From assembly GCA_963729605.1 (NCBI GenBank), contig CAVSNY010000005.1, positions 64,001 to 128,000 on the forward strand: DNA of 64,000 nt, read 5' to 3'. The DNA is from an uncultured Gammaproteobacteria bacterium. GTDB taxonomy: Bacteria; Pseudomonadota; Gammaproteobacteria; DRLM01. Below, piece after piece: positions 1-64,000 of this stretch. A model generated the notes under the pieces. It was not told where the DNA came from. It saw only the letters and a list, made by a program, of their open reading frames with translations, and did not search any database. The position numbers and the translations under genes are program-made. Each line of letters opens with the position of its first letter. Position 1 is the first letter of the stretch.

Positions 1-176
1 TGAAAATCGTTCAAGCGCTGCTCCACTATCGCGCGCATCACAAGAAGGCTGAGTTTCTGATAGGGCCACGCCCACCGCCTGGGAACCAAAAACATAGATC
101 GCCACTACGTCCGGCAAGGCATGTCGAATCTTTTCGTACAATTTCGGGAAATCAGGATTCATATGCGCTTGACACC

Positions 177-539
177 TCAACTTTCCACCTTCGTTTCCGG
201 TGTCACCTTGGCCATCACGGCTTCCCGCTGGAGGCGCTCGATCTCTCTCTTGATATCCTCGTACTCCGCCAGCTTGCGCTTGAGAAATCGGGCAGTAACC
301 TTCGCCTTTTCCTCGGCACCCTTGGGGGTCAGGTAATAGGCATAGACCCGCTTGTTGGGATTATTAGTGAAGTTCTTCACTTTGACCCATCCCCGGTCCA
401 TGACGGCACGCAAACAATAATTCACCTTGCCGAGACTCACTCCCATCTCATTGGCCAGTTCGCGCTGACTTAGCTCGGGCTTGCTTTCAAGCAGCTTCAG
501 GAGGCGGTAGCGGGTTTCGTCGTCAAGTGGCGGCGGCAT
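177..539 (-). CDS. EPS-associated MarR-family transcriptional regulator
   Basis: HTH pattern LLKLLE..PELSQRELA..GVSLGKVNYCL and NNPNK..YAYYLTPKG; lies at the distal end of the polysaccharide cluster. Confidence 0.9.
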   Translation of the reverse strand: MPPPLDDETRYRLLKLLESKPELSQRELANEMGVSLGKVNYCLRAVMDRGWVKVKNFTNNPNKRVYAYYLTPKGAEEKAKVTARFLKRKLAEYEDIKREIERLQREAVMAKVTPETKVES

Positions 540-707
540 GGGCTCATGTTCAATTGATGAACGACGGTATTTAAGCGGTTTGAGCGGTGAGAGTCAATAG
601 TCTTTGACCATATCAGATACACTCTTCCCCACTCTTTTCCCATCAAAGGAGAGAGGAAGATCATGGACTTCATTGAGCTGGCGATAATGGCAAAAGATTT
701 CAACTGA

Positions 708-1613
708 TCATTGTGGCAGAGTTTGCTGTGCGATTTTCTGAACGACTTCTTGAAGAGCATCGCCCCAAAAACGTGGCGCTACTCCAAAAGCCCCTCGTAT
801 CTTCGCGCAATCCAGCACGGAATTGGCGGGCCGTTTGGCGGGTGTGGGATAGTCGGTTGTGGTGATGGGGCGCACTGGTACTTTTCGTCCACCATACGGC
901 TCCGCTGCGGCAAGTATGGCCTCGGCGAAACCATGCCAGGTGGTTGGCCCGTCACCACAGTAGTGATACGTGCCCCACTCTACTGCTTGGTTATCCATGT
1001 AGCGAGCGACGATAGACAATATCACCTCAGCGATATCACCCGCCGCCGTGGGACAGCCCCACTGATCGGAGACCACGCGCAACTCGTCGCGTTCTTTAGC
1101 AAGCCGCAGCATGGTCTTGACGAAGTTATGACCATGCACGCCATACACCCAGGCGGTTCTGAGGATGATATGCCGCGCCAGTCGTTCGCGGACTGCTCGT
1201 TCACCGGCCTCCTTGCTGGCACCGTAGACGCTGACCGGACACACGGGATCGTCCTCGGTGTAAGCGCCTTTTTTGCTGCCATCGAATACGTAGTCGGTGG
1301 AGATGTGTATAAGCGGTATAGCGGCTTCTACGCAGGCCTGAGCAAGATTATCCGGGCCCTCGCGATTCACTGCGTAGGCCTTTTCAGGCTCGGACTCCGC
1401 TTTGTCGACGGCGGTGTAGGCGGCGGCGTTGACGACGACATCAAAGGCACCTTTTTGCACTTGCGCGGCCACGGCCTGCGCGTCGGTGATATCCAGCTCG
1501 GTGGAAGTCATGCCGATGGCGGTCACGCCGAAACGCTCGGCGCGGCGCATCAGTTCCCAGCCGACTTGGCCGTTGGCGCCGGTCACTAATATTTTAAGTT
1601 GAGAATTAGACAT
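708..1613 (-). CDS. rmlD: dTDP-4-dehydrorhamnose reductase
   Basis: GANGQVG, NAAAYTAVDKAE, STDYVFDG, YGASK motifs. Confidence 0.95.
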   Translation of the reverse strand: MSNSQLKILVTGANGQVGWELMRRAERFGVTAIGMTSTELDITDAQAVAAQVQKGAFDVVVNAAAYTAVDKAESEPEKAYAVNREGPDNLAQACVEAAIPLIHISTDYVFDGSKKGAYTEDDPVCPVSVYGASKEAGERAVRERLARHIILRTAWVYGVHGHNFVKTMLRLAKERDELRVVSDQWGCPTAAGDIAEVILSIVARYMDNQAVEWGTYHYCGDGPTTWHGFAEAILAAAEPYGGRKVPVRPITTTDYPTPAKRPANSVLDCAKIRGAFGVAPRFWGDALQEVVQKIAQQTLPQ

Positions 1614-1668
1614 GTTTATTCACACGTAAATCGACACTGGCATGGGTATAAGTTTAGTCAAAAGATTA

Positions 1669-1715
1669 ACCACCCCGTCCGCTGCGCGGCCACCCCTCCT
1701 TGAAAAGGAGGGGAG
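1669..1715 (+). repeat. Two-hairpin REP-like element, singlet, followed by a degenerate 18-bp tandem (1735-1818)
   Basis: ACCACCCCGTCCGCTGCGCGGCCACCCCTCCTTGAAAAGGAGGGGAG between rmlC and rmlD. Confidence 0.9.
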
Positions 1716-1941
1716 ATTGATATTCCCATGCACGTCTCTATTTCCCAAGGTCTTTCTCTTTCCCGAGGCTCCTCTATTTCCCGAGGCTCTTATATTTTCA
1801 GGCTCTCCTATATTTGCATACGCTTCGAGGAAGAACGTACTAATAAAGTGACGCGCATGAATAGGACGGTATGAAGAGAAAGATAAAATCTATCGCTTTA
1901 TCCATGTTGGTTCCCGAATAAATCATAAACTGGCGCGATAA

Positions 1942-2505
1942 TTAACTGGCGCGGTAATTCGGCAAACGCTCAGCCGCGATTTCCGATAAACGCAAACCTG
2001 CGGAATCTTTGGCTGACAGCTGGGGCGACTCATTGAATGGCCACTGGATACCAATATCCGGATCGTTCCAAATGATGCTTACCTCGGCTTTAGGCGCATA
2101 ATAGTCGGTGCATTTATAAACAAACAGGGCCACGTCACTTGTCACCACGAAGCCGTGGGCGAAACCCGGCGGCACATACATCTGCCGCTTGTTGTCGCTG
2201 GACAATGTCACGCCCACCCATTTGCCAAAGTTAGGCGAACCCAGCCGCACGTCCACCGCCACATCGAACACCTCGCCCTGCAACACCTGTACGAGTTTGC
2301 CTTGCGGATTTTCATATTGAAAATGCAACCCGCGCAAAATGCCCCGGCGGGAAAACGAGATATTGTCCTGCACAAAGGGCCCGGCGATGCCCGCCTCGGC
2401 ATAACGTTGGGCCTGGTAGCTCTCCAGAAAATAGCCGCGCTCATCGCCGAACACCTTGGGCTCGATGATCACTACACCGGGCAATGCGGTTTCAATGATT
2501 TTCAT
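1942..2505 (-). CDS. rmlC: dTDP-4-dehydrorhamnose 3,5-epimerase
   Basis: [25 protein letters not shown] motifs. Confidence 0.95.
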
Positions 2506-3380
2506 GTCGGCGTACCGCGCTGCAAAAGATTACGGAGATAATCGCCATAACCATTCTTGCTATATTGCGTGGCGATCTGTTCCAACTGTGCCGCGTCGAT
2601 CCAACCGCCGTTGAAAGCAATTTCTTCCGGGCAGGCAACTTTCAAACCCTGCCGCGCCTCGATGGTTTCAATAAAATTCGACGCCTGCATCAATGATTCG
2701 TGGGTGCCGGTATCCAGCCATGCCACACCGCGCCCGAGTTTTTCCAACTTCAATTGGCCTTTTTCCAAATAGTGATTATTGATGTCGGTGATCTCCAACT
2801 CGCCACGCGGCGAGGGCGTGAGGGTGGGCGCGATATCCACCACTTGGTTATCATAAAAATAAATGCCGGTCACCGCATAATTGGAACGGGGTTGCTTGGG
2901 CTTTTCCTCGATGGCGGTCACCCGCCCGGTATCGTCAAACTCCGCCACGCCGTAACGCTGCGGGTCTTTCACCCAATAACCAAACACCGTGGCGCCCTCG
3001 CGGCACTGCGCGGCGGACAATAAAAGCTCGGTCATGCCGTGACCGTAAAAAATATTGTCGCCCAACACCAAACAGCAGGTCTGATCGCCGATAAACTGCC
3101 GGCCGATGATAAACGCCTCCGCCAAACCCCCGGGGACTGCCTGCACCGCATATTGAAGGTTAATACCCCATTGACGGCCGTCACCCAATAATTGCTGGAA
3201 CAACGTTTGATCGTGCGGTGTGGTGATAACCAGGATATCCCGGATGCCGGCCAGCATCAGCGTGGACAAGGGATAGTAGACCATCGGTTTGTCGTATACA
3301 GGCAGCAATTGTTTGCTGATCATTTGCGTCAACGGATAGAGCCGGGTACCGGATCCGCCGGCGAGGATGATGCCTTTCAT
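2502..3380 (-). CDS. rmlA: Glucose-1-phosphate thymidylyltransferase
   Basis: [34 protein letters not shown]. Confidence 0.97.
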
Positions 3381-3451
3381 GCTTTTTCCTTCACTCTTGT
3401 TTTCAAGAGGGTCGAGATGAAACGGGCCAAGCCCGATGGATTAAATACAAA

Positions 3452-3496
3452 ACCACCCCGGCCCTACGGGCCACCCCTCCTTATGAAAGGAGGGGA
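3452..3496 (+). repeat. Two-hairpin REP-like element, singlet
   Basis: ACCACCCCGGCCCTACGGGCCACCCCTCCTTATGAAAGGAGGGGA; its flanks resemble those of the copies at 35783 and 36192. Confidence 0.9.
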
Positions 3497-3721
3497 TAAA
3501 ATCCCAAACAACAACGTGATCATGAATCCAATTCCGGAAGTGTCGCGATGTTTCGCGGCCCTCAGTAAACAATTCGCACCTCCGTATGCGAATTGAACTC
3601 GATCTCACGATCTTGATTCCTTTTGCCCAACATCCTGCGTCCGCCCCGATGCGCTATTACGCGGCACGTCAGAGGGCTACCACAATGACTGACGCCGCTT
3701 CGCGGCCTACCGCGGGCTTTT

Positions 3722-4165
3722 CGCTTCGCCTCGTCCCGCTTCGCCTCGTCCCGCTTCGCCTCGTCCCGCTTCGCCTCGTCCCGCTTCGCCTCGTCCCGCT
3801 TCGCCTCGTCCCGCTTCGCCTCGTCCCGCTTCGCCTCGTCCCGCTTCGCCTCGTCCCGCTTCGCCTCGTCCCGCTTCGCTTCGTCCCGCTTCGCTTCGTC
3901 CCGCTTCGCTTCGTCCCGCTTCGCTTCGTCCCGCTTCGCTTCGTCCCGCTTCGCTTCGTCCCGCTTCGCTTCGTCCCGCTTCGCTTCGTCCCGCTTCGCT
4001 TCGTCCCGCTTCGCTTCGTCCCGCTTCGCTTCGTCCCGCTTCGCTTCGTCCCGCTTCGCTTCGTCCCGCTTCGCTTCGTCCCGCTTCGCTTCGTCCCGCT
4101 TCGCTTCGTCCCGCTTCGCTTCGTCCCGCTTCGCTTCGTCCCGCTTCGCTTCGTCCCGCTTCGCC
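3722..4165. repeat. 15-bp minisatellite CGCTTCGCYTCGTCC, about 29.6 copies
   Basis: Perfect period 15; first 10 units carry C, next 19 carry T at the variable position. Confidence 0.95.
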
Positions 4166-4374
4166 CTCCTTGGCTCGTCGAATGCACGCATCTAATTCAG
4201 ATGACGCGCGAACAGAGGCCAAGAAGTATTACCTCTCAAAAATCGGCATCCAAGTCACTCCGCGACTCATACTCGCCTCTTGCCAGTCCTGACTCGTGAT
4301 CGCCTCGGTAAATCCACAACTCGCCGATTACCTTGGAGCGCTCGCGATAAAGTCATTCAGCACACTATCGTGGA

Positions 4375-5442
4375 TTATACCCCTTCGCCGCCCGCCACCC
4401 CTAACCGCTCACCGCGATAGCTGCCGTCCAGCACACGTTGCCACCAGCCGCGATGGTCCAGATACCACTGCACGGTCTTACGCAAACCCGATTCGAAGGT
4501 CTCATGGGGACGCCATCCCAGCTCGCGTTCGATTTTGCCGGCGTCGATGGCGTAACGCCGGTCGTGACCGGGGCGGTCGGTTACAAAGGTGATGAGCTTG
4601 GCGTGCGGCGCATGCGATGAACCGGGCACCAATTCATCCAACAAAGTGCAAATCGCCTGCACCACTTCCAAATTGGTGCGCTCGTTGTGCCCGCCGATGT
4701 TATAGGTCTCGCCCAACCGCCCTTTTTCAAGCACCAGGCGTAAAGCGCGGGCGTGGTCGTCCACATACAGCCAGTCGCGGATATTGTCGCCCTTGCCGTA
4801 CACCGGCAGCGGCTCGCCGCGCAGGGCCTTGATGATGACCAAGGGAATCAATTTCTCGGGGAAGTGATAGGACCCGTAATTATTCGAGCAATTGGTGGTG
4901 ACAACCGGTAAACCATAGGTGTGATGCCAGGCACGCACCAAATGATCGGAGGACGCCTTGCTGGCGGAATAAGGCGAATTGGGTTGATAAGGCGTCTCTT
5001 CAGTGAAGAAGCCCTCCGCGCCCAGCGAACCGTAAACCTCGTCGGTGGAAATGTGGTGAAAACGGAAGCCCTGCTTCCGATCAGCCGGTAATGCCGCCCA
5101 ATACTCCCGCGCGGCCTCCAGCAAAGTGTACGTGCCGATGATATTGGTCTCGATGAATTGGGCCGGCCCATCGATGGATCGATCGACATGGGACTCGGCG
5201 GCGAGGTGCATTACCGCGTCCGGTTGATATTGCGTAAACAATCGTTGCAACGCCGGGGCGTCGCAGATATCCACCCGCTCGAAGTGATAACGCGGATTCG
5301 TCGCCACCTCCGCCACCGATTCGAGATTGCCGGCATAAGTGAGCTTGTCAACGTTGATGACCGTGGCCTCGCTCTCGGTGATCAACTGCCGAACGACCGC
5401 GGACCCGATGAACCCCGCGCCACCTGTAATAAGTATTTTCAC
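4375..5442 (-). CDS. rmlB: dTDP-glucose 4,6-dehydratase
   Basis: [32 protein letters not shown]. Confidence 0.97.
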
Positions 5443-5570
5443 AAATTCATCTCTTTATTTCGGTTCATGCCTGTGCTCCGCTTTGCCTCAAACCGTTTTC
5501 ATCCAAATCACTCTTTCCGGCATTCGGGTAATTTCTGGGAAAGTTAAACCACGCCGTTCATCAAGGCCAA

Positions 5571-6148
5571 ACCACCCCGGCGCTGCGCGCCACCCCTCCT
5601 TGGCAAGGAGGGGAGTAATTTGTGGTTGCACTGTCTCATCAATACTAAACCTGCTTATGTCGTTCCGGTCGTGGTTGCTCATCTCTCGTCTATTTCTTTC
5701 ATGTCGGCACCTTCCCGCACCGGCGCGTCTTCCCGGCCTGGAAAGGCTCAACCACCCCGGCGCTGCGCGCCACCCCTCCTTGGGAAGGAGGGGAGTAGTT
5801 TGTGGTGGCATTGCCTCATCAATGCTAAATCTGCTTATGTCGTTCCGGCCGCGGCTGCTCGTCTCTCGGCCATTTCTTTCATGTCGGCACTTTCCGCACT
5901 GGATCGCCTTCCCGGCCTGGAAAGGCTCAACCACCCCGGCGCTGCGCGCCACCCCTCCTTGGGAAGGAGGGGAGTAATTTGTGGCTGCATTGCCTCATCA
6001 ATGCTCAACCTGCTTATGTCGTTCCGGCCGCGGTTGCTGGTCTCCCATTTATTTCTCTCATGGCGGCACTTTCCGCACCGTCTTCCCGGCCTGGAAAGGC
6101 TCAACCACCCCGGCGCTGCGCGCCACCCCTCCTTGGGAAGGAGGGGAG
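5571..6148 (+). repeat. Tandem array of four two-hairpin elements (5571, 5751, 5930, 6104; period 174-180 bp)
   Basis: 45-bp core nearly identical in all four; intervening ~130-bp segments are related but more diverged. Confidence 0.95.
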
Positions 6149-6279
6149 TAATTTGGGATCTCATTGTACTTATCGCTCACACCACAGCTTCTCATTCATC
6201 GTTTATTCTTTGTATGGCTCTCATGTCCATTGCTTCCGCAGCCGCGTTTGTCGCGATGGTGTTTTTTGTAGCGGATATC

Positions 6280-6325
6280 CTCCCCTCCTCTACGAGGAGG
6301 GGTGCCCCGTGAGGGGCGGGGTGGT
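6280..6325 (-). repeat. Two-hairpin element starting 3 bp after the DUF559 stop codon
   Basis: Reverse complement reads ACCACCCCGCCCCTCACGGGGCACCCCTCCTCGTAGAGGAGGGGAG. Confidence 0.9.
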
Positions 6326-6328
6326 GCG

Positions 6329-6685
6329 CTACGAAGTAAAGTGCTCGCGAATTACCACCAATACACCTTCCAAATTTTCCATGACCTCACGATTCTCAAA
6401 CCGCAGCACCCGCAGCCCCTGGGTCATTAAATAATTTGTCCGCGCGCTATCTCGCTGCCAAGCCTTCTCGCTATCATGTGCCGCACCGTCCAGCTCAATT
6501 ACCATACGCTCACCAGGACAGTAAAAATCCACGATATAGGGTCCGATGCTGTGTTGGCGGCGAAATTTTCTACCTGCAATCCGCCCACCTTGTAATTGTT
6601 TCCACAATCGCGCCTCGGCCGGCGTGAGCTGGGCTCGCAAAAATCGACGAACTGGCTTTAAGCTCTGTCGATTGTGAATCTTCAT
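6329..6685 (-). CDS. DUF559 / Vsr-like (very-short-patch-repair fold) endonuclease domain protein
   Basis: TPAEARLW, KFRRQH, YIVDFYC, IELDGAAH, RDSART, GLRVLRFEN pattern typical of DUF559/YcjD-like proteins. Confidence 0.9.
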   Translation of the reverse strand: MKIHNRQSLKPVRRFLRAQLTPAEARLWKQLQGGRIAGRKFRRQHSIGPYIVDFYCPGERMVIELDGAAHDSEKAWQRDSARTNYLMTQGLRVLRFENREVMENLEGVLVVIREHFTS

Positions 6686-6793
6686 TTCATTCTCAAGTCT
6701 TCAGGCTACTTATAGTTCAGTAAAAGCAGAATGATTCCGCTCTATCCGCTAAATCGCTTTGGAAAGACCCGCATTACGGCAGCACTCGAGCAA

Positions 6794-6838
6794 ACCACCC
6801 CGGCGCTACGCGCCACCCCTCCTTGAAAAGGAGGGGAG
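6794..6838 (+). repeat. Two-hairpin element upstream of the DUF559 gene, inverted relative to the 6280 copy
   Basis: ACCACCCCGGCGCTACGCGCCACCCCTCCTTGAAAAGGAGGGGAG. Confidence 0.9.
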
Positions 6839-7420
6839 AATTGATGGAGTAGGATTCCTGCGCCATCTTTACTCCTCTCTCCTCTCCTCTCCTCTCCTCT
6901 TCTTTTCTTTACTCCCCTTCTCGTCTTTACTCCCCGCGTCTATGAACATTGATTATTTCCCGAGAAATAATGATATGGAGCGCAGATGGTTAACCGGCTG
7001 GAAAGCTATATCCCAATTTTGAGATAGGTTCTAGATCAATGCTAAACCTGCTTAACTTTCTTTGCGAACCGCCCAAAACCTGCTAACTCGTCTCTTAATC
7101 CGCGCCAAGCTACCATCATTCCGCCATGCACGTCCTTACCCCGGAAGAAATGCATACACTAATCTGGGCCGTACCCAATCATTCTTCCGCCATCATCCTT
7201 GCGGCATTCTTGCACCATGCATTTTTCCACCATGCACGCTTATCTCTTATCCTGCCGTGCCTATATGCCATCGTCCTACTTGTTCCCACCGTCACGTCTT
7301 CAAACGGAGCGCGTCACTCGGGAGCAGTCACGCGGGTTGGTTTTCTCGCCGTATCGTCCTACTTGTTCGCACCCCGTCGCGTCCTCAAACTAACGAGGGC
7401 GGCAATTTGATGCCGCACGC

Positions 7421-8906
7421 CTACTTGCTCGCACCCCGCCCATACACATCCTCGAATCGCACGATGTCATCCTCGCCGAGATAAGCTTCCCGACTGCACC
7501 TCGATGATCTCCAGGGGCAGGCTGCCGGGGTTTTCCAAGCGGTGTTGCACACCCAGCGGGATATAGGTCGATTGGTTTTCGGTGAGCAGAAACACTTCTT
7601 CGCCGCGGGTCACCCGCGCCGTGCCGCGCACCACAACCCAATGTTCGGCGCGATGGTGATGCATTTGCAACGACAGCGTGGCGCCAGGCTTCACGATGAT
7701 CCGCTTCACTTGAAAACGCTCGCCGGCGTCGATGCCTTCATAACTGCCCCAAGGCCGATAGACGCGGCGGTGGGTCAGGCGTTCGCTGCGATTCTCCGCC
7801 TTGAGCCGCTCGACAATTTTTTTGACGTCCTGCGTCTGGCTTTTGTGGGCCACCATCACCGCGTCGGCGGTCTCCACCACCACCATGTCTTCCAGCCCTA
7901 CCCCGGCCACCATCCGGTATTCGGAAATCAGCAGGCTATTGCGAGTGGCGTGGGTATACACATCGCCCTTGGTCACATTGCCGTCGATATCGGGCATGCC
8001 CACCTCCCATACCGCCGACCAGGCCCCCACATCCGACCACCCGGCGGCCAACGGCACCACCGCGGCCCACAAACCCTCCACCGGCTGGCTGGTCAATTTC
8101 TCCATCACCGCGTAGTCGATCGAATCGCTGGGGCATTGGCTAAAGGCCTTTTTGTCCACCCGATAAAAATCCCGGTCCTGCACCCCACCCTCGTCGGCAC
8201 GCCGGCACGCCGCCAGGATATCGGGCCGGTATTGCGCCATGGCCCGCAGCCACACGGCGGGCTTCATCACGAACATACCGCTGTTCCACAAATACTCGCC
8301 GCTCGCCACATAACCCTCGGCCGTGGCCCGGTCCGGCTTCTCGACAAAGGTCGCCAGCGCACGGGGCGCGACCGCCGTCGAGCCGTCGCGCGAAGGGCGC
8401 AGCGTATCGCCCACTCGAATATAACCGTACCCCGTCTCCGGCCCGCTGGGTACGATCCCGAAAGTAACCAGTGCGCCCTCCTCGGCCAAGGCCACCGCTT
8501 CGGCCATCGCGACCCCGAACGTCACCGGATCGCGAATCACATGATCGGCCGGCATCACCAGCATCACCGCCTCATCGCCGTTTTTCTCAAGCGCCAGGGC
8601 CGCCAGCGTCAGCGCCGGCGCGGTATTGCGGCCCGCCGGTTCGAGGATGATGGTAGCGTCGGACACACCCAATTCCCGCACCTGCTCGGCCACCATAAAA
8701 CGGTGTTCCTCGTTACACACCAGCAGCGGCGTACCCATGACGAAGGGCGGGATCGCCTTTCCCAGGCCCTCCATCCGCGACACCGTTTCCTGCAACAGGG
8801 AACGGCTGCCGAGAAAGGCCAGCAGCTGCTTGGGATAATGTTCACGGGACAGGGGCCAAAGGCGGGTGCCGGAGCCCCCGGAAAGAATGATGGGTTGCAG
8901 CTTCAT
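7421..8906 (-). CDS. manC: Mannose-1-phosphate guanylyltransferase/mannose-6-phosphate isomerase (apparent +1 frameshift at ~7484)
   Basis: PIILSGGSGTRLWPLSR, NTAPA, WSDVG, cupin SLQMHHHRAEHW; conserved tail YLGEDDIVRFEDVYGR lies in another frame after AGC-T-TAT. Confidence 0.93.
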
Positions 8907-9116
8907 ATTATTTTCCGATGAGTCACAAAGCCAACGCGACCAAGCCTCTAACGGACCAGGGCGACAGCGCAACTATAACAAAAGAAGATCAAAGCCGTAC
9001 ACCAACAGCGGTTAAGTCTTCATCAAGGCTTTAAACCACCGCTCCTCCACTATCACACTCACTTGAGCGGGAGTACTGAAGAGGCAAATACACTGCGTCA
9101 AACCCCGCGACCGAAT

Positions 9117-9676
9117 CTCCCCTCCTTATCAAGGAGGGGTGCCCCCGAAGGGGGCGGGGTGGTTCGCGCCGTGCCTTTAAAAAACACCACCCCGGCGCTA
9201 TCGCGCCACCCCTCCTCGCTTGAGGAGGGGAGTGAGGAGACATGCGATCTTCATCGCGGGGGGAAGGCTCAACGCAGCAATTGCGAAACACCCCCTGAAA
9301 TCACAAAACACCGTCTGAATCTGAAAGGGGCAAGTACACTGCGTCAAACCCCGCGACCGAATCTCCCCTCCTTATCAAGGAGGGGTGCCCCCGAAGGGGG
9401 CGGGGTGGTTTACGCCGCGCCTTTAAAAAACACCACCCCGGCGCTATCGCGCCACCCCTCCTCGTTTGAGGAGGGGAGTGAGAGACAAGCAATCTTCTTC
9501 GCGCGGGGCGTCTGAAGCTGAAGGGGACAAGTAACAGTGCGTCATAAACCCCGCGACCGAATCTCCCCTCCTTCTCAAGGAGGGGTGCCCCCGAAGGGGG
9601 CGGGGTGGTTTGCGCCGTGCTTTAAAAACACCACCCCGGCGCTATCGCGCCACCCCTCCTCACTTGAGGAGGGGAG
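9117..9676. repeat. Three tandem head-to-head doublets of the two-hairpin element (minus copies 9117, 9363, 9563; plus copies 9186, 9432, 9630)
   Basis: Each unit is a minus copy, a ~20-22 bp linker with a TTTAAAAA core, then a plus copy; unit period 246 and 200 bp. Confidence 0.95.
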
Positions 9677-9715
9677 TGAGGAGACTTGATCTTGATCGCG
9701 GGGGAAGTGTAGTGG

Positions 9716-10923
<1,208 letters not shown>

Positions 10924-10963
10924 TCACCCAGAATCAGGTGGCCAAATCGACTATGCCACTACA

Positions 10964-10988
10964 ACCCCTCCTCGCTTGAGGAGGGGAG
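10964..10988 (+). repeat. Truncated two-hairpin element (second hairpin only) directly abutting the IS end
   Basis: ACCCCTCCTCGCTTGAGGAGGGGAG followed by TGAGGAGAC, the same flank as the 9.1-9.7 kb units. Confidence 0.85.
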
Positions 10989-11066
10989 TGAGGAGACAAA
11001 CGATCTTCATCGCGGAAGATGGCGGGGCAGAATGGCGGGAGAGAATACTCAGCTATTGCGAAACGA

Positions 11067-12170
11067 CTAAACCTGCCCGCTCGACTCGGCGGCGGGGGCA
11101 GTAGTGTTTACGGCCTTTGCTTCCACCTGCTGCTGCTCGGCCCAGACCACCTTCGCCAAATAGTTCAAGGCCAGCACATACAGCCCGAAAAGGCCCAAGA
11201 AACTGAGCAACATCACCCCATCCGATAATTGCCCGGTGTGGCCGACTATCCCGACGATGGCGAACAACAAACCCAGCGCCCAAATCAGCATGGTCGTTTG
11301 CTTCACCGAATAACCCGCCGCCAGCAGGACATGGTGAAGATGCTGCCTATCCGCGGAAAACGGCGACTGCCCCGCCATGAGCCGGCGCAACATCACCGCC
11401 ACCGTATCCATCAGCGGCACGGCGAATATCCACAACGCGATCACCGGATGCATGATCCGATGGTCGCCTTGGGAAAACTCGATCAGGAAACGGGCGATGA
11501 CGAAGCCCAGGAACAGACTGCCGGCATCCCCCATGAAGACCTTCGCTCGCTTGCGCCACGGACTGCGGGCATTGAACACCAGGAAGCCGGCCACACAGGC
11601 TATCAGCACCATGAGCACATCCAAGTCCTGCGACATACCGGCGTCATAAGCCAGATAGGCCAGCGAACCCAACGTGATCAGGACCAGCCCCCCGGCCAAC
11701 CCATCCAAACCGTCGGACATGTTAACCGCGTTGAGCACGCCCACCGTGCAAAAAATCGTAAAAGGTATGGCCAAGGCCCCCAACGAGAGTATCTCCCCGA
11801 AGGACAACCACCCCAAATCCTCCAGCGCGACACCACCCACCAAGGTCAACAATAAAGCGGCAACCACCTGCGCCAGAAAGCGCACACGCTTACTGAGTTC
11901 CTGCAAATCATCCAACATGCCAATGACCACCAGCAAAAATCCGCCGGTGATAAGGGCTGGAAATCGTTCCCAAGGGGCATAGATCAGGCTCAAGCCCACA
12001 CAGAATCCGATGAACATGGCCAGGCCGCCCACCAGCGGAACCTGCCCCACATGCAGCTTCCGCGCGTCCGGCTCGTCCACCAGGCCAATCCGATTGGCCA
12101 ATAGGGGAAGAACATAAACCATAGCCATTACCACGGCCATGACCACCAGCGCAGTAAACACTATCCCCAC
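11067..12170 (-). CDS. wecA: Undecaprenyl-phosphate GlcNAc-1-phosphate transferase (MraY/WecA family)
   Basis: Multi-TM; DEPDARKLH, GMLDD, NMSDGLDGL, FMGDAGS, ADRQHLHH. Confidence 0.88.
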   Translation of the reverse strand: MGIVFTALVVMAVVMAMVYVLPLLANRIGLVDEPDARKLHVGQVPLVGGLAMFIGFCVGLSLIYAPWERFPALITGGFLLVVIGMLDDLQELSKRVRFLAQVVAALLLTLVGGVALEDLGWLSFGEILSLGALAIPFTIFCTVGVLNAVNMSDGLDGLAGGLVLITLGSLAYLAYDAGMSQDLDVLMVLIACVAGFLVFNARSPWRKRAKVFMGDAGSLFLGFVIARFLIEFSQGDHRIMHPVIALWIFAVPLMDTVAVMLRRLMAGQSPFSADRQHLHHVLLAAGYSVKQTTMLIWALGLLFAIVGIVGHTGQLSDGVMLLSFLGLFGLYVLALNYLAKVVWAEQQQVEAKAVNTTAPAAESSGQV

Positions 12171-12561
12171 TGTGCCTCCTAATCCCGTTTATTAAATTCC
12201 TTAAGTATTCCTAGTAGCGTCCAGGCGACTCCATAAAAGCATTGTTTCTAGAAATACCATAATCAATCTTGTGTAATTTTTTGCAAACACCCAAACTAGA
12301 AAATCATGTATTACAAACAGGAGGTTACACGGACTTAAGTTCTCATACAAGTCATAAGATAACCCATTTTACAAATTTACTTCTCAGACATCAGATGGCA
12401 GAAACGACTGAATTAAAACTTAATTAATAGCAATTTAAGGAGGTTTCCGAACGTTAATGTAAGCGCTCATTCACAGACAACTAAGGCGGGCACATACATC
12501 GAGCAAAACATATGCCACTCAAAATTAGTCAGCTACACTGCAAAACTTCCAGAAAATATCG

Positions 12562-13728
12562 CTATTGATATTTTTTAATATTTAAATCGGATATAACAGA
12601 CAAATATTGATCAATGACAATCTGCTCATCAAATTCCCGTTCCATTTTTTCTCGTCCCCGGTGTCCCATCTCTGCCCGCGCCTCAGCTGAGAGCGTTATC
12701 ATTCGAATCATTTTCTCCGCCAAATCATTTGCATTTCTTACTTCGCACAAAAAACCATTCATTTCATCTTCTACTACTTCACGACATCCCACTGCATCCG
12801 TAGTGATGATAGGGCGCCTCAGCGCCGCGGCTTCCAGCAATGCGCGCGGCACACCTTCCCGAAAAGACGGCAACACCACGCAATCAGCGGTCTCGATGTA
12901 AAGCCTCACATCGTCACTTACACCGAGATAATTCACCACGCCTTCATCAACCCAGCCCTGCATTTGCTGCCGCGAGATCGCTGCCGGATTCTGCACGTCC
13001 AAAAAACCCAGCAAACAGAACTCCACCGCGGGATAATGACGCCGGACCTGCCGCGCCGCCTCCACATATTCCCCCACGCCTTTATTCCACAACATTCGCG
13101 CAACCAACAGAAAGCGGAAAGGTCCATCCTTCCCCCCTCTCCCGCGAGCTGGAGAGAGGTCGGGGGTGAAAGTGTTCGGAATTTCCACCATCGAAAACCG
13201 CTCCAGATCGATCCCCGATCCGGGTACGCGATCCGTCATCTCTGCCCGCACCAATCCACTCTCCACAAATAAACGCCGATCATCCTCGTTCTGAAAAAAA
13301 ACCCGTACCGAACGGCCCAATGCCAATCGATAAAGACCGCATACCACTTTAGTCAACCAACCATCTCGAATAAACACCGCGCCCAACCCAGCAATGTTAT
13401 TAATTACTGGAACACCCAAGGTATGGGCCGCCAGCGAACCATAGATATTGGGTTTTACTGTATAACCGAGAAACACGGTCGGGCGCTCTTTCCGCAACAG
13501 GCGATAAAAACGCCACAGCAGTAACATATCCCGCCCTGGATGCGTGCCCTTGTTGTCCATGGGTAACGGTACATAACGGCAGCCGAGTTCAATAAGCCGA
13601 GGTGCGTATTCGTCGTACGGAGCGACAGCCACGACTTCATACCCTTCCGCCACCAGGGCACGAATCAAACCGGCGCGAAAGTTCACCAGATTCCAGGCCG
13701 CATTGAGCGCGATCATCACCTTTGGCAT
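12562..13728 (-). CDS. GT4 glycosyltransferase (CapM-like) with a short palindrome-derived insertion
   Basis: YTVKPNIYG, PGSGID, ARML..KGV, PSFREGVPR.LLEA; ATG overlaps the asnB stop. Confidence 0.9.
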   Translation of the reverse strand: MPKVMIALNAAWNLVNFRAGLIRALVAEGYEVVAVAPYDEYAPRLIELGCRYVPLPMDNKGTHPGRDMLLLWRFYRLLRKERPTVFLGYTVKPNIYGSLAAHTLGVPVINNIAGLGAVFIRDGWLTKVVCGLYRLALGRSVRVFFQNEDDRRLFVESGLVRAEMTDRVPGSGIDLERFSMVEIPNTFTPDLSPARGRGGKDGPFRFLLVARMLWNKGVGEYVEAARQVRRHYPAVEFCLLGFLDVQNPAAISRQQMQGWVDEGVVNYLGVSDDVRLYIETADCVVLPSFREGVPRALLEAAALRRPIITTDAVGCREVVEDEMNGFLCEVRNANDLAEKMIRMITLSAEARAEMGHRGREKMEREFDEQIVIDQYLSVISDLNIKKYQ

Positions 13729-15680
13729 CAGACCCGTTGCTCCTCGAGCCATGCCTGGAACATCAACACATCCCACAGGTGATACTGCCAATTACGCTTC
13801 CCTGAAAGATGCTCAGTCCATTTTTGCCGAATCGGTCCCGGATGAAAATAGCCCTCTCTCTTCAACCGATCTTCGGCCAACAAGCTCTCTGCCCATTCAC
13901 GCAACGGTCCGCGCAACCAACTATCTATCGGCACCCCAAAACCCATCTTGGGGCGATCAATTAACACCTTGGGCACATACTTGTAAAGCACTTGCCGCAA
14001 AATCCATTTGCTCTGCCCATTGCGTATTTTCATCGACAAGGGCAAACGCCAAGCAAACTCCACCACCCGGTGGTCGAGCATCGGCACGCGTGTTTCCAAG
14101 CTTACGCCCATGGCAGCGCGGTCTAATTTCACCAGAATATCGTTGGGCAGATAGCTTATAGCATCCAGAACCATCATGCGGTGCTCAAGGCCATCCACAG
14201 CAGACCAAGCATCCGTCAAGGTTAACGCCGTTGGCGGCTCGTTGGCTCCGATAACGATATCAGTGGGGTTCTTCCAGTGCGACACCACGCCGCGATAAAT
14301 TTCCTCTACACTCGCCGCTCCCAGAATTTCCGCGAGCTTGTGCATCTTGTCGCCCGGCTGTGTAAACCTCGCCTTGGCGGGCAACAGCGACGCGATCAAC
14401 CCATACCAGCGATTCCACGCTGCCGGCGATGCCGCCAATAGCGCGCAGGCCATACTGCGCCGTACTCCCATAGGCAAGACACTCAGCTTCCTCCAAATTC
14501 CGCTGACCATCAAATAGCGATTATACCCACCAAATACCTCATCCCCCGCGTCCCCCGATAGCGATACAGTCACATGCTGTCGCGTCATCTTCGAAACCAG
14601 AAACATAGGAATTTGTGACGAATCAGAAAATGGCTCGTCGTAAAGAACTGGCAAAGACGGAATCACCTCGAGTGCTTGCTGTGGCGATACATACAACTCC
14701 GTGTGTTCTGTACCCAAATGCTGTGCTACTGCCTTAGCGTACTCCGCCTCATTGTAGCCTTGTTCATGGAGTCCTATGGTAAAGGTCTTCACAGGCCGAT
14801 CGGATTGCGCCTGCATTAACGCCACGATAGTGGACGAGTCCACTCCGCCCGAGAGAAACGCCCCAAGCGGCACATCCGCCATCATTTGCTGTCGGACCGC
14901 ATCCCGCAGCAGCGTATCCAGAGCAGATACCGCATCAGAGTCCGATCCGCCATAAGGGCTATTCTGCCCCTGGCTTGCTACTTGCCGCAAAGACCAATAA
15001 GGAACTGGCTGCCCAGCCGCAAAGGCCCCTAAGCTGGGATCAATGCGCAACCATGTTCCCGGCGGCAGCTTAAAAATATTTTTGTAAATTGAATATGGTC
15101 CAGGGACACAATTGTGGCGCATTAATAATGTCAGCGCGTCACGATTGATCTCTCCAGCAAACGCCTGGTATGTCCGCAGTGCCTTTAATTCCGAACCAAA
15201 AAGAAATGCGCCATTTTGCCAGCCGTAATATAGGGGTTTTTCGCCAAAACGATCTCTAGCTAAAACGAGATAGCGTTGCTCCCTGTTCCATAGCGCAATG
15301 GCAAACATCCCAACACACTTTTTTAACGTGCGCTCAACGCCCCATAATTCAAAGCCCGCCAGCAGCGTTTCAGTATCCGAATGTCCACCCCATTCGAAAC
15401 CTATCAATTGCTTACGCAATTCCTGGTGATTGTATATCTCTCCGTTAAATGCCAGCACAAAACGACCGGAGGTCGACACCATCGGCTGATTGCCAGCAGG
15501 CGATAAATCAAGAATCGCCAACCGACGATGAACGATTCCGATACCGGCAGCCACATCACACCAAATACCTTCACTGTCCGGTCCACGATGAGCAATCCGA
15601 TCCCCCATACAACTCAAGGAGCGTCGCAGTGCTGCATGATCCGCAATCCTATCGGCAATGAGTCCAGCGAACCCACACAA
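13728..15680 (-). CDS. asnB: Asparagine synthase-like glutamine amidotransferase (polysaccharide-associated)
   Basis: N-terminal MCG, HRGPD, FNGEIYN, LSGGVDS, SGDAGDE. Confidence 0.93.
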   Translation of the reverse strand: MCGFAGLIADRIADHAALRRSLSCMGDRIAHRGPDSEGIWCDVAAGIGIVHRRLAILDLSPAGNQPMVSTSGRFVLAFNGEIYNHQELRKQLIGFEWGGHSDTETLLAGFELWGVERTLKKCVGMFAIALWNREQRYLVLARDRFGEKPLYYGWQNGAFLFGSELKALRTYQAFAGEINRDALTLLMRHNCVPGPYSIYKNIFKLPPGTWLRIDPSLGAFAAGQPVPYWSLRQVASQGQNSPYGGSDSDAVSALDTLLRDAVRQQMMADVPLGAFLSGGVDSSTIVALMQAQSDRPVKTFTIGLHEQGYNEAEYAKAVAQHLGTEHTELYVSPQQALEVIPSLPVLYDEPFSDSSQIPMFLVSKMTRQHVTVSLSGDAGDEVFGGYNRYLMVSGIWRKLSVLPMGVRRSMACALLAASPAAWNRWYGLIASLLPAKARFTQPGDKMHKLAEILGAASVEEIYRGVVSHWKNPTDIVIGANEPPTALTLTDAWSAVDGLEHRMMVLDAISYLPNDILVKLDRAAMGVSLETRVPMLDHRVVEFAWRLPLSMKIRNGQSKWILRQVLYKYVPKVLIDRPKMGFGVPIDSWLRGPLREWAESLLAEDRLKREGYFHPGPIRQKWTEHLSGKRNWQYHLWDVLMFQAWLEEQRV

Positions 15681-16640
15681 TTATGCAAGCCCTCGACGAA
15701 TCAAATCCTCAAAGTATGCAATTGTTGGCGGCAAACCTTCCTGCAAAGAAATGCGGGGACTCCAATCCAACTTGGATTTCGCTAGCTCGATATCAGGCTG
15801 TCTTTGCTTAGGGTCATCCTCTGGCAATGGACGATGAATTAACTTAGAGCGACTCCCAGTAAGATCAATGACCATTTCGGCCAACTCGCGGATTGTAAAT
15901 TCGTTTGGGTTCCCGATATTCACTGGACCAGTAAAACCGTCATGCCGCATTAACCGCATGATCCCTTCGATCAAGTCATCGACGTAACAAAATGACCTGG
16001 TCTGCAAACCATCACCATAGAGAGTGATTGGCTCATCACGTAGCGCTTGCATGATGAAATTAGAAACCACTCTACCATCGGCAGGATGCATTCTAGGACC
16101 ATAGGTATTAAAGATACGTGCAACCCGAATCTCCAATGAGTGTTGTCGATGGTAATCAAAAAACAATGTTTCGGCACAGCGCTTTCCTTCGTCATAACAA
16201 GCCCTCACGCCGATTGGATTAACTGAACCCTTATAAGATTCGGGCTGCGGATGAATTTCCGGATCACCGTAAACTTCACTGGTCGACGCCTGAAAGATAC
16301 GACAGCGAATTCGTTTGGCCAACCCAAGCATATTGATTGCGCCGTGCACACTCACCTTAGTCGTTTGCACTGGGTCAAGCTGATAGTGAATGGGAGATGC
16401 CGGGCAAGCTAGATTCCAAATTTCATCTGTTTCTACGTAAAGTGGAAACGTGATGTCATGTCGTATTGCCTCGAAATGAGGGTTCTCGAACAAATGCAGC
16501 AGATTCTCTCGACTACCCGTAAAGTAATTGTCAACACACAAAACATTGTGGCCATCAGCAATCAAACGATCACATAAATGGGATCCTATAAAACCAGCCC
16601 CTCCTGTAACTAACGATGTTTTTCTCAAACTATTTCTCAT
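15681..16640 (-). CDS. UDP-glucuronate decarboxylase (UDP-xylose synthase family)
   Basis: [43 protein letters not shown]. Confidence 0.92.
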
Positions 16641-16657
16641 TTAAGCTTCCCCATTCA

Positions 16658-17461
16658 TCACAAATGATGCAATCTAAGTGTTCGGGACCCCATTTCCCGC
16701 CAAAGATTTACCGCATCCCCCATCGACACGTCCTGCAACACACAGCGAAACCGCTCATTCAAATCGCGTTCAACACATAGCCACCAACGCGAAAAATTTT
16801 CACGCAAATCAACAGGCATTGTCTTGGCCAAAGCTTTCAATGACGCCAAATTATCGTAATCAATTCGGTTAATTTTAAATCCAGCATCTTTTACCAATTG
16901 GTCAATTTCGGATGCGATCACGCGTTGTTGATACTTTTCTTGCCTACCTAAAGCAGCCATAGCCGGTGAAACAATGGTGCGGACTTTGGCGCGAAGAGCA
17001 GGCGACCACGAACCTATATCCGATAAATCTAACTCGTTTCTAAAGTGGCCATCATCATAATTTAGATAGAAAACGCCATCCGGCGCCAGAAGTCGTTTTG
17101 CATCCTTCAAATATGCAACCTTATCTACTACATGCTCGAATACGCTAAAACTAACAATGTAATTAGCTAAAATACTAAGTCTATTAATGTCATTACCTCC
17201 GAATATTTCGGCATCGCAATCTTGCAGCCTTTTCTTTGCGATACGACATGCTACATTACTAGGTTCAAAGCCTATTAGTTTGATTTGGAGATTTTCGCGA
17301 AGAATTGTTGGCCAATCACCCCCATCTCCACACCCAAAATCAAACACAACAATATTTTCACTACCTTGAGATGCATGCGAAGACAAGATTTCTTCAATGA
17401 TACGTGTCTTCGCGGCATTCCCATGCCAGTATAGCTTTCTGCAATCTCTGTTCATGAACAT
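16658..17461 (-). CDS. Class I SAM-dependent methyltransferase
   Basis: VFDFGCGDG motif I; SFSVFEHV; LLAPDG. Confidence 0.8.
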   Translation of the reverse strand: MFMNRDCRKLYWHGNAAKTRIIEEILSSHASQGSENIVVFDFGCGDGGDWPTILRENLQIKLIGFEPSNVACRIAKKRLQDCDAEIFGGNDINRLSILANYIVSFSVFEHVVDKVAYLKDAKRLLAPDGVFYLNYDDGHFRNELDLSDIGSWSPALRAKVRTIVSPAMAALGRQEKYQQRVIASEIDQLVKDAGFKINRIDYDNLASLKALAKTMPVDLRENFSRWWLCVERDLNERFRCVLQDVSMGDAVNLWREMGSRTLRLHHL

Positions 17462-18564
17462 TCCAGATAAATGGTCTTGGTCTGTGACACCATTTTTTCC
17501 AGTGTAAACAATTCCAATGCGCGCCGATTTCCAGCAGCACCAAAAACTTCCCTAATATCGTCTTTTTCCATTCTCAGAAATGCCTCTCCCAACGCTTGAG
17601 CATTATTCACATCACATAAAATACCCGTCTCGTTATGCGTTACCACTTCTGGAATCGCACTAACGGCCGTCGCCACTATTGGTTTTGAGGCGGCCATAGC
17701 TTCAAGTAAAACAAGACCAAATCCTTCATAGATAGAGGTTAGTGCAAAACAGTCGATTGTATTCATCACTAGAGGAATATCTTCCCGATAGCCTGCCCAA
17801 ATCACCTCATCCGAGATACCCAACTTTTTGGCCAACTCCTTAAGCTCTTCCTCAAGAGGACCACGCCCAACCAATAACAAACGAGCAGGCTTTGTAGCAT
17901 ATTTTCTATAATTAGCGTATCCCGTGAGCAAAACATGCAAAGCCTTTTGTGGGACAAGTCGCGCAACAGTTCCGACCAGCCAGGCATCGGATGGCACGCC
18001 CCACTCCGAACGCACCGCCAAAATCGCATCGTTGGAGAAAGTTTTGTATGGCACCGGATCGATGCCATAACGAATGGTCACAACTTGTTCCGATGCCAAG
18101 CGAACATACTGCCGCACATAGGCATTCACAGCGTCTGAAATAGCAATTATGCGACTTGCACGATCTGCAACAAACCGGCTAAGCCATCGTGCCCCAACGC
18201 CACGATAAAATGGCTCATCGTTATGCTTGCTGATTACCAAGGCTGGCCTTCCAGAACTTGGTAACATCAATGCAATCCTTACATATAGCTCGGCTGGCGG
18301 CATGTGCGCATGCACGATAGAAGGATTAAAATGATTAATTAGACGACACAACCTTAGCGCTGGACCTAGCTCACCATAACGACGAAGCGCAAGGCACTCA
18401 ACCGAAATACCCATCTCCTTAAAGGCGCGTTCCCAATAACCATCACCTTTAAGAAACGCGACGGAAACCTGAAAACCATCTAGCTTTTGATTACGGACGA
18501 GATCGACAAGATGATTTTCCGCACCTCCACGGTTTATGGTGGTAATAACATGAAGTATTCTCAC
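17452..18564 (-). CDS. GT4 glycosyltransferase
   Basis: GGAE N-terminus, ARLVPQK, EGFGLVLLEAMA. Confidence 0.9.
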   Translation of the reverse strand: MRILHVITTINRGGAENHLVDLVRNQKLDGFQVSVAFLKGDGYWERAFKEMGISVECLALRRYGELGPALRLCRLINHFNPSIVHAHMPPAELYVRIALMLPSSGRPALVISKHNDEPFYRGVGARWLSRFVADRASRIIAISDAVNAYVRQYVRLASEQVVTIRYGIDPVPYKTFSNDAILAVRSEWGVPSDAWLVGTVARLVPQKALHVLLTGYANYRKYATKPARLLLVGRGPLEEELKELAKKLGISDEVIWAGYREDIPLVMNTIDCFALTSIYEGFGLVLLEAMAASKPIVATAVSAIPEVVTHNETGILCDVNNAQALGEAFLRMEKDDIREVFGAAGNRRALELFTLEKMVSQTKTIYLECS

Positions 18565-19844
18565 CCCAGGCCTCTTTCAATTATCAGTTGAAAAGATCTT
18601 CGACGCAAACCCGCGTTAAGTAGCAGTCCGTATAATATCGCATTTAAAAATGTAATTTGAAATCCACGATATATACCGATATCTATCGATGAAAAAGAAA
18701 AGATTAAAATAAATAAACAATAAGAAAATACAACAGGGCTGCTAATCCGTTTCTTCAATAGAAGGATTAAAAAGCATGCCGGCAGCAATACAAAAAACCC
18801 CAATTCCGCAGCCAGCGTAAAGTACAAATTATCCGAAAAGGCATTCGACCCGGGATGCAATATTCTATCGGTTGGAACAAAGTCGAAAACGTATGTCGAA
18901 AGCGACGTCATGAGACTAAATAGTCCATGACCAAGTCCGCCCACTGTGACAGATGCACCAAACCCCAAGTATTCTGAATTCAACATAACAAAGGGGGTAG
19001 ATATAACTAGCAAAACTCTCATATACATGTTGCTTGCGTCCTCAACCTTCTCACCAGATGCAAATAGCGAAATTTCAGAAAGCTGGGATGACACGCCGGG
19101 GTTTACCCAGGAAGCAATTTGCAAAATAGGAATGAGGGCCACCAAAATCAAAATAAACCATTTAAGCCGGTCTACTCTTAGTGATCGCGCGACAAGTAGA
19201 TATCCAAAGGCAATAAAAAAGGCTATAACCGCTCCTTTCTTTGGAAAAAAAATAACCGCAAGAAGAAAAAATAGTATAGATGTTACTTGAAAAATAAACT
19301 TTGTCTTCTTTGAAAATCGATCATCAATTATCGCGCAAACAAGAAAAAAGAAAGATGCAAGAAAAAAGCCGGCAGAATATATTTTTGAATCTCCAGAAAA
19401 CGCGTCGATCATAAAAATCGATACAACGGCACCAGATATTGCCGCCAATATAAATGGCAAGGTTTTAACAGAGTAAGAATATGCAAATAGAAAAATAACA
19501 AATGCCTCTACTATTTTTAGTATAGATTTGAATGTATCAATCGGCGACGCACTGAATGAAACTGAGACTATCGCCACGACAAAGTATGAGAAAATAAGTT
19601 TCAACTCCGGAGCAATGCTACGCAAATTTCTACCACCTTCCTGAATCAATATTAAAAGGCAAATAAATGCCAGAATATCAATTACTCCTATGTTGAAATT
19701 TCCAGAGCCGACACTCATCGAATTATTCTTTGGAAGAAAAGAGAAAAAAACAATTAAGCAGATGAGTAAAGATGGAAAAGTCATTCTCGTGTTACGCTTT
19801 TCTGGCGACGCCAACTTTGATACCTCTGCGGCACAGTGACTCAT
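18561..19844 (-). CDS. Putative polysaccharide polymerase (Wzy-like polytopic membrane protein)
   Basis: About ten hydrophobic segments, AT-rich, DNLY...AELG motif, position in cluster. Confidence 0.65.
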   Translation of the reverse strand: MSHCAAEVSKLASPEKRNTRMTFPSLLICLIVFFSFLPKNNSMSVGSGNFNIGVIDILAFICLLILIQEGGRNLRSIAPELKLIFSYFVVAIVSVSFSASPIDTFKSILKIVEAFVIFLFAYSYSVKTLPFILAAISGAVVSIFMIDAFSGDSKIYSAGFFLASFFFLVCAIIDDRFSKKTKFIFQVTSILFFLLAVIFFPKKGAVIAFFIAFGYLLVARSLRVDRLKWFILILVALIPILQIASWVNPGVSSQLSEISLFASGEKVEDASNMYMRVLLVISTPFVMLNSEYLGFGASVTVGGLGHGLFSLMTSLSTYVFDFVPTDRILHPGSNAFSDNLYFTLAAELGFFVLLPACFLILLLKKRISSPVVFSYCLFILIFSFSSIDIGIYRGFQITFLNAILYGLLLNAGLRRRSFQLIIERGLG

Positions 19845-20605
19845 GCTTTTTTCAAAACCGCCACAATGTGATATCCGTTGCTCTTATCAGCATAACGGCA
19901 TCGCGCCCATAGTCTCCGCCACACAAATCGCCTGAGAAATATCGGCTCAAATACCCAATATTTATTAATTGTCAACTTTAAATATAACTTCAGCCACAAC
20001 GGTTCTCTGTAAATCCGATCCATTGATAGATCGCTATAGGCAACACCTGCCGATATCAACTGAAGTTTTAGCAGGTCCTCTGTGTAATGACGATAATGTT
20101 TTTTATTTAATGGAAGAACTGTAGATGGAACGGAAATAATCACATGTCCGCCATCCCTCACCTTGGTAAATAGATATTTTATAAATTCGACAACGTCATG
20201 GTCAGGAATATGTTCGAGAACTTCGATAGCAACTGCAACATCTGATACATCGCTGATATCTCTTTCACCCACGCACAAAAACTCTACCTCACTATTGAGC
20301 GCCTTCGCTAAGTTAATGGCTCTAGGTTCAAGATCAATTCCTATTTTCTTCTTAATTGAGCTAAGGCTTCCAATGAATCTACCATCACCACAACCAACGT
20401 CTATGACCGACTGAGGCGAAAGGCTTTCAACAATTAATCTTATATGTTCCTGGTAGCAAAGATATTCCAAACCCCAGTTCAGGCTTTTGTATCGAACACC
20501 TGCACCTTTTTCATCAAGCCAAGGGATATAGTGATACGGATAAAGATACTGCCTTGATTGAAAGTTGAGCTTACTACTAATAGATTCTGAAATCTTCTCA
20601 TGCAT
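19841..20605 (-). CDS. Class I SAM-dependent methyltransferase
   Basis: VIDVGCGDG, EVLEHI. Confidence 0.85.
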   Translation of the reverse strand: MHEKISESISSKLNFQSRQYLYPYHYIPWLDEKGAGVRYKSLNWGLEYLCYQEHIRLIVESLSPQSVIDVGCGDGRFIGSLSSIKKKIGIDLEPRAINLAKALNSEVEFLCVGERDISDVSDVAVAIEVLEHIPDHDVVEFIKYLFTKVRDGGHVIISVPSTVLPLNKKHYRHYTEDLLKLQLISAGVAYSDLSMDRIYREPLWLKLYLKLTINKYWVFEPIFLRRFVWRRLWARCRYADKSNGYHIVAVLKKA

Positions 20606-21878
20606 TTACGAATCTCCACAGCATAAATCTGTAATACATCGATACTCCACAATAGTTAACTAATATTCCCAGTGGTGCACCAATCAGACCCAGCTCTTCG
20701 GTGAAGATATACACAAACGAAACAGTTAAGGCGATAGAAATGACATTGGCATATAACGTAATAGCTGGATCTGTTGCGAGTGAAAAAGGGCGGCCCCACC
20801 AGAGTTGCTGAGCCATGAAAGAAGCAATCACCATTACACCAAAAGCCAAATACTGTTCACCTGTTAGATTTAAGTTATTCCATTCACTATAAAGGCTAAG
20901 AAAAGGTGCGATGAAAAAAAGCAACAGTGCAAATCCCTTCATCAATGAATTGTTGGCGTGAGCAACAGTATCTCGAATGGTCTCCGCCTTATTCTCAATC
21001 ATTGCCTGTACAAAGCGAGGATATATCTGAGCCGCATATGGCCCAGCGAGCATGCTCATGGGACTAAGGAATTGTTTAAATAAATTATAAATCCCCACAT
21101 TGGTAGGATTGGTCAAATAACCCAGGATAACCGTATCAATGTGCTGATTCCCTGCCTTCAAGCTAGAAGATAAAAACGTACTGAGACTGAATCTAGCGTA
21201 GTTACCAAGATGCTGCCTTGGTATACGCACAGCGCGCAAATTACTGAACAATTTATGAAGAGGAAAACCATAAACGACAACTGTTACAAATATCGAAGGA
21301 ATCAGCATAACCCACACGATGTTCTCAAAGCTGAGCTCCACCCCTAAATAGACCGCAAGAGCCAGCAATACGACTTTCAACATCTGTTCTGCAACATTCA
21401 GGCTATTTATAAAGCGGAAACGTTCTTCGGCCACCAGCAGGCCAAGCGCCGTTCCCCGCAAGAACGTTGCAAGCATGATGCCGGAAAAAATGGCGACTCC
21501 AGCTTGCGAATTGATTTCCTTGAGAAGAACTTGCGCGATCGTTGGCGCCATTATTTGCACCACCAAGAACAATATCCCACCCATCAGCAGATCCAGCATC
21601 AATCCAACCATAAGTGAAAGCCGACACAGTCCGGGATCATTCTCAACTTGCCCTCGCTTATAAAAGTTAATCACAGCTTCATTGGTACGAAACGTTATGA
21701 GATTAGTGAGAACACCAGCCAGCGCGGCCATCATGGCGATCCTACCGTAAACATCAATACCTGCGTATCGTGTGATTATCGTAATCGAGACAAATCCAGC
21801 GCCAAGCGTCGCCAATTGAGCGCCATAGCTAAAAAGAACGTTGCTTTTAAACCGGGAATCGATAAGGCTACGTTTCAC
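20598..21878 (-). CDS. Wzx-like polysaccharide flippase
   Basis: Roughly 12 TM segments, G..VYG and VGIYN motifs typical of MOP flippases. Confidence 0.78.
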   Translation of the reverse strand: MKRSLIDSRFKSNVLFSYGAQLATLGAGFVSITIITRYAGIDVYGRIAMMAALAGVLTNLITFRTNEAVINFYKRGQVENDPGLCRLSLMVGLMLDLLMGGILFLVVQIMAPTIAQVLLKEINSQAGVAIFSGIMLATFLRGTALGLLVAEERFRFINSLNVAEQMLKVVLLALAVYLGVELSFENIVWVMLIPSIFVTVVVYGFPLHKLFSNLRAVRIPRQHLGNYARFSLSTFLSSSLKAGNQHIDTVILGYLTNPTNVGIYNLFKQFLSPMSMLAGPYAAQIYPRFVQAMIENKAETIRDTVAHANNSLMKGFALLLFFIAPFLSLYSEWNNLNLTGEQYLAFGVMVIASFMAQQLWWGRPFSLATDPAITLYANVISIALTVSFVYIFTEELGLIGAPLGILVNYCGVSMYYRFMLWRFVNA

Positions 21879-23062
21879 GCTAGTGTTTCCTTATCAGCGT
21901 TCTGCTCAAATTTGGTAGCAGTTAGCATTCTCCAATCGTGCATCCAAGAAAAAATATTTTCGGCCCTCTTATTCCACGTGTATGCGTGAACGTCTTGCCA
22001 CGCTTGGTCAACGATAGCGGAGCAATCGTTATCAAATATCCATTGAATTTTCTTTGCCAGATCTTCTGGATCATCTGGATTAAATAAAATGGCATTTTCA
22101 CCGTCGCGGAGGATCTCCTGCAATGACGGGATCCTGGAGGCAACGATCGGTTTTCGTGCCGCCATGTACTCAAATAACTTGAGCGGTGAGGTATACGCGC
22201 TCATCGGATCTTTGGAAGAATTCGGCAACACCAGCACATCGGCGGCATCCAAATAACTACGAACTTCGCTCCTTGGTTTGTAACCGAGAATCTCTATACC
22301 TTTCCGCCCTTCCACATATTTTCTGAACGCGGGCAAGGTATCGGGTGAACCGCCAAGAAAAACGACCTTACAATTTGACGGTAGATACTCAATGCAATCC
22401 GCAAGTGTATGAATACCTTTCCACGGAAAGAGGTTGCCTGAATATAGAACGACCTTGTTTCTACGATTTGATTGTTTTTCGCTGAAGATTAATTCATCTT
22501 TCTTCACACCGTCATGCGCGACCAGTACATTTGTGGAGAATCCTTCGTAGAGCATCTTTAAATGGTTATTGATCACCACAATGCCGTTCACATGTTTAGC
22601 GTGCCGCGCCTCCCTCACCGAGAACTTGTGTGCCTCGAAAAATACTTTTTGCTTAATCAGGCCAACTTTTTTTCCGAAAGCAAGCGCAGACAATGTTATG
22701 CTGTCACGAACGAAAACATAGCGATCTTCCGGCGCCTTCATTAAACTTAAAAAGCAAATTATCGAAAAAGAAAGGGCTTCGATTTGAAACCACATGCGAT
22801 CAGATATTTGCCGAACCCATGGTAGATCAATGGATAACAAGCGCTTCAATTTAAAATTTTGGACAACGCCATAATCAAGGAAAGTATTATTAACTGGGTC
22901 AGATAAAGCGCTCTTCGCAGAGTAGTCCCCTCGCCTCGACGGATGCCAAAACTCAACCGAACTAAACAGACCTGCAAAAGCCTCGCACATACAGAAAGAT
23001 TGATAGGTGTTAGCCTTTCTCGATGGTATTTGAGTATTCGAGATATAAATAAGGTCAGCCAA
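21875..23062 (-). CDS. GT4 glycosyltransferase
   Basis: PSRKAN, WKGI, TSPLKLFEYMA; TTG start inferred. Confidence 0.88.
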   Translation of the reverse strand: MADLIYISNTQIPSRKANTYQSFCMCEAFAGLFSSVEFWHPSRRGDYSAKSALSDPVNNTFLDYGVVQNFKLKRLLSIDLPWVRQISDRMWFQIEALSFSIICFLSLMKAPEDRYVFVRDSITLSALAFGKKVGLIKQKVFFEAHKFSVREARHAKHVNGIVVINNHLKMLYEGFSTNVLVAHDGVKKDELIFSEKQSNRRNKVVLYSGNLFPWKGIHTLADCIEYLPSNCKVVFLGGSPDTLPAFRKYVEGRKGIEILGYKPRSEVRSYLDAADVLVLPNSSKDPMSAYTSPLKLFEYMAARKPIVASRIPSLQEILRDGENAILFNPDDPEDLAKKIQWIFDNDCSAIVDQAWQDVHAYTWNKRAENIFSWMHDWRMLTATKFEQNADKETLA

Positions 23063-23696
23063 GTGCGTTCCTCTTCTCGAAAACAACTCCGACATAAGCT
23101 GATAGTCGATTCAACCTAGGCAGTGAGATGCCAGGGCCTTTCATGAAAGCAACCTCAATCGGAACCAAACCAAGGTTGTTCCCGTGACGAAGCATCCCCG
23201 GCAAAAGTGGAAAATGCAAATGATCGCGCGCACCCAAGAACTTATTGATAAAACTGCCAGCGGTAACATCCGAAACAAGTAAATAACTGATTAGTTTTTG
23301 AATAGCGTAGGGATTCGGGAAAGTAATGATGTATCGTCCTCCTAACTTGAGCGAACGGGAGCAATTTTCGAACGCCAACCATGGATTATTCAAATGCTCA
23401 ATCACCTCACACATCACGACAATATCGAAAATATCTTTATAAAGAGCGTCACCACCCAGATCATAAACTGATTTCTTCCGATAGATTATCGATCCATCAC
23501 TAATATAGTTGCCAATCTTTTCAGAGGTATCGATACCGACAATTTCAGATTGGGCCGAGAAATTATTTAAAATCGCATTATGGATAAATGGCTCTGCATA
23601 TTCGCCAATAAACCCGACATCTAAGATACGTGATTTAGCATTGGCTCTGAAAATACTCGCTATTACAAAGTCTACTCTTGATGTATATTTAGCCAC
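23055..23696 (-). CDS. SAM-dependent methyltransferase
   Basis: ILDVG, EVIEHL, GGRYIITFPN; GTG start with upstream GGAGA preferred over the longer overlapping ORF call. Confidence 0.75.
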   Translation of the reverse strand: MAKYTSRVDFVIASIFRANAKSRILDVGFIGEYAEPFIHNAILNNFSAQSEIVGIDTSEKIGNYISDGSIIYRKKSVYDLGGDALYKDIFDIVVMCEVIEHLNNPWLAFENCSRSLKLGGRYIITFPNPYAIQKLISYLLVSDVTAGSFINKFLGARDHLHFPLLPGMLRHGNNLGLVPIEVAFMKGPGISLPRLNRLSAYVGVVFEKRNALG

Positions 23697-23713
23697 GCAC
23701 GTCTCCAATGAAT

Positions 23714-24421
23714 TTATTTCAGTGGCTTTTCGAAGACCGCGAGAATATCGAGTGCATATCGTTCCGGCACGGAATAACCGTCGATGCGTGGTCTTATCGA
23801 TATCAGGCGATCTAGAGGTGTCAGTAAAAGATATAGGACAGTGGATCCTAATGGCCTTAAAAATGGCGGAAGGCAGATCGATGGCAAACGAGTACCGACC
23901 CACGTTAAAAGACCCTCTCCTACCGCTTCCATATGGATGCATTGAAGACCGGAACGAGACCATAACCTCTCCATGGTCTTATGAGTGAACCGCCAATAAT
24001 CATTTGGATCACCATGATACTCATGAATAAATGGCACGCTAACGAATAGCCGCCCACCCGGCTTTAAAACTCTGTAGATCTCCAATGGCGCGACCGTCAA
24101 ATCGTATACATGCTCGAATAGGTGGAACGCCAATACCGCATCGAATGAATCGGAATCCAAAGCGAACGGCTTTTCCACATCGAGCGCAACCACACCCTCG
24201 CTCGCAAATAAATCTGTTTTCAATAGCGTCGAATCAGAAGAAATCCGCAAAAAATTAAAATAAGAATTCTTCCCAGATTTTCCACCTATCTCCAAGATGG
24301 CACCATTAACACTGAATTTAGATAAAGAAAGATTAAAAAGCGTTCGAGACAAACTTTTGCCGTGCAAGAGTTGTCTAGCAACACCAATTGGAGAATGGAA
24401 TTTATGCGTTAATCCGGTCAT
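23714..24421 (-). CDS. SAM-dependent methyltransferase
   Basis: ILEIGG, FEHV, RVLKPGG, HGDPNDYWRFT. Confidence 0.82.
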   Translation of the reverse strand: MTGLTHKFHSPIGVARQLLHGKSLSRTLFNLSLSKFSVNGAILEIGGKSGKNSYFNFLRISSDSTLLKTDLFASEGVVALDVEKPFALDSDSFDAVLAFHLFEHVYDLTVAPLEIYRVLKPGGRLFVSVPFIHEYHGDPNDYWRFTHKTMERLWSRSGLQCIHMEAVGEGLLTWVGTRLPSICLPPFLRPLGSTVLYLLLTPLDRLISIRPRIDGYSVPERYALDILAVFEKPLK

Positions 24422-25494
24422 TTTCCATCCAAAGGAAACGCGTTAATAAGTTTTCCAGTCAGCGCATCGAGTGAATGATCCTTCACCACAATCGAACGCA
24501 TCGCATCTCCTAAAGCTAGTCGATCCACGACCGGCATCTTTGCAATCATCGCTATTTTTTTTGCCAACGTCGCGGGATCATTTTTGGGAATCACGAGGTC
24601 ACTAGAAGCCAGCCCAAAAACATCTCGAAAAGCAGCATTGCTCGTAATTACCACTAATCCGCAACTCATAGCTTCTAACACTGCCTTGTCAATACTGTCG
24701 GTATCACTACTGTTAATGAAAACATCCGCACCATGGTATGCCTCGTGGACCCTATGGAAGGGAAAAGCTTGGTGAAAAGTGACAACCCCGGCGAACGATA
24801 ATTCCTCTGCTTGCTGACGTAGTTGGCGTGCGTAAACTTCCGCCGCTTTCCCTGCCGGATCACCCACGTAGCGCAATTCCAATCTCTGCTGTACCTCGAA
24901 AGGCAGCATGGCAAGAGCCTCTAGAGCTACTTCCAGCCGTTTAACCGGTGATAGGCGACCAACAGTGAGTAGCACGAGTTTTTCTTCGCTATTCTTACGC
25001 GCCATTTTACTCGGAGAGAAACGAGCAACATCGATACCATGCCCTATAAACTGAACCTTATGGGTATTAATCTGAAATCCACTTTTGCTTGCAGACACAA
25101 CTCGATCTACCAACTGCGTGGCCAAACGTAGCAATAGAGAAACGTGCGAATGGGTGTACCAAAGTACAACCGGAATGTTTCTAGATTTCAATAATGGCCA
25201 ACCGAGCACTGCAAATAACGGCATCATGTGAGCGAAGCAGACATCTATTCGCTCAGCACGTAGAACGCGCCAAAGAATCCGGTAGAATTCCAGCAGGCGG
25301 CGAAACTCAGAATATCCTTTCTCTTTACCAACACTTAAAACTTTGACGTTGCCTGCCACCGACAAGCGCCCCTTCATCATCGTAATAACGAAAACTTGCT
25401 CACATTTTTTGGAAAGAGCGTTAATCCAATCGGTTGTAAACCCGAGAACAGAATCGTCAGCGTCTGTTTTTAGGTTAAATATAAGGAGATTCAT
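24418..25494 (-). CDS. GT4 glycosyltransferase
   Basis: GHGID, GRLSPVK, SIDKAVLEAMSCG. Confidence 0.88.
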   Translation of the reverse strand: MNLLIFNLKTDADDSVLGFTTDWINALSKKCEQVFVITMMKGRLSVAGNVKVLSVGKEKGYSEFRRLLEFYRILWRVLRAERIDVCFAHMMPLFAVLGWPLLKSRNIPVVLWYTHSHVSLLLRLATQLVDRVVSASKSGFQINTHKVQFIGHGIDVARFSPSKMARKNSEEKLVLLTVGRLSPVKRLEVALEALAMLPFEVQQRLELRYVGDPAGKAAEVYARQLRQQAEELSFAGVVTFHQAFPFHRVHEAYHGADVFINSSDTDSIDKAVLEAMSCGLVVITSNAAFRDVFGLASSDLVIPKNDPATLAKKIAMIAKMPVVDRLALGDAMRSIVVKDHSLDALTGKLINAFPLDGK

Positions 25495-26662
25495 TTCGCC
25501 GCCCACATTCTTACTAGCGAATCAGCCAGACGCTCTCTGCCAAAAAGTTTTCTGACATATTGGCAAGCTGCTTCGGCAAATTGGTGACGCTTCGAACCAT
25601 CGTTCAACAGGGCTAAGATTCTACTCACCAGGCATTCTCGATCGCCGGGCTGACAGAGATACCCCGTTTTCCCATCCACAATTATATCCTCAGGACCAAT
25701 ACAGGCAGTACTTACCACTGGAAGCCTCGCCATATTAGCTTCGACGATGACCCGACCGAAGCCTTCATAATGAGAGGTAAGTAAAAAGAGATCAGCTGCG
25801 CCATAGACCTCCGGAAGTTTTTGATAAGCGACATTACCAAGGAAAACGAAAGCCGCTGCCAGTCCTTTGCTTTGCACCCGATTTTGAATTTCTTTCCTCA
25901 GTGGACCATCCCCAGCAATGAGAAAACGGGTATCCGGCGCTCGTGCTAAAACTTGCTGAGCAACATCGATCCACAAGTGCATATTTTTCGGAGCATAAAG
26001 ACGACCGACAAATAGCACAACCTTGTTTCCAGACAATGACGGGTGAATGGCAGCTTTACAAAATTCTTTCTCTTCCTTAGTCGGACTAAAACTGACACCA
26101 ACCGGAATGACATGTATAGATTTTACAGGCACTCCGATATTTTCGACGAGCTTACGCTTTTGCTCCTGCGATACCACCCGAACTGCGTCGGCTTTTTTCA
26201 GTAGGCTCGAAGCAATACGCCGGCGCACCGCGTTTAGACGATTTTCTTTGAGCCAGTCAGCGGAGAATAGATCAAAGTGCAGTTGAGGAATGAAACGAGC
26301 GCGGTATCGTCTCGCCAGCCATAAACCGAGCTGACCATCTTCATACGGTTCTTGAGTAGTGATGACCGTAGGCGCCCAACCATCAACACATACCTCGCGC
26401 GAGGCACGAAGAGCATCGATAACAAACAGGGCTCGATGAGCCGATGCGGTACCATATATTTTGAGGTTTGAGACTGGATTGATAAACTGCTGTGACACGA
26501 GCTTCTTGGTATAAGTGAGAATGCGCAATTCGCTGCCAGGGACGTATTGGCTTAAGCTCTCAGCGTAGTAAATGTGACGTTGAAGTGTATCCCCGAATCC
26601 ATTCTGGTTTTCCAGCAGCGTCGGATCTTCGAAAGAATGAGCACACGCAGAGGAGAGTTCAT
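25491..26662 (-). CDS. GT4 glycosyltransferase (apparent -1 frameshift at ~26628)
   Basis: VGRL..PKN, EGFGRVIVEA; ATG at 26662 (MNSPLRVLILSK) joins the main frame (DPTLLENQNGFGDTLQRH) if one base is added. Confidence 0.82.
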
Positions 26663-26667
26663 TGAGT

Positions 26668-27870
26668 TCACGCAGCGCGAGTATGTTGTGAAGTTGGTGT
26701 GGTTGTCTTATTGGAATTTAGCAGTCGCGTTAGCGCATTCTCATAGGCGAGAAAACATTCTTCTTCGTCAAAATGTTTCTCCAACATACGGCGAGCATTG
26801 CTTGTCAGACGATGACAGGTATCAGAGTTACTTAGTAACTTATGAATAGCATTCATAAGACCTTCGTTGTCGCCATAAGTAACCAACAAGCCGGTTTGAT
26901 CGTGCTTGACGACTTCGCCAGTACCTCCGACATCGGTCGCAATGACGGGGACACGAGCCGCCATTGCCTCCAATACAACGTGCGGCAGTCCTTCATAGCT
27001 AGAATTGAGAATAAAAAGGTCAGAAGTCTCCAGCAGAGCACGCACCTTTGACTTGGATATCTGCCCCAGAAAGATAACTCGGTCGGCAATCCCATAACTC
27101 AGAGCCTGCTGTTGAAGCTTGGCCTGCTCGGGGCCCTCACCCGCAATCACCAATCGTGTATTGGGAAGATTGTGTAAAGCTTCTATAAGTCGATCCACGC
27201 CTTTCCATGGCACTAGACGGCAAACAGTAGTGATTGTTTTGCCATGGTACGCGGGAAGAGTGAGTTCATCTGCCGGCTGATCGAGTTGGGTTGAATTGTA
27301 GATGATCTGAAGCGCCCTGTTATTCGTATTCCAGCCGCTGACAATTTTGGCCAGGTAATGACTGGGGGTGATGATGAGGTAAGCGCGAGCAAGGGAAGTG
27401 TCACGGAGTTTATCGAGCAGGCGAAATCGCAATGATTTCGATAAATGCTGATAATCATCAATGGTGCCAGAATACCATTTGCGGACGCGAGCGATTTCCC
27501 AAGCACGGTCACCTACTACTTTGTGCAACTCTGGCTTCCGCAATAGCGTCGCTGCTATACGTGTTTCAAGATCAAGGCCATTAGCAAATACAATATTTGC
27601 AGATTTTCCTAGCTTGTAGATAGCAGAGATGGTGGTCACCAACCGCTTAAGCCGAGACCCACGACGGAGAATGCGATGGACTTTAAAAGGATAGCAGGTG
27701 TCATCATGATCGATGATGTCACTCCAGCAGACAACTTGTACCGTATGCCCTCGTTGCGTTAGCCAATGAGAAATGCGTGGCACAAAGTTGGCCGGGCCAC
27801 CTATATCGGGCGGAAAAATACCGGATAAAATAAGAATGTTCAATCGTGATGTTTTCACATATCTATACAT
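26668..27870 (-). CDS. GT4 glycosyltransferase
   Basis: FPPDIGGPA, RLVPWKG, EGLPHVVLEAMA. Confidence 0.9.
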   Translation of the reverse strand: MYRYVKTSRLNILILSGIFPPDIGGPANFVPRISHWLTQRGHTVQVVCWSDIIDHDDTCYPFKVHRILRRGSRLKRLVTTISAIYKLGKSANIVFANGLDLETRIAATLLRKPELHKVVGDRAWEIARVRKWYSGTIDDYQHLSKSLRFRLLDKLRDTSLARAYLIITPSHYLAKIVSGWNTNNRALQIIYNSTQLDQPADELTLPAYHGKTITTVCRLVPWKGVDRLIEALHNLPNTRLVIAGEGPEQAKLQQQALSYGIADRVIFLGQISKSKVRALLETSDLFILNSSYEGLPHVVLEAMAARVPVIATDVGGTGEVVKHDQTGLLVTYGDNEGLMNAIHKLLSNSDTCHRLTSNARRMLEKHFDEEECFLAYENALTRLLNSNKTTTPTSQHTRAA

Positions 27871-27872
27871 AG

Positions 27873-28827
27873 TTAGTTGGACATAGTCGTATCGGCGCGT
27901 TTTCTCTTAATGGATGAAAATATTACTGCGAACAGGATGCTCATTAACAAGCCCGCAGCAAACCCCATCGCAACAATCATTTTTCGATCCGGTTTACTTT
28001 TCGTCTCAGGCACCACCGCCCGATCGATTATGTTGAATGCATATTGATCCCGCGCGTTGGCGAGCATGATGTTTTTTGTTTGAGCCTCGATCAGTCGATA
28101 GATTGATTGCTGCATTTCCAACACGCTAGTCTTAGCTAATTGATCCTTGAGATAGGCAAGACTCTTCTCAGCCTCTGTAATCGCGGCCTGTTGCTCATGC
28201 CAGTTCAACCGCTCCACCATGAGGTTGGCCCAGAGTGCCGCTTGCTGGGGATCCTTCCACTCGATAGCCAGAGTGATCAGTCCAGTCTTTTTGTCCTGTG
28301 TGATGGTACGGATGTTGTTATCAAAGATTTGATAGGCTTTCCGCAATGTCGGTGTATTTTTGGGATCCTCTACTAGCCATGTTTTATTCTGCGGATCCCA
28401 TATGTCACTAAACAACACTGGTAACAACTTCTCGTCCTGGATAAAGGCATCGGTAAATGCTCGCGACTTCAAAACTGCAATAACCCTGTCCACAGAATTA
28501 CCACCCGAACCGATGTTAATGCCCGCTAATGAGGCGATTCCGCCCAACTCCCCTGCGAGAGCGGACAACCGGCCACCTTCTTCAGGAGAGTACTGGTGCC
28601 AAAGTAACCTCAGCACGATAAATAGGGGGCATCCACCAGGCAATTGCCGCCGACGCGGCCGTCGTAACTAATGTTACTGCTAGAATTAGCCACTTGAACG
28701 AGACCAACACGCGCCACAAATCCAACAAGTTGACCTCATCCTCCGCAACTGCCTCCTGCGGTTGAAGGTAGTACACCACCTGAGAGGGTTCAGCGCTCTT
28801 TGTTGGGCCTTGCTCGTTCATTTGCAT
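27873..28827 (-). CDS. Wzz-family chain-length determinant (apparent +1 frameshift at ~28590)
   Basis: N-part DEVNLLDLW, TM1, P.Y.A; C-part IIDRAVVPE.KSKP and TM2; the two parts are in different frames. Confidence 0.85.
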
Positions 28828-28897
28828 ATCCAGGGTATATCTTGTCTATAACTCATAGATAATTGCATTGTAGTTCTACATCAAATCGAAGCATCGT

Positions 28898-28933
28898 GGA
28901 CTCGAGTTTTTGCGCAATCACTTCCCTATCCAC
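28898..28933 (-). pseudogene. N-terminal stub of a HEPN/DUF86 (HepT-like) toxin
   Basis: GTG-DREVIAQKLES overlaps the MNT gene end and resembles DUF86 N-termini; similarity stops after ~12 codons. Confidence 0.5.
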
Positions 28934-29319
28934 AGTTGCCTCCTGTGCGCGAGAATGCGGTTGCGATAAGGCAGGAAATCCGCATGGTCGAAGACATGTC
29001 TGCGAATCAATTCGCCATACTGCGTATCACTGCCGAGGATTCTTTTACCATACTTTAATACTTGTCCAAGCAGGGGCTCGCCGACGGCACGGATGTCCAC
29101 CAAGTCGACCGGACGGCCGGTTTCCCCCGCCAATTCGGTAATCAACTGTATTTTTTCTTCCGTCGTAAGACGACGGCCCGCATCTACCGCAAGATCAAGA
29201 TCGCTGTCCGCGCGTCCTTTACCTGCCGCCAATGAGCCGAACAAGATCGCCAGGCGTATTTGGGGATACGCGCTTAAGACGGCTAGCAGAGTTTGGTTTA
29301 GTTCGGTGTCGGTGGTCAT
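28918..29319 (-). CDS. Minimal nucleotidyltransferase (MntA-like antitoxin)
   Basis: LFGSLA.G...DSDLDLAV, VDLVD. Confidence 0.88.
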   Translation of the reverse strand: MTTDTELNQTLLAVLSAYPQIRLAILFGSLAAGKGRADSDLDLAVDAGRRLTTEEKIQLITELAGETGRPVDLVDIRAVGEPLLGQVLKYGKRILGSDTQYGELIRRHVFDHADFLPYRNRILAHRRQLWIGK

Positions 29320-29410
29320 GTCGTAGTAATGAATCTCGCCAAGGCGCTTCGCCCCAGGCATTGCTATGTTCCACTTCCCTGCCTCTCTCCCGAGAGGGGA
29401 AAGAACAGCA

Positions 29411-31906
29411 CTAGAGTACACCCACGGCATTCCAGGCCGCGATGGCCAAGCCGAATTGATAGACGATCTGGCTCACGCTGGTCCATAAAGTGAGCGGACG
29501 CAAGCGTTCCACATCCAAGGGCACCACGATGGTATCGCCGGGTTTTATGTGCACTGAACTGCGCTGAAACCACTTGCTGGACTTACTCGCTATCACCGCG
29601 CCGTTGGCGCGCACCACATAAATGCGGTCGTCGTCGGCCTTTTTGGTCAGGCCGCCGCTGGAATTGATGTATTCATCCCGTTTAAGCCCGGCGCGGTACA
29701 GATGCGAAGTGGGATGAAACACTTCGCCAATTACCGTGACCTCTTGCGTGAAAGGCGGAACCACCAAGGTGTCACCTTCTTTTAAGACCACATCGGCTTC
29801 TGGTTTGCCCGCGACTACGGCGGGCAGATCGATCACCAAACGGCCGGCGGCCTTGACCCGTTCCAGTTGGCTGGACAAGTCTTTCATGATTTGCAGTTCT
29901 TGTAGTTGATCGGCCTTGGTCTCCACCTGCATCTGTTGCAGGCTGAGGCTCGCCAAATCCTCCTGCAAGCGTTGCTGCAAGGTGTCCAACTGCTCCTGTT
30001 CACGCCGGCGCAGTTCTTCGCGCATGAATACCGCGCCGTCGGCGTAGGCGTAATCGGTGAGCCCGCCGGCGCGGGCGATCACGCTGCTGAGGGTTTCGCC
30101 GCGGCGAATCGGATAAGTGCCGGGAAAACGCACCTCTCCGCTGAGTTTTATTTGTCCTTGCGCCGCCCACTGCGGCACTTCCTTCACATTGAGATGATCG
30201 TGCGGATGCAGCGCCACGTCCGCGCCGGGCTTGCCGGCCAGAGCATCACCCAAATTGATCTTTTGCAGTTGCACCTCGCGGTATTCGCCGTTGACCACGC
30301 CATAACGGGTCAACTCGGCCTCCAGGGAGTAGGCCGCCTCACCCAGTTGTCCGCCCGCCCGCAGCAAATCGCTGACGCGCATATCGGCTTCCAGCGGATA
30401 TGTGCCGGGAAAACGCACATTGCCATCTACCGTCACTACCGGTGACGGCTGTTCCAAACTCGCTTGTTGGGTAAGCTGGTCCACTAGTTCCTCGATCACC
30501 TCGCCCCGGGCTTGGGTGGCGCCGAACACCAACACTTCATCGCGCGGGGCCAACCGCACGTCGGCGGACGAGCCCGGCTGATCCAAGGCTTTGCGCAAAC
30601 TGGCGGAGAACACCAGGATGCGCCGATCCGGCTTCAGCTCGCGCTTGATCACCAGGTAATCCAAGTCGGGCTTGGGCATCAATTCGTCCGGCGAGGCGAT
30701 CAAATTACTCAAGCGCATGCCTTCCCGCCATTGATACCCGCCGGGGCGCTGCACGTGGCCGGAGAGCAAGACGACGCCTTCCATATTTTCCAATATGGAA
30801 TGGACTCGTAAGACATCGCCATTTTGTACCGGCGTGGCGAGCACGGCCGGCGCGCTTAAATTCACATCCAGCAAGGTCCGTTCGCGCTGATTGTTGATCC
30901 GCTCCAATTGAGCGCCGGTCGGATACGCCGTGGAGAGCAGGCCGCCGCTGAAGGCGAGCGCCTCCCCGAGGGTCTTTTCGTGTTTCATTTCGTAAATCGC
31001 CGGACGCTTCACCTCACCCGCTACCCCGACCGTGGCGCCGATGGGCGGGACGAAGATGACGTCGCCCGGTTGCAGGCGGGCGTCGGCGCGGGTATCGCCG
31101 CGCAACAGGAGATCGTAAAGATCCAGGCGGGTGATTATTTCGCCGTTGCGTTTGAGTTGTATGTCGCGCAGCGACCCGATGGGTTTGACGCCGCCGCTCA
31201 CGAGCAAGGCATTGGTCATGGTGGACAGGCCGCTCACCGTGTAGGAGCCGGGCTGTTGCACGTCACCCAGCACGAAGACGCGGATGGAGCGCAGCGGGCC
31301 CAGGCTGATGTTCGCCCGCACGCCGATCAATTGCTGCTCCACCCGCTGCATGAGGTTGTCTTTGAGTTCGGGGAAACGCAGTCCCGCCACCGGCACCGGC
31401 CCAATGCCGGGGAAATTCAAGGTGCCGTCGCGACCCACCGGCAGGGTGTATTCAGCGTTGTCCTTGCCGAATAATTGCACTTGCACCATGTCGCCGGGAC
31501 CGACGATGTATTCGGCGGGCACCGGAATGTCGGTGGCCGGGGCAAAGGTGGTGGGGGAACCGGCGAAGAGATCGTAGCCGAATTGTTTGAGGCTCTGGCT
31601 ACTCTTTTGAGTTTTTTGTTTCTCGCTGAGCGAGGACTCATCCGCCGTTTTGCTTGCCTCCTCCATGGGAGAGGTCGGCTGCGTCGTGCGCGGTTTGGTT
31701 AATTCGGGAAATGCCGGCGCGGCTTGGGTCCGGCCCGCGCCCTCCCGTTGGTTGAGCAGCTCCTGGGCCTTGGCCTGCTCCTCCGGGGACAACTGCTGGA
31801 ATAGCTGGCGCTGTTCGGGGGTGAGCTCCACCGCCTGCACGGCCCATGCGAACCCGCAGGTCAGCACGACTCCCAATACGCCTTGAAAGACTTTCCTAGA
31901 CTTCAA
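29411..31906 (-). CDS. Polysaccharide export protein with multiple SLBB domains (Wza/KpsD-like)
   Basis: Signal peptide, QFGYDLF, YIVGPGD, repeated G.V..PG.Y SLBB motifs. Confidence 0.9.
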   Translation of the reverse strand: MKSRKVFQGVLGVVLTCGFAWAVQAVELTPEQRQLFQQLSPEEQAKAQELLNQREGAGRTQAAPAFPELTKPRTTQPTSPMEEASKTADESSLSEKQKTQKSSQSLKQFGYDLFAGSPTTFAPATDIPVPAEYIVGPGDMVQVQLFGKDNAEYTLPVGRDGTLNFPGIGPVPVAGLRFPELKDNLMQRVEQQLIGVRANISLGPLRSIRVFVLGDVQQPGSYTVSGLSTMTNALLVSGGVKPIGSLRDIQLKRNGEIITRLDLYDLLLRGDTRADARLQPGDVIFVPPIGATVGVAGEVKRPAIYEMKHEKTLGEALAFSGGLLSTAYPTGAQLERINNQRERTLLDVNLSAPAVLATPVQNGDVLRVHSILENMEGVVLLSGHVQRPGGYQWREGMRLSNLIASPDELMPKPDLDYLVIKRELKPDRRILVFSASLRKALDQPGSSADVRLAPRDEVLVFGATQARGEVIEELVDQLTQQASLEQPSPVVTVDGNVRFPGTYPLEADMRVSDLLRAGGQLGEAAYSLEAELTRYGVVNGEYREVQLQKINLGDALAGKPGADVALHPHDHLNVKEVPQWAAQGQIKLSGEVRFPGTYPIRRGETLSSVIARAGGLTDYAYADGAVFMREELRRREQEQLDTLQQRLQEDLASLSLQQMQVETKADQLQELQIMKDLSSQLERVKAAGRLVIDLPAVVAGKPEADVVLKEGDTLVVPPFTQEVTVIGEVFHPTSHLYRAGLKRDEYINSSGGLTKKADDDRIYVVRANGAVIASKSSKWFQRSSVHIKPGDTIVVPLDVERLRPLTLWTSVSQIVYQFGLAIAAWNAVGVL

Positions 31907-32016
31907 GCTGCGGAACCCCTCTGTTCATAGCCATCGTAGTCATGCCGTCAGCATCTCCTTCGCCAGTAAGGACCGAAGAAATCTACCACAATACAAGCAG
32001 ATAAAATACCCGGCAC

Positions 32017-33071
32017 GGTGATTTTTCCGATATGGCGAGTGTTGCATGGCTTCTTCCATCTGCGGGAGAAGGACATGAATGGCGCATCGGAAAATAATGC
32101 GGGCTGAATAAACGATCAGCGGAATGGACCCCCGCCGGTTCAACAAAGAGCAAACCACCCCGGCCCTGCGGGCCACCCCTCCTTGTAACAAGGAGGGGAG
32201 AACATTACAAACAACGACCACGCACGGGGTTAGTTCGCGGTGCAGATCAAACTCCGATACCCCCCTCCCCTCCGAAGAGAGAAATATTTCGACGTCCCCG
32301 CGCGACGCTCGCACGATCAAGCTCGACAACTCCCCTCCTCTCCGAGGAGGGGTGGCCCGCAGGGCCGGGGTGGTGCGCATCAAAATCATCCGCCCTCGAA
32401 TCACTCAATACCGCCATTGCCACTGCACATCCACGTGATTTTCCGATATGGCGGGTGAGAGAAATATTTCGACGTCCCCGCGCGACGCCTGCACGATCAA
32501 ACTCCGATGACTCCCCTCCTCTCCGAGGAGGGGTGGCCCGCAGGGCCGGGGTGGTGCGCATCAAAAATCATTCGCCCTCGAATCATTCAATACCGCCATT
32601 GCTACTGCACATCCAGGTGATTTTTCCGATAGGGCAGGTGTTACATGGCCTCTTCATCTGCGGGAAAAGAGCATGAATGGCGCATCGGAAAATAATGCGG
32701 GCTGAATTAACGATCAGCGGAATGGACCCTCGCCGGTTCAACAAAGAGCAAACCACCCCGGCCCTGCGGGCCACCCCTCCTTGTAACAAGGAGGGGAGAA
32801 CATTACAAACGGCGATCACGCACGGGAGTTAATTCGCGGCGCGGATCAACTCCGATAACTCCCTGAGAATCGAAACCGGCCGCCGCGTTGTAATAGCGTT
32901 AATTCCGCGGTGCAGATCAAACTCCGACAACTCCCCTCCGAAGAGAGGAATATTTCGACGTCACCGTGCGGCACTTGCGCGATCAAACTCCGATAACTCC
33001 CCTCCTCCCCGAGGAGGGGTGGCCCGTAGGGCCGGGGTGGTGCGCATCAAAATCATTCGCCCTCGAATCAT

Positions 33072-33100
<29 letters not shown>
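32017..33100. repeat. Nested tandem duplication (~600-bp unit) with five two-hairpin elements (plus 32154, 32752; minus 32330, 32511, 32997)
   Basis: 32017-32615 and 32616-33100 align; an internal ~180-bp duplication is also present; the unit includes the last 29 nt of wzi. Confidence 0.9.
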
Positions 33101-34532
<1,432 letters not shown>

Positions 34533-34850
34533 GATGGAGAACAATCCCTGGTCCTTTTGGTGAATGAGGAAACCGCTGAATTTATGTCCCGTTCCTCGTA
34601 TTGGAAAATGGAGGAAACGGGCGAAAGGCGTCAAACACGCTCTTGCCCCCGCAACCCCGCCCGGCAAGAGGGCAAAACGAAGGGGTTGGTTTAATCTTAA
34701 ATTCCCCGTGACAAGCCGCGCGGACAAGGCGATAGGGGATTCTCCCCTTGAGCAGGCGCGGAGATCCGTTCCCCGTGCGCGGTCAGACCTATTTAATCCA
34801 ATCCTCCGGCATTTTTCCACGAATCCCGCTTCAAGGAAACCCGCGCGGAC

Positions 34851-34878
34851 AAAAAAACGGGCGCCTGCGGGCGCCCGT
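34851..34878 (-). terminator. Intrinsic terminator after comEA
   Basis: GC-rich hairpin ACGGGCGCC...GGCGCCCGT followed by T7 on the minus strand. Confidence 0.75.
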
Positions 34879-34929
34879 GTAATTTCAAACTATAAACTGC
34901 TTACAACAATTTTAAATATCCATCACGGA

Positions 34930-35214
34930 TCAACGAACAGGCTTGGCCTCGCCCACGGTGATCACCTCGCGGTTCATCTCGACGAGTTTCTTGCCGATGC
35001 CGCTCACCCCCGCCAACTGATCAAGGGATTTAAACGGTCCGTGTTTCTTACGATGCTCGACGATGGCCTCCGCCTTGGCCGGCCCCACACCCTTGAGTAT
35101 CTTCGCCAAGGTTTCGGCGTCGGCGGTATTGATATTCACCGAACTGCTTGCCGCCATGGCCATGGCGGCACCGCTCAACAACAAGGCAAACAGCGTTTTT
35201 TGAATAAACTTCAT
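34930..35214 (-). CDS. comEA: ComEA-family helix-hairpin-helix DNA-binding protein
   Basis: Signal peptide, VNINTA, LKGVGPAKAEAIV, GIGKK. Confidence 0.9.
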   Translation of the reverse strand: MKFIQKTLFALLLSGAAMAMAASSSVNINTADAETLAKILKGVGPAKAEAIVEHRKKHGPFKSLDQLAGVSGIGKKLVEMNREVITVGEAKPVR

Positions 35215-35470
35215 CCTGAGTCTCCTTCCAATTATGTATTAGGTTTTGGAAGTGTCCTTGGAGACAACCGCGCAACTTTCTATCTCCTCCCTGGCGCTAA
35301 CTCGCACCGCCGTTCAGCCTAGCAGCTCGCATAAAACCCTGCAATTTATCAGTTATAAATTAGCGTGAGGAAATATTCGGATACACAAATTAATAACTCT
35401 TCTCTTTGAGGTGGACTTCGGGTGTATAGCGAATTGAGGCGACGTCCACCCAGCGCGCGCATCTCTGATG

Positions 35471-36340
35471 CACCCCTCCTTATGATAGGGGGGATAAATC
35501 CCAAATACTCCGCCGCACACCCAACTCTGATTTCCAGGACACTCGCTCTGATCCCAGCACTCTCTCTCCGCCCCAGGACACTATCTCTCCCCCGGCTCCT
35601 GAGCAGTACCGAGGCAGATTCCGACGAAATGTTCCTGATACCACGACACACATCATCTCCCCTCCTCTCCGAGGAGGGGTGCCCTCGCAGAGGGCGGGGT
35701 GGTGCGCTCAGGGACCGCTCATCCTCGTACCTTTCCTTCAGCCATTCCGCCGTTCACATGCGATGCCTCTTACAAAAACAAAACCACCCCGGCCCTGCGG
35801 GCCACCCCTCCTTATGAAAGGAGGGGATAAATCCCAAATACTCCGCCGAAAACACTATCGCGCCAAAACATACCGCGCAGTAACACACCGCGCCGAAACG
35901 CTGGGCCGCACGCCCAACTCTGATTTCCAGGACACTCTCTCTGTCACAGGACACCATTCTGATCCCAGCACTCTCTCTGTCCCGGGACACCATCTCTTCC
36001 CCGGCTCCTGAGCAGTACCGAGGCAGATTCCGACGAAATGTTCCTGATACCACGACACACATCATCTCCCCTCCTCTCCGAGGAGGGGTGCCCTCGCAGA
36101 GGGCGGGGTGGTGCGCTCAGGGACCGCTCATCCTCGTACCTTTCCTTCAGCCATTCCGCCGTTCACATGCGATGCCTCTTACAAAAACAAAACCACCCCG
36201 GCCCTGCGGGCCACCCCTCCTTATGAAAGGAGGGGATAAATCCCAAATACTCCGCCGAAAACACTACTGCGCCGGAACATACCACGCCGGAACATACCAC
36301 GCCGAAACACACTGCGCCGAAACACACTGCGCCGAACACT
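35471..36340. repeat. Tandem duplication (period 409 bp) with two-hairpin doublets (minus 35657, 36066; plus 35783, 36192; degenerate 35471) and 15-bp minirepeats
   Basis: ~35590-35850 is nearly identical to ~36000-36260; GCCGRAACAYACYRC repeated ~6 times at 36254-36340. Confidence 0.92.
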
Positions 36341-36457
36341 GGGCCGCACGCCCAACTCTGCCCAGGACATCCCAAGCAAGGGCCGACAGAAGCGGGGGGT
36401 TATAACCCAAAGAGATGGGACGGTCGCCTCAAGCATCCAATCACAGCCAAGCTCGAA

Positions 36458-37168
36458 TCAAAGCACCGCGATGTCGCCGACGATCGTCTGTAACGCCTGC
36501 CGGGGATCGGCGGCCTGGGTGATGGGCCGGCCGATCACCAGATAATCCGCGCCGGCACGCAAGGCTTCAACAGGCGTCATGCTGCGTTTTTGGTCATTCA
36601 AGTCCGCGCCGCCGGGGCGGATGCCCGGCGTCACCAATTGGAAGCGCGGACCGAAACGCGCCCGCAGGGAACGCGCCTCCCGCGCCGAACACACCACACC
36701 GTCCAAACCACACTGCTGCGTCAACGCGGCCAGGCGGCTGACGTTGTCTTCCACCGCGCCGGCGAGCCCCACTTCGTGCAACTCCGCTTCGTCGAGGCTG
36801 GTGAGCACCGTCACCGCGATGAGCAGCGGACGCCGCGGCATATCGTCCAACGCCGCACGCGCGGCCTGCAACATTTTACGGCCGCCCAAGGCGTGTACGT
36901 TGACCATCCACACCCCCAGCTCCGCCGCGGCCTTGACCGCCTGCGCCACGGTATTGGGGATGTCGTGAAATTTCAGATCGAGAAAGACCTCGAAACCGCC
37001 GGCCACCAATTGCCGCACCAAGGCGGGACCGCCGCGGGTAAACAATTCCTTGCCGACTTTTAAACGGCACTGCCGGGGATCCAGCCGGCCGGCCATGGCC
37101 AAGGCCTCGGCCGGGTCCGCGTAATCCAAGGCCACGACGATGCGCGGTCCCCGCGCTGCGTTCGACAT
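36458..37168 (-). CDS. pyrF: Orotidine-5'-phosphate decarboxylase
   Basis: [37 protein letters not shown]. Confidence 0.97.
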
Positions 37169-37170
37169 AA

Positions 37171-38328
37171 CTACTCTCCCTCGATACCGGTGATGGGTTT
37201 GACCGTATTCCAACATTTACAACCCGGGCAATGCCAGTGCAAGGCCTTGCCCGCGAAACCGCAGCGTACACACTGGTACACCGGTTTTTCCTCCAACAAT
37301 TGTTCCAGCGTCGTGCGGGCGATATCGAGTTTTTCAGCGGTGGCGGCCGCGTCGCCCGGCGCCATGTCCATGATCCGGGCCAACCCGCGCAACGACGGGC
37401 GGCGACCGAGTTGCGCGGAGAGAAAGGTCAAGGCCGCCGCTTCGCCTTGTTCCAGTCTCACCAAATCGGCGAGCGACAACAGCGCGGTCACGCCGCCGTG
37501 GCGGGACCACACGCCTTCCAGATAACCGAACAATTCCCGGTTGTCGCCGCGCGCGCGATAACACTTCACCAAGGGCGCGATGACCTCCGGCAAATACGCC
37601 GGGTCTTGCCGCTCCACTTGTTGATAGGCGTGGATGGCCGCCTTGGCGTCGCCGGCCGCCGCGGCCAGTTCACCGCGGATCATGCTGGCGCGCGCGCAGC
37701 GTTCGTCGCTCGCCAAGGCCTTTTTGAGCAGGCGCGAGGCCAACTCGGCATCACCCTGTTCGCGCGCATGTTCGGCCTGTTCGCAATAAAACTGAGCGAT
37801 CATGGGTTCCATCGCCTGCCCCGTCACCGCCTGCAAACGGCGGGCGGCCTCGACGGCCTGCTCCCATTCCTTCTCCTGCTGATAGACATCGCTCAATAAG
37901 GCCAGCGCGCGCGGCAGATGCATATCCATCTCGATCAACTCGCGGCACAAGCCCTCGGCGCGGTCGAGCAGACCGGCGCGCATATAATCCTGGGCCAACT
38001 CCAACAGGGCTTGCGCGCGCTGGTTGCCGTTGAGGGTGGGACGCGCGATGAGATTTTGATGGATACGAATGGCCCGATCGACTTCGCCGCGCTGGCGGAA
38101 TAGATTGCCCAGCGCGAGATGGATCTCCACCGTGTCGCTGTCCACTTCCAACATGCGGACGAAACATTCGATGGCCTTGTCGGGCTGTTCATTCAGAAGA
38201 TAGTTGAGGCCGGTGAAATAATCGCGCGACAAAAACGGCGGCGCCGAGTTGCGTTGAGCGCTGCGTTTGGCCAGTATCCAACCCGAGGCGGCCGCTACCG
38301 GCAGTAACAGCCATAGGACTTCATTCAT
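37171..38328 (-). CDS. lapB: LPS assembly protein B
   Basis: N-terminal TM, TPRs ([13 protein letters not shown]), rubredoxin C..C/W.CP.C. Confidence 0.95.
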
Positions 38329-38347
38329 GTCCTAAGGCCTGCCGACA

Positions 38348-38641
38348 CTAGCGCGAGTCTTTGTAAGGAATCGCGCGCAGATTCGCCAGCTCTCTCTCCG
38401 CCACATTGACGTTCTTCCGCAAACCGGCGGCCTCGCGCTTCGCCCTCACCACCATGGTCAAGCTGGCCGCGATCCCCAATAAGGCGCCGCAGCCCACCGC
38501 CATGGCGACGATGAACGCCAGGGGTATTTCACGGCTGCCGAAGTAATAGTTGAAAGGCACGGCCTGGGCATTGAGCAAGGCGAACACCAGACCCGCCAAG
38601 CCGACGATGAAATAAACCGCAAATCGGAACAGACGCAGCAT
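38348..38641 (-). CDS. lapA: LPS assembly protein A
   Basis: Two TM segments with FALLN..V.FNY; synteny with lapB. Confidence 0.85.
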   Translation of the reverse strand: MLRLFRFAVYFIVGLAGLVFALLNAQAVPFNYYFGSREIPLAFIVAMAVGCGALLGIAASLTMVVRAKREAAGLRKNVNVAERELANLRAIPYKDSR

Positions 38642-38893
38642 AGTGCCTCCATGTGGCCAGCATGCAAGAGGTATATCTTGCCACGGAACACCGTTCAACG
38701 CGAAAGATTAGCGACGCATGCGAAGCCGAGAGGCGACGCGGACTCGCGTCTTGGCGGCGGTATCCGCCACGCGGGTGGCGGAATCAGTAAAGTGAAGGCT
38801 TGCCGGTGGACAGCGGCATGCGTCGGTAAATCGGCGATCGCTGTTTATTTGATCGTATAGCGCCGAGCAGCAACGCGTCTATCGCCAAACCGG

Positions 38894-39178
38894 TTAATCG
38901 TTTTCGTTGACGCGTTCGCGCAGCTCTTTGCCGGGCTTGAAATGGGGAACGTATTTGCCCGCCAACGCCACCGCGTCGCCGGTCTTGGGATTGCGGCCGA
39001 TGCGCGGCGGCCGGAAATGCAGACAAAAACTGCCGAAGCCGCGGATCTCGATACGCCCACCCCCGGAAAGGGTCTGGGCCATTTGTTCAGTGAGGGTCTT
39101 GACTGCAAACTCCACATCCTTGGATGTGAGCTGACTCTGCTTTTGCGAGAGTTTTTCGATCAGTTCCGATTTCGTCAT
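38894..39178 (-). CDS. ihfB: Integration host factor beta
   Basis: [34 protein letters not shown]. Confidence 0.97.
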
Positions 39179-39243
39179 GATGCCTCCCCTGGTTCGCATT
39201 CAAGATCAAACCTGTTTTTTTGCATTCCTTCGCTCGGGAAAAC

Positions 39244-39272
39244 GGTCCGGGCCTCGCAAGGAGGCCCGGACC
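39244..39272 (-). terminator. Hairpin/likely terminator after rpsA
   Basis: 12-bp perfect stem GGTCCGGGCCTC/GAGGCCCGGACC followed by GTTTT on the minus strand. Confidence 0.6.
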
Positions 39273-39283
39273 CAGGCGTACCT

Positions 39284-40963
39284 CTAGCCGTTATTATTGT
39301 TTCCCATCTGTTCCTTGAGCAAGTCGCCCAAATTGGTGCCGCTGCCAATGGTGGACCGGCTGTAACCTTCCAGCACCTCGGCCTCTTCATCGCTGTCCTT
39401 GGACTTGATGGAGAGAATGATGCTGCGGTTCTTGCGATCGACGCCCATGAACTTGGCTTCCACCTTATCACCGACGTTCAATATCGAACGGGCATCCTCG
39501 ACGCGGTCGCGGGACAATTCGGAGGCGCGCAGGGTGCCTTCCACGCCGTCGGCGAGTTCAATGATCGCGCCTTTGGCGTCCACTTCCTTCACCACACCGT
39601 TGACGATGCTGCCCTTGGGATGCTCGGCCACGTAGTTGGACCAGGGATCCTGTTCCAGCTGCTTGACGCCCAGCGAGATGCGTTCGCGTTCGGAGTCGAT
39701 GGCCAACACCACGGCTTCCACTTCGTCGCCCTTCTTGTAGTTGCGCACGGCTTCTTCGCCGGGCATGTTCCAAGACAAGTCGGACAAATGCAGCAGACCG
39801 TCGATACCGCCGTCCAGGCCGACGAAGATACCGAAGTCGGTGATGGATTTGATATTGCCGACCACGCGATCACCCTTCTTGTGGGTGACGGCGAATTCAT
39901 CCCAGGGATTGGCCTTGCATTGCTTCATGCCGAGCGAGATGCGGCGGCGCTCCTCGTCGATGTCCAACACCACCACTTCCACCTCGTCGCCCAGGTGCAC
40001 GACCTTGGAGGGGTGAATATTCTTGTTGGTCCAATCCATCTCGGAGACGTGCACCAGACCTTCCACGCCGTCTTCGATCTCGACGAAGCAGCCGTAGTCG
40101 GCGATGTTGGTGACCTTACCGAACAGGCGGGTGGTGACCGGGTAACGGCGGGCGATATCGACCCAGGGATCTTCGCCCAACTGTTTCAGGCCCAGCGAGA
40201 CGCGTTGACGCTCGCGGTCGAACTTCAATACCTTCACGTCGATCTCGTCGCCGACGTTCACCACCTCGGAAGGCTGTTTGACGCGTTTCCACGCCATGTC
40301 GGTGATGTGCAGCAGGCCGTCGACGCCGCCCAGATCCACGAAGGCGCCGTAATCGGTGAGGTTCTTGACGATACCCTTGATGACTTGGCCTTCCTGGAGG
40401 TTTTCCAGCAGATTTTCGCGCTCGGCGCCGCTCTCCTGCTCGACCACCGCGCGGCGGGACACCACCACGTTGTTGCGGCGGCGATCCAGTTTGACGACCT
40501 TGAATTCCAGTTCCTTGTTCTCGAGGTAGCTGGGGTCGCGCACCGGACGCACGTCCACCAAGGAGCCGGGCAAGAAGGCGCGGACATCGTCGATCTCGAC
40601 GGTGAAACCACCTTTGACTTTGCCGGTGAGGATACCCTTGACGGTCTCGCCCGCTTCCAATGCCTTCTCGAGATAAATCCAGGTGCGGGCGCGACGCGCC
40701 TTTTCGCGTGACAGACGGGTTTCGCCAAAACCGTCTTCCATCATTTCCAACGCGACTTCGATCTGATCGCCGACCGCCACTTTTTCCATTCCGTTGTCAT
40801 CGCGGAACTGCTCGATGGGAATGGCGCTCTCGGATTTCAAACCGGAGCTGACGATGATTACATCGGGGCGGATTTCCACGATAGTGGCGGTAACGATAGC
40901 GCCCGGCCGCATTCTCTGTGCCGCCAGACTCTGTTCAAATAGTTGTGCAAAGCTTTCGCTCAT
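39284..40963 (-). CDS. rpsA: 30S ribosomal protein S1
   Basis: [10 protein letters not shown], six S1 repeats. Confidence 0.98.
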
Positions 40964-41102
40964 TGATGAATGACCCTTCGGTCCGGCGAACGCCGAAACC
41001 GGTTATGCCGCATCATGCGGCTATGTTAAAACCCGCCTGCCCGGAGACAAAACGGAACCAGAAAAAATCAGCACGGGTGAAACCCATGCCATGCCCTTGA
41101 GT

Positions 41103-41813
41103 TTAGCTTGTTTTGCGCGCCGCTTCCCGCCACAGAGCCAACACCTGCTTCACAACCTCATCGATGGGAATGCCGGTCGTATCGACCACTATCGCATCGT
41201 CGGCGGGCCGCAATGGAGATACGCTCCGTTCGCTGTCGCGCGCATCGCGTATTTCCAGATCGTTCAAAATGCGCTGTAGGTTAGCATCTATCCCTTTTTC
41301 GTTCAACTGGTTATAACGGCGCCGGGCGCGTTCCTCGCGGCTCGCGGTGAGAAACAGCTTGAGATCGGCCTCCGGAAACACCACCGTGCCCATATCCCGC
41401 CCGTCCGCCACCAGCCCCGGCGCCACCCGAAAGGCCCGCTGGCGTTCCAATAACGCCTGGCGCAGCGTCGGCAAAGCCGCCACCACCGAGGCATCCCGCC
41501 CGCATTGTTCGGTACGGATGGCGTTACCCACGTCTTCGCCCTCCAAGACGATGCGGCTCTCGACGCCGCCGTCCACCGCCTCGAACTCCACGTCCAAATG
41601 AGCGGCCAAGGTCGCCAGTGACACCTCGTCTTCCAGGGGCACGGCATGATGCCGCGCCGCCAGCGCCACCAGACGGTAAAGCGCCCCGCTGTCGAGGAAA
41701 TGCCAACCCAATCTGCCCGCCACCAACCGGCTCAACGTCCCCTTGCCGGAACCGCTGGGCCCGTCGATGGTGATCACCGGGATGGCCTGCTGTTCACGTC
41801 CTTGCTCCGTCAC
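41103..41813 (-). CDS. cmk: Cytidylate kinase
   Basis: [30 protein letters not shown]. Confidence 0.97.
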
Positions 41814-41888
41814 GTTCGTTAATCCACCCTGTTATAAATGATCTACATCCATTTGAAATATATAGCTCGATCCGTCGGAGATATTACT

Positions 41889-43208
41889 TCAACTTATCTG
41901 TGCAACCTGCAAACCGGCCGCACCCGCCAAGCCCAGAAAATTGGGGAAGGAGGTGCGTACATTGGCGCAATCATCGATCACCACCGGCCCGCCGGCGCGC
42001 AAGGCCGCCATGGCGAAGGCCATGGCGATACGGTGATCGCCGTGGCTGTTAATACGCCCGCCTTTCAGGACGCCGCCCTGTATCACCATGCCGTCGGGGG
42101 TGGGTTTGGCCTCGACGCCTAAGGCCAGCAATCCATCGGCCATCACTTGAATACGGTCGCTCTCCTTGACGCGCAACTCCTCGGCGCCGGTCAGCACGGT
42201 CTCGCCCTCGGCGCAAGCGGCGGCGATGAACAGGGCCGGGAATTCGTCGATGGCCAAGGGCACCTGGTCCTCGGGGATGCGGATACCCCGCAGCCGGGAC
42301 GCCCGCACCCGAATGTCGGCCACCGGCTCGCCGCCCACCAGCCGTTCATTGCTCAGCGTGATATCCGCACCCATGGCCTTGAGGATATTCACCACCCCGA
42401 TGCGGGTGGGATTCACGCCCACGTGCTCGAGGGTCAAATCGGAACCCGCCGCGATGGCCGCGCCCACCATGAAAAACGCCGCCGAGGAAATATCGGCCGG
42501 CACGTCGATGCTCGCCGCTCGCAAGTGTCCGCCGCCCTCCACGCCTACGGTATGTCCCTCCCGTTCCACTTCATAACCGAAGCCCGTCAGCATGCGTTCG
42601 GTGTGATCGCGGGTCGGCGCCGGCTCGGTGACCCAGGTCTGCCCCTCGGCATACAAGCCCGCCAACAACAACGAAGACTTCACCTGGGCACTGGCCACCG
42701 GCATGGAATAGACTATGCCTTGCAAATTCTGTTTGCCAGTGATCCGCAAGGGCGGCGTGCCGCTGGGACTGGTCTCGATCAGCGCCCCCATTTTGCGCAG
42801 AGGCTCCGCCACCCGCTTCATGGGCCGGCGGGTCAGCGAGGCATCGCCGGTCATCACCACATCGAAGGCCTGTCCCGCCAGCAAGCCCGCCAGCAAGCGC
42901 ATCGAGGTGCCCGAATTGCCCATGTACAGCGGTCCGTTCGGTGCGCGCAATCCGTGCAGGCCCACGCCATGCACCGTCACCCGGCCGTGGTCGGGACCGT
43001 CGATACGCACACCCATGGCGCGAAAGGCGCCGATGGTGGCGAGGCAATCCTCGCCTTCGAGAAAACCGCTGACCTCGGTCACGCCGTCGGCCAAGGCACC
43101 GAGCATGATGGAACGGTGGGAGATGGATTTATCACCGGGCACCCGCACCCGGCCGCGCAAGGCGCCGCCGGCTTCGGCGCGAAACACGATGTTGTCGTTA
43201 CTGCTCAT
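41889..43208 (-). CDS. aroA: EPSP synthase
   Basis: PGDKSISHR, GNSGT, ASAQVKS, RDHTE, KESDR, DHRIAM. Confidence 0.97.
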   Translation of the reverse strand: MSSNDNIVFRAEAGGALRGRVRVPGDKSISHRSIMLGALADGVTEVSGFLEGEDCLATIGAFRAMGVRIDGPDHGRVTVHGVGLHGLRAPNGPLYMGNSGTSMRLLAGLLAGQAFDVVMTGDASLTRRPMKRVAEPLRKMGALIETSPSGTPPLRITGKQNLQGIVYSMPVASAQVKSSLLLAGLYAEGQTWVTEPAPTRDHTERMLTGFGYEVEREGHTVGVEGGGHLRAASIDVPADISSAAFFMVGAAIAAGSDLTLEHVGVNPTRIGVVNILKAMGADITLSNERLVGGEPVADIRVRASRLRGIRIPEDQVPLAIDEFPALFIAAACAEGETVLTGAEELRVKESDRIQVMADGLLALGVEAKPTPDGMVIQGGVLKGGRINSHGDHRIAMAFAMAALRAGGPVVIDDCANVRTSFPNFLGLAGAAGLQVAQIS

Positions 43209-43246
43209 AGCACTCGCTCATTCCTCAATAAACTATTCGTCATCGA

Positions 43247-43384
43247 CTGATTTAATCAAAGGTTCCCGCGGCACATGGATGTGCCGTCATTGCAATGGTG
43301 TGAGCCATTGAAAATGAAGGGCGGCGAAAATCACATGTCGCTGCCGTGCCCTAAAAATTCCGGGATGGAACATTCAGAGCTTCC
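43247..43384. mobile_element. MITE-like multi-hairpin element, left end eroded
   Basis: Aligns with 58779-58927; right end TCAGAGCTTCC followed by TTAA. Confidence 0.75.
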
Positions 43385-43479
43385 TTAACTCGTCTCATGC
43401 CCTGCCCTCTACCTCCGACCGATTTCAGCCGGAATCGGAGGTCACACACCTTGTTATTCACTGGCCGGATTATGAATGG

Positions 43480-44352
43480 TCACTCGACCCGTTCCTGCCG
43501 ACAAAAACGGTCGCGCGCGGTTTTGGCGCGGGTAAATACCTCGGCGATGGCCTCGCCGTCTTCGGCGTCGATGGCGTCGCGCAAGCCGGCGAGGTCGTCG
43601 CTGAAACGATCGAGCATCGCCACCACCGCCTCGCGATTGGCGAGACAGATGTCGCGCCACATTTTGGGATCACTCGATGCGATACGGGTGAAGTCGCGAA
43701 AACCGCCGGCGGCATAGCGGAAAATTTCGGCCTTTTCGTGCATACGCGCCAAGGTATCGACCAGCGCGAAGGCCAGCAGATGGGGCAGATGGCTGGTGGC
43801 GGCCAACACCTCGTCGTGATGTTCGACCATCATGTCCACCACCTCGGCGCCCGCTTGCTCCCACATCCGCCGCACGATTCGATGCGCCTCGGCATCGGTG
43901 TCGGACAAGGGCGTCAAGATCACCCGGCGGCCTTGAAACAGCTCGGCGAAAGACGCTTCCACCCCGCTCTTTTCCGTGCCGGCGATGGGATGACCGGGCA
44001 CGAAGCGCGCCGGCACTTTGCCGAACACCGCTTGCGCCGCCGCCACCACGCTGCCTTTGGCGCTGCCGACATCGGTGATCACCGCGCCCGCGCTCAAGGC
44101 CGGCGCGATGCGGCGCAACACCGGCTCCATCATGCCCAGCGGGACCGCGAGCACCACCACATCGGCGCCGCTCACCGCCAAGGTGGGATCGCTCTGATAA
44201 CGATCGATCACGCCCAATTCCACCGCCCGCCGCAACGCGCCTTCATCGCGGCCGCAGCCCACCACCTCGGCGCAGGCGCCGGCGCGTTTCAAGGCCCGCG
44301 CCAAGGAGCCGCCGATCAAGCCCACGCCGATGATGCAGAGACGGTTGATCAC
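43480..44352 (-). CDS. tyrA: Prephenate/arogenate dehydrogenase
   Basis: GVGLIGGS, DVGSAK, HPIAGTE, HD...A.TSHLPH, GFRDFTRIA. Confidence 0.93.
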   Translation of the reverse strand: MINRLCIIGVGLIGGSLARALKRAGACAEVVGCGRDEGALRRAVELGVIDRYQSDPTLAVSGADVVVLAVPLGMMEPVLRRIAPALSAGAVITDVGSAKGSVVAAAQAVFGKVPARFVPGHPIAGTEKSGVEASFAELFQGRRVILTPLSDTDAEAHRIVRRMWEQAGAEVVDMMVEHHDEVLAATSHLPHLLAFALVDTLARMHEKAEIFRYAAGGFRDFTRIASSDPKMWRDICLANREAVVAMLDRFSDDLAGLRDAIDAEDGEAIAEVFTRAKTARDRFCRQERVE

Positions 44353-44534
44353 GATAACTCCACCGAAAAATCGGCTTTGCTCGCGACATGCCGAATAAAT
44401 TCGCCGCGCCCCCGTTCACCCTTCACACTCACCCGCCGCGCGCGCCGGGTCGGGCCGCTTGGGGCGGGAATGAAGGCGCGCGGTACGCGGCGGCGGGTCA
44501 TGGCGTGGGACTTGAGTGAATGAGGTCCGGCTGA

Positions 44535-45551
44535 TTACAACGTCCGGCCCAGCGAAACGGCGATGGCCCGCAACTCGCCCATCAGCTTGGTCAGCTCCGG
44601 CGGGCTCAAGGCCTGATCGGCGTCGCACCAGGCCTCGGACGGGCAGGGATGCATCTCGATCAGCAGGCCGTCGGCGCCGGCCGCCACCGCGGCGCGCGCC
44701 AGCGCCGGCACCATCCAGGCCTTGCCGCCGGCGTGGCTGGGATCGACGATCACCGGGAAATGGGTCTCGCGCTTCAACACCGGAATGGCGGTGACGTCGA
44801 GCATGTTGCGGTAATAGGTCTCGAAACTGCGCACGCCGCGTTCGCAGAAGATGATGTTGTGATTGCCGCCGGCGACGATGTACTCCGCCGCCATCAGCCA
44901 TTCGGAAATGGTCGCCGACATGCCGCGTTTCAGAATCACCGGCTTCTGCACCTTGCCCACTTCCTTGAGCAGATCGAAGTTCTGCATATTGCGGGTGCCG
45001 ATTTGAATCACGTCCACGTCGTGTTCGAGAAAGGTATCGAGCATGCGCACGTCCATCAATTCGGTGACGATAGGCAAGTTGTGCTTATCCGCCGCCTTGC
45101 GGAACATGTCCAAGCCTTCCACACCCACGCCTTGAAAGGTGTAGGGACTGGTGCGCGGTTTGAACGCGCCGCCGCGCATCAGCCGGCAACCCGCCGCCGC
45201 CACCGAGGCCGCCGCCGAATCCATCTGCGGCTGGGTCTCCACCGAACACGGCCCGCCGATCACCTGGATCTGATTGCCGCCCAGCTTGATGCCGCGGATG
45301 TCGATCACCGAATCTTCCGGATGGGATATCCGCGAGACGATCTTGTACGGCTTCATCACCCGCACCACGTTCTCGACGCCGGGCAACACCTCCAGCGCCT
45401 CGATATCGATCTGGCGCTCGTCGCCGATGGCGCCGACTATGGTGCGCTCGATGCCCTTCGAGACATGGGAGCCCATGCCCATGGCCTTCAACTTGTCCGA
45501 CACCGCGTCGATCTGCGCATCGGTGCTGCCCGCATTCATAATGATGATCAT
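44535..45551 (-). CDS. aroF: DAHP synthase type I-beta with N-terminal regulatory domain
   Basis: GPCSVE, RGGAFKPRTSPY, KRG, CERG, VDPSH. Confidence 0.92.
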   Translation of the reverse strand: MIIIMNAGSTDAQIDAVSDKLKAMGMGSHVSKGIERTIVGAIGDERQIDIEALEVLPGVENVVRVMKPYKIVSRISHPEDSVIDIRGIKLGGNQIQVIGGPCSVETQPQMDSAAASVAAAGCRLMRGGAFKPRTSPYTFQGVGVEGLDMFRKAADKHNLPIVTELMDVRMLDTFLEHDVDVIQIGTRNMQNFDLLKEVGKVQKPVILKRGMSATISEWLMAAEYIVAGGNHNIIFCERGVRSFETYYRNMLDVTAIPVLKRETHFPVIVDPSHAGGKAWMVPALARAAVAAGADGLLIEMHPCPSEAWCDADQALSPPELTKLMGELRAIAVSLGRTL

Positions 45552-45670
45552 GGTCGCTTACCTATAAAATTAACCGCTCAGGGCGCAAAGAAAAAAACAA
45601 CTACACCACTCTACAACCCACGACAAGGCATTTCCTGCCTAATATGTCTCACTTTACTCTTCGTTCGCCT

Positions 45671-46753
45671 TTATAAAATCGCCCGCGGATAGGAGCCCAG
45701 CACCTTCAACATCGCCGCCTTGCCGGCCAGCGCCTCCAAGGCCTTGGCGACCTTGGGGTCTGTACCATGGCCTTCGATGTCGGCGAAAAACACATACTCC
45801 CACATCCCGCGCCGGGAAGGGCGCGATTCAATACGGGTCATCGAAATGCCGTGGGCGGCGAGCGGGGCCAACAAATCGTACAAGGCGCCCGGCCGGTTGG
45901 GCGCCGAGATCAGCAATGAAGTTTTATCGCGGCCGGAAGGCGCCACCGTTTCGCGGCCGATCACCAGAAAGCGCGTGGTATTGTCGGGTTCGTCTTCGAT
46001 GTTACCGGCCAACACCCGCAGCTGATAAATATCCGCGGCCTCGCGGCTGGCGATGGCCGCCGCGTCCGTCTCGCCCGCGACGTGCCGCGCCGCTTCGGCG
46101 TTGCTGCTCATCGCGATCCGCTCGACGCCGGCCAGATGTTCGTCCAGCCACTCGCGGCACTGCGCCAAGGCCTGTTGATGGGCATAGACCCGCCGCACCG
46201 CTCCCAGCGCGTCGCCCTTGCTCAAGAGATTGTGATGGATGCGCAGCTGCACTTCGCCGACGATCTTGAGCGGCGAGTTGAGAAACATGTCGAGGGTGTG
46301 GGTGATGACGCCTTCCGTGGAATTTTCCACGGGCACCACGCCGTAGTGGCAGGCACCCGCCTCCACGTCGCGGAACACTTCGTCGATGGCGGCATGGGCC
46401 ACCGTCACCACCGAGTGACCGAAATGCTTTAACGCGGCCGCTTGAGTGAAGGTACCTTCCGGCCCCAGATAGGCGATGCGCATCGGTTGTTCGAGGGCGA
46501 GACAGGCCGACATGATCTCGCGGAACAACCGCGCCATTTCCTCGCCGCTGAGGGGACCCGGATTGCGCGCGATCACCTTGCGCAACACCTCGGCCTCGCG
46601 CTCGGGGCGGTAAAAATTCGCGGCGGGAACGCCGTTCTTGAGTTCCGCCACCTCTTGGGCGCACTGGGCGCGCGCATTGATTAAGGCCTGGATTTGCTCA
46701 TCAAGGCCGTCGATGCGATCGCGTATCGCTTTGAGTTTGTCTTCGCCCATCAT
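45671..46753 (-). CDS. pheA: Chorismate mutase/prephenate dehydratase
   Basis: R.RID.LD, YLGPEGTF, PVENSTEG, NTTRF, IESRPS. Confidence 0.96.
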   Translation of the reverse strand: MMGEDKLKAIRDRIDGLDEQIQALINARAQCAQEVAELKNGVPAANFYRPEREAEVLRKVIARNPGPLSGEEMARLFREIMSACLALEQPMRIAYLGPEGTFTQAAALKHFGHSVVTVAHAAIDEVFRDVEAGACHYGVVPVENSTEGVITHTLDMFLNSPLKIVGEVQLRIHHNLLSKGDALGAVRRVYAHQQALAQCREWLDEHLAGVERIAMSSNAEAARHVAGETDAAAIASREAADIYQLRVLAGNIEDEPDNTTRFLVIGRETVAPSGRDKTSLLISAPNRPGALYDLLAPLAAHGISMTRIESRPSRRGMWEYVFFADIEGHGTDPKVAKALEALAGKAAMLKVLGSYPRAIL

Positions 46754-46933
46754 CCGTCCGTCATGCGACGCGCATTCGCCGTCCGCTATTTTTACCTGTG
46801 CCAACCGTGAGCCGAACCAATCAAAGGGTATTCTTTAAAGATACCTCTATTACTCTTTACTCTTCCTCGGTCTTAGCTCTCCCGCCAAGCGAGTTAAGGT
46901 AATGCCCAGCCTAATTTCAATACTGCATCACGC

Positions 46934-48097
46934 TTACATAACCCGCACCGAGAGCACCCCCGCGATACCCTTGATGCGCTGCAATACAGCCTCGGTCACC
47001 GGACGGTCGACGTCGGTCAAGGTGTAGGCGACCTCGCCCTTGGATTTATTGAGCATGTCGATGATGTTCAGCCCGGCCTCGGCCATGGCGGTGGAGATCT
47101 GCCCCACCATATTCGGCACATTGGCGTTGGCGATGGCGATGCGATGGCCCTCGCTGCGCGGCATCACCACCTCGGGAAAGTTCACCGAGTTGGTGATATT
47201 GCCGTTCTCGAGAAATTCGCGCACCTGATCCGCCACCATCATCGCGCAATTGTCCTCGGCCTCGTTGGTGGAGGCGCCCAGGTGCGGCAGGGCGATCACC
47301 CGCGGGTGATTCTTCAAGCGTTGCGTCGGAAAGTCGCAGACGTACGCATGGACCTTGCCGCTGTCGAGACCCTCGGCAACCGCCTGTTCGTCGACGATGC
47401 CTTCGCGCGCGAAATTGAGCAGAGTCACGCCCTTCTTCATGAAGGCGAGACGCTCGCGGTTGATCATGTGGCGGGTCGCGTCCACCAGCGGCACGTGGAA
47501 GGTCACCATGTCCGCTTGCGCGAGCAGATCATCGAAGCTGCGCGCCTGCTGCACGTCCGCCGACAAACGCCAGGCGCTTTGTACGGTGATCTGCGGATCG
47601 TAGCCCAGCACCTTCATGCCGAGTCTCTGCGCGGTATTGGCCACCATCACGCCGATGGCGCCGAGACCCACCACGCCCAAGGTGCGGCCGGGCAGCTCGA
47701 AACCCGCGTAATCCTTCTTGCCCGCTTCGACTTGTTTGCCGAGCGCGGCGTCGTCGCCCTCCAATTTGCGGGCGTAGTCCCAGGCCTGGCAGATGTTGCG
47801 CGCGGCGAGCAGCATGCCCGCCACCACCAGTTCCTTCACCGCGTTGGCGTTGGCGCCGGGTGCGTTGAATACCGGGATACCCTTCGTGCTCATCTCGTCC
47901 ACGGGAATATTGTTGACGCCCGCGCCGGCGCGCCCCACCGCCTTCACGCTGGGGGGAAGTTCCATGCCGTGCATCTTGAACGAGCGCAGCAGGATCGCGT
48001 CCGGGTTCTTGATCTCCGAGGCGATTTCGTAACGGTCGCGCGGCAGGCGTTCCAGCCCGGCCACCGAGATGTTGTTCAGCGTGAGTATCTTGAACAT
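46934..48097 (-). CDS. serA: D-3-phosphoglycerate dehydrogenase with ACT domain
   Basis: RAGAGVNNI, GLGAIG, PHLGAST; next to serC. Confidence 0.92.
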   Translation of the reverse strand: MFKILTLNNISVAGLERLPRDRYEIASEIKNPDAILLRSFKMHGMELPPSVKAVGRAGAGVNNIPVDEMSTKGIPVFNAPGANANAVKELVVAGMLLAARNICQAWDYARKLEGDDAALGKQVEAGKKDYAGFELPGRTLGVVGLGAIGVMVANTAQRLGMKVLGYDPQITVQSAWRLSADVQQARSFDDLLAQADMVTFHVPLVDATRHMINRERLAFMKKGVTLLNFAREGIVDEQAVAEGLDSGKVHAYVCDFPTQRLKNHPRVIALPHLGASTNEAEDNCAMMVADQVREFLENGNITNSVNFPEVVMPRSEGHRIAIANANVPNMVGQISTAMAEAGLNIIDMLNKSKGEVAYTLTDVDRPVTEAVLQRIKGIAGVLSVRVM

Positions 48098-48121
48098 GCA
48101 ACTCCTTTCAAAAACCTTTCA

Positions 48122-48199
48122 ACGCAAAGACGCGAAGGCGCAAAGCAAAATCCCAAGAATTTTAAAACAACAAACTTTTGCGTCTTCGCGCCTTCGCGT
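48122..48199. repeat. Imperfect inverted repeat built from short CGCRAAG units
   Basis: ACGCAAAGACGCGAAGGCGCAAAG ... CTTTTGCGTCTTCGCGCCTTCGCGT. Confidence 0.75.
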
Positions 48200-48211
48200 C
48201 GGGTGTTTTCC

Positions 48212-49294
48212 TCAACCGTTGCGCCGCGCGAAATCCTTCATGAAATCGACCAGCGTATCGACGCCCGCCTCCGGCATGGCGTTGTAGAGGCTCGCGCGCA
48301 TACCGCCCACCGAGCGATGGCCTTCCAAGGTCTTGAGTCCAGCCTGGCCGGCCTCGGCGAGGAAGGTCTTTTCCAGTTTCTCATCGGCGATGGTGAACGG
48401 GACATTCATCCAGGAACGGGCGCTCTTCTCCACCGGATTTTTATAAAAGCCCGAGGTGTCGATGGCGTTGTACAGTTTCTCCGCCTTACGTTGATTGATG
48501 GCGGCCATGGCCTGGAGGCCGCCTTTATTCTTCAAACGCTGGAATACCAGGCCGGCCAGATACCAGCCGTAGGTAGGCGGCGTGTTGTACATGGAACCAT
48601 TGTCGGCGTGAATTTTATAATCGAACATCGCGGGAGTGCCGGCCTGGGCGCCACCCAGCAAATCGTCGCGCACGATCACCACCGTCAGCCCGGCGGGACC
48701 GATGTTCTTCTGCGCGCCGGCGTAGATGACGGCGAATTTGCTCACGTCGATGGGTCGCGACAGGATGGTCGACGACATGTCGGCCACCAGCGGCACAGCG
48801 CCGGTGTCGGGTACCCAATGGAATTCCACGCCGCCGATGGTCTCGTTGGGCGTGTAATGCACGTAGGCGGCGTCGCCGTCGAGTTTCCACTCGCCGCGCG
48901 CCGGTATCGAAGTGAATTTACTCGCCTCGCTGCTGGCCGCGACGTTCACCGCGCAAAAACGCTTGGCCTCGTCGATGGCCTTCTTCGACCACATGCCGGT
49001 GTTGATGTAATCCGCGGACTTTTTACCGCGCAGCAGATTGAGCGGCACCATGGAAAACTGGCTGCTGGCGCCACCCTGCAAAAACAGCACTTTGTAATTG
49101 GCGGGAATGGCCAACAACTCGCGCAGATCGGCCTCGGCGCGTTCGGCGATGCTCATGAATTCCTTGCCGCGATGGCTCATCTCCATCACCGACATGCCGG
49201 AACCGTTCCAGTCCAGCATCTCGTCCCGCGCCTGCTGCAATACGTCTTCCGGCAACACCGCCGGACCCGCACTGAAGTTATATATCCGCGACAT
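48212..49294 (-). CDS. serC: Phosphoserine aminotransferase
   Basis: [32 protein letters not shown]. Confidence 0.97.
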
Positions 49295-49472
49295 GAATCG
49301 ACCTCTTGTTAATTACAAAACCCTCAACTCAAAGACGCGGAGAAAATGCACGAAAGTCTGAATGTCCCTTAGCCACCGATTAGCCAACGCGTCATCAATG
49401 ATCGGCCTGTCTACCCGCGTTTCGATAATCCCTCTTTACTTCGCGTTCCTTCGCGTGTTCGCGCCTTTGTGT

Positions 49473-52055
49473 TTATTCATTCTCTTCCGGTGCGGCCGGC
49501 GGCTCGTCGCCGCCCTCTTCGCCGTTCAATTCCGGCTCGATGATGCGCTCTATCCCCACCAGTTTTTCCTCCTCGCCGGTGGCGATGAGTTTAACACCCT
49601 GGGTGTTGCGGCCCAACACGGAGATGCCGCTGGTCGCGGTGCGGATCAAGGTGCCGGCGTTGGTGATCAGCATCACTTCATCCTCCGCCGTCACCGGGAT
49701 GGCGCCCACCACCGCGCCGTTGCGCTCGCTGGTCTGGATCGAGATCACGCCCTGGCCGCCGCGACCGTGCAGCGGATATTCATTCAATTCGGTGCGTTTG
49801 CCGTAGCCGTTTTCGGTGGCGGTCAATATGGTGTGACCTTCCTCCGCGATGATCAGGGCGATGACCTTATGGCCTTTGCCCAGGGTAATGCCGCGCACGC
49901 CGCGGGCGGTACGGCCCATCGGCCGCACATGCGACTCGTTGAAGCGCACGCATTTCCCGGAACTGCTGAACAGCAGCACGTCGCGGCTGCCGTCGGTGAT
50001 CGCGACGCCGACCAGATGATCGTCCTCGCGCAGTTCGACGGCGATGATGCCGCTGGTGCGCGGCCGCGAAAAATCGGTGAGCGGGGTCTTCTTCACCGTG
50101 CCGCTGGCGGTGGCCATGAAAATGAATTTGTCCGCCGCGTATTCGCGGATCGGCAAGATCGCGGTGATGCGTTCGCCCTCTTCCAGCGGCAGCAAGTTGA
50201 CGATGGGTTTGCCGCGCGAATTGCGGCTGGCCTGCGGCAATTCATAGACCTTTTTCCAATACACCTTGCCGCGATTGGAGAAACACAGAATCGTGTCGTG
50301 GGTGCTGGCGATCAGCAGCTTGTCGATGAAGTCCTCTTCTTTCACCGCCGCCGCCGATTTGCCGCGACCGCCGCGTTTTTGGGTGCGGTACTCGGTCAAA
50401 GGCTGGGCCTTGGCGTAGCCGGCGTGCGACAGCGTCACCACCACGTCCTCTTCCGTAATGAGGTCTTCGAGGCTGAGATCCTGGTGGGTGATCATGATCT
50501 CGGTGCGGCGCGCGTCGCCGTATTGCGCCTTGATCGCCAGCAACTCCTCGCGGATCACTTGCAGCAGGCGGTCGGGATTGCCGAGGATTTCCAGCAGCTC
50601 GCCGATATTGACCAGGATTTCCTTGTACTCGTTGACGATCTTTTCCTGCTCGAGACCGGTGAGGGTGTGCAGGCGCAAATCGAGAATGGCCTTGGCCTGC
50701 GCATCGGATAAACGATAACCGTCATCGACGAGGCCCAACTCCGGCGCGAGATTATCGGGCCGCGAAGCCGACGCGCCGGCGCGCGACAGCATTTCAACGA
50801 CCAGACCCGCGGCCCAGGCCCGCGCCATCAAACCTTCCTTGGCCACCGCCGGATTGGGCGCGGCCTTGATCAGGGCGATGATGGGATCGATGTTGGCCAG
50901 CGCCACCGCCAGGCCTTCCAAGATGTGGGCGCGTTCGCGCGCCTTGCGCAACTCGAATACCGTGCGCCGCGTCACCACCTCGCGGCGATGGCGGATGAAG
51001 GCTTCCAGAATTTGCTTGAGATTGAGCAAGCGCGGCTGGCCGTCCATCACCACGACCATATTGATGCCGAACACGCTTTGCATCGAGGTGTGCTGGTAGA
51101 GATTGTTCAGCACCACTTCGGGCATTTCGCCGCGGCGCAGCTCGATGAACATGCGCATGCCGTCCTTGTCGGACTCGTCGCGCAGCTCGGTGATGCCTTC
51201 GATGCGTTTCTCTTTGACCAGATCGGCGATTTTTTCCAGCAGGGTGGCCTTGTTCACCTGATACGGCAACTCGGTGACGATGATGGATTGCCGGCCTTTG
51301 CCGTCTTCCTCGATGTGGGTGCGGGCCCGCACGTAGATGCGGCCACGGCCGGTGTGATAGGCCTCATGGATGCCGCGCGCGCCGTTGATGATGGCGGCGG
51401 TCGGGAAATCCGGACCGGGTATCAGCTTCATCAATCCCAAAATATCGATGGCCGGATCGTCGATCACCGCGAGGCAGCCGTCGATCACCTCGTTCAAATT
51501 GTGGGGCGGCACGTTGGTGGCGAGCCCGACCGCGATGCCGGCCGCGCCGTTGATCAGCAGATTGGGGATCTTGGCGGGAAAGACGGTGGGTTCGCGCTCC
51601 GACTCGTCGTAGTTCGGCGCGAAGTCGACGGTCTCCTTGTCGAGGTCGGCCAGCAGCTCGTGGGCGATGCGCGCCATGCGCACCTCGGTGTAACGCATCG
51701 CCGCCGGGGCGTCGCCGTCCACCGAACCGAAATTGCCCTGGCCGTCGACCAGCATGTAGCGCAGCGAAAAGGGCTGGGCCATGCGGACGATGGTGTCGTA
51801 GACCGCGGTGTCGCCGTGGGGGTGGTATTTACCGATGACGTCGCCGACCACGCGCGCCGACTTTTTGTAAGGCTTGTTCCAGTCGTTGCTCAATTCGCTC
51901 ATGGCGAATAGCACGCGCCGGTGCACCGGCTTGAGCCCGTCGCGGACGTCGGGCAGGGCCCGGCCCACGATCACGCTCATGGCGTACTCCATATAGGAGG
52001 TCCGCATCTCGTCTTCGATATTGACGGACAGGACTTCTTTGGCGAATTCGGTCAT
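49473..52055 (-). CDS. gyrA: DNA gyrase subunit A
   Basis: [23 protein letters not shown], GyrA box QKRGGRG. Confidence 0.98.
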
Positions 52056-52205
52056 GACTGCGCAATTCCTTTCCAGAGACTAGGCCACCGCCGGCGCCCC
52101 AGCCGCAAGTAGCTTCTTGTCCAAACGGGAAATTCTAACACAGGCGGCGGCTGCATCGCAGCTCGGGCGCACGAGGCGGGCGGACGGAATCCGAGGACCG
52201 GCGAC

Positions 52206-53321
52206 TCAAGGACGGCCGCGCATCATCGCCGCCATCTTCTCCGCATTCGGCGCGGTCACCACACCCTTTTCGGTGACGATGACGTCCACCAACCCGGCCG
52301 GCGTGACGTCGAAGGACGGGTTCCAGGCCAGCGCCCCTTCCGCCGCCACCCGCTGGCCGCCCAGGCTCAACACCTCGTCCGGCGAGCGGTTCTCGATGTG
52401 GATCTCCGCGCCGCTCTTGATCTTCATGTCCACCGTCGAGGTGGGCGCCACCACCATGAATTTCACGCCGTGATACCGCGCCGCGACCGCCAGGTTGTAA
52501 GTGCCGATCTTATTGGCGACGTCGCCGTTGGCGGCGATGCGGTCCGAACCGACGATGGCCCAGGTCACGCCGCCCTGCTTCATCAAATGCGCGGCCGCGC
52601 CGTCGGCGATCAGGGTGACCGGGATCTCGTCCTGCACCAGCTCCCAAGCGGTGAGCCGCGCGCCCTGCAGCCAGGGGCGGGTTTCGTCGGCGTAAACGCG
52701 TTCGATCTTGCCCGCGGCGTAAGCCGAACGAATCACCCCGAGGGCCGTGCCGTAACCGCCGGTGGCCAGCGAACCGGTATTGCAATGGGTCAACACCAGG
52801 CCACGGCTTTGAATACAGGCCGCGCCCAATTCGCCCATGCGGCGGTTGGCGGCGATGTCTTCCTCGTGAATCCGGCGGGCCTCGGCCAGCAGGGCCGGCA
52901 CGGGGTCGCCGCTTGCGGCGGGGCTGTTTCCGCTGGAAAGACCCTCTCCCGCTTGCGGGAGAGGGTGAATAGCGTGGATTGAATTGATCTTGGCGCGCAT
53001 CCGTTCCAGCGCCCAGAACAGATTGACCGCCGTGGGCCGGGAGTCGGCGAGACGTTGCAGATCCTGTTCGATATCCTGCCGCCAGGTCGCCGCCGAACGG
53101 GCATACCGCGCGCGCGCCGCCAGCACCACCCCGTAGGCCGCCGTCACCCCGATGGCAGGCGCGCCGCGCACCACCATATCGCGTATGGCCGCCGCCACCC
53201 CGGCGGCGTCTTCCAGCAATACTTGCTCGTGACGCAACGGCAAGACCCGCTGGTCGAGCAATTTCAAACCCTGTTCCGTCCATTCCACCGCCCGGATGGA
53301 ATCGTGGCGCGTCTCTGTCAT
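52206..53321 (-). CDS. mtnA: Methylthioribose-1-phosphate isomerase (with a palindrome-derived insertion)
   Basis: [41 protein letters not shown]. Confidence 0.95.
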
Positions 53322-53562
53322 GGCCAACCTCTCGCTGATGAAGGGCGCATGATAACGGTCCGGCGCCGGGGCGGCAAAGGGCGGTTCAAGCCCCGCGCCG
53401 CGGGCCGATACATTCAACACCCGCCGGTAACTCGACCGCTACCGGCAAGGTTTTGAATAAAACACGGCGTGATCGTTCCACCCTGTCTGGCACCGACCGG
53501 CACGACAACGGGACGTCAGCGCCATGTCATGGATAATCAGTGAAACCGAGGACAGCCTGGAA

Positions 53563-54168
53563 ATGCGCACCATCGCCGCCTTATTGCTCAGCCTGCTTAC
53601 CGTCCTCTGGCAAGCCGCGGCCGCCGGGCCCATCAGCCTGGCCGATCATGCCGCGAATATCCTGGCCGCCAATGCCGCCAATGCCGCCGATGCCGCCGCG
53701 GCGCCCGCCGCCGGCGACGACCGAACGGGATCGGCCGGTCATGACGCCGTCCCCGCCGCGGCGCCGGAAGCCGTTATGACTCCGCCGCCCACACCGGAAA
53801 TGCAGTTCGTCTCCCTCGGCCGCATCACCTTCATATTCGATAAATGGACGCTCACCGACCAGAGCAAACGCACCCTCGACACGGCCGCGCGTTATCTCGC
53901 CGACCACCCGGGCGCCAGCCGCCTGTTGATCCGCGGCCACACCGACCGAGTCGGGCGCCAATCTTATAACGACGGTTTGTCCGACCGGCGCGCCGCCGCC
54001 GTGCTCGATTATCTAGTCAAGCAGGGCGTGCCCCTCGAACAGGTGCGTTGGGAAGGTCACGGCGAACATGCGCCGATCGACGAAAATTGGACGCGGCTCG
54101 GCCGGGCACGTAACCGGCAGGTAGAAATGTTCGCCATTTTCCCGACCGCCGCCGTGTCCGCGCGCTAA
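53563..54168 (+). CDS. Exported OmpA-family peptidoglycan-binding protein
   Basis: Signal peptide, Ala/Pro linker, GHTD..G...YN..LS.RRA, RNRQVE. Confidence 0.85.
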   Translation: MRTIAALLLSLLTVLWQAAAAGPISLADHAANILAANAANAADAAAAPAAGDDRTGSAGHDAVPAAAPEAVMTPPPTPEMQFVSLGRITFIFDKWTLTDQSKRTLDTAARYLADHPGASRLLIRGHTDRVGRQSYNDGLSDRRAAAVLDYLVKQGVPLEQVRWEGHGEHAPIDENWTRLGRARNRQVEMFAIFPTAAVSAR

Positions 54169-54338
54169 ATCATCCTCGCCGTCACCAGACCCGCTTGCGT
54201 AAAAGGATGCCCTCACCAAGACGCCGTTGACTCTGCGTCCACTTCGCACCCGCATCCCCCACTTTGAATCACCGCGCCGGACTGGCGCGCGTTATGGCTT
54301 GCGGTATACTCGCGCGAAGCCCTCACCGCATCGGACTT

Positions 54339-55659
54339 ATGGACCAGGTCGACACGCTGATACACGCCCGCTGGATCATTCCGGTGGAACCCGACGACAC
54401 CGTTCACGAACACCATAGCCTCGCCATCAAAAACGGCCGCATCCATGCGATCGTCCCCGGCGCCGAGGCGCGGCGGCGTTATCACGCCGACGTCGAACTT
54501 GATCTGGCCGAACACGCGTTGATCCCCGGCCTCATCAACACCCACACCCACGCGGCGATGAGTCTGTTCCGCGGCCTTGCCGACGATCTGCCGTTGATGG
54601 AGTGGCTGACTAATCACATCTGGCCGGCCGAAGGCGCCTGGGTCAGCCCCGAATTCGTTTACGACGGCACGCGGCTGGCGATGGCCGAGATGTTGCGCGG
54701 CGGCACCACCTGCTTCAACGACATGTATTTCTTCCCCGACGAGACCGCGCGCGCCGCCGATACCGCTCAGATGCGCGCGGCGGTCGGCATGATCCTCATC
54801 GACTTCCCCACCGCCTGGGCGGCGAACGCGCAGGAATACATCGACAAGGGCCTCGCGCTGCACGATCGACTACAAGAATCATCCGCTGATTCGCACGCTG
54901 TTCGCGCCACACGCGCCTTACACCGTGTCCGACGGACCGCTGGAGCACATGCGGACCCTGGCGGATCAGTTGAACGTACCCATCCACATGCACGTGCACG
55001 AGACCGCCTTCGAGGTGCAGGAAGCGGTGAACAAACTCGGCGAACGGCCGCTCGCGCGTCTGGAAAAACTCGGCCTGCTCACCCCGCAATTGCTGGCGGT
55101 GCACATGACCCAGCTCAGCGACGACGAGATCGCGGCCTGCGCCCGCGCCGGTGTCAGCGTCATCCACTGCCCCGAATCCAATCTCAAACTCGCGAGCGGT
55201 TTTTGCCCGGTGCATAAACTCGTGAGCGCCGGCGTCAACGTCGCGCTCGGCACCGACGGCGCCGCCAGCAACAACGACCTCGACATGTTCAGCGAGATGC
55301 GCACCGCCGCCCTGCTCGCCAAGGCGGTGGCCGGCGACGCCAGCGCCCTGCCCGCCGCCGCCGCGCTGCGCATGGCGACGCTCAACGGGGCCAAGGCGCT
55401 GTGCATCGACGACGAGGCCGGTTCGCTCTGGCCCGGCAAGTCGGCGGACATCACCGCGGTGCGCCTCGGCGACATCGAGACCCAGCCGCTGTATCATCCG
55501 GTCTCGCAACTGGTCTACGCCACCGGCCGCGACAAGGTCAGCGACGTGTGGGTGGCCGGGCGCCATCTGCTCAAGGACCGCGCGCTCACCACCCTCGACG
55601 AAACCGAGTTGAAGGCCAAGGCGGCGGCGTGGCAGCAAAAGATTCGCAAATACGATTAA
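54339..55659 (+). CDS. mtaD: TRZ/ATZ-family amidohydrolase (MTA/SAH deaminase; apparent +1 frameshift at ~54867)
   Basis: [13 protein letters not shown], then in another frame PHAPYT, H.HET, HCPESN.KL.SG, GTDG. Confidence 0.88.
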
Positions 55660-55669
55660 CGGGTAATCC

Positions 55670-56399
55670 ATGAACCGAGCAACTCAACATCGATCCCGCC
55701 GAGGTGGCGAAATTCAATCAGTCCGCCATGCGCTGGTGGGACCCCAACAGCGAATACAAACCGCTGCACGACATCAATCCGCTGCGCCTCGACTACATCG
55801 ACCAGCGGGTCGGCCTCGCCGGCAAACAGGTGGTGGACGTCGGCTGCGGCGGCGGCATCCTCGCCGAAAGCATGGCGGCGCGCGGCGCCGAGGTCACCGG
55901 CATCGACATGGCGGACAGCGCGCTGTCGGTGGCCAGGCTGCACGCGCTGGAGTCGCGGGTGAAGGTCGATTACCGGCGGATCACCGCCGAAGAATTCGCC
56001 GCGCAAAATCCCGCCGCCTTCGACGTGGTGACCTGCATGGAACTGCTGGAGCACGTGCCTGATCCGGCCTCGCTGATCGCCGCCTGCGCGGCCTTGGCCA
56101 AACCCGGCGGACAGGTGTTTTTCTCCACCCTCAATCGCAACCCAAAGGCCTACGTGTTCGCGGTATTGGGCGCGGAATATTTATTGAAATTCCTGCCGAG
56201 GGGCACCCACGACTACGCCAAATTCATCCGCCCCGCCGAGCTGGCGCGCTGGACCCGCCGCGCCGGCCTGCACCTCGACCACCTCGCCGGTCTGAGTTAC
56301 AACCCGCTCACCAAACACTATCAGCTCAACGACGACGTCTCGGTCAATTACCTGGCCCACACCGTCAAAGAAAACGGCGGCGGACCGTTGCGGCCATGA
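55670..56399 (+). CDS. ubiG: Ubiquinone biosynthesis O-methyltransferase (apparent extra A at ~55673)
   Basis: [29 protein letters not shown]; [15 protein letters not shown] is restored by removing one base. Confidence 0.94.
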
Positions 56400-56491
56400 C
56401 GAAGCCGCGTGGCGCCGACTGAGCTGGCGATAGGCTTCGTGCGCGTGTCCCGGCCCCCGGCTCATCGAGGCAGGGGCGTGACTAAATTTAA

Positions 56492-56640
56492 GGAACCTCT
56501 GATTTATTAGAGGTTCCGTGCGGTGCAGGGATGCGCCGCCCTTTCTCGAACACGCAAGTGTTCGAGAATGAAGAAAAATAAAAATCACATTTTTGGTTTT
56601 CGTCCCTGAAAAATCCAGGGATGGATTTTTCAGGGCTTCC
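56492..56640. mobile_element. 149-bp MITE-like element flanked by TTAA
   Basis: TTAA|GGAACCTCTGA ... TCAGGGCTTCC|TTAA; five internal hairpins. Confidence 0.8.
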
Positions 56641-56661
56641 TTAAATAAAACGGTTCTCCTC

Positions 56662-57354
56662 ATGACCTCGCCCTCTCACCTCCCGGGTTTACGCACCGTG
56701 CTGTTCGATCTCGACGGCACCCTGGCCGACACCGCGCCCGACCTCGCCTACGCCCTCAACGCCCTGTTGACCGAACAGGGCCGCGCGCCGCTGCCGTATG
56801 CCGCGATCCGGCCGGTGGTGTCTCACGGCGCCACCGCGCTGGTGCGGCTGGGCTTCGCGGTGGCGCCGGAGAGCGCCGAATTCAGCGCCCTCCGCCAGCG
56901 GCTATTGGATTTATATCAATACAACGTCGCCCGCGAGACCCGGCTGTTCGACGGCATGCCGGCCGTGCTCCGGCACATTGAAGGCGCGGGCCTCAACTGG
57001 GGGGTGGTCACCAACAAACCCGCCTTCCTCACCGAACCGCTGATGCGGGCACTGGATCTCGCCACCCGCGCGATCTGCATCGTCAGCGGCGACACCACCG
57101 CCCGCCGCAAACCCCACCCCGACCCGCTGCTGCACGCCTGCCGGCTGGCCGGCAGCGCCGCGGCGCAATGCCTGTACATCGGCGACGCCGAGCGGGACAT
57201 CCAGGCCGGCCGCGACGCCGGCATGCCCACCCTGGTGGCCGCCTTCGGCTACCTCGGCGCCGACGACCGGCCCGAAACCTGGGGCGCCGACGGCCTGGTC
57301 CACCAGCCGGCCGACATCATCCGCTGGCTGGACACCCGCGCCGCCGCGCCCTGA
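56662..57354 (+). CDS. HAD hydrolase (phosphoglycolate phosphatase / MupP-like)
   Basis: FDLDGTL.D, VTNK, KPHP, IGD..RD; conserved position after ubiG. Confidence 0.88.
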   Translation: MTSPSHLPGLRTVLFDLDGTLADTAPDLAYALNALLTEQGRAPLPYAAIRPVVSHGATALVRLGFAVAPESAEFSALRQRLLDLYQYNVARETRLFDGMPAVLRHIEGAGLNWGVVTNKPAFLTEPLMRALDLATRAICIVSGDTTARRKPHPDPLLHACRLAGSAAAQCLYIGDAERDIQAGRDAGMPTLVAAFGYLGADDRPETWGADGLVHQPADIIRWLDTRAAAP

Positions 57355-57458
57355 CTCAATCTCCCCGCCCCGGCGGCCGACACAGTGCAGGCCCCCCGCG
57401 GCGCGGAAGCGGATACACTACTGCCCCAGCCAGACTTACCGGAGAAGTACCTTTCATC

Positions 57459-58778
57459 ATGACTGAAGCCGCCTCCTACATCACCCTGGCCCTGCTCACC
57501 GCGCTGGCGGCGCTGTGCGGCGCCTTCTTCGCCCACATCCGCGCCCAACGCCAGATCACCGGCCTGCGGGAGGAGAACGCCAGCCTCAAGGCCACCGTCA
57601 ACATCGAACGCCGCACCACCGAAGAAAAAGTCGCGATGATCGAGAGCGCCCGCAATCAGCTCACCGATACCTTCGCCGCCTTATCCAGCCAGGCGCTGCG
57701 CAACAGCACGGAAGAATTCCTCAAGCTCGCCCAGCAAGGCATGCAGCAATTTCACGTGCGCGCCCAGGGCGATCTCGAGCAAAAGGAAAAATCCATCGGC
57801 GTGTTGATGCAGCCCGTCAAAGAGGCGCTCACCCGCACCGAACAACAACTGCGCGAGCTGGAAAAAGAACGCAAAGAGGCCTACGGCTCGCTGAGCAAAC
57901 ACCTGGAAAGCATGGCGCAGACCCAGCAACTCCTGCAGGGCGAGACCCGCAATCTGGTACAAGCGCTGCGCCGTCCCGAGGTGCGCGGCCAATGGGGCGA
58001 GATGACGCTGAAGCGCCTCGCCGAACTGGCGGGCATGGTGCAATACTGCGATTTCATCGAGCAGGAAACCGTGCAGGGCGAAAACGGCAATCTGCGCCCC
58101 GACATGGTGGTGCGCATGCCCGACGGACGGGAAATCGTGGTGGACGTCAAAACCCCGCTCGACGCGTATTTGAGCGCGGTGGAAGCGCCGGACGACACGG
58201 TGCGCACCTGGCATCTCGAACGCCACGCCCGCAAGGTGCGCGACCGGGTGCGCGAACTGGCCGGCCGCAATTACTGGGCGCAGTTCAAACGCAGTCCCGA
58301 CTTCGTGGTGATGTTCATCCCCGGCGATCAATTCTTGAGCGCCGCGCTGGACGTCGACCGCGACCTGCTCGAATACGCCCTCGGCCAAAAAGTGGTGCTC
58401 GCCACGCCCACCAGCTTCGTCGCGCTGCTGCGCGCGGTGGGCTACGGCTGGCGCCAACTCAGCCTGGCGGAGAACGCGGAAAAAATCCGCGACCTCGGCG
58501 AAGAGCTTTATCAACGCCTCAGCACCTTCACCGATCATTTATCCAAGCTCGGCAAAAATCTCAGCAGCAGTCTCGACCACTACAACAAGGCGGTGGGTTC
58601 CTTCGAACGGCAAGTCATGCCCGGCGCGCGCAAGTTCACCGAAATGGGCATCACCCCGCGCAAACCGATGCCTGATCTCGACCAGATCGAAAAAGGCGTG
58701 CGGCAAATGGAGAACGCCGCCGCGACCGCACCGCCCGAAGAAACCGCCGGCGAACCCGATCCGCCCGCCAAACATTAA
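57459..58778 (+). CDS. rmuC: DNA recombination protein RmuC
   Basis: N-terminal TM, coiled coil, RGQWGE, RPD, VDVK, DFVVMFIP, ATPT. Confidence 0.92.
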   Translation: MTEAASYITLALLTALAALCGAFFAHIRAQRQITGLREENASLKATVNIERRTTEEKVAMIESARNQLTDTFAALSSQALRNSTEEFLKLAQQGMQQFHVRAQGDLEQKEKSIGVLMQPVKEALTRTEQQLRELEKERKEAYGSLSKHLESMAQTQQLLQGETRNLVQALRRPEVRGQWGEMTLKRLAELAGMVQYCDFIEQETVQGENGNLRPDMVVRMPDGREIVVDVKTPLDAYLSAVEAPDDTVRTWHLERHARKVRDRVRELAGRNYWAQFKRSPDFVVMFIPGDQFLSAALDVDRDLLEYALGQKVVLATPTSFVALLRAVGYGWRQLSLAENAEKIRDLGEELYQRLSTFTDHLSKLGKNLSSSLDHYNKAVGSFERQVMPGARKFTEMGITPRKPMPDLDQIEKGVRQMENAAATAPPEETAGEPDPPAKH

Positions 58779-58927
58779 GGAACCTCTGATTTGTTCAGAG
58801 TTTCCCGCGGCACATGGATGTGCCGCCATTTTCAATGGTGTTAACCATTGAAAATGAAGGGGAGCGAAAATCATATTTTCGCTCCCCGTGCCCTGAAAAT
58901 TCCAGGATGGAATCATTCAGCGCTTCC
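58779..58927. mobile_element. 149-bp MITE-like element flanked by TTAA; left TTAA contains the rmuC stop
   Basis: TTAA|GGAACCTCTGA ... TCAGCGCTTCC|TTAA. Confidence 0.82.
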
Positions 58928-59096
58928 TTAAATCCTCGTCGACGGGAAACGCGGGCCGCGCCTCTCCCGCGAACGGGAGCGCGGCGGTGAGGACGCCGGA
59001 AAATAGACCCGGCCTCCATCATCCCCGCCGCATGGATGCATCCCCGAGAAAAGACCGGCTATACTGCGCGGCCAACAGCACGACACGTCGCATCAC

Positions 59097-59948
59097 ATGC
59101 CCGACACCCTCGAATCGGCCTATCAACACTGCATGCGCATGACGCGCAGCCACTACGAAAATTTTCCGGTGGCCTCGCGTCTATTGCCGCGCGCGCTGCG
59201 TACACCGGTGAGCGTGATCTACGCCTTTGCCCGCAGCGCCGACGATTTCGCCGACGAAGGCGAACTCGTCCCCGCCGAACGCCTGGCCCGTCTCGACGGG
59301 TATTGGCGCCAGCTCGACGCCATCGCCGCCGGGCGGACGCCGGGCGATCCGATCTTCATCGCCCTGGCCGATGTGGTGCAACGTCACGCCTTGCCCTTGC
59401 AATTGCTTTACGATCTGCTCACCGCCTTCCGCCAGGACGTCGTCAAATCGCGCTACGCCAATTTTGATGAAGTGCTGGCCTATTGCCGCTACTCCGCCAA
59501 TCCGGTCGGCCGCATCGTGTTGCATTTGGCGGGCGACGCCGGCGCGGACAATCTGCGCGACTCCGATAAAATTTGCACCGCGCTCCAGCTCATCAACTTT
59601 TGGCAGGACCTCGAACAGGATTATCTGGAAAGCAATCGTGTCTATTTGCCGCAGGACGAACTGGCGGCCTACGGCGTCGCCGAGGAGCAATTGGGCCGGC
59701 GCGGCAACAGCCCGGCGCTGCGCGCCTTGATGGATAAGCAGATCGAGCGCAGCCGGGGCTTGATGCTGGACGGCGCGCCTCTGGGCGCGCGCCTGCGCGG
59801 CCGGCTCGGCATCGAGATCCGCGCGACGATACACGGCGGCCTGTGCGTGCTCGACGCCCTCGCCCGCCGGCGCGACGACGTCTTCGCGCGGCCGCGCCTG
59901 CGCCGCCGCGACTGGCTGCGCGTCCTCCGGCGCGCGCTGCTTCCGTAA
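59097..59948 (+). CDS. hpnC: Squalene synthase HpnC
   Basis: HYENFPVAS, AR.ADDFADEG, SANPVGR, LQLINFWQD. Confidence 0.92.
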   Translation: MPDTLESAYQHCMRMTRSHYENFPVASRLLPRALRTPVSVIYAFARSADDFADEGELVPAERLARLDGYWRQLDAIAAGRTPGDPIFIALADVVQRHALPLQLLYDLLTAFRQDVVKSRYANFDEVLAYCRYSANPVGRIVLHLAGDAGADNLRDSDKICTALQLINFWQDLEQDYLESNRVYLPQDELAAYGVAEEQLGRRGNSPALRALMDKQIERSRGLMLDGAPLGARLRGRLGIEIRATIHGGLCVLDALARRRDDVFARPRLRRRDWLRVLRRALLP

Positions 59949-59998
59949 GCGGCTCGCCGCTCTGCTATGATAAACGCTCGTACCCTTAAGTCGTTGCC

Positions 59999-60859
59999 AT
60001 GACCCCCGACGAATACTGCGAACAGAAAACCACCGGCGCCGGCTCGAGCTTTTATTACAGCTTTTTATTTCTCGAGCCCGACGCCCGCCGCGCCATGACC
60101 ATCCTCTACGCCTTCTGCCGCGAGGTGGACGACGCGGTGGACGAATGCAGCGATCCGGCCATCGCCCGCGTCAAACTCGCCTGGTGGCGCGAAGAGATCG
60201 CCCGCAGTTTCGCCGGCCAGCCGCAGCACCCGGTGACCAAGGCCTTGCAATGGGCCACCGGCCGCTACAAGTTGCCGCAAGAATATTTCCTCGAAATCAT
60301 CAGCGGCATGGAGATGGATCTGGACTGCAATGCCTACCGCAGTTTCACCGAACTCTCGCTGTACTGTTATCGCGCCGCATCCGTGGTGGGCCTGCTCGCG
60401 GCGGAAATCTTCGGCTACCAGGACCCGCGCACCTTGAAATACGCCCACGATCTGGGCATGGCCTTCCAACTCACCAACATCCTGCGCGACGTGGCCGAAG
60501 ACGGCGAGCGCGGCCGGGTCTATATTCCGGAGGACGAGATGGCCCGCTACGGCGTCACCCGCGACGACATCCTGCATGGCCGCATGAGCGACGCCATGCG
60601 CGGGCTGCTGCGCCATCAGGCCGACCGCGCGCGCCGCTATTACACGCAAGCCTTCAGCCATTTGCCGGACACCGACCGTTACCACCAACGCAGCGGCATC
60701 ATCATGGCCTCGGTCTATCAGGCCTTGTTGCAGGCCATCGAAGACAGCGATTTTCAAATCTTCGAAGAGCGCGTCCGCCTCAGTCCGGCGCGCAAGATGT
60801 GGATCGCCTGGCAGACCGCACGGCGGGAAAAACGCCAGCACCTCGCCCGCGCGGTTTGA
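59999..60859 (+). CDS. hpnD: Presqualene diphosphate synthase HpnD
   Basis: SSFYYSF, FCREVDD, QLTNILRDV.ED..RGR.Y.P. Confidence 0.92.
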   Translation: MTPDEYCEQKTTGAGSSFYYSFLFLEPDARRAMTILYAFCREVDDAVDECSDPAIARVKLAWWREEIARSFAGQPQHPVTKALQWATGRYKLPQEYFLEIISGMEMDLDCNAYRSFTELSLYCYRAASVVGLLAAEIFGYQDPRTLKYAHDLGMAFQLTNILRDVAEDGERGRVYIPEDEMARYGVTRDDILHGRMSDAMRGLLRHQADRARRYYTQAFSHLPDTDRYHQRSGIIMASVYQALLQAIEDSDFQIFEERVRLSPARKMWIAWQTARREKRQHLARAV

Positions 60860-61129
60860 ATCTCCGTCCATTCAGACCTGACGCACCGTGAGCCATCATC
60901 ACCCGCCGTCATACGCGCATTCCGGAAGGCGCCGCGGAATACAGCCCGCGGCGAACGATCTTTTCTCCCGCTCGATGAAATGTATCGAGGGGAAAACGAA
61001 AACGGCGGATGTCCGGCCCTGTCACCCCCATTCCAATCCGCCTCCCGCAAGGGGGAAGGAGCCGTTCGATTCATCTTTCTTAGTTGCCGCGTCATTAACG
61101 ACGCGCCCTGTTCAAGGGGCCGGCTGAGC

Positions 61130-62464
61130 ATGCGGGTCGTGGTGGTGGGCGGCGGTTGGGCGGGACTGGCGGCGGCCGTCGAGTTGTGCCGTCATGATAT
61201 TCACGTCACCCTCATCGAGGCCGCGCCGCGATTGGGCGGCCGCGCCCGCGCGGTGACGCGCGGCGGCGTGGTCTTCGACAACGGCCAGCATCTGTTCATC
61301 GGCGCTTATCGGGAAGTGCTGCGTTTGATGACCATCGTCGGCGTCGCGGAAGAGCGGATATTTTTACGCCGTCCCCTGCACTGGTTGATGCGTCATCCCA
61401 ATGCACCCAGCGTGGAAATCAGCGCGCCGCATTTGCCCGCGCCGCTGCACATGGCCTGGGCCCTGCTGCGGGCGCGGGGTTATCACTTTGCCGAACGCCG
61501 CGCCGCCTTGCGCGCCTGCGTCCGCGTGTTGCGGCCGTCCGCCACGGCGGGCGACGTCACGGTGGCGGCCTGGCTGCGACAGGGCGGGCAACCGCCGCGG
61601 GTCATCGACACCTTGTGGTCGCCGCTGTGCCTCGCCGCCCTCAACACCCCCATCGAACAGGCCTCGGCGGAGGTGTTCGTGCGTGTGTTGCGCGATGCCT
61701 TTCTGGAACGCCGCGCCGATTCGGATCTGCTGATCCCGCGTTGCGATTTGGGCGGCGTATTCCCCGCGCCCGCCGCCGCGTTCATCCAGGGCCGCGGCGG
61801 ACACATTCAATTGGGTGAACGGGTGAACGCCCTGCTCAGCGACGGCGCGCGCATCGGCGGCGTGCGTACCCGCCGCGCCGATTATCCGGCCGAACAAGTG
61901 ATCCTCGCCGTACCGCCGGAATCTTGCGCGGCCTTGCTGGCGGGCCACCCGGCCTTGGCGCCTTTGCTGGCGCCGCTCGCGGCGCTGGGCACGCAGCCGA
62001 TCTGCACCGCGTATCTGCGCTACGCCCCCGGCTTGCCGCTGGCCGTTCCCATGACCGGCATGGCCGGCGGCCTCGGCCAGTGGCTGTTCGATTTGACGGT
62101 GATGGACAAACCGGGCTGGGTGGCGGTGGTGCTCAGCGGCCCGGGCCGGCATATGGCGATGGACAATGAAAGCCTGTTGAACGCGCTGGCCGCGGAAATC
62201 GCCGCGTTGTGGCCGGGGCCGGCGCGTTATCAAGAAGGTTTCGTGATCCGGGAAAAACGCGCGACGTTTTCCTGCGAGGCGGGAATCAACGCGTTGCGCC
62301 TCCCGCCGCATACGGCCTTGGCCGGTTGCCGGCTGGCGGGCGATCACACCGCGACCGGCTATCCAGCCACCTTGGAAGGCGCGGTGCGCAGCGGCGTGTC
62401 CTGCGCGCAAGACATCATCGCCCTGCGTAACGGCACGGAGGCACCGTACCCAAGCTCATTCTAA
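61130..62464 (+). CDS. hpnE: Hydroxysqualene dehydroxylase HpnE
   Basis: GGGWAGLAAA, GGRAR, DNGQH, EKRATF, PATLEGAVRSG. Confidence 0.9.
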   Translation: MRVVVVGGGWAGLAAAVELCRHDIHVTLIEAAPRLGGRARAVTRGGVVFDNGQHLFIGAYREVLRLMTIVGVAEERIFLRRPLHWLMRHPNAPSVEISAPHLPAPLHMAWALLRARGYHFAERRAALRACVRVLRPSATAGDVTVAAWLRQGGQPPRVIDTLWSPLCLAALNTPIEQASAEVFVRVLRDAFLERRADSDLLIPRCDLGGVFPAPAAAFIQGRGGHIQLGERVNALLSDGARIGGVRTRRADYPAEQVILAVPPESCAALLAGHPALAPLLAPLAALGTQPICTAYLRYAPGLPLAVPMTGMAGGLGQWLFDLTVMDKPGWVAVVLSGPGRHMAMDNESLLNALAAEIAALWPGPARYQEGFVIREKRATFSCEAGINALRLPPHTALAGCRLAGDHTATGYPATLEGAVRSGVSCAQDIIALRNGTEAPYPSSF

Positions 62465-62481
62465 AAACCGCGAATACTGGC

Positions 62482-62607
62482 CACGGAGAACACGGAGAAC
62501 ACGGAGAACACGGAGAAACAGGATGCTGTGGCATAGGGCGAGTTAAGCCCTTGGATGACGTCGGACGCGAAATCGGATTTTCCTCCGTAAACTCCGTGTC
62601 CTCCATA
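62482..62607. repeat. (CACGGAGAA)x4 paired with a degenerate inverted arm
   Basis: 62482-62517 tandem 9-mer; CCTCCGTAAACTCCGTGTCCTCC at ~62582-62604; between convergent genes. Confidence 0.75.
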
Positions 62608-62625
62608 GTCAATATTTTTTCAGCG

Positions 62626-64000
62626 TCATCCTTCCAATTGCACGGCGAAGACTTCTTCGATGGATGTCTTGCCGGTGCGGGCGAGGGTCAACGCGTTGTC
62701 ACCCAGTTTGCTCATGCCTGACGCCACGGCGGCTTGTTGAATTTGCTGAGTGGAGCCGCCGTCGTTGATGAGCTGGGCGATCTCCGGTGTGACCACCAGT
62801 AGCTCGCACACCGTCATGCGGCCGCGATAGCCGGTTTGATTGCAGGCCTCGCAGCCTTTGCCGCGGTAAAACACCTCCTCCGGCTGCAAGTTGAGACTAT
62901 GACGGATATAGGGTTCCACCTCTTCCGGGGCGAGGCACTTCGGACAATTGACCCGCACCAGGCGTTGCGCCATCACGCCCAACAGGGTGGAGCTCAATAA
63001 ATAGGATTCGAGGCCCATGTCCACCAGACGTGTGACGGTGCTGGCCGCGTCGTTGGTGTGCAGAGTGCTGAACACCAAGTGGCCGGTGAGCGCGGCCTTG
63101 TTGGCGATGTGGGCGGTCTCCTCGTCGCGGATCTCGCCGACCATGATCACGTCGGGGTCGTGACGCAAAAACTGCCGCAAGGCTTGGGCGAAGGTATAAC
63201 CCTTCACCACCGAGATCTGCACCTGCTCCACGCCGTCCATGTCGTATTCCACCGGGTCTTCCACGGTGAGCAAATGCACGTTGCGTTTCTTCACCTCGTT
63301 GAGAATGGCGTACAAGGTAGTGGATTTGCCGGAACCGGTGGGACCGGTGACCAGGAATAAACCATGGGGGCGGACCATCAGCCGCTTGATCAAGGTGTAT
63401 TCCCGTTCCTGCAATCCCAGGGACTCCAGCGGTCGCACGCCGGCGTCCTTGTCGAGGATACGGATCACCACGCTTTCACCTTTGACGGTCGGCACCACCG
63501 AGATACGCAGGTCGATGTTCTTGGTGCCCCAAGCCAGGCGGGCGTGGCCGTCCTGTGGCAGGCGGCGTTCCGAGATGTCCATCTGGCCGGTGATCTTGAT
63601 GCGGCTGACCAGGGCCGGCAGCAGCGACCGGCTCATGGTGCGGGAATAATGCAGGCGGCCGTCGATGCGGTAATACACGTTCACCCGGTCTTTCTCGGGG
63701 CGGATATTGATGTCCGAGGCGCCCTTGGTCACGCCTTGCAGCAAGATGGCGTTGACCAGCCGCACGATGGGTTTGCGCTGGGCCTCCTGCTCCATGACGT
63801 ACAGTGAATCGGAATTGTCCGGGGAACTGCCCACCGGATCGAGCTGGAGGTCCTCGATGGCCTCGCTCTCCTCCAATTTGCTGTAAAACTTCTGCAGCAA
63901 GGCGCGGATGTCCGCGCCGGCGGCCATCACCGCCTCGATGTTGGCATTGGTATTGAAGCGCAGGGCGTTGACCACGGTCTGGTCGAGGGGATTCTCCATG
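62626..64000 (-). CDS. GspE/PilB-family secretion/pilus ATPase (5' part probably outside the window)
   Basis: ASDI, R.PQDG, GPTGSGKSTT, EDPVE, R.DPD.IMVGE.RD, TGHLV.STLH. Confidence 0.92.
   Translation of the reverse strand, partial: MENPLDQTVVNALRFNTNANIEAVMAAGADIRALLQKFYSKLEESEAIEDLQLDPVGSSPDNSDSLYVMEQEAQRKPIVRLVNAILLQGVTKGASDINIRPEKDRVNVYYRIDGRLHYSRTMSRSLLPALVSRIKITGQMDISERRLPQDGHARLAWGTKNIDLRISVVPTVKGESVVIRILDKDAGVRPLESLGLQEREYTLIKRLMVRPHGLFLVTGPTGSGKSTTLYAILNEVKKRNVHLLTVEDPVEYDMDGVEQVQISVVKGYTFAQALRQFLRHDPDVIMVGEIRDEETAHIANKAALTGHLVFSTLHTNDAASTVTRLVDMGLESYLLSSTLLGVMAQRLVRVNCPKCLAPEEVEPYIRHSLNLQPEEVFYRGKGCEACNQTGYRGRMTVCELLVVTPEIAQLINDGGSTQQIQQAAVASGMSKLGDNALTLARTGKTSIEEVFAVQLEG

Follow-up and report, generated by a model that had tools for sequence, protein, structure and literature searches.

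REP, BIME and REPIN sequences are short structured repeats that form inverted doublets and flank the gene of an HUH tyrosine (Y1) transposase, RAYT (TnpA-REP). The BoxC/PIT/TM repeats, which were first described in the 1990s, adopt triplexes in vitro, but neither a function nor a partner protein had been assigned to them, and evidence of the fold in cells was lacking (PMC4666352). For TMECO alone, triplex formation by the isolated strand was shown by CD and NMR; Holder et al. saw no in vivo DMS protection, reported no mobility gene beside the repeat and mentioned neither a DUF nor an endonuclease (PMC4666352). The ITxF search for such triplexes covers loops of 1–6 nt (PMC4666352).

The present analysis concerns a repeat of approximately 45 bases that is abundant in the window, by which is meant the whole 64,000-nucleotide stretch of gammaproteobacterial DNA that was analysed. 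In common with the BoxC/PIT/TM repeats, the G-rich strand presents the order arm, loop, arm, turn and G/T third strand (TMECO; Holder et al. 2015, PMC4666352; Hoyne and Maher as cited there). The homopyrimidine and homopurine arms are in the same 6–15 nt range with the pyrimidine arm 5' on the G-rich strand, and the repeats are likewise intergenic, in both orientations, arranged as inverted heterotypic doublets and variable between close relatives. Three differences stand out. The second loop is a 13–15-nt hairpin plus one base rather than 3 nt (1–6 nt), the arm is CCCCTCCT(T/C) as opposed to CCCTCNCCC in TMECO, and a nuclease gene is bracketed by the repeats. While the CCCCTCCT(T/C) arm defines family A, a second family B in the same genome has CCCTC[AT]CCC arms (81 pattern matches) and fits the TMECO consensus. 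The sequence-only reading had overlooked both the kinship with BoxC/PIT/TM triplex repeats (PMC4666352) and the DUF559 gene that lies between two of the copies.

The likeness to REP/BIME-RAYT systems is one of organization. Alternating inverted doublets and tandem arrays have been amplified in tandem, a small nuclease gene is flanked by repeats, gene-less derivatives are present, and a repeat family is tied to a gene clade. In contrast, the gene encodes a Vsr-like PD-(D/E)XK nuclease and not an HUH enzyme (no Y1 transposase family was identified among the 56 window proteins scanned), the motif is a predicted triplex with a hairpin, and the aligned copies have no evident conserved tetranucleotide foot. 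The best reading of the repeat is that of a selfish, REP/BIME-like element with DUF559 as its likely structure-reading nuclease.

Organization of the repeat

The 3.48-Mb genome contains 89 copies of the repeat as compared to 1, 0 and 2 copies in three locally shuffled genomes. The two strands are used near-equally (40/41), none of the 89 copies is inside a long open frame, and 23 of them fall within 35 kb around the DUF559 gene where 0.9 would be expected. Positions 1669–36236 of the window hold 23 full copies, 14 on the plus strand and 9 on the minus strand, and the Pfam-identified genes from 177 to 37216 are all encoded on the minus strand. Thus, the earlier description of a repeat in both orientations within a uniformly minus-strand locus holds.

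Along the G-rich strand of the repeat, stem 2 (pyrimidine arm, loop and purine arm) is followed by a single unpaired T, by the stem-1 hairpin and by a G/T third strand in mirror register. Single type-A copies on the plus strand are located at 1669..1714 between rmlD and rmlC, with a 6-bp stem 1 that has one G.A mismatch on the G-rich strand, and at 3452..3496 between rmlA and rmlB. A plus-strand tandem array with a period of approximately 179 bp follows at 5563..6155 between rmlB and the DUF559 gene (type-A copies at 5571, 5751, 5930 and 6104). The DUF559 gene itself (6329..6685, minus strand) is bracketed by a C end and an A end, each with its leader toward the gene. The C end, at 6281..6325 on the minus strand, begins 3 nt past the stop codon, and the A end is the upstream copy at 6794..6837 on the plus strand. 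On the C-rich reading of the latter, the complement of the third strand occupies 6794–6801, the stem-1 hairpin 6802–6814, the pyrimidine arm 6816–6824, the loop 6825–6827 and the purine arm 6828–6836; the strand predicted to fold is the G-rich (minus) strand.

Further along, three tandem head-to-head A+C doublets that resemble BIMEs span 9118..9675 on both strands (9118–9163 minus / 9186–9231 plus, 9364–9409 minus / 9432–9477 plus, and 9564–9609 minus / 9630–9675 plus). A truncated plus-strand copy retaining only stem 2 lies beyond an IS3-like element at 10964..10987, and its tail sequence is common to the 9186 and 9630 copies. A cluster of five copies at 32154..33041 (plus A at 32154 and 32752; minus C at 32331, 32512 and 32998) sits between a polysaccharide-export gene and wzi. 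Lastly, two head-to-head C+A doublets at 35658..36236 (35658 minus / 35783 plus; 36067 minus / 36192 plus) adjoin pyrF within a 409-bp tandem duplication, with a degenerate stem-2 remnant nearby at 35472. Of 38 inverted neighbour copies, 37 are heterotypic A+C pairs, as TM types A and B pair in E. coli (PMC4666352).

The DUF559 gene and spread of the repeat

The intact open frame at 6329..6685 encodes 118 aa and was matched to DUF559 (Pfam PF04480, E=1.4e-32) and to PDB 3HRL (E=5e-21). The putative catalytic residues E24, D53, E64, H70 and D79 are present and conserved in 97–100% of 104 homologues (99–100% for E24, D53, H70 and D79), three rows having been left out for stops or a short match. 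The D53-H70-D79 spacing of 17 and 9 is that of D196-H213-D222 in I-Bth0305I, and a conserved Glu lies upstream in both (PMC3239194), while by sequence alone the two are related weakly (E=0.17). Unlike I-Bth0305I, the DUF559 protein has no separate DNA-binding (NUMOD) region and is outside any intron or intein. The product is likely a Vsr-like nuclease of the EDxHD type and a putative DNA-cutting enzyme. A single-sequence AlphaFold model of the protein was poor (pLDDT = 53).

A triplex motif was found within 250 nt of DUF559 at 99 of 127 loci, on both sides at 68 of them, as compared to 2 of 112 distal controls. The loci came from three sets (66/80, 15/22 and 18/25), the last drawn from the G061 family, G061 being the genome with the Brevundimonas locus L079; that locus (L079/L197) is counted in two of the three sets and was motif-free both times. 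At the other 28 loci the detector found no motif, and none of eight weak PF04480 matches had one nearby. In a hand tally evaluated by Fisher test, a strong DUF559 match was present in 14 of 20 genomes with at least five repeats versus 3 of 40 others. With one genome per family, the tally was 6/10 versus 3/39, or 5/9 versus 3/39 without genome G050, from which locus L100 also comes. Six of the 20 repeat-rich relatives had no strong match, and no DUF559 of the matching clade was found in G002 (63 family-A copies), where a contig end cuts the orthologous spacer, or in G012 (18 copies). The Pfam genome search also missed the control E. coli ycjD, which is annotated as DUF559, so that genomes scored as having no match may be misses.

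The two intact DUF559 genes of this genome come from separate clades, and each clade has an arm family of its own. Arm-family labels change 13 times on the DUF559 tree versus 26.8 times when shuffled, a weak signal since kin share labels; the tree is built from few columns and leaves 49 of its 101 forks open, and label shuffling, which ignores kinship, is no proof of co-evolution. In E. coli K-12, the DUF559 gene ycjD is followed by a TMECO match approximately 170 nt downstream. The Caulobacter CIR elements are intergenic repeats of approximately 110 bp with two hairpin arms and a linker, for which no mobility mechanism is reported (Delihas 2008, PMC2229807). The hairpin-linker triplex motifs that flank 18/25 DUF559 loci in the G061 family resemble them in these features. 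A search of openly accessible literature listings turned up no publication that connects DUF559/YcjD with triplex or BoxC repeats. Taken from sequence, these associations suggest that DUF559 is probably a functional partner of the repeat; that it is also the main agent of spread is a possibility we hold with some doubt.

Genomes of the same genus differ in whether they have a repeat at orthologous spacers and within bioF, one of the genes with in-frame repeat insertions. A defined mobile unit with target duplication and precise termini was not found. Around 10 isolated doublets, direct repeats did not exceed those of cross pairs (means 5.2 vs 5.4 and 5.8 vs 5.45 nt), and sharp borders were absent at 10 filled/unfilled site pairs, drawn from 40 loci, and at bioF; both tests involved a small sample and diverged relatives. 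The bioF gene of G001 was considered as a clean empty site and rejected, as its junctions keep extra bases relative to G004 and are more likely a deletion scar. A viral scan returned 1 relative, and a plasmid search 27 records with less than 60% identity.

The strongest competing explanation accepts the triplex but has it spread without DUF559, by transposase-driven MITEs and replication slippage, with DUF559 as a Vsr-like repair nuclease or a long-enclosed passenger. Of the nine dispersed doublet loci aligned, eight lie within a 235-bp unit that has its own TAG-ended inverted termini; the unit carries doublets at approximately eight dispersed loci and is a separate vehicle for some of them. 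There is also a second TAG-ended terminal-repeat family of 62 matches, in which four elements are 836 bp long and have a 265-aa frame that resembles a transposase. The tandem arrays are evidence of amplification in place, repeat-rich genomes without the cognate gene exist, and VsrA, a DUF559 protein of Caulobacter that causes an SOS response when a cytosine methylase is missing, has been proposed to act in mismatch/VSP repair (PMC12907096). However, the termini of the 235-bp unit are matched nowhere in the window and the unit explains a minority of the 43 repeat clusters. A plain repair gene would not be expected to have the motif close by across phyla (the 99/127 versus 2/112 above), to reach up to eight matches per genome, as seen in the G061 family, or to go with in-frame insertions of the bioF type. 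Passive cargo, moreover, leaves the kept triads unexplained. Spread without DUF559 is consequently regarded as unlikely, and a nuclease that recognizes the repeat is preferred.

The predicted triplex fold and its probable folding strand

The sequence-only reading had proposed a two-hairpin fold under selection. The five stem-1 variants on which it drew are present (5571 and 32154 on the plus strand; 9118–9163, 35658–35703 and 6281–6325 on the minus strand), as are the stem-2 loop variants. After 7 of the 89 copies were set aside as mis-parsed or degenerate, 70 of the 82 cleanly parsed copies had perfect stem-1 pairing, and stem 2 was 8–10 bp in length. Among 29 distinct copies with a 13-nt stem 1, 95.2% of stem-1 pairing cells were paired versus 75.0% when shuffled and two-sided changes occurred at four of five pairs, values reached by 0/500 shuffles in a statistic that ignores the relatedness of copies. 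Compensatory change thus does keep stem 1 folded, with about six or seven independent events, not dozens, because three arm types supply most of the signal.

Both hairpins stand; nevertheless, the fold was incomplete as described, since the leader behaves as a third strand, one that mirrors stem 2 and covaries with it. The leader ACCACCCCG, which had been taken as fixed, is present, although its last G is the first base of stem 1 and the leader is a mirror image of the stem-2 arm that changes with it. The base just ahead of the leader (A/C) agrees with the outer pair of stem 2 (T-A/C-G) in 74/80 copies (52/56 distinct), a match that persists inside stem-1 classes (13/15, 10/10, 14/14 and 3/3). 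At DUF559 loci of many phyla, a perfect 9/9 leader-arm mirror fit was obtained in 68% (30-nt flank) or 78% (60-nt flank) of class-balanced draws over 19 arm classes, versus 8% or 10% with arms permuted, and the observed mean was reached in 0/3000 permutations. Over 42 distinct combinations preselected at a fit of at least 8/9, the leader base facing an arm T was A in 59 cases, T in 41 and another base in 8, and that facing an arm C was C in 259 of 270. This interchange of A and T opposite an arm T fits the purine motif and does not fit the pyrimidine motif. The third strand is compatible with antiparallel G.G-C and T/A.A-T triads with the exception of the outermost triad in Hymenobacter, mismatched in most loci, and three copies in this genome in which the arm has become CCCCGCC with the leader unchanged. 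For the CCCCTCCTC class, a neighbouring arm scores above its own (8.72 vs 8.22).

On the G-rich strand, the stem-1 loop reads C-GNA-G in 59 of the 82 copies and C-G(N2-3)A-G in 14 more, versus none of the 82 on the C-rich strand, which makes the G-rich DNA strand the likely folder. The mismatches in the 12 imperfect stem 1s are G.A, A.A or G.T on that strand. In other genomes, GNA was found in 43 of 86 scored linkers (40 with C-G closing) versus 2 of 86 on the opposite strand. C:G-closed d(GNA) loops are especially stable in DNA (PMC3201870) and their RNA counterparts have much lower stability (PMC13037366). With unchanged arms, the linker may be 1–4 nt or a hairpin of up to approximately 50 nt; near DUF559 genes, 106 linkers are long and 113 short, and the two kinds alternate along the DUF559 protein tree. 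Of the 37 long linkers, 26 had a better fold than 95% of their shuffled versions. Nearest-neighbour DNA energies favoured neither strand (15 vs 17 of 37). It is very probable from these comparisons that the G-rich DNA strand folds as a purine-motif intrastrand triplex of class II, with a hairpin taking the place of the 3-nt turn, and the covarying triads argue for a fold maintained in cells. As to the earlier choice between folded ssDNA and RNA, ssDNA is clearly favoured, on the strand opposite to the one originally written.

A function in RNA, in which the two hairpins would stabilise mRNA of the polysaccharide operon or act there as an attenuator or terminator, would agree with the presence of two strong hairpins in every intergenic copy and the absence of copies from long open frames. 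On the plus strand, three of the window copies score as terminator-like, but this is the untranscribed strand. In the window, terminator-like sites numbered 23 versus 12.2 expected, an excess that derives partly from repeats on that strand, and promoter-like sites were at chance level (4 versus 4.6 expected). T-rich tails follow stem 2 in just 10 of 89 copies on the C-rich reading (21/89 after the leader on the G-rich reading), in agreement with the earlier argument against a plain terminator, and the orientations are equal. No Rfam family matched at the gathering threshold, and a scan of 1500–11200 at E<=1 gave only two chance-level miRNA matches. The 3-nt GNA loop is typical of DNA, and the leader covariation needs a purine-motif triplex, a structure that RNA cannot adopt according to Holder et al. 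(PMC4666352); the same authors found PIT elements to be without promoter or terminator activity (PMC4666352). An RNA role is therefore judged quite improbable.

A G-quadruplex on the G-rich strand, or an i-motif or pyrimidine triplex on the C-rich strand, would account for the several G-runs on one strand, and Holder et al. raised a quadruplex for TMECO (PMC4666352). These folds are given very little credence in comparison with the purine-motif triplex, as quadruplexes and i-motifs do not require the leader to follow the interrupting arm T, as it does across 19 classes, a pyrimidine triplex forbids the A or T that the leader takes opposite arm T, and NMR of TMECO favoured the triplex (PMC4666352). 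Shared ancestry of a few repeat subfamilies, to which three stem-1 types in 58/82 copies, arrays that inflate counts and a statistic that ignores phylogeny might point, is just as improbable, since unrelated 10–50-nt linkers in different phyla fold and end in GNA on the same strand, the leader-arm fit holds within stem-1 classes and across arm classes, and the protein tree shows long linkers interspersed with short ones.

Proposed mechanism and implications

The balance of the evidence leans toward a dispersed intergenic repeat that forms a triplex with a hairpin turn, with the bracketed DUF559 gene encoding a nuclease that recognizes and spreads the fold. In such a mechanism, the G-rich strand would fold once it becomes transiently single during replication or by supercoiling. 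G.G-C and T(A).A-T triads would form, and stem 1 would extend the antiparallel purine and third strands as an ordinary duplex closed by the C-GNA-G mini-loop. DUF559 would bind and nick at or near the fold, after which host repair or recombination would copy the ends, together with variable flanks, to new spacers or amplify them in tandem. Copying of this kind is proposed to account for the imprecise borders and missing target duplications. The gene-less A+C doublets would be non-autonomous derivatives.

A broader proposal, put forward tentatively, is that DUF559 genes and their triplex ends constitute a class of selfish elements, present across bacterial phyla and free of transposase, in which a Vsr-fold nuclease might read an ssDNA triplex by its shape, tolerate any turn hairpin and seed the BoxC/PIT/TM repeats and possibly CIR. 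If so, the three-way covariation would be comparative evidence for an intrastrand DNA triplex under selection in living cells.

The analysis makes three testable additions to what is known of these repeats, namely triads that covary over three strands, a hairpin-turn variant, and a named enzyme with intact putative catalytic residues. The variant is modular, its turn being a GNA-capped hairpin, and since this turn exceeds the loop limits of the published search, the triplex class would be larger than has been counted. DUF559 would supply the partner that has been missing for a class of bacterial repeats long without explanation, and DUF559 proteins labelled as repair enzymes would deserve a second look. 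Should DUF559 cut or move these structures, it would count as a nuclease that reads triplexes and would provide a new route to genome plasticity, concentrated here in a surface-polysaccharide locus.

Repeat copies and pairing in stem 1

Exact motif searches recovered 23 full copies of the 45-base repeat (family A) in the window, spanning positions 1669–36236, which bears out the placement made in an earlier sequence-only reading. The copies occupy intergenic gaps of a surface-polysaccharide locus whose genes lie on the minus strand and comprise rmlDCAB, manC, glycosyltransferases, export genes and wzi, reaching pyrF (the labels rml, manC, wzi, pyrF and, below, bioF were assigned from Pfam hits or translation). 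A stand-alone minimal nucleotidyltransferase (Polbeta) gene is also present in the locus (28918–29430, minus). Genome-wide, 89 copies were found compared to 1, 0 and 2 in three locally shuffled genomes, and none of the 89 lies mid-way in a long open frame. The repeat is a real feature; the Rfam search suggested earlier was run and returned no match.

Of the 82 copies that parsed cleanly, 70 have a fully paired stem 1. For the 13-nt stem 1 set (29 distinct copies), 95.2% of cells were paired and two-sided changes were observed at four of five pairs, confirming the compensatory change first proposed; pairing and covariation exceeded all slid registers and all 500 shuffles, a control that takes no account of relatedness among copies. 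Since relatedness is ignored and three arm types make up 58 of the 82 parsed copies, the within-genome signal amounts to a handful of events.

The leader as a predicted third strand

While both stems of the two-hairpin fold proposed by the sequence-only reading are present, the leader had been overlooked as a third strand that covaries with stem 2. Read in reverse, the leader repeats the pyrimidine arm of stem 2 except that A replaces T, and the complementary strand presents, in order, a pyrimidine arm, loop, purine arm, linker and G/T strand. Exactly this order defines a class II purine-motif intrastrand triplex (excerpts of PMC4666352); thus, leader and stem 2 are expected to covary, as observed. 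Of 80 copies scored, 74 have A before the leader when the outer pair of stem 2 is T-A and C when it is C-G (another two, beyond those scored, carry other letters), and the match holds in 52 of 56 distinct copies and inside every stem-1 class. In other bacteria the arm differs and the leader tracks the change. Across 19 arm classes, the leader fitted its own arm perfectly in 68–78% of draws and a permuted arm in 8–10%. Most Hymenobacter loci have a mismatch in the outermost triad, and one class therefore scores higher with a neighbouring arm. Three copies in the genome carrying the window (G000) have an altered arm without a matching leader change.

The leader base facing an arm T is A in 59 and T in 41 of 108 cases. 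Either base is predicted to form a valid antiparallel triad if the G-rich strand folds; on the C-rich strand, a pyrimidine-motif triplex would be disrupted by A. The stem-1 loops tgc, tac and ttc of the C-rich strand are GCA, GTA and GAA on the G-rich strand, where 59 of 82 copies have C-G-closed GNA loops and 14 more have longer G..A loops; on the C-rich strand, C-G-closed GNA loops occur in none of the 82. From other genomes, 105 distinct long linkers were collected, 86 of which fold into one hairpin with GNA on the G-rich strand in 43 (40 C-G-closed) and on the other strand in 2. In DNA, d(GNA) triloops closed by C:G are especially stable (parts of PMC3201870 and PMC13037366). Stem-1 mismatches on the G-rich strand are G.A, A.A or G.T, and the two strands cannot be told apart by standard folding energies. 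Identical arms elsewhere carry turns of 1–4 nt. Given these short turns and the GNA loops, stem 1 is best seen, from its sequence, as a hairpin added to the turn that joins the purine arm to the third strand.

Linkage to DUF559 genes, gain and loss

A 118-aa DUF559 open frame (6329–6685, minus) lies between a type-A copy upstream (6794–6837, plus) and a type-C copy downstream (6281–6325, minus), the two end types of family A; the gene that they bracket had been overlooked at first reading. The type-C copy begins 3 nt past the stop codon, and both leaders face inward. The protein matches PDB 3HRL, has residues E24, D53, E64, H70 and D79 that are nearly invariant among 104 homologues, and shares its D-H-D spacing with the Vsr-like EDxHD nuclease I-Bth0305I (partial text of PMC3239194).

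Three sets of DUF559 loci were assembled, with 80 relatives drawn from the genome collection, 22 strong hits to the protein family within the same class, and 25 loci belonging to the family of a further genome, G061. A triplex-compatible motif lies within 250 nt of the gene in 66 of 80, 15 of 22 and 18 of 25 loci, respectively, and on both sides in 68 of the 127 (one locus being counted in two sets). Control windows 900–1150 nt away contained it in 2 of 112, and none was found at eight weak family hits. Among 60 relatives, a strong DUF559 match was present in 14 of 20 repeat-rich genomes versus 3 of 40 others, or 6 of 10 versus 3 of 39 with one genome per family. The genome's other DUF559 genes are flanked by a second, TMECO-like repeat (family B), and its two intact DUF559 proteins belong to different clades with different arms. 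For E. coli K-12 ycjD, a TMECO match is found ~170 nt downstream in the fabI-ycjD spacer (L174:1706–1740) and a degenerate motif spans the stop codon; the 5' side has no motif. Genomes of the G061 family (loci L179–L203) have up to eight DUF559 matches each, and hairpin-linker triplex motifs, possibly CIR elements, predominate there (32 long versus 12 short).

Inverted neighbour copies combine types A and C in 37 of 38 cases, resembling both the ends of the DUF559 cassette and the E. coli doublets of TM types A and B (excerpts of PMC4666352). Doublets are amplified in tandem, and 23 of the 89 copies fall in the 35 kb around the window's DUF559 gene (0.9 expected). The congener G002 has copies at 10 loci, chosen out of 40 because both flanks mapped, where G000 shows short copy-free spacers. 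In G001 the cassette is present between rmlB and manC; in G004 and G005 this spacer measures only ~350–470 nt and contains, in each genome, a triplex motif from a different class. Within bioF (G000:C7:685300-686250, L001:718-2535, minus), a 630-bp in-frame insert encodes a DUF559 domain and contains TMECO-like repeats that translate as Pro/Gly-rich linkers. G000, G003 and G005 have this site filled, G002 retains a single motif, G004 has none, and G001 shows what appears to be a deletion scar. Long open frames (561–928 aa) enclose several other DUF559 matches in the family. Since copy borders were ragged at the filled and unfilled sites compared, and no target duplication was found at doublets, there is no support for a transposon-like unit whose ends are fixed.

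Other elements accompany the repeats. An IS3-like element (HTH_Tnp_1 and rve frames; 9716–10890, minus) separates the doublet array from a truncated copy (10964), as would be expected of an insertion into the array. One end of a TAG-ended terminal-repeat family, distinct from the 235-bp unit described below, lies at 7017–7033 (minus) and has 62 matches genome-wide; the family also delimits four elements of 836 bp that carry a 265-aa transposase-like frame, which we take to be IS5-like, has miniature forms of 142 bp and 350 bp, and in some members carries family-B triplex motifs. A dispersed repeat of ~170–200 bp (3545–3720), without an Rfam match, has at least four other copies in G000 and several in G001 and G002, where a family-A copy frequently lies no more than 350 nt away. 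Directly after it, between rmlA and rmlB, a 15-bp unit is repeated in 29.5 near-perfect copies (3722–4164), and the minus strand of this array gives a pentapeptide-repeat frame that looks spurious. Another intergenic repeat of ~150 bp occurs three times (43236–43388, 56488–56644 and 58775–58930) with ends of the TTAAGGAA...TTCCTTAA type (families D18 and D20).

Possible mechanism and relation to known systems

With anatomy, covariation, linkage, and gain and loss established, a mechanism may be proposed in which the G-rich strand would fold while briefly unpaired, DUF559 would bind and nick the fold, and host repair would copy or amplify the ends with variable flanks; gene-less doublets would be derivatives. 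In the main rival reading the triplex is retained; this reading considers DUF559 to be a bystander or repair enzyme, and attributes spread to MITEs and slippage. A repair role has been proposed for Caulobacter VsrA (portions of PMC12907096), and no DUF559 gene of the matching clade was found in G002 or G012 despite many family-A copies. An alternative carrier is offered by about eight dispersed doublets that lie within a 235-bp MITE-like unit, each a head-to-head A+C doublet mid-unit with TAG-ended inverted termini (G000 C2:27995, C2:205011, C3:395964, C5:40640, C7:576453, C7:848014, C7:180053 and C7:290119). Paired termini of this unit are 161–285 nt apart, and no longer partner was seen. An RNA function is less likely; purine-motif triplexes are unable to form in RNA according to Holder et al. 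(excerpts of PMC4666352). A quadruplex fold and pure ancestry are also less likely readings of a repeat whose leader tracks its arm.

In terms of REP/RAYT features, the repeat with DUF559 resembles REP/BIME with RAYT in how it works, but the enzyme is of the wrong kind for membership. As a class II triplex motif, it exceeds the TM loop limit and departs from the TMECO arm consensus (excerpts of PMC4666352), and is thus a variant of BoxC/PIT/TM. Caulobacter CIR elements may belong to the same group (part of PMC2229807). In the excerpts of Holder et al. (PMC4666352), no mobility gene is reported beside TMECO and DUF559 is unmentioned; a literature search at the level of listings found no paper linking DUF559 with triplex repeats. 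With a named candidate enzyme, it becomes directly testable where bacterial intrastrand triplex repeats come from and whether their fold exists inside cells.
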